Positions 1 through 64,000 are shown, counted from the stretch's first letter. The stretch is 64,000 bases of DNA from Okamejei kenojei (GCA_035221665.1 CM069141.1:30504001-30568000); one strand, 5' to 3'. Notes: a model not told the origin generated them from the letters alone. A program made the numbers and translations.

Positions 1-390
1 ACTTGGGAATGGTGTCACATCTTCCAGCCTGATGCAATGCAGCCCTCAGGACTTATATTTGAGTTCAACAATTTCATATAATCAGCTATTCCAGTCTTCC
101 ATCTCATGTTTTCAATGTTGAGTTTGTTTTTTCCCCCAATTCTCTTCTCGTATTTCATATTTCGTTCATCACCTCCTAATTGTAACTCATCCTGCCGCAC
201 GTTGGCAATCTCCATCTGCTGGCATCACTTGTGTTCAGTTTCTCCTGGCCTCCCTGTGTCACAGACCTTCCCCTTTATTTCAAGTGTCCCTCCCCACGTT
301 CTATGTAACACTAAATCCGTTTCAATTTCAACTTTTTCTGGTTCTGAGGAAGTTATCAAAATGACATGCTGAGTATTCCCAGTGTTTTTA
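1..390 (+). mobile_element. Old Penelope-like element 3' fragment (GIY-YIG C-terminus plus 3' UTR)
   Basis: 19-81 reads IFQPDAMQPSGLIFEFNNFI*, resembling the vertebrate PLE ORF end (IFRLGxLQPSGxNIEFxNF*), followed by a pyrimidine-rich UTR and a degenerate terminal repeat. Confidence 0.6.
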
Positions 391-865
391 TTACTGGAAA
401 TAGGTTTGGCCATTCCCAAACCACTTTCAGACCATAAATGATCTTTCCTTCTTTGGAGTTTGTCTATCGTCCCTTGTTGCTTATGTAAACTTCTACATGT
501 GTGCAAAAGCCTGTTTATGTATATCAATGTATGTATTTGAGCCTCACAACTTCACTTTATTTTTAGCTATGTTTCTCATTGTTGGATGACTAGGTAATAA
601 CTAAAGTAATCATCTTCGTTTTCAACTTCATATTTTGCATCAGTAAACCCCATCAAAAATAAAATTATTGATGTTATTGCATCTTCAGAGTGATGTAAAC
701 ATTTGCTCTGCAGGTTTTCTAAAGTTCCTAATCGTTATGCCACCCACTGATAAGGCTTCAAATGGGTTTTTTTTTTAATGTCGTTACTGTACTTATACTT
801 GTTAAACATTCGAATTCTGAGTATACTGGAGCAATTTACACCTGAACATTGCACAAAGGTGGGTT

Positions 866-943
866 ACACAAAAAGCTGGAGAAACTCAGCGGGTGCAGCA
901 GCATCTAAGGAGCGAAGGAGATAGGTGACGTTTCGGGTCGAGG
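866..943 (-). mobile_element. Penelope-derived terminal-repeat fragment (half hammerhead motif)
   Basis: Matches the window-wide repeat acacaaaa-gctggag-aactcagcggg...taggtgacgtttcgggtcgag. Confidence 0.8.
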
Positions 944-3900
944 GTGTCTTGTTTCTGTTACCCTTTGACATGGATATGCTCTAACCTGGGTATATTTATA
1001 GCAAGGACATAACACTGGGGCAAATTCGCACTCAAAGTTAATTGCTTAATGGCTTCTATAGATATCAATTGAGTCATCAATTCTACCGAGTCCACAAGTT
1101 CACTGTAAGTTCTCCCGGCTGCATCATCACTGATGTAAGCTATGATGCAAATTGAAAATATCTACAATAGATGGTGACAGGACCCAATGCTGTATAAGCA
1201 AAGTCAAGCGTTCTGCTCAGTGGTGAGGGATGTTTACTGAAGATGGAAGATTTTGTTTAGCTTAGAATATATTTTGCAAGTTAAGCAAGTTTTTAGAGTA
1301 TCTGGCAGCCACTCTGCTGTGCACTGAAAACTGTGTAAGGGCTATTTTCTTAATTTTAAAAACTTAAACATTGCTTCTTGAATATTGTGGACTGCATTCC
1401 CTTTATTCTGCTAATATGTGAAGCTTCTGGGCATTCTATTAGCACAGTCATTCAATTCCTCATATAACATAACAGGGTGTCCCAGAGTTGCTATAGTTGA
1501 ACAAATGGAGAAAAAATAAAATGTAACCACAATTTCCAATCACCAGGCTTGTTAACAATTGCAACATGCTTAATATTTCTCGTAATACCTGAGATTAATA
1601 AGTTTATTTGCTTCAGATCATCATGCCATTTTCACATAAAATCATGATTTTTGCAGGGCATTCTTTGTTCTGCTAGAAATAAAGATTATGAGCACAAGAG
1701 ACATTTTTCACTTTTGCATCTCTTTATTTCCGGATAGATTTTAGCATCAGAAATGTGTAACTTCATCTACTGAAACTAAGCATTAGATTACGTGCATTTA
1801 AATTTTAGCTGGAAAGAATGTTTGTTGTATCACTCTGCAAACCTTTCACGCTTACAAGATTTATTTAGTGTGCCAGAGATGACTTTGTCCTAAATAATTA
1901 CTTCTGACTCAGTATGCAGAGATGTGCATCTATTTTGGTTAAAGATTTGTTGGCATAAATCTAAATTTAGTCATTCAAAAATGTGGTTTACTCTGACGAA
2001 TGACATAAAGTCATTCCGTTTGCACTTCTTACTTCAGCAATGTCAGGGGAAATTTAATACATTGTGAATTTTGCTAATATTTATTAAATGATTATGCTTT
2101 GATCCTCTAGTATGCCGGTCCAGCTGCAAAATTTCACTGACTTCTTGCTCTGTCGTTTTCGTTCTAGGTATTCAGAGCACTGTGCCTTTTTGTTCTTCGA
2201 AAAATCTTTTAATCAACAGTTTTGCAATTGCAGGGTGAATTCTGTTGATTCCATTCCAGAAGCGTTATGGATATCGTCATGATAATGTCATACTATAGTT
2301 TAGCCAACTGATAACCACCATTTGTTGCTTTTTCAAAATTCTCTAGTGAGTGGTAACTGTCTTCCAAAAGTCATAAAGATGAACTGCATCCAAAGTGTTG
2401 CAGTTTGAATAAATTTAGCACACACAATGCTAAAAGCCCTTTGTTTTTGTACTAACCTTGTGAAAGGACCATCCATTAAACTGCATTCTTCTCGTCTTCT
2501 CCTTGTAACTGTTCAATTTCTCATCTTGAAATATTCAACTTCCTTTTAATAGGTTGGACATTCAGTGGTGTTTACAGATTATATCCATGCGTTAATCATG
2601 AAGAAATTTGTAAACATGCATTGAATAGCAGAAGAGAAGAGATTTTTTTTTAATTGCAGTGAAGTATGACTCTAAGAAATAGGAGTTTACTGAACTTGAC
2701 CAGTCAACTTTGCATTAATCAACCTTTCAACACATATGAAAGGAATTTAATATTTTGCCTGGCATCTATTGAAGTTTTATTTGCCAGTCCTTTCATCAAA
2801 GAATTAATGGCTGGTTGCTGAAGAATTAGGTCAGTCTTTTGCATGGAATTTGACCCCTCTCAAAGTTAAGCTGGAACTTACCCTACTTTACTTGAAAATG
2901 GCTACTGCCAAAGTTCTCAGGAATCTAATGACAGCTTTGTTGTTAAATACGATACAACACATTTTCTGGATCAAAAGGGAGCTGTAAATTTATACAAGTG
3001 TGAGAAATGCCTGCAATAAAATCTTTTCATTATAATATATAAAGATTTGAAATTTGATATAAAATAACATGAAAATTCTCAATTGCTTTTTATTGTCAGA
3101 ACACTTTTTTTTAGCTTAAAAAGAAAAACAATGAACAATGAAAAACGGTGTGAACAATGGTTTATGCAGACCTCTTTCCAGCTCATTTTGCACCATCCAC
3201 ATTCAATTAGATCTGGGGGACACAAAAAATATTGCATAAATGGGAAATCTTATTCATCAACTGATCTGTGAAAATTAAAACTAAAGCCTGAGAATCTATA
3301 TGTAATTCAGTAATTTCATGGCTATCACAAATTGCAATGCAAGTTCCACTTTCGGGATTTGGACTAGTAGATTATCCCCCCAATAGATGAGCAGAGGTGA
3401 AGAAGGATTGTGTATTGAAAGAAGAGCAGGAAGGGAGAGGAATAGGAAGTGAGAGAGGTTAGAGAATAGTCTTTCTGAGAAATATGTCTGGGGGTGCTGA
3501 GAATTGGGAGGAGCAAGAAGTTGGCCAAACTGACTTGGATACTCTCAGTACAATCCTAGGCATGACCCACACTCTCCGTTGTACAAATATAATTTGACAT
3601 GTGATGTATGTTTTTTTAAAAGATTGTAGGATTGTAGATTTTTAAAACTAAAAGGCAGGATAAACAAAACCTTGAATGCATTTAGTCACGAGGATTTGCA
3701 AAAGAAGGAGAACGATTGCTGATGCGAATTTCTATCGTTATCGTACATTTCTTAAGTTATCAGTACTTTTCATAACGTCCACCATAAGAATTTCTGGGGA
3801 AATAAGTGCAGAATTAATCTGGATTCACTTGAGAACTGAAATTTTAGCTAGTGGTTTATTTACGGAATAGTCTTCATTGAACCATTTTCTGCAACCTCGG

Positions 3901-5390
3901 TTTGATGACCATCTTTGGGATTTAGTTTTAAATATCTACCTAGGAGATTTTAATGCCCTTGCCCATTTGCGTCTCCCTATAAAATGGAGGTTGGTCAAAA
4001 ACAAGTGCTCAACAGTGTCTGCATGTTTTCCACCCAGAAATCAGTACTAAAACATAACCTGCTTGGTTCCTGTTTGGGCATTTGAAGCCGTTGTTGAAGC
4101 TTTGCAGTGTAACAACCAACAAAGGGAATTGGCTGTTAAAGAGATTCCCCATGACAGCCAGAGAGCAGTATACACACTGTGACACAAAAAAGCAGGAAAG
4201 CAAGAAAATTCTATAATTTATACAGAGAGACATATAGATGCCCCTTACCAAGATACAAGCCAGAAGGGAAAGCTTTAGCACCAAATGTTCAGGAGATCAT
4301 CCGCCCCCATAAATTAAAAGCATAACAGGAGTGGCTCTATTGCCGCCTTCAGAATTAAAAATCTAGTCATAAAGGAACAGGGTACTAAGAAATGTAATTA
4401 GTTACAAATGAGTGAGCCCGAGAGTACTAAAAATGTTTTTTTTTTTCATTTTGATTCATGCCACACATTTGCAGTTTACTTTCATACACATCTTCATCTT
4501 GTACAGAGTCTGCACTAATTGCATATTGAGCTGGAGAATGGCAAAGGCAGCAGGGATCAGATCCCTCTGTGTTGGCCAACTCAGCAGGTTTGGAAGGAGA
4601 AATTAAGATCTTGTGGTCTGGGTGTCAGAGGGTTACGCACCATTGTCTAGGCAGACCCTGAGAGGCTCAGTATATTGATGTCCACCTTAATGGGGTCAGC
4701 AAGTTACCTCCCACCCAGACTGCTCCTTCCATTGGCACTGGGCAGCAGTCTGAAGCTAGTACATCTATAGCGAGAGCTGCTCATGGGTCACCTAACTGGT
4801 TTTGAAGGGAAAGGGAGCGGTCTTCCAGCAGCTTGACTGGGACATCAGCATTGTCATTACAACATTGAAACCCAGCTCGTTGGTCAGAAGATAACAGTGA
4901 TGAGGTGTTTACCTGGAAAAGTAATAGTAATAATCTCCAGACGATATGTTCTCTCATTTCATATTGTTATAAGTAATTTTCAATTACACATAACATTTAT
5001 CTTCAGACCATCTTTCAGTCATTTGGCACCTGCTGATATTCCTGTACATGACTGATGCTTCACTTGGTATGGATGGTGGCTGAAGATCACACTTGATTGC
5101 TGCCAACTGCTGAGGGAGGCTTCTTAGTTAAAAGGGATTGCCTCACTCCAGCACAATACTCAGTGGGGAATGAGTATGACCACTGCAATTAATTCAGTTC
5201 TTGCTTTGGAATTCTGTTTACCCTCAAAGGTTTTGAACGGTACACTTTGAGAGAGGGACTCCATGAGAGGCTAAAGGATCGAAGTAAGGTTGAATGATGA
5301 ACTTGACCAAATATCCTAGGCCAAAGATAGACACAAAATACTGGAGTAACTCAGCAGGTCAGGCAGCATCTCTGGAGAAAAGGAATAGGT

Positions 5391-5896
5391 TATAGGAAAG
5401 ATATTGTCAAGCTTGAAAGGGTTCAGAATTGATTTAAAAGGATGTTGCCAGGATTGGAGGGTGCGAGCTATGGGGAGAGGTTGAGTAGGCTGGGTCTCTA
5501 TTCCATGGAGCGTAGGAGGATGAGGGGAGATCTTATAGAAGTGTACAAAATCATGAGAGGAATAGATTGGGTAGATGCACAGAGTATTTTGGCCCAGAGT
5601 AGGGGAATCGAGGACAAGAGGTTCAAGGTGAAGGGGAAACGATTTAATAGGATTCAGAGGGGTAACTTTTTCAAGTTACAAGCTTGGGTGTATGGAACAA
5701 GCAGCCAGAGGAGATAGTTGAGACTGGGACTATCCCATCATTTAAGAAATAGTTGGACAGGTACATGGATAGGACAGGTTTGGAATGTTATGGACTAAGC
5801 GCAGGCAAGTGGGTCTAGGGTAGCTTGGACATTGTTGGCTGGTGTTGGCGAGTTAGGCCGAAGGGCCTGTTTCCACACTATATAACTCTATGACCC
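5391..5896 (+). mobile_element. CR1 LINE 3' fragment
   Basis: ORF 5442-5717 (MLPGLEGASYGERLSRLGLYSMERRRMRGDLIEVYKIMRG) is a CR1 ORF2 C-terminus. CR1 tail ggccgaagggcctgtttcc...ctctatgac. TAGGT duplicated at 5386-5390 and 5897-5901. Confidence 0.92.
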
Positions 5897-5935
5897 TAGG
5901 TGACATTTCAGGCTGAGACCCTTCATCAGACCCCT
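5897..5935 (-). ncRNA. Minimal hammerhead ribozyme motif (Penelope type)
   Basis: Reverse complement is GGGGU CUGAUGA A GGGUCUCAGCCU GAAA UGUC ACCUA. Core boxes are intact and GGU/ACC can form stem I. Confidence 0.6.
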
Positions 5936-6714
5936 GATATATCCTAGGCCATCTGTTTTCTAGAAACCTTAATTTCTGGGATGAAGAGTCACTTGAACAG
6001 GTGAGCTAGCATTAGATACAATAGATTCCTTGAGCAGGATATCATGAGAATAGAGTGATCACATTGAATTGGTATGAACAGAGTAAAGTTGCCCATTGCC
6101 CATTGTGTGTCTTGAACTGGGCTGTTGGTTGAATGCCTTCAACCTAATCTTATGACTTCACAAACTGGCAAGTCCAAATTTTGGTTTTGGTGTGATTTCA
6201 CCTGGAAACAATCCCCAGTGCAATTTACACTGAGTGATGCTTTTTGGCGATGTATAGATATTTTCAGCGATCGGTGGCCTTTTTGAAAATGTAGATTTCT
6301 GTTTATTTGAATGCATTAAAAAGTTGTATTTGAAAATGAATGAAAGTTCCTCAGTGCATGCAGATAACCTGTTTGCTTCAAGGAAATATTTTGTAAAGTA
6401 AATTGTGGAATTTTTGGTATGGTATCTCATCATGTTCTCATGGTATTTCAGGTGCTTTACAGCTCGTGATTACATGTTGCAATGCAGTCATTATTCTGTG
6501 AACCCTCAAAGCAGCCAAATGATCTATGGAAAGATCCCACTAATGGGAAAGCAAATTATTAAATGATGAGCAGCACACCTAGAAATGTCTCAGTTTTAGA
6601 CATCTGATAATTTATCATGCACCTGGCTCCCTACAGATTTGTGTATTGTAGAACAAGTATTGTATAAATACTTATAGACCTCTCCTCTGGGACCTTCAAT
6701 ACCAAGGTTCTGAA

Positions 6715-6780
6715 GGTTCTGAAGGGAGCCTTTAAGGGTAGGTTGGGGTTCTGAAGGGAGCCTTTAAGGGTAGGTTGGGG
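6715..6780. repeat. 32-bp tandem duplication
   Basis: GGTTCTGAAGGGAGCCTTTAAGGGTAGGTTGG x2 (6715-6746, 6747-6778). Confidence 0.95.
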
Positions 6781-7406
6781 TAAAGTGAGGAGAAGATTGC
6801 ATGAAGATGAATGGTGATTGGAATAAGGGTACATGGACATGATTAGTGTGGCAAAGAGATGATGGGGTGGATTCAGGGGAGATGATTGAAGGAATAACAT
6901 TGGAGGGCTTATATTGGTGATGAGAGTGCCTGATAATATGCTTAGAATGGAGAGAATTTAATATAGATTTATGGGGAATGAACCAGAGGAAATGGCTTGG
7001 TCGGAACAATCCTTAAGGATGAAACTTCAAACTCCCAAGCAATATCACAGTTAGAGTGAGACTTACCACAAACATCAAACTAGGCCTCAATCATCTAAGA
7101 TTAGATCCTTACCACTCTGGAGTTTTGTAAAAAGATTGAATGTCATGGAGTTCATTCAGGTGTTGTACTCAATCGATGTCAATGCTCAGCCCAATGGGCT
7201 CCATAAGAGATATGCGGATGGAGGAACAAAATCGGCCATATTAATTGTTTTCTATTAATATTAATTTACATGGCATGGTGAAACATTGCAGCCAATCAAG
7301 AAAATGTCTGGGCCAAAATGTTTTGTTATTTATGGTTGAGAAGCAGAGGCACATTAGCCAGAACTGGCAGCTCGTGCTGTAGGAAGGAATTGGATTCTCT
7401 CAAGAT

Positions 7407-7504
7407 CAGTCTGAAGAAGGGACTTGACCCAAAACGTCACCGCTTCCTTCTTTCCAGAGATGTTGCCTGTCCCGCTGAGTTACTCCAACATTTTGTGTCT
7501 ACCC
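7407..7504 (+). mobile_element. Penelope-derived repeat with degenerate hammerhead motif
   Basis: ctgaagaagggacttgacccaaaacgtcacc...ttttgtgtctacc. TGGATTCTC repeated at 7391-7399 and 7505-7513. Confidence 0.85.
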
Positions 7505-8559
7505 TGGATTCTCAAAGGCTCATTCAAAGCTCATCTAAAAGACAGTAGGTTGGAAATATGTCCTTGTGCTGTTGCTAAATTTGTCCTTGTGCTGGTGTTA
7601 AAGGTGCAGTATGCAGTTCTAATGCCATTTCTCAAATTGGGTTCCAAAAACATCACTGTTTAACTATGCATGTGCAGATGGCTGAAGTAATGATAAGCAC
7701 TGACAGTTTCACTATTATTACAACTGGAAACTTTGGACCCTTGTTGCTGTTTAAAATCATGCTAAGCACAAGAATGGCAGCATGAGAGATAACAATTAGG
7801 GATATATTGACCATAGACTTTGGCTGTGTACCCTTGCCACAAAGAATAACCCATTCATTATAATTAATTGTGAATGACAACTTTCATCGTGTTCATTGCT
7901 GCTGATTAGAATGTCTATTAATAATGCTGGCACAGTGGAATGAAATATGTAAATATAATGGTCACAATGAGTGATTGGATATGATAGATTAGTTTTTTTG
8001 AGTTGTCTTTCTTTTTATGGTGGTGTCTGAGAATCCCAAAGAATACCATTATTTTCTGCAATGTCTAAAGTACATTCTTCTTGAAGATCTCACAGTTGAC
8101 TCAGTGACATTTGAACTAAAGCTCACTAAATCCTGCAGCACAGCGTTCAAATAAGCCCAGTTTCCCCAGTGTGGGAGTTTTTTTCTTATGACAGATTATT
8201 CTTTAACAATTCAGACTAATTTTGTTTAAAGACCGTGATGACATATTTAAGAGCTAAGAGAGTTTTATTGCTTCTATAGCGTACAAATTACATGTTCAGG
8301 CAAATATTTCTCAATGATTAAGTTGACAGACAATGAAGAAGACAGCAAAATAAAGATCTTTGTTGACATATCAATAATATTTCAAGAAACTTACAATATC
8401 TTTCAGTCACAGGTTACCACTATTTTGACTGGTCCTTTTCAAAATTGCTTGACTAGTCTTTCAAGATTTGCCTGAATTTCTGATTTTTCTCAGATTCTGC
8501 AAATCCCTTAACTGTTCTTAATCTTAACCTCAAAAAATAAGAGTTCTGTCTGAAAGGAA

Positions 8560-9150
8560 AGGGTGGAGAAATACATGGCATGACAAATTGACACATTCCT
8601 CATGGTAGCTGGAAGCAGGTTGAGAATGTATAAGATTATAACCCTAAATATATAACTTTTCTTTTGAAATGTGTAAGGAACATAATAAGATAACTACAAT
8701 TGGGAACATAATAAATAAAAATAGAAAATTTGGTCACCACTCTGATTAGAGTTCAGGCTATTTTAAAGAACTTGAACTGCAAACTCCATTTGTTCTTAAT
8801 TAGGATTCATTTTATGGATGATTAATCTTTCTAGATGCTAATTGCAGCCATGTACCTTGTCACTGTGTCAAGGGTTCTCCCAATGAATCCCTGTCACATT
8901 GTGAGCTGTAGGTTTCAGTTGGCTGCTTAAAGTTAGTGATGGCAGAAATCTCCTGTCTGCCTCATAAGCAAGGATGGAGAAAAATATGGGAGGACATATC
9001 AACACAATTTTCTCTTGACAGCTCAGAACAGCTTGAGAATGTATAAAATTATAACCCTTCTCTTTTGATCTCTTAAAGGAGGGATGTATTTCATCGGAGG
9101 CCAAGTGGGAAGAGTGGGAATTACATAATAAAAACGGAAGTTCTGGAATA
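8560..9150. repeat. Old diverged local duplication, period about 410 bp
   Basis: ttgagaatgtataagattataaccct (~8619) versus ttgagaatgtataaaattataaccct (~9032), with alignable flanks. Confidence 0.65.
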
Positions 9151-9585
9151 AATGCAAAGTGCACTTTGAAATTTACCTTTTAACTGTTATTCTTTGCCTT
9201 TTCTTTTCATAGTACGATGTTTTTAGTACTGATCATTTTTCAGGAAGGTGTGATGAATGTGTAATTATAATCCTCCTAAGAGCAATCAAATGAAAACAAA
9301 ACTTCCTTTATAATTGGTTCTATGTATTACTGGCAGCAATGGCCATTCCTGAACATCCACCAGTCATGGCAGATCTAAAGGTGGCAAAAGAGTCTGTAAT
9401 GGGCTCCTAACAACCAGTGTGCCTCTGCCTGATATTTGGATGAACTACTTCAGTTATCACACTTCAGCCCAAGTCACCAGCTTCCAACAAGGCTATTGGA
9501 TCTGACTGTCATATTTAATATTAGTCTAGTGTGCATTGGGACCACACATGCTATTTGGTGACCAGGTCCAATGGCATGGCAGGAC

Positions 9586-9878
9586 TTTAGAGATACAACT
9601 CGGGAAAAGGCCTGTCGGTACCTCCGAGGCTGCGCCGACCAGCAATCCCCCCATAGACAAACACTATCCTACATTCCAGGGACAATTTACAATTTTTAAC
9701 AAAGGCAATTTACCTACAAACCTGTACGTCTTTGGAGTGTGCGAGGAAACCGGAGCATCCGGAGAAAACCCAAGGAAGAACATACAAACTCCATACAGTC
9801 AGCACCCGTAGTCAGGATCGAAACCAGGTCGCTGGCACTGCAAGGCAGCAACTCTACCACTGTGACATTGTGCTGCCC
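9586..9878 (-). mobile_element. tRNA-derived V-SINE (HE1-like)
   Basis: tRNA-like head with A/B boxes, V-domain core and CR1-like tail. Same family as 48018, 57880 and 60092. Confidence 0.85.
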
Positions 9879-11699
9879 TGATAATATCCCAGACAATGAC
9901 TGTGGTTACTTGCATTTTGCTTCATAACCATGAGGCCCACAATCTTTCACCACCGCCTCAGCCTCTGACAGCTTTTGTGATGAATCTTTGTCAGGAACCT
10001 CTCTTCCAACCTTACCACCATTGATGGCCCTACCTAGAGTATAAGTTCTGTACAGCATTATTCTTGGGTCAGTGGAAACTGCAGTGCTGTCCAGCACAGC
10101 AATATGACGATCCACAGAGAGGAAAATATTGTGCAATAAAACTGATAGTACAGTTATAAAACTCATGGAGAAGATGCATTGTGATAACTGGAAGCTTTTA
10201 CCAGCAATTGAGAAAGTCATTCATGATAAATTTTGAGACAAATGTTACCCCATTAAAAAAAGATGAATTGATTATGGTAATCTACCTTCCCCATCTCTCA
10301 TAGCAAAGCAGAGGAAAGTCATGCAAAGGATACTTCTTTATCTTTAATGGTTTTTATAGTTTAAGCCTGGGGACCTGGAGTATAATTATAATTTTACATC
10401 CTTGCCTGATTCAGCAAGAGGAGCTTTCTGGTAATTTGCATAATTTACAGTATGTTTAGAATCAGAAGCTATTAGTTTAATTATTATTCTGTAATCTTAA
10501 CTACATTTCATCTCATCTTGGTCCTTTTTAATCACATATTATAACTTAACATTGTCTTAACCCCGACAACCTTCAAATATCCTTTTTGTAATTTTGCCTG
10601 TTTTTTTTAAATGCAGGTTGCTCTAGCAAGTTTTGCTGAATCACTTAGAGTTTCACATTGTCTAGAGCTAAGAGGCAGGATGTGGTTTTACAAGAGGACA
10701 TAAGTTGCCTTAAACGCTGAAGGCACAAGATGCCCCAAATGAATAAAAATACTTAAAACTTGTACGTAAATGATGGGGATTTGAATGCAGGTACAGAATT
10801 TAATGGAGGTCAACATGTTGATGACTCCAAATTGTTCATAAAAATAGCTTTCAGAATATTTACAGACTATTATGGTCACTAAATAATTGATGGAAATCAA
10901 TTTTTAATGGAAAATAAATGTTGACACCAAACAGGAATTCTTAAGATGTAATTCTTCTGATGAAGTAAATTTTGTGCAAATGTCGCTGGTGCATAACACC
11001 ATTGTACATGTGCCATGTAATTGAGCAGAAAAGCAGACATCCAAATGTACATTGTGTGCAATGAATGCCACTGCATATGTCTGGCACTTCCACGGTAGAC
11101 TGACAATTTTTTGTCAAAGAAATCGTGAGAAAATTATTGGTTGTCCGGATGAATTCTACCATGTTGCGCAAATAGACTTTGCACTATGTTAAAGTTTCAA
11201 GTTCACTGGATTCTGTGCTTCTCTCTGTGCTTTTAATATTTATTTTTCAATTGATAAGGTGCTATATACTTTCAAGTTGTCATTGCCAAAATCATTTGAC
11301 ATGGCAATTGCTGTGCTTCACTCCCTTGAACCTGTAACTGCTTTTGACCTTTGACCAAAACCATTCTCAACTGATGCCCAGATAGTAGCCACTCTTAATC
11401 TGCTCTTAGCTCTGTTTCTTGCCTGAGGTGTCTACAGGTTCTTGCGTTATTGTCCACCGAGACAAGTACTGACAAAAATAAAAATCAGTACTATATGAAC
11501 AGCAATGGCTCTTCAACAGTGAGTTTTAAGACCTCAAAGAGCATCTCTACATTCTACTCCAAATGCCTTGTTATCTTTGAGTGGGGATATGGCCTTCTTG
11601 TTTACCGGGACAGTTAGGAAGGCTGGGCTGCAAAAGCCTACTTAACTCTGCCTTTTATTTTAAACCAACTCCAGTCCTGTGGCATACTGACAAGTGATA

Positions 11700-12421
11700 G
11701 ATGGGGTGAAGTGTTAGAGAATCTCAACATGTTGGGTCCAGTGATGGGACACAGTTGCGACAGCCTGTAAAGTTCTTGACTCCCGGCAAGCCGCATGTAG
11801 CTTTCTCCACTGCCAATTAAAACTGCCATGTGGTCTCCTGACTTCCTCTCTGAAGTCAGCAACAGGTTTCTTGGGCTGGGTGACATTAAGCGAGAGGTTT
11901 TTGTTGTAGCACCACACAACCAGATTCACTAGCTCGTTCCTGTTTGTTAACTCATCACCACCCATGAATCCGTCAACCACAGTGTTGTCATCGGTGAATT
12001 TATAGATGGCACAAGAGTTATGCCACACAGTATTGGGAATTAAGAAAGTGGAGCAGGAGGCTAGCACCAACCTTGAGGTGTGCCCGTGTCGGTGGTCAGT
12101 GAGGAAGAGATGTTGCTACCAATCTGCACCAATTGAGGTCTGCCGATGAGGAGGTCAAGTATTCAGTTGCAAAGGAAGGTACAGAGGACCAGGTCTTGGA
12201 GTCGGGTGATGAGTTTGGAAGGGAAGGCAGTGTTGAATGCCAAGCTGTCATCAATGAATAGAAACCTGTGTTTGTGTGATGCAGTGAAGAACCACTCAAA
12301 TAGCATCTGCTGCTGACCGGTTGTTCAATAGGCAAATTGAAGTGGATCCAGGTCATTTCTGAGGCAGGAATTGATTTGCATCATGACCAACCTCTCAAAG
12401 TACTTCATTGCAGTGGATGTG
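11700..12421 (-). mobile_element. Rex1/Babar LINE RT fragment, degenerate
   Basis: ORF 11714-12070 contains IYKFTDDNTVV (F/YADD box) and NLSLNV. Upstream TGTPQG-like motif. Confidence 0.85.
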
Positions 12422-12562
12422 AGTTTAGTTTAGAGATACAGCGTAGAAATAGATTTGCAGTGATCACATGCAAACTCTGTACACACAGCACCCGTGTTCA
12501 GGTTCGAACGTGGGTCTCAAACGCTGTAAAGTAGGAACTACGACTGCACTACCATGCCGCCC
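12422..12562 (-). mobile_element. Internally deleted V-SINE inserted in the Rex1 fragment
   Basis: gtttagtttagagatacagc tail joined to the tRNA head ...accatgccgccc. Confidence 0.75.
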
Positions 12563-12589
12563 TATGCTACCAAATAGTAATCAATAATA

Positions 12590-13050
12590 ATCATTCACCC
12601 CCTGGAATCATTTTGAAAAATCTTGCCTGCATTCTCCCTAAGATTTCACCTCTTTCCCAAAGTGAGATAGCTAGTATATATGAACTGAAGAATCCCATGT
12701 CTCCAATTAGTATCATGGGTTCTGATCGTCTACCCTATCTATGCCTCTCATAATGTTATATTCCTCCATCAGATCGCCCCACATTCCAGAGAAAACAAAC
12801 CAAGTCTGCCAACCCTTTAGCCAATGCTCCCTAATCCAGGCATTATAAAGATAAACCTCCTCAGCATCCTTTCCAAACCTTTCACATCCTTCCTGTAATG
12901 GGGCAACCAGAACTGCAACTGCATTCCAAATGCAGCCTAAGCAAAGTCCTACAAAATTACATCACAACTGCCTGGACTTTTATACTCAGGACCCCAACCT
13001 ACGAAATCAAACATACCATATGCCGTCTTTACCATTCTAACTACTTATGG
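12590..13050 (-). mobile_element. CR1 ORF2 fragment, degenerate
   Basis: Reverse complement encodes LGLFSLE..GDLMEEYNIMRGIDRVD-like CR1 motifs. Confidence 0.75.
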
Positions 13051-14982
13051 ACTTGGAATCATAAAGTCTTACAGTACGGAACAAGGTTAATTGGCCCATC
13101 AAGACGGTGCTGATCATCAAACACTGATCTACCCTAATCCCTTTTTTCACTATCCCCTTATTCCCATCAACTCCCTCAGTGCGCCTGTTTCTGCATTACA
13201 AGATTCTCTACTTTTAATAAGGGGCAGGTGCCTGAAATTTAACCCTCCTACAATCGGTAACTTCCCCTAAAGTTTCATTGCAGACACACAACTAACATCT
13301 CAGCATTATTAGTGTCAAATCCCATCAACTACACATCGGCATCAAAGTAATTGTTGAGCTCAAAATGCCTCTACGACCTGATAATGTGACGTTAGAAGGT
13401 CCGTCATAACTGTACCACAGTAACTCTGTCTGGAACACATCAGATTAATTGTTCTCAACGTCAACAAAGTGCGGAAGTTCATGTAAATAATTCAGTGACA
13501 AAGACAGTAAGACAGGGGTCTTCCCTTTATGTGGGAAAATGATATTACTTCAAGGTCAGGTTTGATGAAGTACGTCATTCAGCTCTCTGTTGGTCACACA
13601 GATGTCTGAGGCTTTACAACATTCCAGACTACTTTAGCCAAGTTTTGGGCTAATTTATAACCATATAGCTTTATCTAATTTTCCAGTACAGCCATATTCA
13701 ACCATATTGCATATATCAAGCTAATTTCTGTTAAACAAAAAAAAAAGATAGGCAAGGGACTGGAAGAATTTTATTTTAACTAACTGACATGCCAGCATTT
13801 CCTATTTATAAGTGGAGTATTATATCCCTATCTTTAATAAAAATAATAAATCATTATTTTACATTACTGTGTTTTATAGTTTCCATCCAAGTAATGGAGG
13901 TTGTAAATTTTAACGTTAGTAAATGCTTAATTTTTATGGAGGCACACAGCTGCAAATCATTTTTTTCTACTAGCATATTTCCCAATCCAGTCAGCCACAA
14001 GAAGTAGTATGCTGCTTCATCTTCGCAGTTTGGAAATGACTAACCAAACCTCACAGCACTGATCTCTGTTGCTGCTATTAAAGATAATATTATGATTTAT
14101 TATTTAAATAAATGTCATTGTGCAGAGATTGAAAAGGTGCTGTGTTGGGTGGTATGGCATCCTGCCAGCTATTTTAAAATTTCCAAACATAATGTCACTT
14201 CATTTTATAATCGTGCTGGAAAAAAAATACCATCATGATTTCTATCTACAGTTTCTGAAACTTACCAAACCTATGTTCGTATATAAACTGTGACTTGCAA
14301 TGTCAGCAGGATTATTTTTGAAATATGTACTGGCGTCAAAATGCCTGGGTTGATGGGATCTTTATTTTAATATTTTAACATGCACTCCGTGAATGCCTTG
14401 ACTCTAATATTCAATGTCTCTTATTTTGCTTTGGAAATGGTGGCGCCTGCCTGTGTAATATATGCAAAGCGATTTTCACTGTGAAATTGCATATGTGACA
14501 AATAAAGCACTATTGAACAATATTTAGGATACAACCAGGTCCTACCTGGATTATAATGGACAGGGTTGCCTGGATTTCTATGACTGAATCTCCAAATGTT
14601 ACACATTAAGTCACCACAAAGACTCTCTTTGGTCCAGAGCTATAGGTTGAAGAGAATATAATTGTCATTCATATTCCAGTACAATCATTGAAATTTGAGG
14701 AACGTTGGCTCTGCAGTGTTGTTTACGAACACTGGACAGTTTCCCATTAGATCTTAACATGTTCATTTTGGCTTCCCAAACCCCTGGCAGCACCTGCATC
14801 AAAGATTATTTAAGGTTCAGCTATTATCTGGTGCATTTGTTCAAATATCACAGAAACATGAGATTTCCAACCATCTATCATAGCAATCTATCCACCATCT
14901 ACCCCATCTGCGGAAATGGCTGTGATTCCCACATTGGTACCAAATAATAAATAATCGTTGGTCACACGGGATTTCCTATGAT

Positions 14983-15045
14983 TGACACAAAATGCTGGAG
15001 TAACTCAGCAGGACGGGCAACATCTCTGGATAGAAGGATTGGGTG
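14983..15045 (-). mobile_element. Penelope-derived repeat fragment
   Basis: gacacaaaatgctggagtaactcagcagg...agaagga. Confidence 0.8.
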
Positions 15046-15169
15046 CATAGCAGCTTCCAGAAAACTGACAAGTGATAAATGAAGCATGATCAAGACTTTT
15101 TACCTTTTTCTTTCTTTCTCACCCCAGCCCTCAAACCATTGGAAAGGAGTAGCACTGGGTCACTGCACA

Positions 15170-15770
15170 GAGTCAAACAGCATTGAAACTTGCCCATCAG
15201 CGCTATTCATCCATGTGCTACTCATTCATCTAAGCTAGCCCCATTCACTAGTGTTTGGCCCATATCCCTCTGAGCTTTTCCTATCCATGTGCCTGTCCTA
15301 ATGTTTTTGCAGAGAAGGAATGGGTGACGTTTTAAACATCACCCCTTCTCTCCAGAGATGCTGCCTGTCCCGTTGAGTTACTCCAGCTTTTTGTGTCTAT
15401 CTTCGGTTTAAACCAGCATCTGCAGTTCCTTCCTACAAATGACTTTTCAATTATGTTATTTTACATGCCTCAACTACTTTCTCTGGCAATGCCCTCTATG
15501 TGAAAAAGTTGCTCCTCAGGATTCTATTACATTTTTCCCCTCTTACCTTAAATCTATGTACTTCTTGTTCTTGATTTCCCTACTCTGGGAAAAAGACTGT
15601 CCATTCGCTCTATCTGTTCCTTTCATGATTTAATTCAGCTATGTATAAGTTCACCCCTCAGCCTATTGCAATCCAAGGAAGAAAGTCCTAGCCTGCCCTA
15701 CGTATACCTGTAGTTCTGCCCCTCAGTTCCTGACAACATCCCCGTAAATCTTGTCTGCATTCATCTTGCA
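15170..15770 (-). mobile_element. CR1 3' fragment interrupted by a Penelope-derived insertion
   Basis: CR1 tail and ORF2-end motifs on the minus strand on both sides of 15310-15437. Confidence 0.7.
15310..15437 (+). mobile_element. Penelope-derived repeat with short 5' inverted arm
   Basis: agagaaggaatgggtgacgttt / aaacatcaccccttctct fold-back, then the canonical 3' end ...gcagttccttcctaca. Confidence 0.85.
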
Positions 15771-16045
15771 GTGAACAGCTTAAAAAAATTATTTTAGATA
15801 CAGATACACCAAGATACAGTATAATTCTAATGATCCACTACCCAATAGTTTAGAAATCATGATAGTTCGGCCTCTGTCTCACTGGGTGCTGATTCCAATG
15901 CTCTCTCTAATACACTGGGATCCCAATTCCTGTGCCCTCTTTAACATCACATGGGCCCCAGCTCCTGCTTTCCTTTAACTCCATGGAGCCTGGTTCCAGC
16001 ATTCCCTTTTTCAGACTTGATCTGAAACAGTCTGAGCAACAGTCT

Positions 16046-16132
16046 GAGTCTGAAGATGGGTCTTGACTCCAAACGTCACCCTCAAGAGATGCAGCCTGTC
16101 CCACCGAGTTATTCCAGCATATGTGTCTATCT
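16046..16132 (+). mobile_element. Penelope-derived repeat with degenerate hammerhead motif
   Basis: gtctgaagatgggtcttgactccaaacgtcacc... Confidence 0.8.
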
Positions 16133-16714
16133 TAGCGCGTGAAATGTTTGCTACAGAACTATTGACAATCCTGTACCGCATTTGGCAAGAGTAAATGATC
16201 TTTCTTAAGCTTATGGGTAGTGACTCAACACATAAATTACATCTTGACATATTAATGCCTTTGGAAGGGTTAGCCATAATCAAACTACAGTTAAAATCAA
16301 AGTGCTCCTATCACCCACCCACGCCTTATCCAACTGTTTATTTTTCCAATTCACGCAAAGAAATGACGACATTTTTGCTCTTCATCCACTCCCTAAATAA
16401 TGACTTTAAAATCAACAACATGCTTTTCTTGCTGTAGCCAAGAGCCGGGTGTAGTGCAGAAATTCACAGTCGTTGTGGCAGGGGTTAGTCTTTTTCAGGT
16501 CATCGAGGGAACAATCGGCATCAGCATTGAACAAACACTGATTAACGGACTGATAATCTGCTGATCATTATTTGATGAGAATTTATTTTTAATAAATTGA
16601 AAACCATTAAGATTCTGTTTAACCAGCGAGTGTGATATGCATTACCTGCCAGAGAGACCTGTGCGTGACAGCTAGTAAGATTGCATATGATCTGTTAGTA
16701 CAATTTAGATAGTT

Positions 16715-17000
16715 CAAACAGCCCAGACCATCACACAAACCAACCTCCTTTCCATTGACCCCATTTACTCCTCACGCTGCCTCAGCAAGACCACCAGCAT
16801 AATCAAGGATGGGTTGCACCCCAACCACTACCTCTTCTCTCCTGTACAAGTTCAAGAGAGTATTCATCAACTTACCGAATCTCCTCAGTCTTCTAAGGAA
16901 GTAGTGGCGTTGATGGGCTTTCTTTATGATTGTATCAATGTGCTGAGTCCAGGACAGATCTTCGGAGATCTGCATGCCCAGGAATTTGATGTTTTGATCT
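16715..17000. mobile_element. Two Rex1 fragments in opposite orientation
   Basis: 16715-16842 (+) AQTITQTNLLSID...IIKD. 16843-17000 (-) QISEDLSWTQHIDTIIKKAHQRHYFLRRLRRFG. Confidence 0.85.
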
Positions 17001-18039
17001 CTATCTACAAGAAATAAGGGAGCCTCATCTTTACAAGTCTGATGTTATTGTGAGGAGCACTTTGACATAGAAACAATCTAAAAAAAATGCTGCACTGGAA
17101 CCCTACATCTTTGGTTGATACCTCTCTCGCCGTCCATTCCTGTCACTTGCATTTTCCTTGATGTTAGTATCTGCTGTAATAACTCTTTGGCCAGCCTCAA
17201 TGCAAGGAACTTCATAAGCGTGCTTCCCTTTCGGCCTTCCTGCCCACGGTCTCTTGTTGAATGAGGTCATGCCTCAAAACAGTCGTTTTTCACTTTACCA
17301 CATGTACAAAAGCCAGCTGGCACACTCATCCAGATTAATAATCAACATCATTATTGTTCTCTCAAGAAAGAGGAAAAATCACATGAAAAGAAAATAACAA
17401 TCGTTTCCACTTGTGCCATAAGTGAGAGGAAGCCTATTTCAGCCGCCATATAGTATGCTATTATTAGACAGTAGGCTTTACAGGAGTGATAAGGAATGTT
17501 AACGTCTCTAACAGCACTGAAAACATTGCAAATCATTCTCATTTCATTGCACTTCTCTCTTCCTCTCCACATTCATAGATGCCGCTCAATAGATATAAAA
17601 ATCACTTTGCAGCCTTTTCCTGTTTTCCCAAGTTTCTCCTGAGTTACTTTCCATCTAATTTACCATTTGTTTCACTTCATCAAATTAAATAAGTATCTTC
17701 CTCTGTCAAAATAATGGGAATGATTTTTATGTCAGCAAACAAGTGTTCCTATACTGTAAAATCCAATCCTTTTTAATAAATATATTAAGAATAGATCTCT
17801 GAGTGGTGCAGGAATGACTCAGTGACCACTCACATAATTAGGCCCAAATGGGTCAATATTTCAGGCACAGATATCTATTTTAAAATTTCTACCCTTCCTG
17901 TTTTCGGAGTTTTTGAAATATTCTGGCCATTATGCTTTTTCCAACCAACATCGTCAAATATTGTCCAGGAATTTTTAAAATAATTAACTATTTTTAGAAA
18001 CTGGAAATGCATCAAATTCTAACCATCAAATGTGAAAAG

Positions 18040-18142
18040 ACTTGGATAGAAAGGGTTTAGAGCAATATGGACCAAATGGGACTTGCTTAGATGGGGCATC
18101 TTGGTCGGGATGGATGAGTTGGGGCATAGGGCCTATGATTCT
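18040..18142 (+). mobile_element. CR1 3' tail fragment
   Basis: ggatagaaagggtttagagcaatatggaccaaatgg...gggccta resembles the CR1 ends elsewhere in the window. Confidence 0.65.
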
Positions 18143-19002
18143 AACAAACTATTGCGAAGTTGTTTTTGTGCATCAGAATATGTCCAATCATATAAACAGA
18201 TTTTCTTTTTAGCATATCTTTTGATTCGTAACATCACAATGTGATCAAGAACGAGGACATCTTCTGTATCCGAGAGGCTGCAGGAAAATATTTCAGATGT
18301 ATCCAATTTCTACATTACTTGTATAAGATGGTGAAACAGTTGCTAATGTATTCCTATAAAAATCAGCAATTTGAAAAGCTGTCTTATATCAGGAAATTAG
18401 ATTTGTGATGGAAATGAGAACTACTGATTGTGTTTTGTCCATGAATGCTTGCTACAGAACACCAGGGTGACACACACCACATTTTGTGCAACTATTTTCT
18501 CTATATAAATCTGTGCAAATTAAGACACACAATTATCAACAGACAGCCAAGGCTGAAACGCAGATTATCAGTCCAAAGCCATTCTTACATAATCCACATC
18601 TCTCCTTTTTTTCCATGTTCATCTCTTTCACAGTACTGCAGTTCGTCATTGCATTTTCAAATTATTATTTGCTCCTAGGTACTAATTCTATTTGAAGCCA
18701 TTGCATTTCCAACCATTATCACATTTTCTCCCCCTTGTTACCAAGAACGCAGCCATTCCTCTTTGGTGGCAGCTAACATGGTGTTACAAATCTAATTATT
18801 TTCTATCTTCATGCAAAATGAACTGCAATCATTATTTTTATTTTTAATTGTCATTAAATTTGTTTTAAACACAACACATTTAGAACATAATCCCTGCAAT
18901 GTCTTCTAAATACTTAAATATGTTATACAATGAAGACCAGGTCATTATATAATATGATATTATTCCAGGATCTCTCGAGTAACATCTTAATTGTTCCCTT
19001 TC

Positions 19003-19031
19003 CCTCCCCCCCCCCCCCCCCCCCCTCCCCC
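19003..19031. repeat. Poly-C tract
   Basis: Near-pure C run. Confidence 0.9.
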
Positions 19032-20519
19032 ATCAACTCTGGAGTTGTTTAACCCTGACAAGTTCCAGGAATCATCATTGTTTTGTCTGAGGATGTTTAT
19101 TCATATGATGGAGAAGATTTGGTGCAAGTTTTGTTCTTAGACTGACCTTCTGGATTGAAGATAACTTGCTTCATTTCCGTTATGTGGGATATTTAGTGTT
19201 TCGTGAGGCTGATACTTCTCACAGGTACAGCCATTTGCAAGTCATTCTTCACCATCTTTTCAATAGACATTTTGTGTATCATTGCAGAGGGACTATTCTG
19301 TTTCATCGAGCTTCCTCAAGTTTAGGGGAATGCCTAGAGTCCATCAGGTGATCAAATAGCTTCTGAAAATATGCATTTGTACTTTCAGTAGCTGTTTAAT
19401 CAATGTATCTGATGGGCCCCTTGTCGTTCCCCTGAACCTATGCTATTTAGCATAGACAGCTCTATTTAAGATGGAAGTTCTTTCTCAAGTTGTTGTGGAG
19501 GATATATTCAATGGTAACTAAATCCCAGTGTATTTGGTGCCTAGTTAATTTACAGACCTACTCTGTGCTGTGAGAGTGCGCTGTTAAGGCCCACAGAATA
19601 TTGGCATGGGAATATCTAGAATTTAAGGTATTCTTGCAAAGAATCCCAACTTCATATGCCTATAATCCTATACCCTTCCAGAGTCCACCGATAACATCTT
19701 AATAGCATCTCCCCAATCCCTCTCTCCTCTTTAGGCTGGCTATCTTCCCTCTCCATTCTAGATCCTGATGCAGAGTTTTGGCCCAAAAGGTTGACCATTA
19801 ATTTCCATCCTGCTGCACGGGCCACTACGTTTCTCCAGTAGATTGTTTGTTGATACTTGCAAAGAGGGTCAATTGTTGATTCTGTTCTTTTGCCTCTTCA
19901 GTTCAATCTCTGCTTTTGTCACAGTAAGACAAAAATTAAAAAAAACATATTCTTCAATTTCAAGATGAGAGAAAAATGTCTATATTTTTCTATTTTGAGA
20001 AAAAAAATCTATTTACTGCAGCAAGTTCTGGTGCATGATGTATTCAGGTGGTGCTGTCATTAGCTGATAATTCCTTGACCTTTTGTGAAGTATGGACGTC
20101 TGTGTATTTAATTAAATAAAATATTGCAAAGATAATCACTCCATTCCATGACAGAGTGGAATGGGGTCTTCAATGCCGATTGGAGAGGAAGAAGCAGTTG
20201 TTAGAATTAATTTCATGTACATTTTTCGTCCTCACTAATTCCCAGCACAGATAATCTTTGTGCCTGACTTCTAGTTTCTACTTTAGAATTTATATATCCA
20301 CAAGATATAGTTATAATATATAATGTTAGTTAAATATGGTTGAAACAAGTAAAATAACTAGTTTGGAATTTATGTGAGCAAACTTGTCCATTGCCTCGCT
20401 GTCCAAAAAGTCAACATTCCTATTGTGGTTCACAACTAATGGTAATTGATAAGAAATGTTGTAAAATATTATAATCTCCCACAATACCTAAGATGTATTG
20501 CAAACATTAAAGAAAAAAA

Positions 20520-20812
20520 GAGAGACACGGGGAACTGCAAATGAGAGAATCTTGAGTAAAACACAGTGCTGGAGTAACTTGAATGATCAGGAGGCCTCAG
20601 TGGAAGGAATAGATGGGCTTCACTTTGGATCAGCACCATTCTTCAGACTCAGATAAGGAGAGAAGAGGAGTGAAATGGAAAGACAGAGGGAGCCATACAG
20701 GTTGAAGGGGTGGGATGTAAGTGGGATGGTGTAGTGGAATAAATTGGTGCACACCAAGGGGGAGAGGGAGGCAGGAGGGGGATGTTACATAAAATTGAAG
20801 AATTCAATGTAA
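20520..20812 (-). mobile_element. Older Penelope-like 3' fragment
   Basis: Reverse complement of ~20780-20810 gives IEFFNFM*. Degenerate terminal repeat with cttcagac at ~20641. Confidence 0.65.
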
Positions 20813-20980
20813 AAAAAACAACAACCATGCATACTACTGCTGAGCCCTTTGGTTAGGCCAGGCAGAAAATACTAAAGAGAAGACTGGAAGGCAATTCCCA
20901 CTTCTAAGGCGAACATATCATCTGTGATAGGGATTGAAGGAGGCCAAAAGATATGTACATAAAATTAATACTATAGTTGC

Positions 20981-21062
20981 TTTTTCCTCTCTGTTCTGCA
21001 TTAGAAACTCCCTATTCTACCCTGGCTGAGAATAGAATGATACTATTTGCAATCTTCTTTAC

Positions 21063-21142
<80 letters not shown>

Positions 21143-21224
21143 AAGAAGATTGGTGCATATAGTATCATTCTATTCTCAGCCAGGGTAGAATAGGGAGTTT
21201 CTAATGCAGAACAGAGAGGAAAAA
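20981..21224. repeat. Long inverted repeat around a (TA)n microsatellite
   Basis: 20981-21046 is the exact reverse complement of 21159-21224 (66 bp). Arms continue imperfectly inward to a (TA)n tract of about 70 bp at 21066-21135. Confidence 0.95.
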
Positions 21225-21357
21225 TATATATATACCCCCCCCTGTCCACATACGTTGGAGAACAGACCCTCGTGCCAGGTTTCTTCTGTCACTCCTTCAC
21301 AGACAATCCAATAAAATTATGAGTAAAATGAATCAAATGCATCAGCATTAAAATTGT

Positions 21358-21420
21358 GGATATAAATGACATCTAAATGATTTGAATGAGAATGTAGGTG
21401 GTCTGATTAGTAAGTTTGCA
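21358..21420 (+). mobile_element. Small CR1 RT fragment
   Basis: NDLNENVGGLISKFA, near-identical to ~23761-23808. Confidence 0.7.
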
Positions 21421-21487
21421 TCCCCACTGAGGGGTGTTCATTAGTGCAATCTCTTGTATTGTGAACCCACTCTATAGGAACAAAGAC

Positions 21488-21674
21488 ACAAAATGCTGGA
21501 GTAACTCAGCGGGACAGGCAGCATCTCTGGAGAGAAGGAATGGGTAACGTTTCGGATCGAGACCCAAAACGGCACCTATTCCTTCTCTCCAGAGATGCTG
21601 CCTGTCCCACTAAGTTCCTCCAGCATTTTGTGTCTATCTTCGGTTTAAACCAGCATCTGCAGTTCCTTCCTACA
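21488..21674. mobile_element. Penelope-derived inverted (fold-back) insertion with 16-bp TSD
   Basis: CTATAGGAACAAAGAC at 21472-21487 and 21675-21690. Arms of about 70 bp meet within hammerhead stem II. Confidence 0.92.
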
Positions 21675-22816
21675 CTATAGGAACAAAGACCTGTGTTAAA
21701 GGATGACTTCTCTGTCACCCTTTCCACTGTGCATGAAGAATCCAGAATTCATCCTCTCAGGTCTGCTATTTGCTGACAACCCTTATTTTTGTCATGTGGC
21801 AAGTCTACACCAATATTGTTCTAAGTAACTGTTCTTTACAAACTAAATCTGGCCATAAAATACCCAATAGGTCACTATCACCCTTTAAATGACTTGCAGA
21901 TTACACTAAAATGAAACAAACAATATTCTTTAGAACAAACACAGAATTTTGTTGTCTGGAATTTACAATCGTTTTAATCCCTTTATGAGTTAGACTGTTC
22001 CAAAATCTATCTCTTAAAGATCAGACAGAATAATATTTTCAAGACTTGCACCATTGTCAAGGAGTGTGTTTACTGCCAGTAAGTGAGACAGCGAATGATC
22101 CAACAGAAGGGAGTGATTTCAAAGTTCATTTTTCTTCTGAAGTGTTATTGTTCTTTGGCACCATTCCAATACCTTCAGCATATTCAATAGAAATGACTTG
22201 GGAACAAAACAGGCTTGTGTTTTTAACAGTGGGGAAGCATAGCAAAGGGTGCGGCAGTAATGAAGGCATGTCTATAAATCCCATTTACAGCTGATAGGAT
22301 CCTCATTCTGAAATTGGTGTTTTGGCATACGTTGGAAATCAAATTATTATTTGATTTTCTTAATTCTTTTACGCCTTGTGTTTTTTAAATGGAAATCAAA
22401 CTTAAGACAATCATTAAGTAACTAATTTGTAACGACTTCATGAATGACAGAAACTAGGCAATCCAGATATTTTAGCTTGTTAAATTCTTAAGCATGTTTA
22501 CAACAACTAGAGCTTAATTCATTTTGGTTTGTTTGAAAATAAAAGCTTTCATTGTAATAAAGTCTAGATTATTTTCATGCTAAATAAACCTTACATTAAA
22601 TACATTTTATATACTTACTGTATTTAATATAGGGTTTCAAAAGCAAGAAGCCAATTTAATCAAACTGAGAAAAAAACTTGACAATTGACAGGAGAAAACA
22701 ATTCCCTGAAGAATGGTCAGTGTAACACGTTGTCTTTTAAAAGTCGGTGCAGTTGTCAAAGCTATCATTACTGTAGTTCCCTGTACCACCAGTATACCAA
22801 GCCTGTTAATTTTCAA

Positions 22817-23006
22817 GGGTACACAAAATGCTGGAGAAACTCAGCGGGTGCAGCAGCATCTATGGAGCGAAGGAGATAGGTAACATTTCGGGCCGAAACC
22901 CTTCTTCAGACTGATGGGGGGTGAGGGGAAGAAAGGAAAAAGGAGGAGGAGGAGGAGCCCGAGGGCTGAGGGAGAGGTGGGAAGGGTATGAGACAGCAAG
23001 TGTCAA
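22817..23006 (-). mobile_element. Penelope-derived insertion with hammerhead motif and 14-bp TSD
   Basis: Reverse complement of 22877-22913 is CAGU CUGAAGA A GGGUUUCGGCCC GAAA UGUU ACCUA. CTGTTA(A/T)TTTTCAA at 22803-22816 and 23007-23020. Confidence 0.88.
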
Positions 23007-23659
23007 CTGTTATTTTTCAATTTAGGGATTTTTAGCAACAGGCTAATGTTTTATTACAGAAAGTGCAATATTAGTTTGCTTGTAAATTTGATTTGTGTTG
23101 GAGATTGAAGTTACTTTTAACTATGATATTGAAGTACCTCTGATAAATATGCTAGCTATGTTGACAAATGTTTCCAATACCCTTTGGATTTCATCTCTAG
23201 AATGCTGTTTACATTATAAAACATTCATTATTTATCATTAATAATGAATTAAAATAAAAAAAGTTATCTATAATGTACAAAAAGCACAGAAATTGTGAAT
23301 TTAATGAACTGTGAATTTATGTAATGGTTATTTGGATAGCAATTTTCACATTTTAAATCATGTTTTTTGAGTAAAACAGAATGATTAAAGGTGAGTCATT
23401 TCCAGTGTTTCAGAAAAAAAATGAGCTAATCACACATGCCTCCTTTATATTTAGCTCCAACTCCTTATTGTTATTCAGTGAGATCTGTGTCAAATATAAC
23501 CGTGTAAATCAAACTTAAAAAAACCATTGTAAAATGTTTATAAAATGTGAATATGCACATGGGAACATAAGATGGCCATGCGCTGAACGATTACTTAAAA
23601 AATGAAAATGAAAACTCTTTTTCACATCACAAATAAAATCCAGGAAATATTCCCAATTG

Positions 23660-24645
23660 TTGCAGAAAATAGAGTGGGGTTGAGAGCAAAGGAAATGTTT
23701 GTGACAAGTGATGTTACTCAAGGATCAAATCTGGGACATCTGTTGTCTGTAATATACATATAAATGATTTGAATTAGAATGTAGGTGGTCTGATTAGTAC
23801 GTTTGCAGATAACACAGACATTGGTGGATCTGCGGATAGTGAGGAACATTGTGGAAGTATTAAGCAGGATATAGATTTGTGGAAATTTGGGTAGGGAAAT
23901 GACAGCTTGATCTGCCAGGCAAGTCTGTGGTGATACTTTTAGAGGTCAAATACAAGAGGAAAATATAAAGTAAAGGCAGGACCCTTACCAGCATTGATGT
24001 TTAGATGGATATTGGGATGGAAGTTCACTACTATCTGTAAGTGTCTACACAAGGGGATAGGATGGTAAAGAAGGCTTATGGTATCCTGGCCTTCATTGGT
24101 CACAGTATAACATTTAGTTTGCGACACATTTGGAACATTATGTGCAGCTCAAGTTGCCATAGTGAATAAAGGATTCTGAGGCTTTGGAGAAGTGTGGAAG
24201 AGATTCAACGACGTTGCCTGGATTGGATCATATTAGCTATCAAGAGAGGTTGGACAAACTTGTACTGTTTTCTCTGGAGTGTTGGAGGCTTGCAGGTGAC
24301 CTGTAAAAATATATAAGATTATAAAAGGCATTAATATGGTAGATAGTCAAAGTCCTTTTCCTAGGGTTGAAATGTCAAATACTGAAGGTCAGAGGTTTAA
24401 GGTTAGAGGTGGAAAATTTAAAGGAGATATATGGGACAGGTTCCTGAAAACCATTGCTAGGGAAGGTGGGAGAAGCAGATATGATACCAATGTTTCAGAG
24501 GCATTTTAAAAGACCCATGAACAGGCAGGGTATAGAAGAATACAAAGCATGCACTATCAAATTGGAGTGGTTAATTTGGAATCATGGTTGGTGCTGACAT
24601 GGTGGGCCAAAACGGCTGTTCCTATATTATACTGTTCTATGTTCT
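23660..24645 (+). mobile_element. CR1 LINE RT and 3' end, degenerate
   Basis: QGSNLG, INDLN.NVGGLISTFADNT and LDKLVLFSLE motifs, plus tail ctgttctatgttct. Confidence 0.85.
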
Positions 24646-25947
24646 GCAGATACCAAGGTGTCCAAGTGAAACAAATGCTTACAGATTTCCAACACTTTCT
24701 ATTTTTATTCAAATTTCCAGTATCTGCGTTTTTTTTAGGTTCAATTCTTTCTTGTGTGAACATTATATTTTCCCTGCAGTTCATGCTATGTAGATTTATT
24801 CCCCTAATCACAGGTATCTCCCAGCCTAAAGATAGGTACATCAAGATCAAAACTTATGGTGAATGTGACTTAAATACGATATTCACACTTATGAATTTAG
24901 CCATGCTGAGGATAATGCATGCTCTACAAGGCCTTTTAATTTTTCTATAAGTTTGGTGACAACCATCTTGTGATATTTGATTAGAAATGCTTAGACTATA
25001 AGGGAGTCTCCAAGAGCTATATATCTGCAGTGTTGATTTTATTCAAAAAAAATAATGAAACTTGAATGTTTGGGAGATTGGGGAGGGGAGAGGAGTCATG
25101 TAGACTATGAGAGATTTAGGATGTAAATATGTCTCAACTGCAGAATCTTACAATAGACAGGAAAAGCAGTCTGTTTCCTTTAAGAGCTGAGTGCTGTTCT
25201 GGGTATAAACAGATCATGAATTCTGCTGTTGGCTTTATTACAGCAAGAGATAAAATGAGACATCACCAGATGCTTTCATTCAAGCTGGATTTATGGCCGC
25301 AAGCAAAAAAAAAGTTTAAAGATCAAGGGACGGAACTATCTGCACAGCACAAAATGTAATATTTTCTTTTGTGTTATGTTTGGCTGAAATTTAATAAAGC
25401 TCTGCTAAAATATCCACCATGAAGGAGAAAATATTTTCTTGAGAGCAAAGAAGTGGAGGGCCCAGTTTTCATCATGTCCTATTCTAGCAACACTACAGAT
25501 TAAGCAATCAATAGGATATGGCAATGGTGAAATACTTTTAAGCTTATCTCCTACCTCTGAGGTAACAGCATTCCTCATTGACATGTGTCGTGGGAATTAC
25601 TTCATGGCAATGGCATCCGCGTGTTTCAAGAATGAATCCGGTCCCTGTATCAGAGTGATAGCATGTGTCCTCTTAGCCAATGTCAAGCAAAGTATTTGTG
25701 GCACTGTGTTATCACTGTGACTGGACAAACTATTATTTAACTTGGTACATTCAGGCCCCCAAAATTGTTGCCCCTTCAATCATGGTAATTTTGGTATGAG
25801 TCTTCTGATGTACTGAATGTTCGACCAAGGATTCAGGTAAATCAAGTGATGCCCATAGATCATGGAAGGGGACAAAGGAAATGTGAAACCCTTTTCATGA
25901 ATTCCAGCTGTTCTGACTTTTAGAGGACCATAATAATAGGTTCATAA

Positions 25948-26082
25948 TGTATAGGACGGAACTGCAGATGCTGGTTTACACTGAAGATAGACACAAAATG
26001 CTGGAGTAACTCAGCAGGACAGCCAGCATCACTGGGGAGAAGGAATAGGTGACGTTTATGATTGAGGTCCTTCTTCAGACCT
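25948..26082 (-). mobile_element. Penelope-derived repeat (complete terminal unit, degenerate hammerhead motif)
   Basis: Full consensus match. TAATGTA flanks both sides. Confidence 0.88.
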
Positions 26083-26419
26083 AATGTAGTTTGTAATGTA
26101 GTTCAGTTTAGGTGAACACCACCAGCTTTGAAGGGATACAATTTATTTAATTATTTTCTAGCAGTATTTTTTTACGTTAGACATTGCATAAAAACAATAT
26201 TCTCTAAAGTTGAATGAAAACACTCCCTTTTTCCCCCGGATCCTCTGAAGTATGTGCACGGACTTCTGCTGGATGCCTGCATTCCTAACTGCAAGTATTC
26301 TATCTTCTAGAAGGTTTACTGGGGTTAGGGAGAAAGGATCCCAATGGATATAATTAAACATTGTGGGTAAAATGCAACACATATGTGAAATAAATATATT
26401 TTCGGTGTTGAGTTTGCAG

Positions 26420-26835
26420 GATATGATTGCACTTTAAAAGGTGCAGAGGAGGTTTACCAAGATGTTGCCTAGTTTGGAGCATTTCAGCTAAGAGGATAAA
26501 TTTGGCAGGCTGGGCTTGTTTTCTCTGGAACAGAGAGAGCTGACCAGTGACCAGGTACAGATGTACAAAATAATGATGGACACAGATGGTGCAGATAATG
26601 AGAAACCTTTCACCATTGTAGAAGTGTCTATGACCAGAAGGTGTAGGTTTAAGGAAAGCAAAAGGAGATTTAAAAAGGATTTGAGGAAGGTATTTTCCAC
26701 ATTGAGCGTTAGCAAAACCTGGAATCTAATGCCTGATGGGATGAATGAGGTAGGTACTCAAAACAACATTCAATAAATATTTAGCTGAGGCACTTGAAAT
26801 GCCAAGGCATTGGCGGCTATGGGCTGATTGATGGA
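26420..26835 (+). mobile_element. CR1 ORF2 C-terminal fragment
   Basis: VQRRFTKMLP..LGLFSLEQREL..QMYKIM (ORF 26516-26776). Confidence 0.85.
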
Positions 26836-27264
26836 AAACTCCCCATGACATATTAATGTCATGGGGTCATAAAGTACAGAAACAGTCCATTCAGCCCACC
26901 ATATCGACGCATCACCATATCATCAAGTACATATTTATACTAATCCCATTTCCCAGCACTTTATTTCATGTTGAGATTGCAGTTTACCCATAATCTTTAA
27001 ACATGGCCATTGGGATTCTTCTTCCCTGAGCACAGTAGGATTACTAGGATATAGAATACCTGCGGTAGGGATGCAGGCATCCAACAGAACAGGGGCACAT
27101 ATTACAGAGGTGACAAAAAGCAATGTAATTATTCACCTCTACTCCTCAAGGGGAACAAATATTTTTAATGCAATGACTACATTAAAAATTACTGCTTACA
27201 AATAATTCAAGAAAAAGCAGCCTTTCAAAGCTGATGGTGAAACCCCAAACTGAACTCCATTATC

Positions 27265-29872
27265 AAGTTCAAGTTCAAGTGAGCATATTGTCATGTGTCC
27301 CTGATAGGACAATTAAATTCTTGCTTTGCTTCAGCATAACAGAACATAGTATGTTCCCAATGTTGGGCGAGTCCTGAACCAGGGACCACAGTCTTAGAAT
27401 AAAGGGGAGGTCATTTAAGACTGTGGTGAGAAAAAACATTTTTACCCAGAGAGTTGTGAATTTATGGAATTCCCTGCCACAGAGGGCAGTGGAGGCCAAA
27501 TCACTGGATGGATTTAAGAGAGAGTTGGATAGAGCTCTTGGGGCTAGTGGAGTCAAGGGATATGGGGAGAAGGCAGGCACGGGTTATTGATAGTGGACGA
27601 TCAGCCATGAACACAATGAATGGCGGTGTTGGCTCGAAGGGCCGAATGCCCTCCTCCTGCACCTATTTTCTATGTTTCTATAGTAGGCATTGACTACAAA
27701 ACAGATCAGTGTGTCCATATACCATTATATACATAAATACACACACGAATAAATAAACTGATAAAGTGCAAATAACAGACAATGGATTATTAATGTTCAG
27801 AGTTTTGTCCGAGCCAGGTTTAATAACCTGGCTGTGGGGAAATAGTTATTCCTGAACCTGGTCATTGCAGTCTTCAGGCTCCTGTACCTTCTACCTGAAG
27901 TCAGCAGGGAGATGAGTGTGCAGCCAGGATGGTGTGGGTCCTTGATGATGCTGCCAGCCTTTTTGAGGCAGCGACAGCAATAAATCCCCTCGATGGAAGG
28001 AAGGTCAGATCTGATGATGGACTGGGCAATGTTTACTACTTTTTGTAGTCTTTTCCTCTCCAGGACGCTCAAGTTGCTGAACCAAACCACGATGCAACCG
28101 GTCAGCAAGCTCTCTACTGTGCACCTGTAGAAGTTAGAGAGAGTCCTCCTTGACAAACCGACTCTTCGTAATCTTCTCAGGAAGTAGAGGCGCTGATGTG
28201 CTTTCTTGATAATTGCATCAGTGTTCTCGGACCAGGAAAGATCTTCAGAGATGTGCACGCCCAGGAATTTGAAGCTCTTTACCCTTTCAACCATCGACCC
28301 GTTGATATAAACGGGACTGTGGGTCCCCATCCTACTCCTTCCAAAGTCCCCAATCAGTTCCTTGGTTTTGCTGGTGTTGAGGGCCAGGTTATTGTGCTGG
28401 TACCATATGGACAGTTGCTCGATCTCTCTTCTATACCCTGACTCATCCCCATCAGTGATACGTCCCACAACAGTGGTGTCGTCAGCGAAGTTGATGATGG
28501 CTACGCAGTCATGAGTATAGAGTGAGTACAGCAGGGGACTGAGCACGCAGCCTTGAGGTGCTCCCGTGCGTCCAGGTTTTTGTAGAGGTAGGAGTTGATT
28601 TGCGCCATGATCAACCTCTCGAAGCACTTCATCACCACAGGCGTTAGTGCCACAGGTCGATAGTCATTGAGGCACGTCACCTTGCTCTTCTTGGGCACTG
28701 GTATAATTGATGCCCTTTTGAAGCAGGTGGGAACCTTAGACCTCAGGAGTGGTTGAAAATGTCCGTAAAAACTCCAGCCAGTTGGTCCGCACAGGTTTTT
28801 AGAACACGACCAGGTATGCCATCAGGTCCAGGCGCTTTTCGAGGGTTCACTCCTCTGAAGGATTTCCTGATGCCGGCCTCTGTGACTGTGACTGAAATAC
28901 CTTCACAGCGAATGGGGGCTCGGGAAGGCACATCGGTGTTCTCCCTATCAAAGCATGCGTAAAATGCATTGAGCTCATCAGGGAGTGATGTTTCGCCGAC
29001 ATTCGAGCTGCCTCCTGATTTTGCCTTGTAGGATGTGATTGCATTCAGGCCCCGCCACGGCTGCCGAGCATCTGTCTCATCCTCCAGCTTGGAGCAGAAC
29101 TCCCCTTTGGCCTTTTTGATGGCCTTACCAAGGTCGTATCTGGACTTCTTGTAGACCATTGTATCATCAGACATGAATGTCCGGTGTCTGGTCTTCAGAA
29201 GAGCGCGGATCTCAAAGTTCATCCAAGGTTTCTGATTGGGAAACACTCGGATGGTTTTTGTGGGGATGCAGTCCTCCACACATTTCTTAATGAAGTCTGT
29301 AACGACTGTGGCGTATTCGTTCAAGTCCGTTGCCGAGTCCTTGAAAATTGCCCAGTCGACAGACTCCAAACAGTCCTGAGGTTGTTCCTCTGCCCCCCCC
29401 CCCCCCCCCCGATCAGCTCTATACTGTCCTCACCTCTGGGGGTGCGCTCTGTAATTGCTGCCTGTAGGCAGGAAGAAGCAGCACCGCGGTATGGTCGGAT
29501 TTACCGAAGTGAGGGTGAGGAATAGAACGATAGGCATTCTTGATGATGGTGTAGCAGTGGTCGAGGGTGCTTGGTCCTCTGGTGCAGCAGGAGGCATGTT
29601 GGTGGAAGTTGGGGAGTGATTTCTTTTCGTTTGCCTTATTGAAGTCCCCAGCAATGGTGATAAATGCCTCGGGGTAAGACGTCTGGTGTTTGTTGACTAC
29701 GGCATGCAACTCCTCCAGTGCCAGACGGACGTCTGCCTGGGGTGGGATGTAGACCGCGGTCAGGATGATGGAGGTGAATTCCCTCGGAAGGTAGAAGGGA
29801 CAGCACTTCACCGCCAGATGTTCCAGGTGCGGAGAGCAGGAGTTGGACATTATGGCCTCATTCATACGGTCC
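27265..29872 (-). mobile_element. Rex1/Babar LINE, 5'-truncated (APE endonuclease plus RT pseudo-ORF)
   Basis: ORFs 29419-29865 (AVYIPP, AGDFN, LDHCY, SDH), 28743-29369 ([10 protein letters not shown]), 28501-28698 (NDYRPVALT) and 27797-28627 ([21 protein letters not shown]). (ACTTGA)n tail at 27265-27280. Internal RT deletion near 28568 and poly-C expansion at 29393-29410. Confidence 0.95.
27352..27679 (+). mobile_element. CR1 3' fragment inserted in the Rex1 3' UTR
   Basis: FTQRVVNLWNSLPQRAVEA motif and ttctatgtttctat tail. ATAGTA at 27346-27351 and 27680-27685. Confidence 0.92.
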
Positions 29873-30213
29873 TCTAAAAGTCAGAACAGCTGGAATTCAT
29901 GGCATAGGATTTCACATTTCCTTTGTCCTCTCTCATGCCCAATGGAAATCACTCAACCTACCTGAATCCTTGATGAAACACTGAGCACATCAGAGGACAC
30001 TTACCAAAATTGAAAGGCCAATTATTTTTGGGACCTGCAACTACCGGGTTAAACATTATTTAGTCCAATCACATTGATAACACAGTGCCTCATATACTTT
30101 GCATCATATTGGCTAAGGGAACACAAGCTGTCACTCTGATTAGTATTTGATGCCATGGAATGAAGGCCGAACTCAGTGTTTCCCACCATATGTCTCCATA
30201 ACATTATCATCAC

Positions 30214-30290
30214 AAAGGTTGACACAAATTGCTGGAGTAACTCACCGGGATAGGCAGCATCTCTGGAGAGAAGGACTGGGCGACTTTTCA
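30214..30290 (-). mobile_element. Penelope-derived repeat fragment
   Basis: gacacaaattgctggagtaactca...ggcagcatctctggagagaagga. Confidence 0.8.
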
Positions 30291-32249
30291 GGTTTGGAAG
30301 AGGCTGCACAAAAGGGTAAAAATATATTTCTCTCAATATCCTGCAATAATTGTTCATGTTACAATTGGTTTCCTTTAAAGATTCTGCCCAATGTAGGGTC
30401 AAGCCATTGTGATCAGGAGATTTTAAGTGTGATTACCTGCTGAATTAGGGCATTTCAGCCAACAATGGATATGTTGTAATTGATGACACCCTGAATTTGA
30501 GAGAAGCACAGCTTCTGGCCCTTCTCCTTACTCAGTGACTAAAGCTGTAATGCTGTGAGTCTTGCTGATAAGTACGCATGTTCATTTTTTGAAGAAAAAC
30601 AGAATCAATCCTTTGAACAAACCTCACTAACTTGGCAATTTCCCACTGGGGCCAAGTACCAGAATGTTGCAATATTGTAGTTTAATAGTTAGTGGCAGGA
30701 AATGAAGAGAAATTTAAATATATATACATACTGGATCGAACATCATACCATCTTGTGTTAATACAATAGAAGTTAAAACCTTTAATTCTATCTGGACCAC
30801 TGAAAGTATAACATGTATAAAAGGAAAAAATAAATTATATCCCGCTGATTTCTTCCACCCATTCAAGTCTACGAAGAAACAATTAGTAACGGATGGCTGA
30901 ACAATGAGGAATGCATTTCAAAAGAAGGGCAATCGGGTTAGATGTATGAAATGTTGGTTAGCTTGGGGTCGGGACTGGACAATTCTGGCTCTATATTATG
31001 AAAACAAAATACACAGAGGCTTTGAATGAAACATTAAGATGATTTATAAGAGTGTTCTCAAAACTATAAAGCATAGAAGTATCTAGAAAGTCTAAACTAT
31101 TGGGACAGCTTGCTTTTGAAGGAATACTAAGAACAGTCCTAACAGGGTATTATGATGATTATATTTGCTTACTCAAGGTGGAGAATGTGGCACTTGCTAC
31201 TGCACCAAAATGTTGTGCTATTTAACAAACAGGTATTTAAGGGGCACCATGTTGATGTGAAAACAAATCAGGTAGAAATGCTGCCATAGTTAAATTAAGT
31301 AAGGTGGGAAACCAATAACAGTGGCTGAGACCAACTTGGTTGTTGTGCTTATTTCTATGATTTAAAGTTCTTTACAATAACACGTAACAATGAATTAATT
31401 GACATAAATGCTTGTATAATGTTACAAGATCACATCATAAGAATAGCGTTCATTAAGATCCTATCATGTGACTTATTTTAAAAAAAGAAAACAAAACATA
31501 TTAATATTTTAAAGATATTAAACAGATACACTTAATCCATTTATGTGTAACTGCTTTCAAAATCAAAATAAATATGATTTAAAATACACATGAAAATAAT
31601 TTTGTTCTAGCATTGGTTACTTATGTTGTAAAGCAAACAATTTTAAAACGCTTAGATTGGTTATTTGTGCTCAGAACCATTCTGTCTCGTGTACAAGCAG
31701 TTATTTATTTTCATCTGTACTTTTTTTTAAATAAGTAAAACTTCTGCAAACTAGAATAGCCAGACATTCAAATTATTTTGTAGTTTCATTTCTATTAATT
31801 ACTCGTTATCAACTTTCGCCTGTGTATTGATTTTCTTCTTGCCTTAACAGTCATCTCAGTTTATGCTGAAATCCACTTTTATGTAAAATATCATCTGGAT
31901 AAGCATATATGAAAATGTCATTTAGGCCGTTCTTTATGGCTTGCCTAACCTATCTTTGGACCTTGCATACATCCGTAAATCATTGGCCAAGTCTTATCAC
32001 CCATGAGTTGAGACTTCCCCAGAGAGGTTATTATATCAGCTTGAAGCTAGCTTAATGATTACAGGAATGGAAGTTAAGATAAATAGTGTGAGAAAGTGAA
32101 ACTGGCTGGGAAATCCAGTTTTTTTTAAAGAGGTATCTTTTGCTATAAAAATCCCAATTGTATACACGAGTCCAAGTATACCATTATGAATTGAGTTCAT
32201 CAAGTGGACTGACTTCTGATATATTATTGTATCAGCCAATCAAGACCAA

Positions 32250-32338
32250 ACAAGGGACCCAACCTGAAATATCATCTGACCATTCCCTCCACAGATTCTG
32301 CCTGACTCAATGAGTTCCTCCAGCACTTTGTGTTTTCC
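32250..32338 (+). mobile_element. Older Penelope-derived repeat fragment
   Basis: acctgaaatatcatctgaccattccctccacagat...gagttcctccagcactttgtgtttt. Confidence 0.65.
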
Positions 32339-32756
32339 TGAGGATTATTTGCAACTATTTGCAATATACAATGTGCCTCCATTGTATCAGCCAGTCACTT
32401 GGGAGTTGATTGATTTCAATAGAGAATGCTTTTGTCAGCACCTGTACCTTGGTTGCTTGCCTTATTAACCATCAACAACAATAAGTCTATGGACAATGGG
32501 GGAAAAAATGAGATGCTATTGCTTAAGGGAGTATCCAGAAACAACCAGGTATGAAGTTAATATAGGAGATTCTCCCTAAAGAGCATTAAGGATGGCAAGT
32601 ATTGCATAGCTCAAGAAATACAAGAAACCACAACAGTTGCCCTGTACATGGAATGAGTAGATGTATTCCTGATGGTGAACAATGTTGTTGAGGCAAGTGA
32701 GGCAGAATAAAAGTATATGGTAAACAAAAGGATGATGTTATCATTGGTGGTCAGTT

Positions 32757-32987
32757 GTGTTTAGTTTATTATCACGTGTACCAAGGTACAGTGAAAAAGC
32801 TTTTGTTGCGTGCCATCCAGTCAGCGGAAAGGTAATGCATGATTACAATCAAGCCATTTACAGATAGACACATGATAAGGGAATAATGTTAAGTGCAAGG
32901 TAAAGCCAGCAAAGTCTGACCAAGGATAGTCCGAGAGCCATCAATGAGGTAGGTAGTAGTTCAGCACTGCACTCTGATTGTGGTAGG
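32757..32987 (-). mobile_element. Rex1-type 3' UTR/tail fragment
   Basis: tttagtttattatcacgtgtaccaaggtacagtgaaaaagc. Same family as 47470 and 48620. Confidence 0.7.
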
Positions 32988-33059
32988 CCCAGGCACATTC
33001 AAGACATTGGTGCGTCTTTTGGTGCTACAAATCCAAGGACAAAGACTCTTACCAGGGCA

Positions 33060-33360
33060 TTGTAAAGACATAGAAGGAATATTTTTAACCTCAGTGCTTT
33101 CAGAAATTCGTGACACGTTCAACGAAAGACCAGAGGAAACAGTTGGTAGATGCATTGTACCAGTATTTCCCAATGTTGACTGGAATTCTCTTAGTGTAAG
33201 GGGCTGAGATGGGGTGGAATTTGTTAAATGCATCCTTGGTTTTTAAAGCAGTATGTAGGGAGCTCTAAAAGAGAGGGAGCTGTGTTTCACCTTATTTTTG
33301 GAACGAGAATGACAAGTGAAGGAAGAGTCTATGGAAGAACCTTTGTGAATACTGATCCCA
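33060..33360 (+). mobile_element. CR1 ORF2 endonuclease remnant
   Basis: FPNVDWNSLSVRG.DGVEFVKCI..FLKQYVGSSKREGAVFHLIFG resembles the CR1 APE C-terminal region. Confidence 0.75.
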
Positions 33361-33367
33361 CTGAGGT

Positions 33368-34910
33368 AAGTTTGAATTGTATTTAATTGTCATGTGTACC
33401 GTCATTGAAAGGTTAAATTCTTACTTGCTGCAAATTTACAGGTCCACTAATACAAGAATTCATAAATAAAGATACAATAAATTAATAATCAGTAACATCC
33501 GGTAACCAGACCACAATAGTGCAAAACTGTAGCCATTTAGTGCAACTAAAACAAAATCTTTAACAGATCATTGTTGCTGAGATTGGGTTGTGGTTGGTGT
33601 TGTGCAGTGTTCAAGAGCCTGATGTTTGCCGGGAAGAGGCTGTTCTTAAATCTGGAGGTCATGGTTTTAGGCTCGTAGAGCTTCCCCATGGTAACATCGA
33701 GATGAGCACATGGCAGGGTTATACGGGTCTTTGATGATATTAGCTGCATTTTTGAGTCAAGTCCTCCTGTACATCCTTTCGATGGTGGGGAGGTCAGTAC
33801 CCTTGATGGACCGGGTAATGTCAACCACTTTCTGTAGCCTCCTTCATTCCTGGGTGTACTCGCTCCCGAAACAGACCATGAAGGAATCAGTCAGTATGTT
33901 CCCTACCTGTAGAAGTTAGACAGCATTCAGTGACATACCGAATTTCCTCAATCCTCAAAGGAAGCAGAGGTGTGAATGAGCTTTCTTTCTGATTGCATCA
34001 ATACGCTGCTCCCAGGACAGATCTTCAAAGAGATGCACACCTCGGAACATGAAGTTGCTATCTCTCTCCAATGCCTTTTTTTTGATGAAGACAGATTAAT
34101 GGATCCTCAGCTTTCCCCTCCTGAAGTCAACAATCAGCCCCTTGATCTTGCTAATGTTAAGAGCAGGATTTTTATGCTGGCATCATTCAGTCAGATTATC
34201 AATCTCCCCTTTGTACTCCGACTCATCACGACCAGCTGTTCATCCAACAACATCAAATGTAAAGTTAGTTTTGGAGCTGTACCTGGTCACACAGCTCCTA
34301 TGTTGATAGTCACAGAGGAGGAAATGTTGTTGCCAATTCAGACTGATTGTAGTCTGCCGACAAGGAGGTTGAGGATCCAATTGCATAAGGTCGAGGAGAG
34401 ACAAGGTGTCCTGAGTTTGTAGATAGGTTTAGAGGGAATCATGATGTTGCATGCAGAAGTGTAGTCGATAAACAACACCCTTACCTATGTGTTCTTACTG
34501 TCCAAGTGTTCCAATGCAGACTGGAGTGTCAGCCAGATCTCCTGTTGATGTCTTGTGGTGGTAGACAACTTGTGGTGGATCCAGGCCCTCACAAAGGCAG
34601 GAGTTGATATGCATCAACCCTCCAAGCAATTCATCACCATGGATTACTATACCATCGGTTGGTGGACACAGGCATGTCGCTTTGCTCTACGAGTGAACCA
34701 GTATTATGTTGTACCGGTCTGAAGAAGGGTCTTGACCCGAAGCGTCACCTATTCCTTCGCTCCATAGAGAAGCTGAGTTTCTCCGGCATTTTTGACTACC
34801 TTCCAGTTTTATGGATGTCCTTGTAAAGCAGGTGGGGACCTCGTGCCTTAGTAGTGAGAGATTGAAGATGTTCACTGAAACTCCAGCCAGTGGTTCAACA
34901 CAGTATGGAC
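33368..34910 (-). mobile_element. Rex1/Babar LINE fragment, degenerate
   Basis: TSRFKNSLFPANIRLLN and IFNLSLLRHEVPTCF motifs, with a 3' UTR. The plus-strand ORF 33976-34422 is antisense to the RT. Confidence 0.88.
34716..34803 (+). mobile_element. Penelope-derived repeat with hammerhead motif inserted in Rex1
   Basis: GGT CTGAAGA A GGGTCTTGACCC GAAG CGTC ACC. Stem I and stem II pair, with one core substitution. Confidence 0.88.
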
Positions 34911-36707
34911 AAGGATAAGCTTAGACCTGAGTTATTCCTTTAGTGTCATGTAAGCAAATACATTAACATATACCTTGAATACTTCTTGCAAGAGAATAAT
35001 CTGGATAAAGTAACTTCAGAAGTCTGAAGCTGATGTCATGTTCCTTGAAAGTGTGTTATTTATTATGCATGACACCAATCAAAATACAATTGGGACATAC
35101 TAGTTCACAATCTTTGGACATTGTAGTCAACACTGGAAAAATAAAAACTAGAGGCACCTTTTGCTCAACATTCATAGGATGTGGTTAAAAATTCTGAATT
35201 AAAATATTTAAGTGAGGCTCTATGCTTCAGGCATCAAGGATAACCAACATCTGATATCACCAGCCACTCCCTACAATCAGCCCTCTTATTCTCCAGGCTG
35301 CACTGTTTCTCACACAATCATCTCCATCCCACCCCCAGCTCCACTCACCATGAGCTTGAACTCCAACAACAGGAAAACTCCCAGTTGTATTCTGCAGCTT
35401 TCTTGTGGAGAAATGCCCAACTAATAGAGAATTCAGCCTAATAATTAGTCTGGCTTCAAGATCGGAATCCTGTTGGATATGATACATACTGCACGGTATT
35501 TCCTGACCAGAACTCGTACCTGTCCAGGCTTGGTATTGCTACATGGAAAAGATCAAGACCTTTGAGTACATTAATTTCACAAATGTCAAGTGAATAATAG
35601 TTGGGAGCTTGTACAAAATAGATGGATATCATTAGTTTGGGTGTACAGTTTCAAGAAGTTATTTGAGAATTTTGGTTCTTTTGAGGCATGTTATTGTAAG
35701 GCAACAACTTAACAGCAAATGTTATGTGCAAAATGAATTAGTTTCCCCTATCTTAACTGCAGACATTTTTTTTAAACCACTCGTTGGTCATAAATAATAT
35801 TAAATAAATTTATGTCCCACATATTATTAATTTACCAGAAGTCCGCAGATTTTGAGGAAGGAAAAAAATGACTTCTGGATAATCCATTCAATTTGTACGC
35901 CTGTTTCTTTTGAATGCGGCTCACAGCTATTCAGGAAATCCTGGTAATTGTCTATGGGAAAGCCACAGGAACTGTAACCTTTCAAATCTGTAATTGCTCC
36001 TTACAGAAAGAGTGTTTAAGGTTTTATAATTTAAAGTTCCTTAGCAACAAGGTCCGTAGACATGAATTATGATATTTTCTGGGTTAATGTCACAGATAGG
36101 GAAATCAACTTCCATATGTACAACTTCACTCATTCACCATTTCTGTTGGCACCCTGATTTTCTTCATGCTGTGAGAATGCTTGTCAGATATCACATTCTT
36201 AAGGCGTCATATTTTTAGCATTGGCAATTACAAATTGACTACCATCTATGCCAGCTACAGATGCTGCTTCTTTGTTATTAACTTCATCCCTTTGGATGTG
36301 CCAATCTCAGTCTAAGCCACATTATTTATATGTTGGGCATGCTCTATCAACATGATCTGAGCTTTAAACCCCACATACTTTCCATCAGCAAGAGTATTAA
36401 CTGCTGCCTCAGCAATATGTCTCTTCTTCACTTGGCATGCAGCCCTTCCCTCACTGAAACCTGTACACTTATGTTTAGAGCTTGGCCATTTCAAAGATTA
36501 TCCACTGGTCTGCCATTCTCTAACTAACCTTAACTAACTACAGTTATCCAAAATTCTGTGACTTGTTATTAAGTTATTTCTGAAAATTCCTTCAGTTTTG
36601 TATTTCACCCTGAACTCTTTTTTTTGTATCCTCACATCTCCCAGCTGTTGCGGACTAAGCAATCAGCTGCTTCAATCCTACTTCATGGAACACAATCCCT
36701 GAAGCCT

Positions 36708-36778
36708 TACATAGAAAACATAGAAACTAGGTGCAGGAGAAGGCCATTCGGCCCTTCGAGCCAGCACCGCCATCAATT
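36708..36778 (-). mobile_element. CR1 3' tail
   Basis: acatagaaaacatagaaa...aggccattcggcccttcgagccagcaccgccat. Confidence 0.85.
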
Positions 36779-36879
36779 TATCTTACCTCTTACAATGGTC
36801 TCTTTGAATTAGGTGTTAGCACTCCATTACCACTGTTAATTCCAGTCATGATATTTCTTTATATACCCTTGTCAGGGTC

Positions 36880-37235
36880 TGGTATGGCCCAATCTATAGC
36901 ACCTTTGCTTCTGAATGAGAGTATTGTAGGTTTGGGTTCCAGAGACTTGACATGAAAAGCTTGGATAATTCTTTAGAGCATTATTTATTTAATGCAGGAA
37001 ATCTAATGATACTATGTTTTGAATGACATGTTAAGGCAATAATTCTGCTGCTCAACTCGACATGAGAGTTTCTATAACACCATTTTACAAAAAATTGTAC
37101 AGATCTCCTTGATATCCAGAAGGTATTTTCCCCCATAATTACCTGATAAATCAGCCATTTGATCAATTTCACATAACTGTTTGTGTTTGGTGCTCGGTAA
37201 GTACAGATTGGTTGTTGCATTTCCTCTACTGAAAT
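36880..37235 (+). mobile_element. Ancient Deu-domain SINE (SacSINE1/AmnSINE1-like), degenerate
   Basis: tRNA-like head ...ccagagacttga, then tcacataactgtttgtg...gattggttgttgcatttcct, collinear with the Deu-SINE consensus as recalled. Confidence 0.5.
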
Positions 37236-37239
37236 CAAG

Positions 37240-37787
37240 CACGCAGGTACAGTATGCAGTGCCAAAAGCTAATGGCATGTTGTTAACCTTCATGGCGAGA
37301 GGATTTGAGTTTAAGATCAAGGAGGTCCTACTGCAGTTGTACAGGGCCCTGGTGAGACCGCACTGGAGTATTGTGTGCAGTTTTGGTCTCCAAATTTGAG
37401 GGAGGACATTATTACTATTGAGTGAGTGCAGCATAGGTTTGCCAGGTTAATTCCCGGGTTGACGGGACTGACATGATGAAAGAATGGGTCGACTGCGCTT
37501 GTCTTCACTGGAATCTTATAGAAACATACAAAATTTATTGGACAGGGTAGATGCAGGAAAATGTTCCAGATGTTGGGGAGTCCAGTTTAAGAATAAGTGG
37601 TAGGCCATTTAGGACTGAGATAAGGAAAAACGTTTCCACCCAGAGTGTTGTGAATCTGTGGAATTCTCTGCCACAGAAGGCACTGGAGGCAAGTTCACAG
37701 TATGTTTCCAAGAGGGAGTTAGTTTTAGCTATTAGGGCTAAAGGAATCAAGGGATATGGGGAAAAAGCAGGAAATGGGTACTGATGT
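37240..37787 (+). mobile_element. CR1 ORF2 C-terminal fragment
   Basis: KANGML..RGFEFKIKEVLLQLYRALVRPH and TQSVVNLWNSLPQKALEA. Confidence 0.9.
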
Positions 37788-37882
37788 TAGGTACAATTCA
37801 AAATATCATTTTGCGAGGTGATGAGGAGGCAAGTATTGCACATATAAAAGAACACCAAAATTATTTAAAATCTCAACACATT

Positions 37883-38694
37883 AAGTGTGAAGTGCTACAT
37901 CTTGGCAGGACAAATCAAAATAAGAAGTACATGGTAAATGGTAGGGAATTGAGGAATGCTGTGGAACAGAGGGATCTAGGAATAACTGTGCATAGTTCCC
38001 TGAAGGTGGAATCGCATGTAGATAGAGTGGTAAAGAAAGCCTTTGGTGTGCTGGCCTTTATAAATCAGAGCATTGAATATAGGAGTAGGGAAGTAATGTT
38101 AAAATTGTACAAGGCATTGGTAAGACCAATTCTGGAGTATGGTGTACAATTTTGGTCGCCTAGTTATAGGAAGGATGTCAACAAAATAGAGAGAGTACAG
38201 AGGAGATTTACTAGAATGTTGCCAGGGTTCCAGCAACTATGTTACAGAGAAAGGTTGAACAAGTTAGGTCTTTATTCTTTGGAGCGCAGAAGGTTAAGGG
38301 GGGACTTGATTGAGGTCTTTAAAATGATGAAAGGGATAGACAGAGTTGACGTGGATACGTTTTTCCCATTGAGGGTAGGGAAGATTCAAACAAGAGGGCA
38401 TGACATGAGAATTAAGGGACAGAAGTTTCGGGGTAACGTGAGGGGGAACTTCTTTACTCAGAGGGTGGTGGCTGTGTGGAATCAGCTTCCAGCAGAAGTG
38501 GTGGAGGCAGGATCGATTTTAACATTTAAGAGTAAAGTGGATAGGTATATGGACGTGAAGGGAATGGAGGGGTATGGTCTGAGTGCAGGTAGAAGGGACT
38601 AGGGGAAAACAAATGGTCGGCACGGACTGGAAGGGCCGAGAGGGCCTGTTTCCGTGCTGTAATTGTTATATGGTTATATGGTTTATATGGTTAT
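37883..38694 (+). mobile_element. Young 5'-truncated CR1 LINE with uninterrupted ORF2 C-terminus
   Basis: About 240 codons open (KCEVLHLG...DLG...LYKALVRPILEYGVQFWSP...FFTQRVVAVWN) to the stop at 38602, then a 3' UTR and (ttatatgg)n tail. Confidence 0.95.
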
Positions 38695-39051
38695 CAAGAA
38701 ATAATTAATGGAACAGTTAGTCTGTTAAATTGTCATCTGAGAATTTACCTGCTTCAAGAAATCAATGCTCATGAAGATAATCTTGAAGGGAGAGATTTGT
38801 GACTCAGTAGTCAAGACCAAAAAATCCAATGTGTCTTTGTAATATATAGTCGCAGATATAGAAGCTGACTCCAGCCATTTATTTTGCTCGGAATTGTAAT
38901 TTATGTTATCTTGTTTGTTCATGTCAGCATAAGGTTTCAAGTAATATATGGATATATATAGTTTTACAAATCAGCAATATAAAAACTTGAGGCTGTGAAG
39001 ATAGATGTATTAAGAGCTGAATCAAACACGCTGATTCTGGACTAGATTTTT

Positions 39052-39088
39052 AAGAAAGAACGGCAGATGCTGGAAAAATCGAAGGTAG
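39052..39088 (-). mobile_element. Penelope-derived repeat, left part (continues at 40958-41050)
   Basis: gcagatgctggaaaaatcgaaggtag and gtagacaaaaatgctggagaaac rejoin into the consensus across the LTR element. Confidence 0.85.
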
Positions 39089-39337
39089 TGTAGAGGCACC
39101 AAATGTGGTGAACAAACGGGTTATGTTATTCAGGCACAATAGGTTGCCTCGTGGGCTCGAGCTGAGCCCCTGCTGAGGTGGAAGGACACTCACCCAAAGT
39201 GAGATGCAAGCTGGTTAGCTCAAAGTCAGAGAGAGAGTGGGTTGTCCCGGGGTTCGTTATATACACCCCTATACCCCGTGACAACTCTTCCCTGCCTTTG
39301 CCCAGTTACGAGACCCTACCACCGACTGCTGAGGGTT

Positions 39338-39427
39338 AGATGATCAGCCATGATCATATTGAATGGCGGTGCAGGCTCGGAGGGCCGAATGGCCTACTAC
39401 TGCACCTATTTTCTATGTTTCTATGTT
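39338..39427 (+). mobile_element. CR1 3' tail inserted in the 3' LTR
   Basis: gatcagccatgatcatattgaatggcgg...ttctatgtttctatgtt, absent from the other LTR. Confidence 0.9.
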
Positions 39428-40617
39428 TCGTGTAGCTAGTGACCCCAGGAGCCCCCCGCAGAACCGGCGGCAGGAAAATGAGCGGGCCGACAAAACAACG
39501 CAGCCTGACTCATAAACGTACAGGCAGACCGTGAGGGCAGTCGTCGAAAAGGGATGGAAAGTGCTCACCTTCTATCGAAATGACCTGAGGTGGTGCTGTT
39601 CTCGGCGGTCGGGCTGCAGAAACAGCTCTCGACCTGAGGTGGCGCTGTTGATGGCGGTCAAAGCAGGTCGAACGTCGCTTCCAGCCGGCCGCGGCGGCTA
39701 TTTCAGCAGTCATTGCAGCAGCCATGTGGGAGTGGGCCCCGGACGCCATTTTGGCGGCCGGCTGAGGCGACCTTTACAGGCGGCTGAAGCGATTCCCAGA
39801 TGCGTGCGGGATGGCCGGCATCGATGCGCCACACCCCACCGCTGCATGTAGGCACTCCACCCACCGCACCCCCGGTGGAGACTGGAAGCTGCCGGGGAAT
39901 TCGTCGCCGGACCGCCGACTCACGACCGGCCGAGGCTCCACCCCATTGCTGGGCCGACCACAGCCCGACCAGACAGGCGGCCAGCGGCCGAGGATCGTCG
40001 AGGTCCGTGCCGGTGAGGAGCAGATGGACATCTTTGGGCATCCGCACCAGGTAGGCCTACTCTACTTCGAGAGACTAGGCAATGAGCAGCGGCCGGCACA
40101 GTGTCGGGTTGCTGACGGTCGGTGGCCAGCTCCGGGTGGGTCATGCGGGAGCGAAAGCGAGGGCCACTCTCACCCCGCTCCCGGGGCTGGCGGGTGGCGG
40201 TGCCGGTGATGCTGAGAGCTCCGGTGGGAAGTAGCTGGTAGGGGGGTGGCGGCAGCAGCGGCCTCTCAGCCCCAGTGGTTGGCTCCTGGCGGGTCATGCG
40301 GGAGAGATTGGGGGCTGTCAAAGAAGGCCCTGATGGCGCACCCCAACCCGGGCGGACTGCGGCTGCTGAGACCAGGCACAGGCGGGAAGCGAGTGGCCAA
40401 CCATGGCAGCAGAGCCCAAAGGCATGTTACTGGTGGGAGTTGAGCGGCCCGACCCCAGCGGCGGGGCCCAAGGCGGCGTCCGGGTACCGCACAGAGTTGA
40501 CGGCTGCAATCATAATGGTAATTACCTTAGAGCTGGGCTGTCGGCTGCAGACATCAGGTCACCATGGTAGATGGTCGGCTGCATGTGTCGGGAAATCCAA
40601 AATCTCCATTTTGAAAT

Positions 40618-40630
40618 GTCAGGGTCACCA
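40618..40630 (-). promoter_or_regulatory. Primer-binding site, tRNA-Trp-like
   Basis: TGGTGACCCTGAC differs by one base from the tRNA-Trp PBS start TGGTGACCCCGAC. Confidence 0.75.
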
Positions 40631-40957
40631 ATGTAGAGGCACAAAACATGGTGAACAAACGGGTTACTTTAATCAGGCACAATAGGTTCATTATACAAGC
40701 ACGTTGGTCTCTAACACAAAGTTGTTGTTGCTGCTGCGAGCCCCTGCTGAGGTGGAAGGACACTCACCCAAAGAGAGAAGAGAGCTGGTCAGCTCAAAGT
40801 CAGAGAGAGAGAGGGTTGTCCCGGGGTTCGTTATATATATCAGGACTCACCGCTATACCCCGTGACAACTCCTCCCTGCCATTGCCCAGTCACGTGACCC
40901 TACCCCCCGACTGCTGAGGGTTTGTGTAGCTAGTGGCCCAACCACAGTGCCGCCGCA

Positions 40958-41050
40958 GTAGACAAAAATGCTGGAGAAACTCAGCGGGTGAGGCAGCATC
41001 TATGGAGCGAAGGAATATTCCCGCTCACCTGCTGAGTTTCTCCATCATTC
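40958..41050 (-). mobile_element. Penelope-derived repeat, right part with short inverted arm
   Basis: Consensus match, then ctcacctgctgagtttctcca in the opposite orientation. Confidence 0.85.
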
Positions 41051-41854
41051 TGGACAATATTTTGAAACCTATGTGTTTATAACACACTGAAAATGTATTT
41101 CTTGCCATTGCACAAAAGCAAATTACCACAGATGTCAGAAATCTGAACTTAAATGTCCAATATTTTGTTTCTTTACTTGCTATCTTTGGCCATACACTGT
41201 CACCCTGATTATCAGGTAATTTATCTACATTCGAAAACTATTTCTAAGGTTTTTTTTCAGTGTGGAATAAGTGCCTCTCTGTCTCTGCTTCTCCCTGTCT
41301 GGCTCATAGATACCATATAACCTACACAATATTTCCAGCATTTTATGTTTTATCTATTTCCTATTGATATACAAGTAATGTTCCTTTACCAGTACACAGG
41401 ATTAAATTGCTCTCCCACTTCAAATTGTTATTTTTATCGCATAGTCAAAATCAATTGTTCTCTGTCAGATTTGTTTTTAAAATGCTCGGTAAGCAGGGAA
41501 TTAAGAATCACTGCACTCTGAAGCATGGGATCTGTTAATCTTGAGTACTTGACACATTTATGGTAATTTCATGAGAGGTTTGCCTTATATTGGAAAATAA
41601 ATTATGTTGTCTGTAATCTGCTTGACAAGATATTATTCTTTAATATGGTTTTGTTTAATTTAACAGTAATCAATGAATATGCACAATTTGTAGTTTGCTG
41701 CTTTCTTTAAGGAATGCTTTGAGAAAGTAATATTTTCTCATAGAGTTATTACTGAGTCGCTTTCTTAAAACACTTAAGCCATTCCAGTGAAGTAACTCCC
41801 GCAGTGGAGCTGAATCATGAGTTTGAGAATTTCAACCCAGCAATGTTGAAGGAC

Positions 41855-42130
41855 AGAAGATAGACACAAAAAGCTGGAGTAACTCAGCGGGACAGGCAGC
41901 ATCTCTGGAAAGAAGAAATGGGTGATGTTTCGGTTCGAGACCCTTCTTCAGACTCTTTGGGGATAAGGGAAACGAGATATAGTCGATGAAGTAGAGAGAT
42001 AAAGAACAATGAATGAAGGATATGCACAAAAAATAAAGATGATAAAGGAAACAGGACATTGTTTGCTGTTTGTGAGGTGAAAATGAAAAGCTAGTGCGAC
42101 TTGGGTGGGGGAGGGACAGAGAGAGAGGGA
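41855..42130 (-). mobile_element. Penelope-like 3' UTR plus terminal repeat with hammerhead motif
   Basis: Reverse complement of ~41919-41955 is GAGU CUGAAGA A GGGUCUCGAACC GAAA CAUC ACCC. The UTR resembles 54380-54560. Confidence 0.88.
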
Positions 42131-42284
42131 ATTGGGACCTATTTCCAAAGCAAAAGGATGTGCAACTTGAAGAGGGACTTGCAGGTGGTGGTGTTCCCAT
42201 TCACCTGTTGCCTTCATCCTTCTCAGTGGTATGGATTGTGGCTTTGGAGGTAGCCTACACGTGCAACTGCAGTGCTGCACATTT

Positions 42285-42443
42285 AGGGGCTGCACAGTAG
42301 TACAGCGGTAGAGTTGCTACATTACAGTGCCAGATTCAATCCTGACAACGGATGCAGTCTCCACAGAGTTTGTACGTTCTCCCCGTGACCGTGTGAGTTT
42401 TCTCCGGGTGCTCCAGTTTCCTCCCACACTCCAAAGACATACA
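42285..42443 (+). mobile_element. V-SINE 5' half
   Basis: tRNA head and V core gagtttgtacgttctccccgtgacc...ctcccacactccaaagac. Confidence 0.85.
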
Positions 42444-42569
42444 CATCTTGTTCCTAATTGTCACCTATCCATTCCCTTCACAGGTGCAGCCTGACCTGTT
42501 GAGTTAATCCAGCACTTTATGTTTCACTAATACAACGTTTATGTTGATACCCATTGAACTGGTTTTACC

Positions 42570-43700
42570 AGGGCATCTTGACATTAAACTTGGTCAAATG
42601 CTTCCTTGGTGGCAAGGGCAGCTCCTCTCACTCACCTCTAGAATTCAGCTCTATGTTTTTTTATTTGTGTCAAAGCTGTGTTGAGGTCTAGAATCAAGTG
42701 ATCCTTGCAAAACCCAACCTGGACAGCAGTGAGAAAATTATTAGTGGCAATTGCCACTGATAGCACTGTTGATGGTGGCTTCCATCACTTTTCTAATGAT
42801 TGAGCAGTAATTCTCTGGTTTGTAATTCTCCCTTTTGGTCAATGGGACAAAACTATCCAATTTTTACCATTGTTGGGTAGATGCGAATGTGGTAACTCGA
42901 CCAGAACAGTTTAGCTAAGGTATAGCTGGTTCTGGAGCATAGATCGTTAGTACTACCATTTAGATATTGTCTGATCCTACTGTTTTGCTATATGCAATGC
43001 TTTCTTAATATCACATGGAGTGAATCAAACTGGCCAAAGTATAATTTCTGTGATGGTGGGATGTCAGGGATAGCCAAGGTGAAACATCCACTTTGATCTT
43101 CTGGAGAAACAGGTTGCAAATGTTTCAACCTTTTCTTTAGTGGACCCCAATGCTGAGTCCAGACATTGTTGAGAATGGGGTTGTAGTTTGAATATTCTTC
43201 TCCCATCAGCTGTTTAACTATCCACTGCCATTCACAACGAGATGTGGAAGGTGGAAGACAGAGCTTCAATCAGATGCATTGATTTTGAATTCACTTAGTT
43301 TTGTCCACTGCATGCTAGTTTTGTGGTTTAGTAAGCAGATAGTCCTGCATTCACTGGGTTGGTACCTCGTCACTTTTAGGTATGCTTGTCCTTCTGCATT
43401 CTTCATTGATTCATTGGTTTGATTGTAATGGCAGAGAGAATGATGTGCTGAACAATGCAGTTCCTGTATGTTAGTGTCAACTTCTGCTGCTGCTGTAGAT
43501 GGTCCAGAGTGCCTCACAGATGCACAACTTTGAGATTCCTGACCGGTTTTGAGACCACCCATTCAGCACAATTGTAGTATAGGATGGTTTGATGTGAAGA
43601 CAGGACATTGTCTCCACAAAGACTATGTTGTGTCTACTTCAACCAATTCTAACATGGACAGATGTCAACACGTATGTTGGCGAGGATAAGATCAAATTAT
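42570..43700 (-). mobile_element. Old CR1/L2-group LINE ORF2 remnant
   Basis: KLCLP.ST..EWQWIVKQL...PILN (ORF 42988-43269), followed by degenerate GxDNI/CAPE-type pre-RT motifs. Confidence 0.65.
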
Positions 43701-43821
43701 TGTGTCCCGTATGTCAGTTCATTCACTGTCTGCGGACTCTGTTTGACCACTTCTTAGTTGGTGGCATATTGACTTGATTGGGGCTATAGAAATTCCTTAA
43801 TATGTTCTCTTTATCAATGTT

Positions 43822-44672
43822 TTAGATTAGATTCAATTTTATTGTCATTGCACATTTACAGTACAACAAAATGGTTTAACCTTGCAGTCATAACATAGAA
43901 TAAAATAACAAAACACACACTCAACACAGTTCAACATCCACCACAGTGAGTCCACCAGGCACCTCCTCACTGTGATGGAAGGCAAAAGTCCCAAAGTCGG
44001 TGTTTCTTCCCTCCTTGCTCTCCCTCCGATGTTGTGACCCCGCGGGGGGTGATAAGCAAGTCCCGCGGCTGAATCCGAGCTCCACGAACGGGCCGGTTCA
44101 AACTCCGCAGCCCGGGGCGGTCAAAGCTACCAAGGCAGCTGCCCTCCAGTCCAGCGGACGAAGCTGTTGTTGCGGGAGCCTCGGAAAAACAGGTCACCAA
44201 CCTGTGACCTGCGAGCTCCCGACGATGCCGACAGACGAGTCCACTGAGCCCGCGGCCGAGCCTCCGAGGCTCCGAAGTCGGGCCGCCGCCGCCGGAATGC
44301 GCCAGAGCCCCGAAGTCGACCAGCTTCGCGATGGTAAAGTTACTCTGGGTAAAGTTGGCAGTAATCAATGATCATAAATTAGCCATATCTCTTGCACATT
44401 ACTGCCAATTTCCTGATATGGCTCTGCCTCCGGAGCCTCGAGATCGGTCCCAGTTGGAGGCCACCAGCTGCGCCATTAGGCCTCAGCGCAGACGGAGACG
44501 GGGGATACGACAGAAAAGGTCGCATCCCCACGAAGGAAGAGACCAAAAACATGTTACTCCCACACCCCCCCCCCAACACACACTCATACACAACCAAAAT
44601 GAACTAAAATAAACTGAAACGGGACAAAAAGAAAACAAAAAAGAAAAGACAAAACGGACCCAGCGCCACCAC
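43822..44672 (-). mobile_element. GC-rich non-coding retroposon with LINE-like (Rex1/L2-type) 3' tail
   Basis: Minus strand ends caatgacaataaaattgaatctaatctaa. CpG-rich body with hairpins. Shares motifs with 57243-57698. Confidence 0.7.
44342..44423 (+). repeat. 82-bp direct copy of local sequence 45406-45488
   Basis: One substitution and one 1-bp indel between the copies. Confidence 0.95.
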
Positions 44673-44847
44673 TGAGATAAAAAAAAGATAATTGGTATCC
44701 AACTAGAATTTTTTGTTGACTGTTGTTGCGCTATTGCATTTGCTTTTCTTGGTATATCAACCACGTTCTTTCCAAGTGAAGAGACTTGAGGTGAGGTGAG
44801 ATGAATATTGATTGAGTGAATTGATTGAACGATACAGTATGGAAACA
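44673..44847 (-). repeat. About 175-bp inverted copy of 46484-46655
   Basis: attggtatccaactagaattttttgttgactg...gatacagtatggaaaca is the reverse complement of 46484-46655 with few differences. Confidence 0.95.
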
Positions 44848-46046
44848 CTGTACTGTGTATATTACATTTTTTATAAGATAGTGGGTTTTATTTGTGCACC
44901 ATACACAATCTAATGATTTTTAATGGAATGCTGATTATTAAAATGGCATTTTCATTGTACCATTTTCCTTCTAAGAAGCAGAATTTTAACTTGTTTTACA
45001 TCAGCTATTTGATGATATTTTGCATATAATCAATCACCAAGCAATGATTCACAAATGATTTTGAAAAGTATATGCATAATATGTACCTTCTTCGATGAGA
45101 TATTCATTTGTTCTGTGTTCACTACAATGAACCAGTTGGTCAGGTACATTTCATCTGTAATATGCTAAAGACTTCAACACATTCCGTACAATCTGCACTG
45201 ATCTCACTGGGACCCCATTTGATTGTGGATAATTCAGATTTAAATTTGGTGCATGAAAGAGTGATCCTTGTTAAATTGTCTGAATAATTTCTTGCAAATG
45301 TTGCCAACTGTTGTTAAAGACTCCATTAGGTCATCAGCATCTGAGAAAATTTGCTTTCTTACAATCTGTCATCATATTATTTGTTACAATAGCTTATTGT
45401 GCATAACTCTGGGTAAAGTTAGCAGTAATCAATGATCATAAAATTAGCCATATCTCTTGCACATTACTGCCAATTTCCTGATATGGCTAATGTGGTATTG
45501 GCGGATAATTTACTAGCTCTGCTTGCTGGCTTAGTCTATAATTTAAGCAGAATGTGTGCTTAGCTGCATTTGAGATTTCCTGACCATATGTCCCGAATGA
45601 ATCTTTTACAGATGCCTTTTATATAAACTTTTTGGCTTAACAATTTTATTATGTTCTATTCCCTTCATTAAGGTTTGCTGTTCTGTGCAGTTTCCGATTT
45701 CATGAATAATCGGAATGGAGAAGTGCGTTTTTTATTCACACTTTTTATATTTACGGAAAGTGCAGCTTTCAAATTTGATCAAATCGCATAAGTTGTTGAG
45801 ATTAATTAGCTTTGATGATTGAAAACAGCTAAACACATCTGGTGTAAACAATAAAGCATAGGTTTGATCATGGGGTGCAACCTGAGGACAGTTGGGATAC
45901 TGGGGGAAAGGCTACAGCTTGAGACGTGATCCTTCGGCATGGTTAGGCCTCACTAAAGGTTTGATAGGGAGCTGCCCGGCAACCTATTGCTCTGGGGAGA
46001 ATGATCAAATAAGCTTGCACCAGTTGAAGGAAGGAGGCCTATACTT

Positions 46047-46092
46047 TTTAAAGCAAGGTGCTCTTTGAATTTAAAGCAAGGTGCCCTTTGAA
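46047..46092. repeat. 23-bp tandem duplication
   Basis: TTTAAAGCAAGGTGC(T/C)CTTTGAA x2. Confidence 0.9.
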
Positions 46093-46302
46093 GGAACAAA
46101 ATTCAGTGATAAGGTTTGCATTGGATTAATGACCACTTTAACTACAGAGGTAGATGCCATTTATGGGAGTGGGTTCCCGCTCCAGCTACGGCATTCCTAA
46201 GCTTTTCAGAGTGGTATTTTCTTCCTGCCTCTTCTTTGTGAGGATCTAACAATGTTATGGACAGGACTGATCTGCTGTAAAGCATCACTCTATCTTTCTT
46301 TA

Positions 46303-46465
46303 GTAGAAACAAGGAATTGCAAATGCTGGTTAATACACAAAAGGACACAAAATATTGGAATGACTCAGCAGGTCAGGCAGCATCTCTGGAAAACATGGAT
46401 AGGTGATGTTCCGGGGTGGGAATCTTCTTTAGATAACTGAGTCTGAAGAAGGGTTTCTATCCAAA
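46303..46465. mobile_element. Penelope-derived repeat, head-to-head
   Basis: Minus-strand unit at 46303-46435, then plus-strand gtctgaagaagggtttc. Confidence 0.75.
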
Positions 46466-47469
46466 TGGGCAAACTAAGGGGCATGTTTCCATACTGTATC
46501 TTTCAATCAATTCAATCAATATTCATCTCACCTCAAGTCTCTTCACTTGGAAAGAACATGGTTGATGTACCAAGAAAAGCAAATGCAATAGCGCAACAAC
46601 AGTCAACAAAAAATTCTAGTTGGATACCAATGATCTAATTTTTTTATATATCTCATGAGCGAAAGCCAATTTGTCCTATTGAATTTATGCTCATTCTCAG
46701 AATATTTCCATCAGTGTGCCCATCAACTCCAATTTTTGTGCCACCTACCTAAACTAGACACAATCCGGAGCACCCAGTAAACCTATCAACATATCTTTGG
46801 GATATGGGATGAAATTGGAGCTTATGGTTGAATCTCACAAGAGCATGCAGACTCCACACAGGCAGCACCAGACGTCAGGACTGAACAAGGGCGACTGGAG
46901 GTGTGTGAAGGCAGAGCAAATGTGCCATTTGTTAATGTAGGTGACTGCACTATGCACTCTAGGTTAGTGCTCCTTTCAGTAGCACTATGAGTGGCACTTT
47001 CTCTTTCTAAACCACTTGTTGGGTGCAGCTATCACTGAGCAATGACCATGATATAGTGCATACAAATGGGTTAAGGAGTTGATAGCGATCCAGGTCCTCA
47101 TTTTGTAAACTTTATTGAAACATTCATCCTTTGACATATGATTTGTTTTCAACATTCCAACCAACATAAAATTATCTTATAATTTCTAAGTTGTTTCCAA
47201 ACTAAAATTCAGGTATACATATAATTGCCTGAATACGTAAATCAAGTACCAGAAAATTCTGAACCTGCCCCCTAGATTACACAGAGTCAGTGCTTCAGAG
47301 CACTGAAGATATACAACCAATGTTGTCTCCACAAACCTCTCCAGATCAATTGGCAGGTTAAATGAACATCAGTGTTCTCTCCCATGTCTCATTGGATCGC
47401 AGCAGATTAATCAGCTGAAGGAGGCGGTTGAAGCGCTGTACTACTTTGAGAGCTTTAAACTACCTTTAA

Positions 47470-47632
47470 TCAAACTTTATCTTGAACTAAATGTGGTAAC
47501 TTTATCCTTTCTCTGTACACTGTGGCCAGCTTGATTGTAATCAATGACAGTCTTTTCTTTGGCTGGATAGCACGCTACGGAAAGCTTTCCACTGTATCTC
47601 GTTACCCGTGACAATAATAAACTATACTAAAA
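47470..47632 (+). mobile_element. Rex1-type 3' UTR/tail fragment
   Basis: tgtacactgtgg...ttgattgtaatc...gtgacaataataaact. Confidence 0.7.
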
Positions 47633-48017
47633 CAAAACAGTACAACATCCCCAGCACTTTGGTACCTGTTAGATTCCATTACTTCTGTTGGATCTGCCAC
47701 GTCATATATGTACCCGACAACAGACCCTGTTGTTCACCTTATTCTGAGTTCATCAGAGCAAGAGATTAACAGGCAGATGGAGGAAAAACTTTCAAGATGT
47801 TTTTAAAGTTCACAACTTTCCCACTGACAAAGGGTCTCCAACCTGAAGCATTAACTCTGCTTCTCTTTCCACATAAGTTGCCCGACCTGCTAAGTCTTTC
47901 CAGCATTTTCTATTTTTTTATTTTTGCTTTGCAGCATATTAGTTTTTCTTACTTCCATCAACTGTTCCCTGACCTTGAACTATTCAGACTGAATGCCAGG
48001 GCACATGCACTAAACAA

Positions 48018-48322
48018 GCCACGGTGGCGCAGTGGTAGAGTTGTTATCTTACAGCACTTGCAGTTCAATCCTGACTATGGTTGTTGTCTGTACAGAATTT
48101 GTATGTTCTCCCCGTGACCTGCATGAGTTTTCTCTGAGATCTTTGATTTCCCCCCACATTCCAAAGACATACAGGTTAGTAGGTTAATTGGCATGGTATA
48201 TGTGTAAAATTGGACCCAGTGCGTGAAGGATACTGTTAATGTGCAGGGATCGTTGGTCGGCGCGAACTCGGTGGGCCAAAGGGCCTGTTTCCACACAGTA
48301 TCTCTAAATTAAACTAAACTAG
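48018..48322 (+). mobile_element. V-SINE (HE1-like), near full length
   Basis: cacggtggcgcagtggtagag head, V core, CR1-like tail and (aaact)n end. Confidence 0.9.
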
Positions 48323-48489
48323 AGCTATTAGGAAAGTACATATGATATAAATGGTGTGATCAGCAGTGATGTGGGTTTCATTCCAGAGTTAATGGAACCC
48401 AGAAACTGTTATAATTGTTCATATTTCTCTGGTGCGCTAACATTATTTTGGTGAATAGGTTTTCTGGCCCATGTTAGAACCATGGATGT

Positions 48490-48585
48490 GCAGTAAGGAA
48501 CTGCAGATGCTGGTTTAAATTGAAGATAGACACAAAATGCTGGAGTAATCAGCAGGACAGGCAGCATCTCTGGAGAGAAGGAAAG
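48490..48585 (-). mobile_element. Penelope-derived repeat fragment
   Basis: aaggaactgcagatgctggttt...gcagcatctctggagaagga. GAACCATG on both flanks. Confidence 0.85.
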
Positions 48586-48619
48586 GAGGATTATGAACCA
48601 TGCATAATGCACACTGCAC

Positions 48620-48800
48620 AAAACTTTACTGGCTTTATCTTTCACTAAATGTTATTTACGTTATTACCTTTAACATGTATCTGTACACTGTGAATGGCTC
48701 GATTTTAATCATATATTGTCTTTCTGCTGACTGGTTAGCACGCAATAAATGCTTTTCACTGTACCTCAGTGCACGTGACAATAAACTAAACTAAACTAAA
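48620..48800 (+). mobile_element. Rex1-type 3' UTR/tail fragment
   Basis: ...cacgtgacaataaactaaactaaactaaa. Confidence 0.75.
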
Positions 48801-48802
48801 TG

Positions 48803-49450
48803 TTCTGTAGTGCACCTGTAGAGATTTGTTAAGAGTATTTGGTGACATGCCAAATCTCTTCAGACTAAGGAAGTAGAGGGACTGGCATACCTTCTCCATG
48901 ATTACATCAATGTGCTGGGTCCTGGATAGGCCTTCCAAGTTAGTAAAGCCCAGGAAATTGAAGGTACACAAATGCTGGAGAAACTCAATGGGTGCAGCAG
49001 CATCAATGGAGCGAGGGAGATAGGCGACGTTTCAGGCCGAAACCCTTCTTCCTCCAGAGGGAGGTGCAGAACTTCTACAAAGTAGGCATACCTTGAGGAG
49101 ATTTTGCAGTGGAGTAGACAAAGTGTTAAAGAAGGAACTGCAGATGCTGGAAAATCGAGGGTACACAAAATGCTGGAGAAACTCAGCGGGTGCAGCAGCA
49201 TCTATGGAGCGAGGGAGATAGGCAACGTTTCAGTCGAAACCCTTCTTCCTAGTAAAGGCCAGGAAATCAATGATTATTTCCTTTTGTTTTGTTGATGTTG
49301 AGTGAGAGGTTGTTGTTGTGGTACCATGCAACCAGTTCTCTCCTGCAAGCTGACTCATCCTCACCTCTGCTGCAGCCAATGATCAAGGTGTCACTGGTGA
49401 ATTTGTATGTGACATCGGAGCTATGTTTAACCAAACAGTTATGGGTCTAC
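48803..49450 (-). mobile_element. Old Rex1 RT fragment hosting a Penelope insertion
   Basis: LSRTQHIDVIMEKVCQSLYFL and YKFTSDT-like motifs. Confidence 0.75.
48959..49249 (-). mobile_element. Penelope-like tandem pseudo-LTR insertion with 18-bp TSD
   Basis: Two direct copies of the terminal unit flank a short spacer. TAGTAAAG(C/G)CCAGGAAAT at 48941-48958 and 49250-49267. Confidence 0.9.
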
Positions 49451-49479
49451 TGAAATTAGTAGAACAGGGCGAAAATCTA

Positions 49480-49578
49480 AGACAGATACAAAAAAGCTGG
49501 AGTACAGGTCCGTACAGGTCAGGCAACATCTGTGGAGAAAAGGAATAGGTGACGTTTCGAGTCTAGACCCTTCTTCAG
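49480..49578 (-). mobile_element. Penelope-derived repeat fragment
   Basis: Consensus match, directly joined to a V-SINE head. Confidence 0.85.
49546..49578 (-). ncRNA. Minimal hammerhead ribozyme motif, best-preserved core
   Basis: Reverse complement is CUGAAGA A GGGUC UA GACUC GAAAC GUC ACCUA. All core nucleotides are present, but the 5' arm of stem I is lost. Confidence 0.65.
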
Positions 49579-49695
49579 GGAAAACTCACGCTGTCACAGG
49601 GAGAACATAAAAACTCCGTACCCATAGTCAGGATCGAACCTGTGTCTCTGGTACTATAAAGCAGCAGCTCTACCACTAGGCCACTGTGCCACCCG
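49579..49695 (-). mobile_element. V-SINE 5' fragment
   Basis: gtcaggatcgaacc...ctctaccact...tgtgccaccc. Confidence 0.8.
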
Positions 49696-51019
49696 CTAAT
49701 GATGCTCTGACGCCGACCTCAGAGGCTGAGATCACAGGGTTGTCAGGGGCTACGATGGCTTGTGATGTTGTGTCATGAAATGTAATCAGTACACCACAAA
49801 ACATGCACTGTTCCAGTTTTAATCCACATTGTTGAGGTAGACTCGACTTAGATAGCTTTAGAAATCTTTCTGTTGCTTCTGCAAAGACAACCGACAGTTT
49901 CCTGACTAACCGAGTCTTTTGCGTGATCTGAAAGATGACTCAATTGCAGAGGAAGGGATGGAAGGTGAAAATGAGAGGCAGTGTACAAGGTAGGTAGGAA
50001 TGGTTCCCGGTTTACACATACGTTGCTTGAAGTGTTGAAGCAGAGTTCAATGAAATACTGCTGGCATGATTCAATAAAAACAGGGCCAAAGCAAGCACAT
50101 ATGCAGGAAGCCATAATGCCTACTTAAACAAATATCACCAGAAAAATAAACTAATTTTGCACAAAATTTCTGATCATTGCTTTGCATTTGTTTATCTGAA
50201 TTTTTGATATCGACGCCCTAAAGTTTGACAATAAGCAATGCGTGGCTCTCGATTAAAATATTTATCAGCATGGATATATTTGTTGCTTAACTGTTTAACA
50301 ATCTTTCACACTGATTCAGACTGAAATATTCCCAAAAGTTCCCACATGTATATAATCTCAATCAAATTTTCAATCAAAATTCTGACCTAACACACTGCAA
50401 GTTGTTAAATACAATCACCTGGAACAACGAGGTATATATGAATTAACTGATCTCAGGGCGGGTCACAATTGACTAAGTTCCAATTGAGAGATGAGAAATG
50501 TAAGCTCGGCTTCCTTTTTTTGGTTGTTATCCTGAAAGAAATATTTAAAAATTGGACAGTACTGAAGATATCAGGTGATAGCAGGTTTGGGTTTAATTGA
50601 AGTACGTATTATTTCAATAAACTCCTGATAGTCACTGCCAAACCTCACAATGAGCTTAATGTAAGAGGTGCCAGATGGCAGGTAGCTTCTGTGGAACAAT
50701 ACTCAGGCACGAGGCAACACTTTAGAACAGGAAGGAAGTTAGAACAATAAACATTAGCCACTGAAGTTTGTATGGAGAGCTTCATTTATTTTTGCACAAT
50801 GGCTGCTGATTTTTGGTAAGAATTACATTGCTGGTGCACATTTCAGAATCAATTGTGCTTATTAGCAGCTGAGAAAATGCAATAGCAGGTGGTTTGCGTG
50901 TGGACAGTAAGCACACAAAAGTTGTCAGTTGGTTGATCGGATCTTGTCCAGTGCTGATACCAAAGTGGACCTCATCAACCCAGCCAACATACTGACGGAA
51001 CCACCTCTAGTACGCCTGT

Positions 51020-51118
51020 ATGTCTGAAAAGAGTTTGAATCTGAATCATTACCGATCTATGTTCTCCAGAGGTGATGCCTGACCCACTGAGTTACTCCAG
51101 CATGTTTGGTCCTTTTGT
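51020..51118 (+). mobile_element. Older Penelope-derived repeat
   Basis: gtctgaaaagag...ctccagag..gcctgacccactgagttactccagca. Confidence 0.65.
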
Positions 51119-51816
51119 GTGCCTGCTTACTCAGGAGCTGGTATATACCACTGCACATCACAAGTTAAATAATTAATGCTGAATCCAACATATTGCCCTG
51201 GGTTAAAATTTTACTCAAATTCTATGGTCAATTTCTTTTAAAAAAAAACAATTTATCCTCAAGCCCCTGATGTGTTTGTAGTCAACAGTCTGTGTGTGCT
51301 GGAAGAGGCAACAGACTGGTTGCGTTTTGATGACCAAAGCTTCTACTGAGTCACTCTAGACCAACCAATACCCAGGCAACACAACTGAACAGGCAGTGGA
51401 GATGCTCTTATGTTGAGAGAATACAACCTAATAACGTTACTTAAATAATGCCACTGCCATGCCTCGAGAAAGGGCCGGGACCAGTCACATAATCTGTTCT
51501 ATAAAAAATAGTAGGTTGCAGGTGGCTCTTTGAAAGCCCTTATCCATTCTCTACCATTCTCTCGGAGGAATGCACTTGAGGTGTCTCTATGATCTCCCTC
51601 AGCTCTACAATGATCCCTAATCTCTGTGCCCCAAGCAATGCCTTTTTAAAAAATAATTTCACCATTGATATAAACTCAAAGTTCAAGAATTTTCTGTTGA
51701 AACCTTTATTTCTCTTTTTCCTGTCTGAAATGTTCCACAAAACCTATTTCTATTGAGCTAATACCACCTTGTATCTTTCATAGTTCGAATTTGTTTGCCA
51801 ATTATTCTATTAAGCA

Positions 51817-52051
51817 CTCGGGAGATGTCTGTACGGAGTTTGTACGTTCTCCCCATGACTGCATGGGTTTTCTCCGAGATCTTCGGTTTCCACTCACACT
51901 CTGAAGACATACAGGTTTGTAGGTTAATTGGCTTGGTATAAATGTGAAAATTGTCCCTGGTGTGTGTAGGATAGTGTTGATGTGCGGGAATCGCTGTCGA
52001 CATGGACTCAGTGGGCCGAAGAGCCAGTTGTATCTCTAAACTAAACTAAAC
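51817..52051 (+). mobile_element. V-SINE, 5'-truncated
   Basis: V core plus tail gtatctctaaactaaactaaa. Confidence 0.88.
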
Positions 52052-54084
52052 ACTGAGACAGTTTCCAAAGGTACAATAGAAATTACAATTATTGATGATA
52101 TCAATCAGTGTAAGGCAGCTTTGGTATGGGGCAGTTTTAGGATTGAGGACTGATGATAAGCATATTTAATATGATAATACCGAGCACATCCTTTATATTT
52201 AATCACCTATTTTACTCTGCACTATTTCTGACTAGCAAGCTTTAAATTAACACGATAGATGAGTAAAATCCATAATTCACACACAATATATATCTGCGTA
52301 TGATACGAGTCTATTTTTGCTTGTCATGCAATTAAATATTTTGCACTCAATACAATGGATTTAATTTATTAACATTTTGATTACATTTTGGTTTGCTTTT
52401 GTTAGTATGTGCTGTTGCTATGTTACCAATGCCACTCGCAGGCTATTGATTCTCACTGGAACCTGAACAGGGCAGGCAATGAGTTTTAACTATGTGGGAT
52501 CTGATTGTTATCTCTCCTACATGCACAGTAAAAACAAATCCCTGATTATATGGAGGTTCCTTAAATGTTTTCAAATTTTAAATTCTGTAAAAGCATCTGC
52601 AGTAGGAAGTAATAGAATGTGCATTTAATTTATTCCCTCCACCACCTAAAACACATGTTTTTGATGTGCAATGCGATTCTCAAAGGTCCCCCTTCTTTTA
52701 GCAGCAATTTTGTATCCATTTTATTGGCTATAATGATGTAAAATACACTGGGCCAGATCTTGCTGGAACTACATCACCTCCACAACGCCAGCACATCCTG
52801 ACTTGTATGGGCCAGACAGGGCCGACAGTCACTCTGATCCTTCTCCCCTGAAGTTGGACAGTGAGGTCTGAACCTTGCTACAGAAATACCCCGACCGTCT
52901 TTAAAGGGAGGCCAATCTAAGGGTCAGGCTCTGATGTTTTAAATCTAGCTTCCATTACCGATTGACATGTTAATGTCATTTCAAAAAACGGCTGCAGGAA
53001 GAATTGATTCTCCATTTTTTTTTAAACTCCCTGATTTCTCCGCAGCTCTTTCAATGATTTAGTTCTTCTTTCATCCAATTTCTTGTGCACTCCAGCTGGC
53101 CAACACCAACTGCTTCTCTTGCAGCCAAAGCTTGGCAGCCTGCTACCAGTCCCTTGCATACATCATGGCATGCTGCCTCCCAGTGTGATTCTGCTTCAGC
53201 ACTTGGGTAACTACTAGAACTAATGATCTGCAGCCACACCCTAACAATTGTCCCACAGTGTCACCCAACATCATCAGCACTATGAATTATATTTTAACAA
53301 GAACAAGGAATGCAAAACATTTTGACAACTTTTAAAGATAAAAATATATAATGATCAACATACTTATAAATCTGTGTCAACTTCATCCTTTACTTATGCA
53401 GTTTGCTATACACAAATCTTCTACCAACCGCTTGGCGTTACTATGCAAACACTATCCTTGCTTTAGTATCACTACTAATTTGTATAGAGAGTAGGAAGGG
53501 AGTTAAGTTTCCACTGATTACATGCCAAAGCATATAAACATTCTCTTGGAACGAGAGTCTCCCTTATGTCTTTCAGAATGTCTGAATTAGCTACTAGAAA
53601 AGATGGCTCTCCCATTTTATTTACAGGGCTTCTCTAAACATTCCTAGAAGGAATAATCAGGCCTTATATTGCTCTATATTTAATGATTCCATTTAGAGAC
53701 TGATGTGTAAATTGTTGCTTAAACAAAAGCTTTTCTTGGATAAAGCTCCTGTTAACTGTGGCCATAAATTAAACTAAAATCACAGTGTTCTTTGGAATGT
53801 AAACCTCCCATGAGGTTTTCAGGTCTGCACTCATAAGTACAGTTATGGTAAATGTTTCAGGTTTCAGGGTGCAGAATCCAATTTCGCATTTAACTCTGTA
53901 CTGATCCAGTTGTGATTAAACACTTAGGCCATTTGCTGTCCTCTGGTGTTTGAGAAGTAATAAACCAATTCAAATGGTAAAAATTCAAGATTTTGTTTGC
54001 ATGAATTGGAGGAGCTAAACACAATACTATCAGTGTTTAATTTGTTGTGTAAGTACAACTGCAGAGAATAATACTCTACTAAGT

Positions 54085-54680
54085 GAAGGTTGAAGAAATT
54101 AGCGGGTCAGGCAGCATTTATGGACTCCTATATATCGGTGACACCAAGTGCAGTCTTGGCGATCATTTCGCTGAACACCTCTAGACGTACATAATCTCCC
54201 GGTTGCTAAAATCTCCCCATCCTATTCCTGTTCCCATACTGACCTTTCTATCCTGGGCCTCTTCCACTGTCAGAGTGAGGCCTAAAGCAAAGTGGAGGAA
54301 CAGCACCTCATATTTAGCTTGGGCAGCTTACACCTCAGCAGAATGAATATTGACCTCTAATTTCAAGTATCCCTTGCTTTCCCTCTCACTCTATCCATCC
54401 CCATCCTAGTTCTCCGACCAGTCTAACTGTTCTGATTAAATGTTATCTTTGTATTCCTCTTTGTTCATCTTCCCCTAGCTAACAATGATAATTTTCCTTG
54501 AGTTTTGTCATTTTCACACCTTGTCCTTCCATATCTCTGTGCGTCCCTCTCCCCAGATTCTTAGTCTGAAGAAGGGGTTTACCCGAAATATTACCCATTC
54601 GTTCTATCCAGAGATGAAGGGCCCACCAATACTTTGTGTATAGCGTAGGATTCCAGGATCTCGTTTCTTGTGTCTCTATT
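54085..54680 (+). mobile_element. Penelope-like element 3' fragment: GIY-YIG endonuclease remnant, 3' UTR and hammerhead motif
   Basis: From 54122 GLLYIGDTKCSLGDHFAEHL, then LPVAK..SHTDLSILGLFHCQSEA..VEEQHLIFSLGSLH..MNID. ctgaagaaggggtttacccgaaa at 54566. Short inverted terminal piece at 54085-54123. Confidence 0.9.
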
Positions 54681-55351
54681 TTCTATTATGTTTCTGTTTT
54701 AGCTTCACTATTAGTCAGTAATATTATATTTGTATGGTGGAAGTTGAATCTATAACAAAATGAAATAGAGCTTTTCTATACACATTTTATCCAGGCCCCT
54801 CGCAATATAATAAAATCCATCCTCAGTCCCTCTTGGCATCATCATTGCCTCTTTAAACACCTTAACCACCTTTCGTGCTGCCTCGGGGATCCGTGGGCAT
54901 GCACTGCAAGATCATCAATATTAACTTCTCAATATAATAACATTTATTCTGTATTCCCAAGTCTTGTTTTCACTCCCCAAATGGATTACTTCAAATTTCT
55001 TTGAATCGAATTCCATGTGCTAATTTTCCACTAAGCTGGCCAGCTGGTGGTATCTTCCAGTGGTTCACAGATTGTTAATATTTTCTTACAGCAGAGAGGG
55101 AGGGTATTTGGCTCACCAAGACTATCCTGGGTCTTATTCTGGGGGCAGAATAGTATAGAGATGCAGTTAATAGAGTGGACCTCTGGGGCTGTCAACATAG
55201 AAATTTCATGTTCTCCTTGCAATACGTGGTCATCTTCTAGTGCTCCAGTTTCTTCCCACATTCCACAGATGAGGAGGTTTCCGGGTTAGACATTTTAACT
55301 CAAATAGAGAAGTATGAAAGATAGTGAAAGATGAAATATTTGGGAACTCAG

Positions 55352-55537
55352 TAAGGTAGACATAAAATGCTGGAATAACTCAACTTCATTGAATAATGCA
55401 GCATCTCTAGAGATAAGGGTTTCGACCCAAAACGTCACCCATTCCTTCTCTCCAGAGATGCGGCCTGTCCCACTGAGTTACTCCAACATTTTGTGTCAAC
55501 CTTTGATTTAAACCAGCATCTGCAGTTCTATCCTACA
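55352..55537. mobile_element. Penelope-derived inverted insertion
   Basis: Minus arm 55352-55412 joined to a plus arm that starts at stem II (aagggtttcgacccaaaacgtcacc). Confidence 0.85.
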
Positions 55538-55689
55538 GGTTTGACTCTACCTGTGTACCCATCAACCATGTAATTCACTGATTTCTTAATATCTTAGCCT
55601 CCCTCACTTCCCAACCAACTCCACCCTGAATCATCTGCAGCACATATATACCAGAGATAATTCACTTTGCCCAATTCACCCATCAGTTA

Positions 55690-56255
55690 AGGGCCTGTCC
55701 CACTTGGCCGTTATTTACGCGACAGGCCGGTCATGTCATCATGCGTCCACACAGCCATCTGGAGCGCGTGACGTCATTTGAAGATCGACACAAAATGCAG
55801 GAGTATCTCAGCAGGACCGGCAGCATCTCTGGAGAGAAGGAATGGATGATGTTTCGGGTCGAGACTCTTCTTCAGTCTGAAGAAGGGTCTCGACCCAAAA
55901 CTTCACTCATTGCTTCTCTTCAGAGATGCTGCCTGTCCCGTTGAGTTACTCCTGCAATTTGTGTCCATCTCCAATCGTCTTGTCCTCGCTCTGGGACAGG
56001 TTCAGCGATCGCTTGCCTGCTTCTGCCGCTGTTGGAGGTGAGACATTGCGGCGCGCCAGGGTGTCCCACTTGGCCATCATTTACGCGACAGGCCGGTGGG
56101 GTGTGAAAATTTTGTACAGAACGAAATCCTGGAGCGATACCGCGCGCAACTCCACACTCCCCCACGCCACCCTGTCCCACGCTACCCATACGCTACCCAC
56201 ACGCTACCACGTCGCATAAATGGCGCTTAAATGACGGCCAAGTGGGACAGGCCCT
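55690..56255. mobile_element. PIF/Harbinger-like MITE carrying a Penelope-derived palindrome
   Basis: TIR AGGGCCTGTCCCACTTGGCCGT at both ends. TTA TSD at 55687-55689 and 56256-56258. Internal TIR copy at ~56062. Confidence 0.88.
55780..55972. mobile_element. Head-to-head Penelope terminal repeats (two hammerhead motifs)
   Basis: ...gtttcgggtcgagactcttcttcag-t-ctgaagaagggtctcgacccaaaac..., with arms of about 95 bp. Confidence 0.9.
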
Positions 56256-57044
56256 TTAGCATATATCATAGGATGTGGGAGGAATCTGCATCATCTGAAA
56301 GAAACCCACAATGTTACAGGGAGAACAAGCAAACTCCACCGTTCTTCACTTTCAACAGCACATCTCAATGTTTGATACATGCAAAAATAGTTATCCAGTA
56401 CTCGCAACTGGGAACAACCTACCATTCACTTCAATACAAAGAGATCAGTTCTCTTTGCTTATTGCCACAGAAACGCTTTTGGTTCCACCTTCTACTTCCT
56501 GTTAGATCCTACTGGTTTTCTCTTTACTGATTATTTTATCAAACAAAACCTTGTTAAAAGTCCTGCAAAAGTCTTATAGCTCAAATTAAATGTGCTGCAC
56601 TCAAAAAACCTTGCTTCTAACCATCACACAAACAAATCAGTCATACTAAGTATGCATGATCTTCCCTTCACCAATCCATGCTGAGAGGATTAATGCAATG
56701 TTCTATTAGCTGCACCACTATGTCACACTACCTCGAAAACTTACTTCCCTTTTGCTTTGCCTGTTTCCACTCTGAATCCAGGCTACGATTTTTGTTGTCT
56801 CTAGGCTAGATTGTTTTTCTCATGGAGACCAGCGGGATCTTCAGTGAGGTACATCCATGTTAATGACAATGATTGAGAAGATATTTAAATGATTTGATAT
56901 CATTATGTGAGGTACATATCTAGAATTAACTCACTCAGACTAAACATCAGTTGTGGATTGGGGCACAGTCATCATGAATCCTTGTGGGCAGCTGGCAATG
57001 TTGGTCGTGTGTTCTTCATTTTGTGATAGAGGAGAAATTATAGC

Positions 57045-57800
57045 AGAGTGGTGCAGCTGGTGGAACTGCTGCCTTACAGCGACCGAGACCTGTGTTTGAA
57101 ACTGACCTTGGGTACTGTCTATACGGAGTTTGCATGTTCTCCCTGTGACCACACGGGTTTCCTCCAGATGATCCAGTTTCTCAAAGATTTGTATGTTGAT
57201 TAGCCTCAGTAAATAGCCCCTAGTGCGCAGGGAGTGGATCAGAAAGTCAAAGTCAATTTTATTCATCACATGCACATTACAAGCAGTGAAATTAATTTGC
57301 CAGCAGCGATACACTTAAAAAGAACACACAATACACAATAAAGCATTCTTCACTGTGGTGGAAGGCAACAAAGTTCAGCCAGTCCTCCTCCCTTGTTCAC
57401 CCGTGGTCAGGGCCATAGACCCTCCGTAGTCGCCGCTACAGACGGCCCTCGATGTACAGACCCTCCCGTCGGGATGATCTAAACCCCGACTTCAGGAGGT
57501 GAAACACACTCCTTCTGGAGGCCGCAGCTTCAGGATGTTATAGGCCGCAGGCCGGCGGTCGGAGCTCTTCTCCGGCAATCCCTAGCGAGGGATCCCAGGC
57601 TCCAGATGGTAAGTCCATGCCACGCCCGTGGCTAGAAGCTCCGCAGACCGCGGCTTCAGAATGTTATCAGCCGCGAGCCGGCGGTCGGAGCTCTTCTTGT
57701 GGGATAACATAGATCTAGTTTGAACGAGTCATTGATGGCCAGCATGGACTCAGTGGGCTAAAGGGCCAGTTTTCATGCTGTATCCTTGAAACTAAACTCA
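57045..57800 (+). mobile_element. V-SINE split by a GC-rich insertion
   Basis: Head and core at 57045-57242, tail at 57699-57800 (gggataacatag...aaactaaact). Confidence 0.8.
57243..57698 (-). mobile_element. GC-rich non-coding retroposon with LINE-like tail (related to 43822-44672)
   Basis: Minus-strand end gaataaaattgactttgacttt. Shared cactgtg(g/a)tggaaggcaa and gatggtaa motifs. Internal repeat with period about 125 bp. Confidence 0.7.
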
Positions 57801-57879
57801 GAGTAAGCTGTTGTCAGATTCCCACTGTTCCCTGGTATAATTGTGAAGACCCATGGACAATCCTCAAATGTGTGGCAGT

Positions 57880-58183
57880 GGGCGGCACAATGGCGCAGCA
57901 GTAGAGTAGCTGCTTTACATTGCCAGAGACCTGGGTTCAATCCTGAATACGGGTGCTGTCTGTACAGAGTTTTTACGTTCTGCCCATGACCTGTGTGGGT
58001 TTTCTCCGGGTGCTCCCATTTCCTCCCACACACCAAAGACGTACAGGTTTGTTGACTTGGTAAAATTGTAAATTGCACCTAGCGTGTGTGGGATAATGTT
58101 CGTGTGCAGGGATCCCTGGTCGGTGTGGACTTGTTGAGCTGAAGGGCCTGTTTCCACGCTGTTTCTCCAAACCAAACTGAACT
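57880..58183 (+). mobile_element. V-SINE (HE1-like), full length
   Basis: gggcggcacaatggcgcagca...gggttcaatcc (A/B boxes), V core and CR1-like tail. Confidence 0.92.
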
Positions 58184-58244
58184 AGCAAGACTGCTGCTTG
58201 TGTGAAGTATGCATGCTCCATATGACCGAATTGGTTTCCTTCAA

Positions 58245-58440
58245 GTTGTCCTGCCACATCCCAAACATATAGGTTTCAGTAAGTTGATTGTCCACTGTAA
58301 AATGTTCAGAATGTCTAGTTCAGTGATAGGATCTAGGCAGTTTTTCAGAAGTATGCGGGGAGAATAAAGTCAGATAAATTTAGGATAAGATTAAGTACAA
58401 ATTTGATGATCTGAGCTGAAGGGCCTCTTTCCGTGCTCTA
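58245..58440 (+). mobile_element. Old V-SINE 3' half
   Basis: ccacatcccaaacat...gagctgaagggcctctttccgtgctcta. Confidence 0.55.
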
Positions 58441-59339
58441 TGGCCACGTGAATTTCATCTGTCAAGCTTCCCATGGGAGTTCCAGCCGCCTTTACTACCA
58501 CAAGAAAATCAAACCCACTTTTAGTTGCAGGCACAAACACCAGACAATGGACCATATTGTAACCACTGCTGGCAGGTTTTAAAACATTCACTGGCCAACA
58601 CCCTAACTTATAACCTAGCTTCAAACTTTGGACATGGTGCCTTCATATAGCTGCTCTAATCTAGATATGATCTAACTAGGAGTAAACATTAAAGGTCCAA
58701 AATAGCATTTTAAGAAAAAAAGTAAATAAAAAATGGAAAGTAAAGTGTAAAATGTAGTTATTTACAAGGGAAAGAACAAAATTCCCATCCTTTTCTTTGC
58801 AAATGCTGTCATGAATGTAGGAATGTCCATAAACATGTTTCAAGGGTGAAACATTCACTAAGAGAAGCCAACCAAAATATAGTTACAGATGCTAAATGCT
58901 GATGGAGCAGAGGTGATACAGTAACTAAACAAGATTCAAGTACATTTGAAACACTGCAAACAACAGTAATGGAATGTTATAATACATTACTAACACTGTG
59001 AAATACAAGTCAGAGGAACTTGTGATTAATCTGAATAGTACACAGGGTCAGGCCAAACTTTGAGCACTGTTCATTTCTGCTTCCATAGCCTGAGGTGCTC
59101 ATTCAAGCATTGAATTCAATGCAGAACAAAGTCACAAGAATAATTCCTCATCTCACAGCACAAAGTAGGAGGCAGTCTGGAGAAAATTGAACTCTCACGA
59201 GCCAAACAACCCGAGAACTGATCTCAATGGTTTATAAGATGGATAATTAACAATTTGCAATCTTTTTGTGAACACACGATAACACCACTAGAATCTATAG
59301 CAATGACATCAATAATATGGCTACATCAGTGATACTTTC

Positions 59340-59446
59340 TTCCTGCCCCCACTCCCACATCAATCTGAAGAAGGGTCTTGACCAGAAACATCACCTATTC
59401 CTTCGCTCCATAGATGCTGCCTCACCCGCTGAGTTTCTCCAACATT
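59340..59446 (+). mobile_element. Penelope-derived repeat with hammerhead motif
   Basis: CTGAAGA A GGGTCTTGACCA GAAA CATC ACCTA at 59365. Confidence 0.85.
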
Positions 59447-60091
59447 GATGGATCATTTGTTAACTGATTCTCCATTGCACTCTAATCACCAGAGGCACTC
59501 AAGATTTGGGATCTGCCCAAGTATAATCCTTCTTTTATATGTACAATGGTCTTGAGTTTCACACTCTATTTACTACTGTATATTTTCCCTGATTGGTTTT
59601 GAAAAATATATTTAAAAACAAAGAGATAGCTTGTATTTGTCCACACTGCTCACCAAATATTTGGACAGGAATCCTTAAAGCAAGTGAAGGGAATGTTTGT
59701 ACAGAGCCTGATCATCTGATAATTTGCAGCTGCACAAATCCTGAAAAATTACATTTTTCTTTGGTTTCCATGGCTATTCTGCAGCAAATGATGGGAAAAA
59801 TTCCCATCGGAATTCACTTCCTTTGGGTACTCTTCCAAGATTTCACAATGAATTAATAGGCATCCACTTGTCTGTAACAGGAGGAAATGCTTTAAATAAT
59901 ACATAATGGTTCTACAACCCCACTCGATTAGCACATGGTGTTATGGATTATATTATTTATATAAAAACATATAGACCTTTGAACAATATATGAACGATGG
60001 GGTTAATGGCCTGCTCTTGTTATTTTCTTTCTCAGCTGAAAGAGCAGCATGAAACATTCATTAATAATTGTGTGACTATTTCCCATGTATA

Positions 60092-60397
60092 GGGTGGTGC
60101 GGTTGTGCAGTTGTAGAGTTTCAGCCTTACGGAGCCAGGGTTTGATCCTCATTACAGGTAATTGTCTGTACGGCATTTGTACGTTCTCCCCGTGACCTAC
60201 ATGGGATTTCTCCAGGATCTCCCGTTTCCTCCCACACTCCAAAGACACGCAGGGTTTGTAGATGAATTGGCTTGGTATAAATGTAAATTGTCCCTAGTGT
60301 GTGTAGGATAGTGTTAGAGTGCAGGAATCGCTAGTCGGCGCGGACTCGGTGGACTGAAGGGTCTGTTTCCGCAATGTATCTCTGAACTAAACTAAAA
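60092..60397 (+). mobile_element. V-SINE (HE1-like), full length
   Basis: tRNA head, V core, CR1-like tail and (aaact)n end. Confidence 0.9.
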
Positions 60398-61025
60398 GTA
60401 GCAGTTTATATGTCCCCACATATGCAACTAGTAAGCTTAACACATTTGATTTTGATATGCGCGCACCAGCATATTCAAAAACAAGATTCTGAAAAACAAG
60501 TCAAACCTTGTGACTAATTCAAAGCATTTGGAGGATTGCATTTCACACATACATGATTGCTTTTTTTAAAAAGTTTGTTTTCCACAATCTGAGTAAATGT
60601 AAATGATAACAAGGGGAATGAACATGTAAAAGAAAGATATTACACTCCAGCAGTAATTGTAATCCACCCAGCTTTCTAAAGGAAACTCGATATTTGGGAG
60701 TACTCCTGACCTGAACATTCGTGGTATGCACAACAGCTGAAGTGAGCCTAGTTTGTCCATGTGCTATAGACCGTGTTGTTCAAAGTGGATTCCTATGAAT
60801 TTACTAATATGGAGAAGCCTTTGTGTAAATGGACACGTGGCATGGAGAGATAAACTAAGCCTTTTCGTGATTTTTCCCTGCTGTTTTTTTTCTGTGCTAA
60901 ACTCTTGCAATCATTTTCACATCGTCTGGACCTAACCCATGTTTTTGTCTTTGCCTCGTCATTTCATTTTGCCACACTCCATCATCACTCTGTCACACAC
61001 CTCTCTTCTTTCCCTTCTGGCTTAG

Positions 61026-61256
61026 CATTTGCTTAAAAGATGTTCTTCTCGAACACATTTTGCATCTAATAAAAGCTCCTTGACCTCGAAAGTTGAGAAA
61101 AAATTTAACCCAAGAAACAGGAAAGTAATGCAGGCAGGTGTTAGCCAAAAAAATAATGAATTTCAATCCCCGTTCCAAACCATACAATCCTCCAAAGTTC
61201 CACTTCCGCTTATTGGAATTGGGAATGGTGGTTGCCAAGCAATCTTCCCTGAGGAT
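61026..61256 (+). other. Candidate exon of an unidentified gene
   Basis: Pyrimidine tract plus AG at 61024-61025, 77 open codons and a GTGAGT donor at 61257. No recognised homology. Confidence 0.2.
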
Positions 61257-61948
61257 GTGAGTTGATTAGCAAAATCTTTTAAGGAGGCTGAAGTTATTTA
61301 TTTTAACAAATATTAATGTTTAACCCATGTTTTCTCATAGCTCAAAAATTCCAACAGTTAAAAAGAGGTAAGAAGGTTTATGAACATCAGGAAGCATGTT
61401 TGCATTGTTGCTCATAGGCCAAAAAAATCTGGAGGTGTCGCTCCTAAATGACCATCATTTTAAACAATTTCTGAACCAACCCAAGTCAATATCCCTGACT
61501 GTACAATCCACCGTACTGTTCCCAAAACCTGTGGTGCTTGCATGTCCCCTTTGATCTCCAAAGGTTTCACTCTCCACCGTGAGCACTGCTATTTCGAGCA
61601 TCCCATGCTTCCTGGGATCTGCAGGGCATCCCATTCCTGTGGATCTCTGATGTCCACATCTGCCTGATTTCCAAATCCACATGCCTTACATGATCTCTGG
61701 CACTCCCTGGATACCTGAACTTCAGTCACCCACCACAATTTCCAATTCCACACTCATCCGTCTAATCTACAAATCAGACATCCATCACAATCTCCTTCTT
61801 ACATAATATTGGCTGTGGAAATACCTCCTCATCTGACTTTTATATTCCTAAAGCTATTAGATGAGAAACCTGCTGAAAACATTTTAAAAGCGTATTGAGT
61901 TAAATTTGGCAGGAGTACTAGAAACCTCAGCCTTCCCCACCTGGGAAT

Positions 61949-61997
61949 TCCTCCCCTTCCCTCCCCCTCCCCTTCCCTCCCCCTCCCCTCTTTCCCC
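61949..61997. repeat. C/T low-complexity tract (CCCCT-like)
   Basis: ctccccttccctccccc repeated. Confidence 0.85.
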
Positions 61998-62520
61998 AAT
62001 ACCGAGCAGACACTCTTTATGATTCCAATTAAATTCTCTCCACAGATGCTTTGTCACCTAACCTTGTTTCTGCCATTTACAATTCAATTTCAGAATGTTA
62101 GCTTTAGCTGCTTCTGACTCTTGCTTCTGGTCTCTGCATGTGACTTATCTTCCTCATCACATAAAATGGAGAGCACAGGAATAGACCATTTGACCCAGCA
62201 GGCCAGTGTTGGTGTTTGACTTCATAACTTCCTGTCCCATGCTATGGAAAGAGCCAATTCCATTATCTCCCCATGGGTGTTCTCCTGTTTCTTTGCTGGA
62301 ACCTCAGGAAAACCAACCATTTTCCATGTTTGTGCTGCTTTTAATGGAGAACCTTCACAGAATCTCACTCCCTGGATTCTGCCAGCATTGGGTGGTGCAT
62401 TTGGAAACATAATCAAAGAGTGAATCTTTCCAGAATCGTTAAAACAGTAAAGCTGTTTTGTGTCTTGTCTATGTAATTTACCCTTGGAAATGTTTTCCAG
62501 CATAGATTCTGGGATTATTA

Positions 62521-62758
62521 AGGGCCTGTCCCACTTTCACAACCTAATTCACAACCTCTGTCGTGTTTGCCCTTGACTCATACTCGCAGCATGGTCGTCA
62601 CGAGGTCGGAGGAGGTCGTAAGTAGGTCGTAGGCAGGTCGTGATGCTAGTCGTAGGTACTCGTGGTATCAAGTAGGTCGGGGCGTTTTTTCAACATGATG
62701 AAAAATGTCCACGAGTAAGAAAGGTTGTGAATTATGTTGTGAAAGTGGGACAGGCCCT
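62521..62758. mobile_element. PIF/Harbinger-like MITE, 238 bp
   Basis: 37-bp TIRs (AGGGCCTGTCCCACTTTCACAAC[C/A]TAATTCACAACCT, one mismatch). TTA TSD at 62518-62520 and 62759-62761. Internal (A)GGTCGT repeats. Confidence 0.92.
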
Positions 62759-63931
62759 TTACTCTGTTACCATTGTGCATTGAATGGTTAGACAAATGCT
62801 TTGAATGCTCTAATTTATGAAATCACATAACACATATGTTAATGGTAACACAAGCATGGCACTTTACGTTTTCAGTGGTGCTATTGATTAACAATCAACA
62901 CTGTGTAAAATGCTGTGTAAAATGAGCAACAAACAAATTTCAGCATCTGCAGTCTCTTGTGTCACTGCTGTGTTAATTTTTCTACTTGGTTAGATTAGAA
63001 AATTAAACCAATTTTAAATATAAGTGATGAAAACAGATTTTATCTCACCAATCTGAATTGTAGAGGTTTGTATTTTTCAGGAATCTATTCTTTTGTCATG
63101 CTGGTGACCAGAAATGGATCAATAATGTTAGCAGCTCATTTACAAAATCACACAGGCAGAAACATGCCCTTACTAAGAATAGGCCTGAGTGACGTGGCAA
63201 CTAAAGAACGGTCTTGTTTTCACGCCATTTTGAGAATGTATTGTTTTAATACTTGGCTGTGTGATATTTTTGAAGTGGTGGTGATAGAAATAACTGTTTT
63301 TCATCTTGACAGCTTCTAAAATTAACTAAACTAATGATCTTGTACCTAAAAGGTCAACCAATCTCAGTGAACGCTTTTGTTTAGGAAAGCACACCCACCC
63401 TTTGCAGGCTAGAGGCCAGTAAGAGGTGTTTTTCTAATCTGCTCAGAACACTTGGTTTGTCAACCAACTGAATCTATAATCTTGTTACTGATTAATGTGT
63501 ATATCAAGCAAAACCAAATGTGAAAAACACATTTTCTCCTGTTTTTGACAGTTTCTTTGAAGGATTTGAGACTTTGCCTGGATGCTGGATTGTTAACCAA
63601 ATTAATCTAACAGTAGCCTCTAAATGGACGTTTAGGAGCCACCATTTCAAATAAAAATCTGCACCCTCTACTGAGGAGGTGCGGTTCTCTTTCATCATTG
63701 AAATAGTTATTGAGAGGTGAAAGATTAAATCTTGGTCCTGTTTCCCTTTACAGGCACTTAGACAGGCATCACAGATGGTGACTTGCTCCCGACTTATTCA
63801 TGCCCATTCACTGGGGTTGGAGACAAATAATGTCATACCTATAGTCGGCATCTCAGAATGCTGTATTTCCCCAGCATTGAAGAACTATCAACTTCTAGCT
63901 GAACAGCTGCAACTTCTACAGGAAAAACTAC

Positions 63932-64000
63932 CTTCAATTTTACTTTGGAGTCATGTGAGTGACTACGTGAAGAAGGCCCGCCAGGCGCATGCGCGTCATT
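63932..64000 (+). mobile_element. Probable start of a DIRS-like element (runs off the window)
   Basis: Abrupt switch to CpG-rich sequence beginning ttcaattttactttggagtcatgtgagtgactacgtgaag. It resembles elasmobranch DIRS termini as recalled; no ORF is visible. Confidence 0.3.

Follow-up and report, generated by a model that had tools for sequence, protein, structure and literature searches.

Metazoan Penelope-like elements (PLEs) carry minimal hammerhead ribozymes with the published consensus CUGANGAH / helix II / GAAAN-palindrome-NUH, in which the base that separates position 9 from 10.1 and the palindromic segment 15.2-16.2 are conserved (Cervera and de la Pena 2014, PMC4209133). The insertions of such elements are recognized by 5′ truncation, inverted pseudo-LTR (pLTR) copies, a tail of 30-40 bp and TSDs (PMC8557442, PMC3846280). 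For the Poseidon element PAc of Anolis, two internal start sites of reverse transcription explain the tail; both DNA strands are nicked, and the pLTR hammerhead, which is protein-assisted, is not required for in vitro insertion (Frangieh et al. 2024, PMC11167929).

The window analysed here, a stretch of 64,000 nt from Okamejei kenojei, contains a repeat family whose motif had been read in an earlier note as a type I minimal hammerhead, and it indeed corresponds to the published metazoan consensus; near-identical motifs from Culex, oyster and fugu are found in Suppl. Fig. S3 of that study (PMC4209133). The resemblance comprises the CUGANGA core, the extra base before G10.1, the G10.1-C11.1 pair, GAAA, the loop-less palindromic 15.2-16.2, NUH, a short helix I, a U-rich upstream flank and the occurrence mostly as single motifs of truncated PLEs together with close pairs on opposite strands. 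The extra A and the loop-less ACGU, formerly taken as marks of a distinct variant, are among the features conserved in hammerheads of metazoan PLEs; a nucleotide added after A9 and a palindromic helix III without a loop are what defines the class and are not new (PMC4209133). In contrast to the published cases, the motifs of Suppl. Fig. S3 include no chondrichthyan, helix II is 4 bp here, near the lower limit of the published lengths, and the present motif is a putative ribozyme. As a ribozyme finding, the family adds one more lineage to a class that was described in 2014 and has thousands of motifs in a frog or coelacanth genome; it would therefore not surprise the specialist.

Neptune-type endonuclease-bearing PLEs (Craig et al. 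2021, PMC8557442; Arkhipova et al. 2013, PMC3846280) share with the family a GIY-YIG domain and, in its relatives, a Cys linker, as well as 5′ truncation, an inverted 5′ copy with a palindromic junction, a tail at one end, TSDs and a partial tandem; the accumulation of 5′ ends at the hammerhead edge seen here is absent from the available portions of both accounts. PAc is alike in its pLTR hammerhead and in ends with or without a tail, but belongs to another clade, and the mechanism proposed below is read from genomic ends only (PMC11167929). The non-LTR retrozymes (Li, Clavereau and Pollet 2026, bioRxiv 10.64898/2026.07.22.740005) are likewise non-coding and pLTR-derived, with a type I hammerhead and many monomers; they are, however, defined by tandem units each with a complete hammerhead, whereas the only tandem here has none. 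The present family may already be listed in the supplementary tables of that preprint.

The repeat family and its parent element

The family consists of 36 pieces at 27 insertion loci, grouped by hand, and covers 5% of the window. The hammerhead span from C3 to H17 is present in 19 of the pieces. The resulting densities are one locus per 2.4 kb and one C3-H17 piece per 3.4 kb; the previous estimate was about 20 copies at roughly one per 3 kb. A 27-nt degenerate pattern with up to 3 mismatches gave 11 matches in the window against none in 100 shuffles, a profile HMM 35 matches at E≤0.05 against none in 10 controls, and an extended HMM 39 matches at E≤2 (36 at E<0.01) against none in the reversed window. 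All seven places originally cited carry the motif, on the minus strand (5897-5935, 22877-22913, 41919-41955, 49546-49578), on the plus strand (34716-34750, 59365-59400) or as two head-to-head copies (55846-55910). In the bacterial and archaeal genomes scanned, the motif had 0 matches. Subfamily A and an older group were defined by a simple rule on diagnostic columns and not by the tree, which was built from 31 rows and 61 columns after exclusion of 5 of the 36 pieces as too short; it resolves subfamily B only, with 3 of 28 branches well supported.

The anatomy of the parent is recorded at 54089-54677 and comprises a GIY-YIG endonuclease, a pyrimidine-rich UTR, the minimal hammerhead of type I, a conserved 3′ sequence of about 60 nt and the optional tail. 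This longest copy opens with a short inverted pLTR arm (54089..54124, −), followed by a frameshifted, stop-containing C-terminal part of a Neptune-type GIY-YIG endonuclease (54122..54357, +), a pyrimidine-rich 3′ UTR between endonuclease and hammerhead (54360..54562, +), and the hammerhead with 3′ part and tail (54563..54677, +; core complete with C3 at 54566, 3-bp helix II, AUAU palindrome). The endonuclease remnant produced 29 phmmer matches (best E 2.3e-10, 64% identity) and is also detected by tblastn, and it resembles Neptune-type proteins of rays and sharks that have the arrangement RT / Cys-linker / GIY-YIG. Among the 29 matches, the named stingray model P0026 contains RT motifs, a thumb and a Cys linker, and has relatives in Mobula, Rhincodon, Stegostoma, Chiloscyllium and Leucoraja. 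A Cys-rich, zinc-finger-like linker was present in all five relatives inspected, and the corresponding region is missing from the window. Pfam GIY-YIG was weak in 2 of the 29 first matches and annotated in 6 of the 120 relatives listed. A word-indexed protein search with the remnant passed 0 of 24 candidates, whereas the exhaustive search did detect homologues; Pfam gave 0 matches on three short window pieces of the remnant. No RT remnant was found in the window by tblastn of 148 proteins, while a telomerase-like RT is present in the matched relatives. The Neptune clade is therefore read from relatives and not from a tree, since RT and linker are absent from the window.

The motif and coding sequence are linked at this single locus within the window. 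In the zebra-shark model P0039, one of the 148 proteins scanned, the endonuclease continues through a UTR into SLMKGLRPKR and thus into the same hammerhead motif; in the window copies, this frame gives SLKKGLEPKH, SLKKGFGPKC and GLMKGLSLKC. The protein matches and this read-through substantiate the earlier connection of the motif to Penelope-like elements by its position downstream of a GIY-YIG remnant. In a separate search for host genes, 300 of 544 unmasked ORFs compared with Pfam gave 4 weak matches, all below the cut-off, and confirmation of Aph-1 and zinc-ribbon matches in the window failed.

Structures of the insertions

The basic unit measures 95-100 nt; the length of about 130 bp given previously holds only with the optional tail of 35-40 nt (about 135 nt), which is found on 10 of the 32 arms extending to the 3′ part. 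Truncation at the 5′ side is common, and every copy keeps the 3′ end, where reverse transcription starts, and not the ribozyme. A PLE end copy at 856..942 (−), found by HMM and lacking a tail, and another at 30212..30295 (−) are truncated inside helix II, the copy at 14978..15045 (−, without tail) begins near the cleavage site and that at 48487..48594 (−, with tail, 8-bp TSD) just after it; an old truncated copy lies at 42447..42529 (+). Copies starting from the hammerhead edge are located at 7400..7504 (+; G12 mutated, without tail, 9-bp TSD), 32243..32380 (+; old, with tail, 17-bp TSD with one mismatch), 34709..34802 (+; A15.1 mutated, 10 nt deleted internally, TSD of 11 bp with one mismatch) and 51021..51118 (+; old, core damaged). 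Others begin 3 nt before C3 (25952..26081, −; with tail, G12 mutated, 7-bp TSD), at C3 (49473..49578, −; full core and ACGU, without helix I) or at about C3 (47820..47915, +; old). One copy was split just after the hammerhead by a later LINE fragment (~5393-5896) into a 3′ half (5324..5392, −) and a hammerhead half (5897..5938, −; core complete with C3 at 5929, helix I of 4 bp, helix III palindrome decayed to AUGU), both enclosed by a 13-bp TSD (5311-5323 / 5939-5951).

Upstream continuation into a pyrimidine tract was observed at 6 of the 27 loci, against a baseline of 4% of random 40-mers with a pyrimidine content of at least 0.70, and at least one such copy occurs in each of subfamily A, subfamily B and the older group. 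The tract reaches about 180 nt in the subfamily A copy at 41853..42135 (−; full core, helices II and III damaged) and about 95 nt in the subfamily B copy at 22817..23006 (−), where it is enclosed by a 14-bp TSD with one mismatch and precedes a hammerhead with full core, C3 at 22909, a UUCG loop and a 2-bp helix I. A short tract accompanies the subfamily B copy at 59330..59461 (+; full core, helices II and III damaged), and tracts were also found upstream of old copies at 19720..19848 (+; diverged) and 20521..20700 (−; with tail, core damaged). Homology among the tracts was not demonstrable (best pair 8/300 shuffles, the other 14 pairs at least 11/300), and they are named UTR because of their composition and the one enclosing TSD.

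Head-to-head inverted pairs constitute 7 of the 27 loci, with the tail on exactly one arm in five and on both arms in none. They are joined at the GAAA/ACGU palindrome (15309..15437, tail on the plus arm), inside helix II (21485..21674, tail on the plus arm only, TSD of 16 exact bp or 19 bp with one mismatch) or at the hammerhead 5′ edge (46299..46492, tail on the minus arm only, 12-bp TSD with one mismatch). A further pair at 55352..55539 carries the tail on the plus arm only, a short one at 40959..41056 is devoid of the hammerhead core, and at 55776..55974 a symmetric pair is connected via its near-palindromic TCAGTCTGA head, with hammerheads on opposite strands. Upstream of the copy at 16005..16135 (+; G12 mutated) lie a short head fragment in inverted orientation and short duplications of the head. 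Rfam miRNA-family matches sit on hairpins formed by the inverted repeats.

A TSD score of at least 8 was reached at 8 of 28 sites compared with 7.0% of mismatched flank pairs and, after boundary refinement, at 9 of 27 loci (11 at a score of at least 7), counts which are partly circular as the refined boundaries were partly taken from the first TSD search. Candidates at 41853 and 49473 were rejected (score 7, within the null). The TSD lengths of 7-19 bp agree with the earlier description, while its attribution of TSDs to most insertions is reduced to the 9-11 loci where they are demonstrable.

The hammerhead motif and its decay

At every scored core column (C3-U4-G5-A6-N7-G8-A9, G12-A13-A14-A15.1, U16.1-H17) the majority base fits the hammerhead. 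All 11 scored core bases are intact in 7 of the 19 copies and the core plus all four helix II pairs in three; none keeps the full consensus fold, and no intact pair is adjacent. The extra nucleotide between 9 and 10.1 is A in 18 copies and T in one, and the closing pair G10.1-C11.1 is G-C in 11 and G-U in five. Over the four pairs of helix II 82.7% of cells are paired, and the loop-closing pair shows a one-sided U-A / U-G change. A 5-bp helix II with a 2-nt loop, as previously drawn, is sterically disfavoured, and 4 bp with a CUCG or UUCG loop is for this reason the better description. Helix III is in the majority the palindromic, loop-less ACGU, whose central CpG has decayed in most copies (CG kept in 7/19).

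Core variation of the subfamily type amounts to 7.0% against 15.6% for base-matched columns (P=0.001), a difference no longer significant after removal of the high-variation columns (P=0.093). Decay per copy looks neutral, with 35% of CpG columns changed and G12 changed in 12 of 29 pieces, and the copies are probably inactive. The Rfam covariance models gave 13 matches up to E=5, none of them to a hammerhead family; in the predicted folds of monomer and dimer the hammerhead fold was not the minimum.

Origin of the copies and of their 5′ ends

We interpret the copies as 3′ ends (pLTR pieces) of an autonomous Neptune-type Penelope-like retrotransposon, deposited in several subfamily waves, with a probability of roughly 80%. 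In analogy to the anole enzyme, the protein of the element would nick genomic DNA and begin reverse transcription inside the RNA at either of two sites, about 35-40 nt apart, thereby producing ends with or without a tail. Synthesis might mostly halt early, resulting in short copies, and priming from both strands might generate the head-to-head pairs; after insertion, the copies decay neutrally. With only 60-100 nt between it and the point where reverse transcription starts, the hammerhead would be copied along. In the parent RNA, slow cleavage after GUC appears rather likely, either as a dimer via the ACGU palindrome or with the help of the element's protein; the expected need for a partner copy is supported in this wider form of partner or protein help (PMC4209133, PMC11167929).

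The ribozyme-centred non-autonomous retroposon favoured in the earlier note finds weak support at best, the anatomy being that of published 5′-truncated autonomous PLE insertions. That the short unit is a retroposon of its own, SINE-like or retrozyme-like, with masters beginning at the hammerhead and PLE protein acting in trans, would also account for the 13 of 27 loci starting at the hammerhead edge, and PLE-derived non-LTR retrozymes with many monomers are reported from vertebrates including one chondrichthyan (bioRxiv 10.64898/2026.07.22.740005). The partial head-to-tail tandem at 48959..49251 (−; 18-bp TSD with one mismatch), with a period of about 198 nt (unit, tail, 70-nt spacer, unit) and private changes common to both units, likewise looks like the product of a short template; a search of 148 proteins for its spacer, or for the ORF start, gave no match. 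However, C3 and U4 are missing in both units of this only tandem among the 27 loci, and arrays are lacking. Moreover, ribozyme-made RNA would start at the cleavage site, from which only 2 of 27 loci begin within 3 nt, and 5′ ends made by self-cleavage were rejected on this count. Head-start copies occur beside tract-extended ones in every subfamily and this rival would therefore need several parallel masters; in addition, hammerhead mutants of the anole element insert unaffected in vitro (PMC11167929). Altogether we regard an independent retroposon as improbable.

It is somewhat less improbable, though still unlikely, that the motif is a relic or a mere protein-binding structure without cleavage even in the parent RNA. 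This would fit the consensus helix I of 2 bp, with a third pair formed in only 4 of 19 copies, the competing hairpin that sequesters the core in predicted folds, and the weak or protein-dependent cleavage of published minimal hammerheads (PMC4209133, PMC11167929). The covariation check on stem II, carried out as proposed earlier, gave no signal beyond shuffles, of which 155 in 500 scored as high; with 19 decaying copies, its power is small. Against a relic stand the sparing of the core from subfamily changes, its identical place in the zebra-shark element and the two-pair helix I of published Culex and D. virilis members (PMC4209133). A retention of scattered copies by the host as active ribozymes for cutting its own transcripts has precedents in the domesticated intronic hammerheads of amniotes (PMC6155905), and three copies pass a minimal-hammerhead descriptor with helix I (mean 0.02 in 200 controls). 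Yet ACGU is altered in all three, the nearest full cores on the same strand (54566 and 59365) are 4.8 kb apart and each damaged elsewhere, inverted pairs place two motifs on opposite strands, the hammerhead-bearing heads show no strand bias (9 plus, 10 minus), and G12 is freely hit by CpG decay, which renders such a host function scarcely credible.

A point against the preferred origin from an autonomous element is that many pieces begin exactly at the front edge of the hammerhead. The starts at the 13 loci fall within −11 to +5 of C3, and their excess over steady truncation is significant (P about 2e-6, with hand-assigned ends), also among the nine ends fixed by a TSD or an inversion junction (P about 4e-4). 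We tentatively favour, at somewhat less than even odds, a transcript with its 5′ end at this edge, from which many cDNAs would run off. More doubtful is the specific version in which the template is the autonomous element's own mRNA, started at TCAGTCT, and the short copies arise as run-off cDNAs from its 5′ pLTR. Transcription would then begin at this initiator-like sequence, which overlaps helix I, and with internal priming only 95-135 nt downstream the enzyme would leave the RNA at the hammerhead front edge. Three heads with GG for AG might represent copies of the cap or a completed third helix I pair, and the 198-nt tandem might be a short template on its way to becoming a retrozyme, with catalysis already lost.

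Given about one locus per 2.4 kb in the window, very many insertions whose ends can be mapped are to be expected in such a genome. They would allow in vivo tests of the model of internal priming at two sites that comes from the anole enzyme, of how inverted pLTRs arise and of the role of hammerhead cleavage in Penelope transposition. If the run-off reading is true, uncut RNA would be the in vivo template, and the start site of the PLE and its two priming sites would be preserved, as in a fossil map, in thousands of genomic copies.

The repeat family and the class of its hammerhead

By its testable features, the repeat family is pseudo-LTR (pLTR) debris of a Penelope-like element (PLE) with a known minimal hammerhead. 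The unit is an end piece of about 95–100 nt (ca. 135 nt with an optional tail), and the hammerhead motif is present at all seven sites that the earlier note names. A 27-nt degenerate pattern yielded 11 matches in the window versus 0 in 100 shuffles, an iterated profile 35 pieces versus 0 in 10 controls, and an extended profile 39 matches at E ≤ 2, 36 of them at E < 0.01, versus 0 on the reversed window. Three weak extended-profile matches were left out of later counts; the 36 pieces were assigned by hand to 27 loci (insertions), and the span from C3 to H17 (standard hammerhead numbering) is complete in 19 pieces. Pieces at E < 0.05 span 3292 nt, or 5.1% of the window. Two weak fragments consisting of the tail only, 39048–39083 (−; E 0.04) and 62940–62966 (+; E 0.049), were not counted as loci. 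The window as a whole has 40.6% GC, CpG at 0.36 of expectation and abundant LINE fragments, and its other repeats presumably resemble shark SINE and LINE tails. A Pfam scan of 300 of its 544 unmasked ORFs and homologue searches confirmed no host exon in it.

The majority sequence of the copies reads AGU, CUGAAGA, A, GGGU-CUCG-ACCC, GAAA, CG, UC, ACC. The metazoan PLE hammerhead consensus consists of CUGANGAH, helix II, GAAAN, a palindrome and NUH, and the base lying between 9 and 10.1 and the palindromic 15.2–16.2 are named as conserved features in the available text of PMC4209133. The extra A and the loop-less ACGU, previously regarded as the marks of a distinct variant, are conserved across these published PLE hammerheads and therefore belong to the definition of the class. 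According to the same text, the hammerheads of Culex, oyster and fugu share the CUGAAGAA start and the loop-less helix III with the window motif, and helix I of Culex comprises 2 bp, matching the two pairs found here. Most PLE hammerheads are described there as single motifs, probably of truncated PLEs, and closely spaced pairs are reported from opposite strands; the motif tested showed no cleavage as a monomer and weak cleavage as dimers and trimers (PMC4209133). No hammerhead is among the 13 Rfam matches to the window with E up to 5; the Rfam models probably need a real helix III.

The parent element and its relatives

The proposed tie of the motif to Penelope-like elements is borne out by the GIY-YIG endonuclease remnant at 54122–54357, which was aligned in two frames and has 29 protein matches, with a best E of 2.3e-10 and 64% identity. 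The named relatives are rays and sharks, which suggests an elasmobranch genome; Pfam detects GIY-YIG weakly, in 2 of the 29. The same arrangement recurs in the zebra-shark model P0039 (one of 148 proteins), where the endonuclease is followed by a low-complexity stretch and SLMKGLRPKR, a frame reading SLKKGLEPKH and SLKKGFGPKC in window copies. Since the P0039 endonuclease runs on into the motif frame, the motif follows the endonuclease of autonomous-type elements in a second elasmobranch as well. Among the 29 proteins is P0026, a model from Hypanus sabinus that has RT motifs and a linker rich in Cys; related to it are, among others, models from Mobula, Rhincodon, Stegostoma, Chiloscyllium and Leucoraja, and coral proteins that combine RT, thumb and GIY-YIG domains. 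The Cys-rich linker is given as a mark of Neptune and Nematis PLEs (PMC8557442, in part), and, judged by its relatives, the window family likely belongs to Neptune. A tblastn search with the 148 proteins detected no RT remnant of the family in the window. Three further gene models (P0003, P0032 and P0034) join a host protein to Penelope RT or endonuclease sequence and probably represent annotation read-through or exonised fragments.

Ends, pairs and a tandem copy

The 5′ ends, assigned by hand, lie 6–35 nt inside the motif at 8 of the 27 loci, at −11 to +5 of C3 at 13, and extend into a pyrimidine tract at 6, a count from which very short copies escape and in which the tracts were recognised from composition, not homology. 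The 17-nt interval at C3 holds 13 of 19 ends compared with 18% expected under steady truncation (P ~2e-6), and 9 of 15 when only ends fixed by TSD or junction are used (P ~4e-4). Starts at most 3 nt from the cleavage site are found at only 2 of 27 loci. The initiator consensus is YYANWYY and that of the splice acceptor YAG; an initiator-like YYANWYY and a YAG following a pyrimidine tract each occur at the edge in 5 of 10 heads inspected. Each of four causes could account for the pile-up: run-off from a transcript starting there, a boundary of splicing, stalling of the enzyme, or the existence of a short master element. In the D. virilis PLE, transcription is reported to start in the pLTR, and an intron to end at helix I (PMC2377424 and PMC4209133, both in part). 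A literature search covering few subscription papers found no paper on the 5′-edge pile-up or on the occurrence of the motif in elasmobranchs.

The 3′ ends fall into two classes, a tail lengthening the unit by ~35–40 nt on 10 of the 32 arms reaching the 3′ part. Head-to-head pairs make up 7 of 27 loci, with the tail on exactly one arm in 5 and on both in none, and their junctions are mostly at self-complementary spots, i.e. the TCAGTCTGA head, helix II and the GAAA/ACGU region. Of 28 loci, 8 have a TSD score of at least 8, a level reached by 7.0% of flank pairs that were mismatched; after the boundaries had been refined, in a partly circular way, 9 of 27 loci score at least 8 and 11 at least 7. 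Tail classes, inverted pairs and TSDs have each been published for PLEs (PMC8557442 and PMC3846280, as far as available). In the anole PLE, the enzyme introduces nicks into both strands and uses two internal priming sites, which define the tail; the hammerhead of this element requires protein to cut, and insertion in vitro does not depend on it (available part of PMC11167929). In the window family, CCAGCAT stands once ahead of each 3′ end class (unit columns ~81–87 and 110–116, e.g. 21554–21676 (+)) and can pair with GATGCTG upstream; it is a candidate signal for the binding of protein or for priming, the recurrence of a 7-mer within 135 nt being not significant by itself.

The earlier note had read the unit as behaving like a ribozyme-centred non-autonomous retroposon, which we consider improbable. 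The partial tandem at 48959–49251 (−; period ~198 nt, 18-bp TSD) bears on this question. Private changes are common to both of its units, and C3 and U4 are missing from both. The tandem thus records the copying of a short template made of two units, for which no working hammerhead was needed. The tandem falls outside the retrozyme definition in the accessible text of a 2026 preprint (bioRxiv 10.64898/2026.07.22.740005), and its 70-nt spacer has no second copy in the window. The 198-nt period is open in frame through one full turn (ORF 48902–49201), probably by chance.

Decay of the copies and neighbouring features

All 11 scored core bases are intact in 7 of 19 copies, and the four helix II pairs as well in 3. 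Three sites (C3 at 5929, 22909 and 54566) satisfy a minimal-hammerhead descriptor that also demands a palindrome and a helix I of 2 bp, whereas 200 Markov controls averaged 0.02; ACGU is altered in all three. CpG columns are changed in 35% of cases (82/234), and G12 in 12 of the 29 pieces. In core columns outside CpG, the changed share is 7.0% (17/244) versus 14.1% (233/1649) in the 3′ part (base-matched P = 0.001); without columns having a frequent second base, the latter value is 9.3% (118/1270; P = 0.093). We read this as conservation of the core by parent elements while subfamilies diverged elsewhere, followed by neutral decay of the copies. In helix II, 82.7% of the cells are paired, and 155 of 500 shuffles reach its covariation score, a comparison of little power with 19 decaying copies. 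The two helix I pairs are formed in 15 and 14 of 19 copies, a third in 4. Folding programs favour a competing hairpin, in which the core region, rich in purines, pairs with pyrimidines past the cleavage site; this is weak evidence because these programs do not model the hammerhead core. In three TSD-bounded copies starting at the hammerhead 5′ edge, 5938–5929 (−), 26081–26078 (−) and 34716–34719 (+), GG replaces AG before TCTGA; helix I thereby gains a third pair, or a cap G may have been copied.

A LINE fragment at 5393–5896 splits a Penelope copy, and within 15165–15700 a Penelope inverted pair lies inside sequence that we take to be LINE-like; the nesting in both directions implies overlapping activity periods. 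A fairly intact but frameshifted LINE at 27797–29880 (−) has AP-endonuclease and RT Pfam matches, and related fragments lie near 16841, 33904 and 48865. The 286-aa open frame at 37742–38602 (+) has no Pfam match and presumably resembles the C-terminal portion of an RT of the CR1 type. At 49739–49927 (−), an open frame with CxxC behind a good splice acceptor gives a weak zinc-ribbon Pfam match (E 0.002); protein searches found no homologue, and it is a possible host exon. The CpG-rich and GC-rich stretches 39001–41000 and 44001–45000 (observed/expected 0.61–0.89) are young repeats or a CpG island. The inverted repeat at 20981–21224 looks perfect and has a long run of TA in the middle; it may be a small element of foldback or MITE-like kind.
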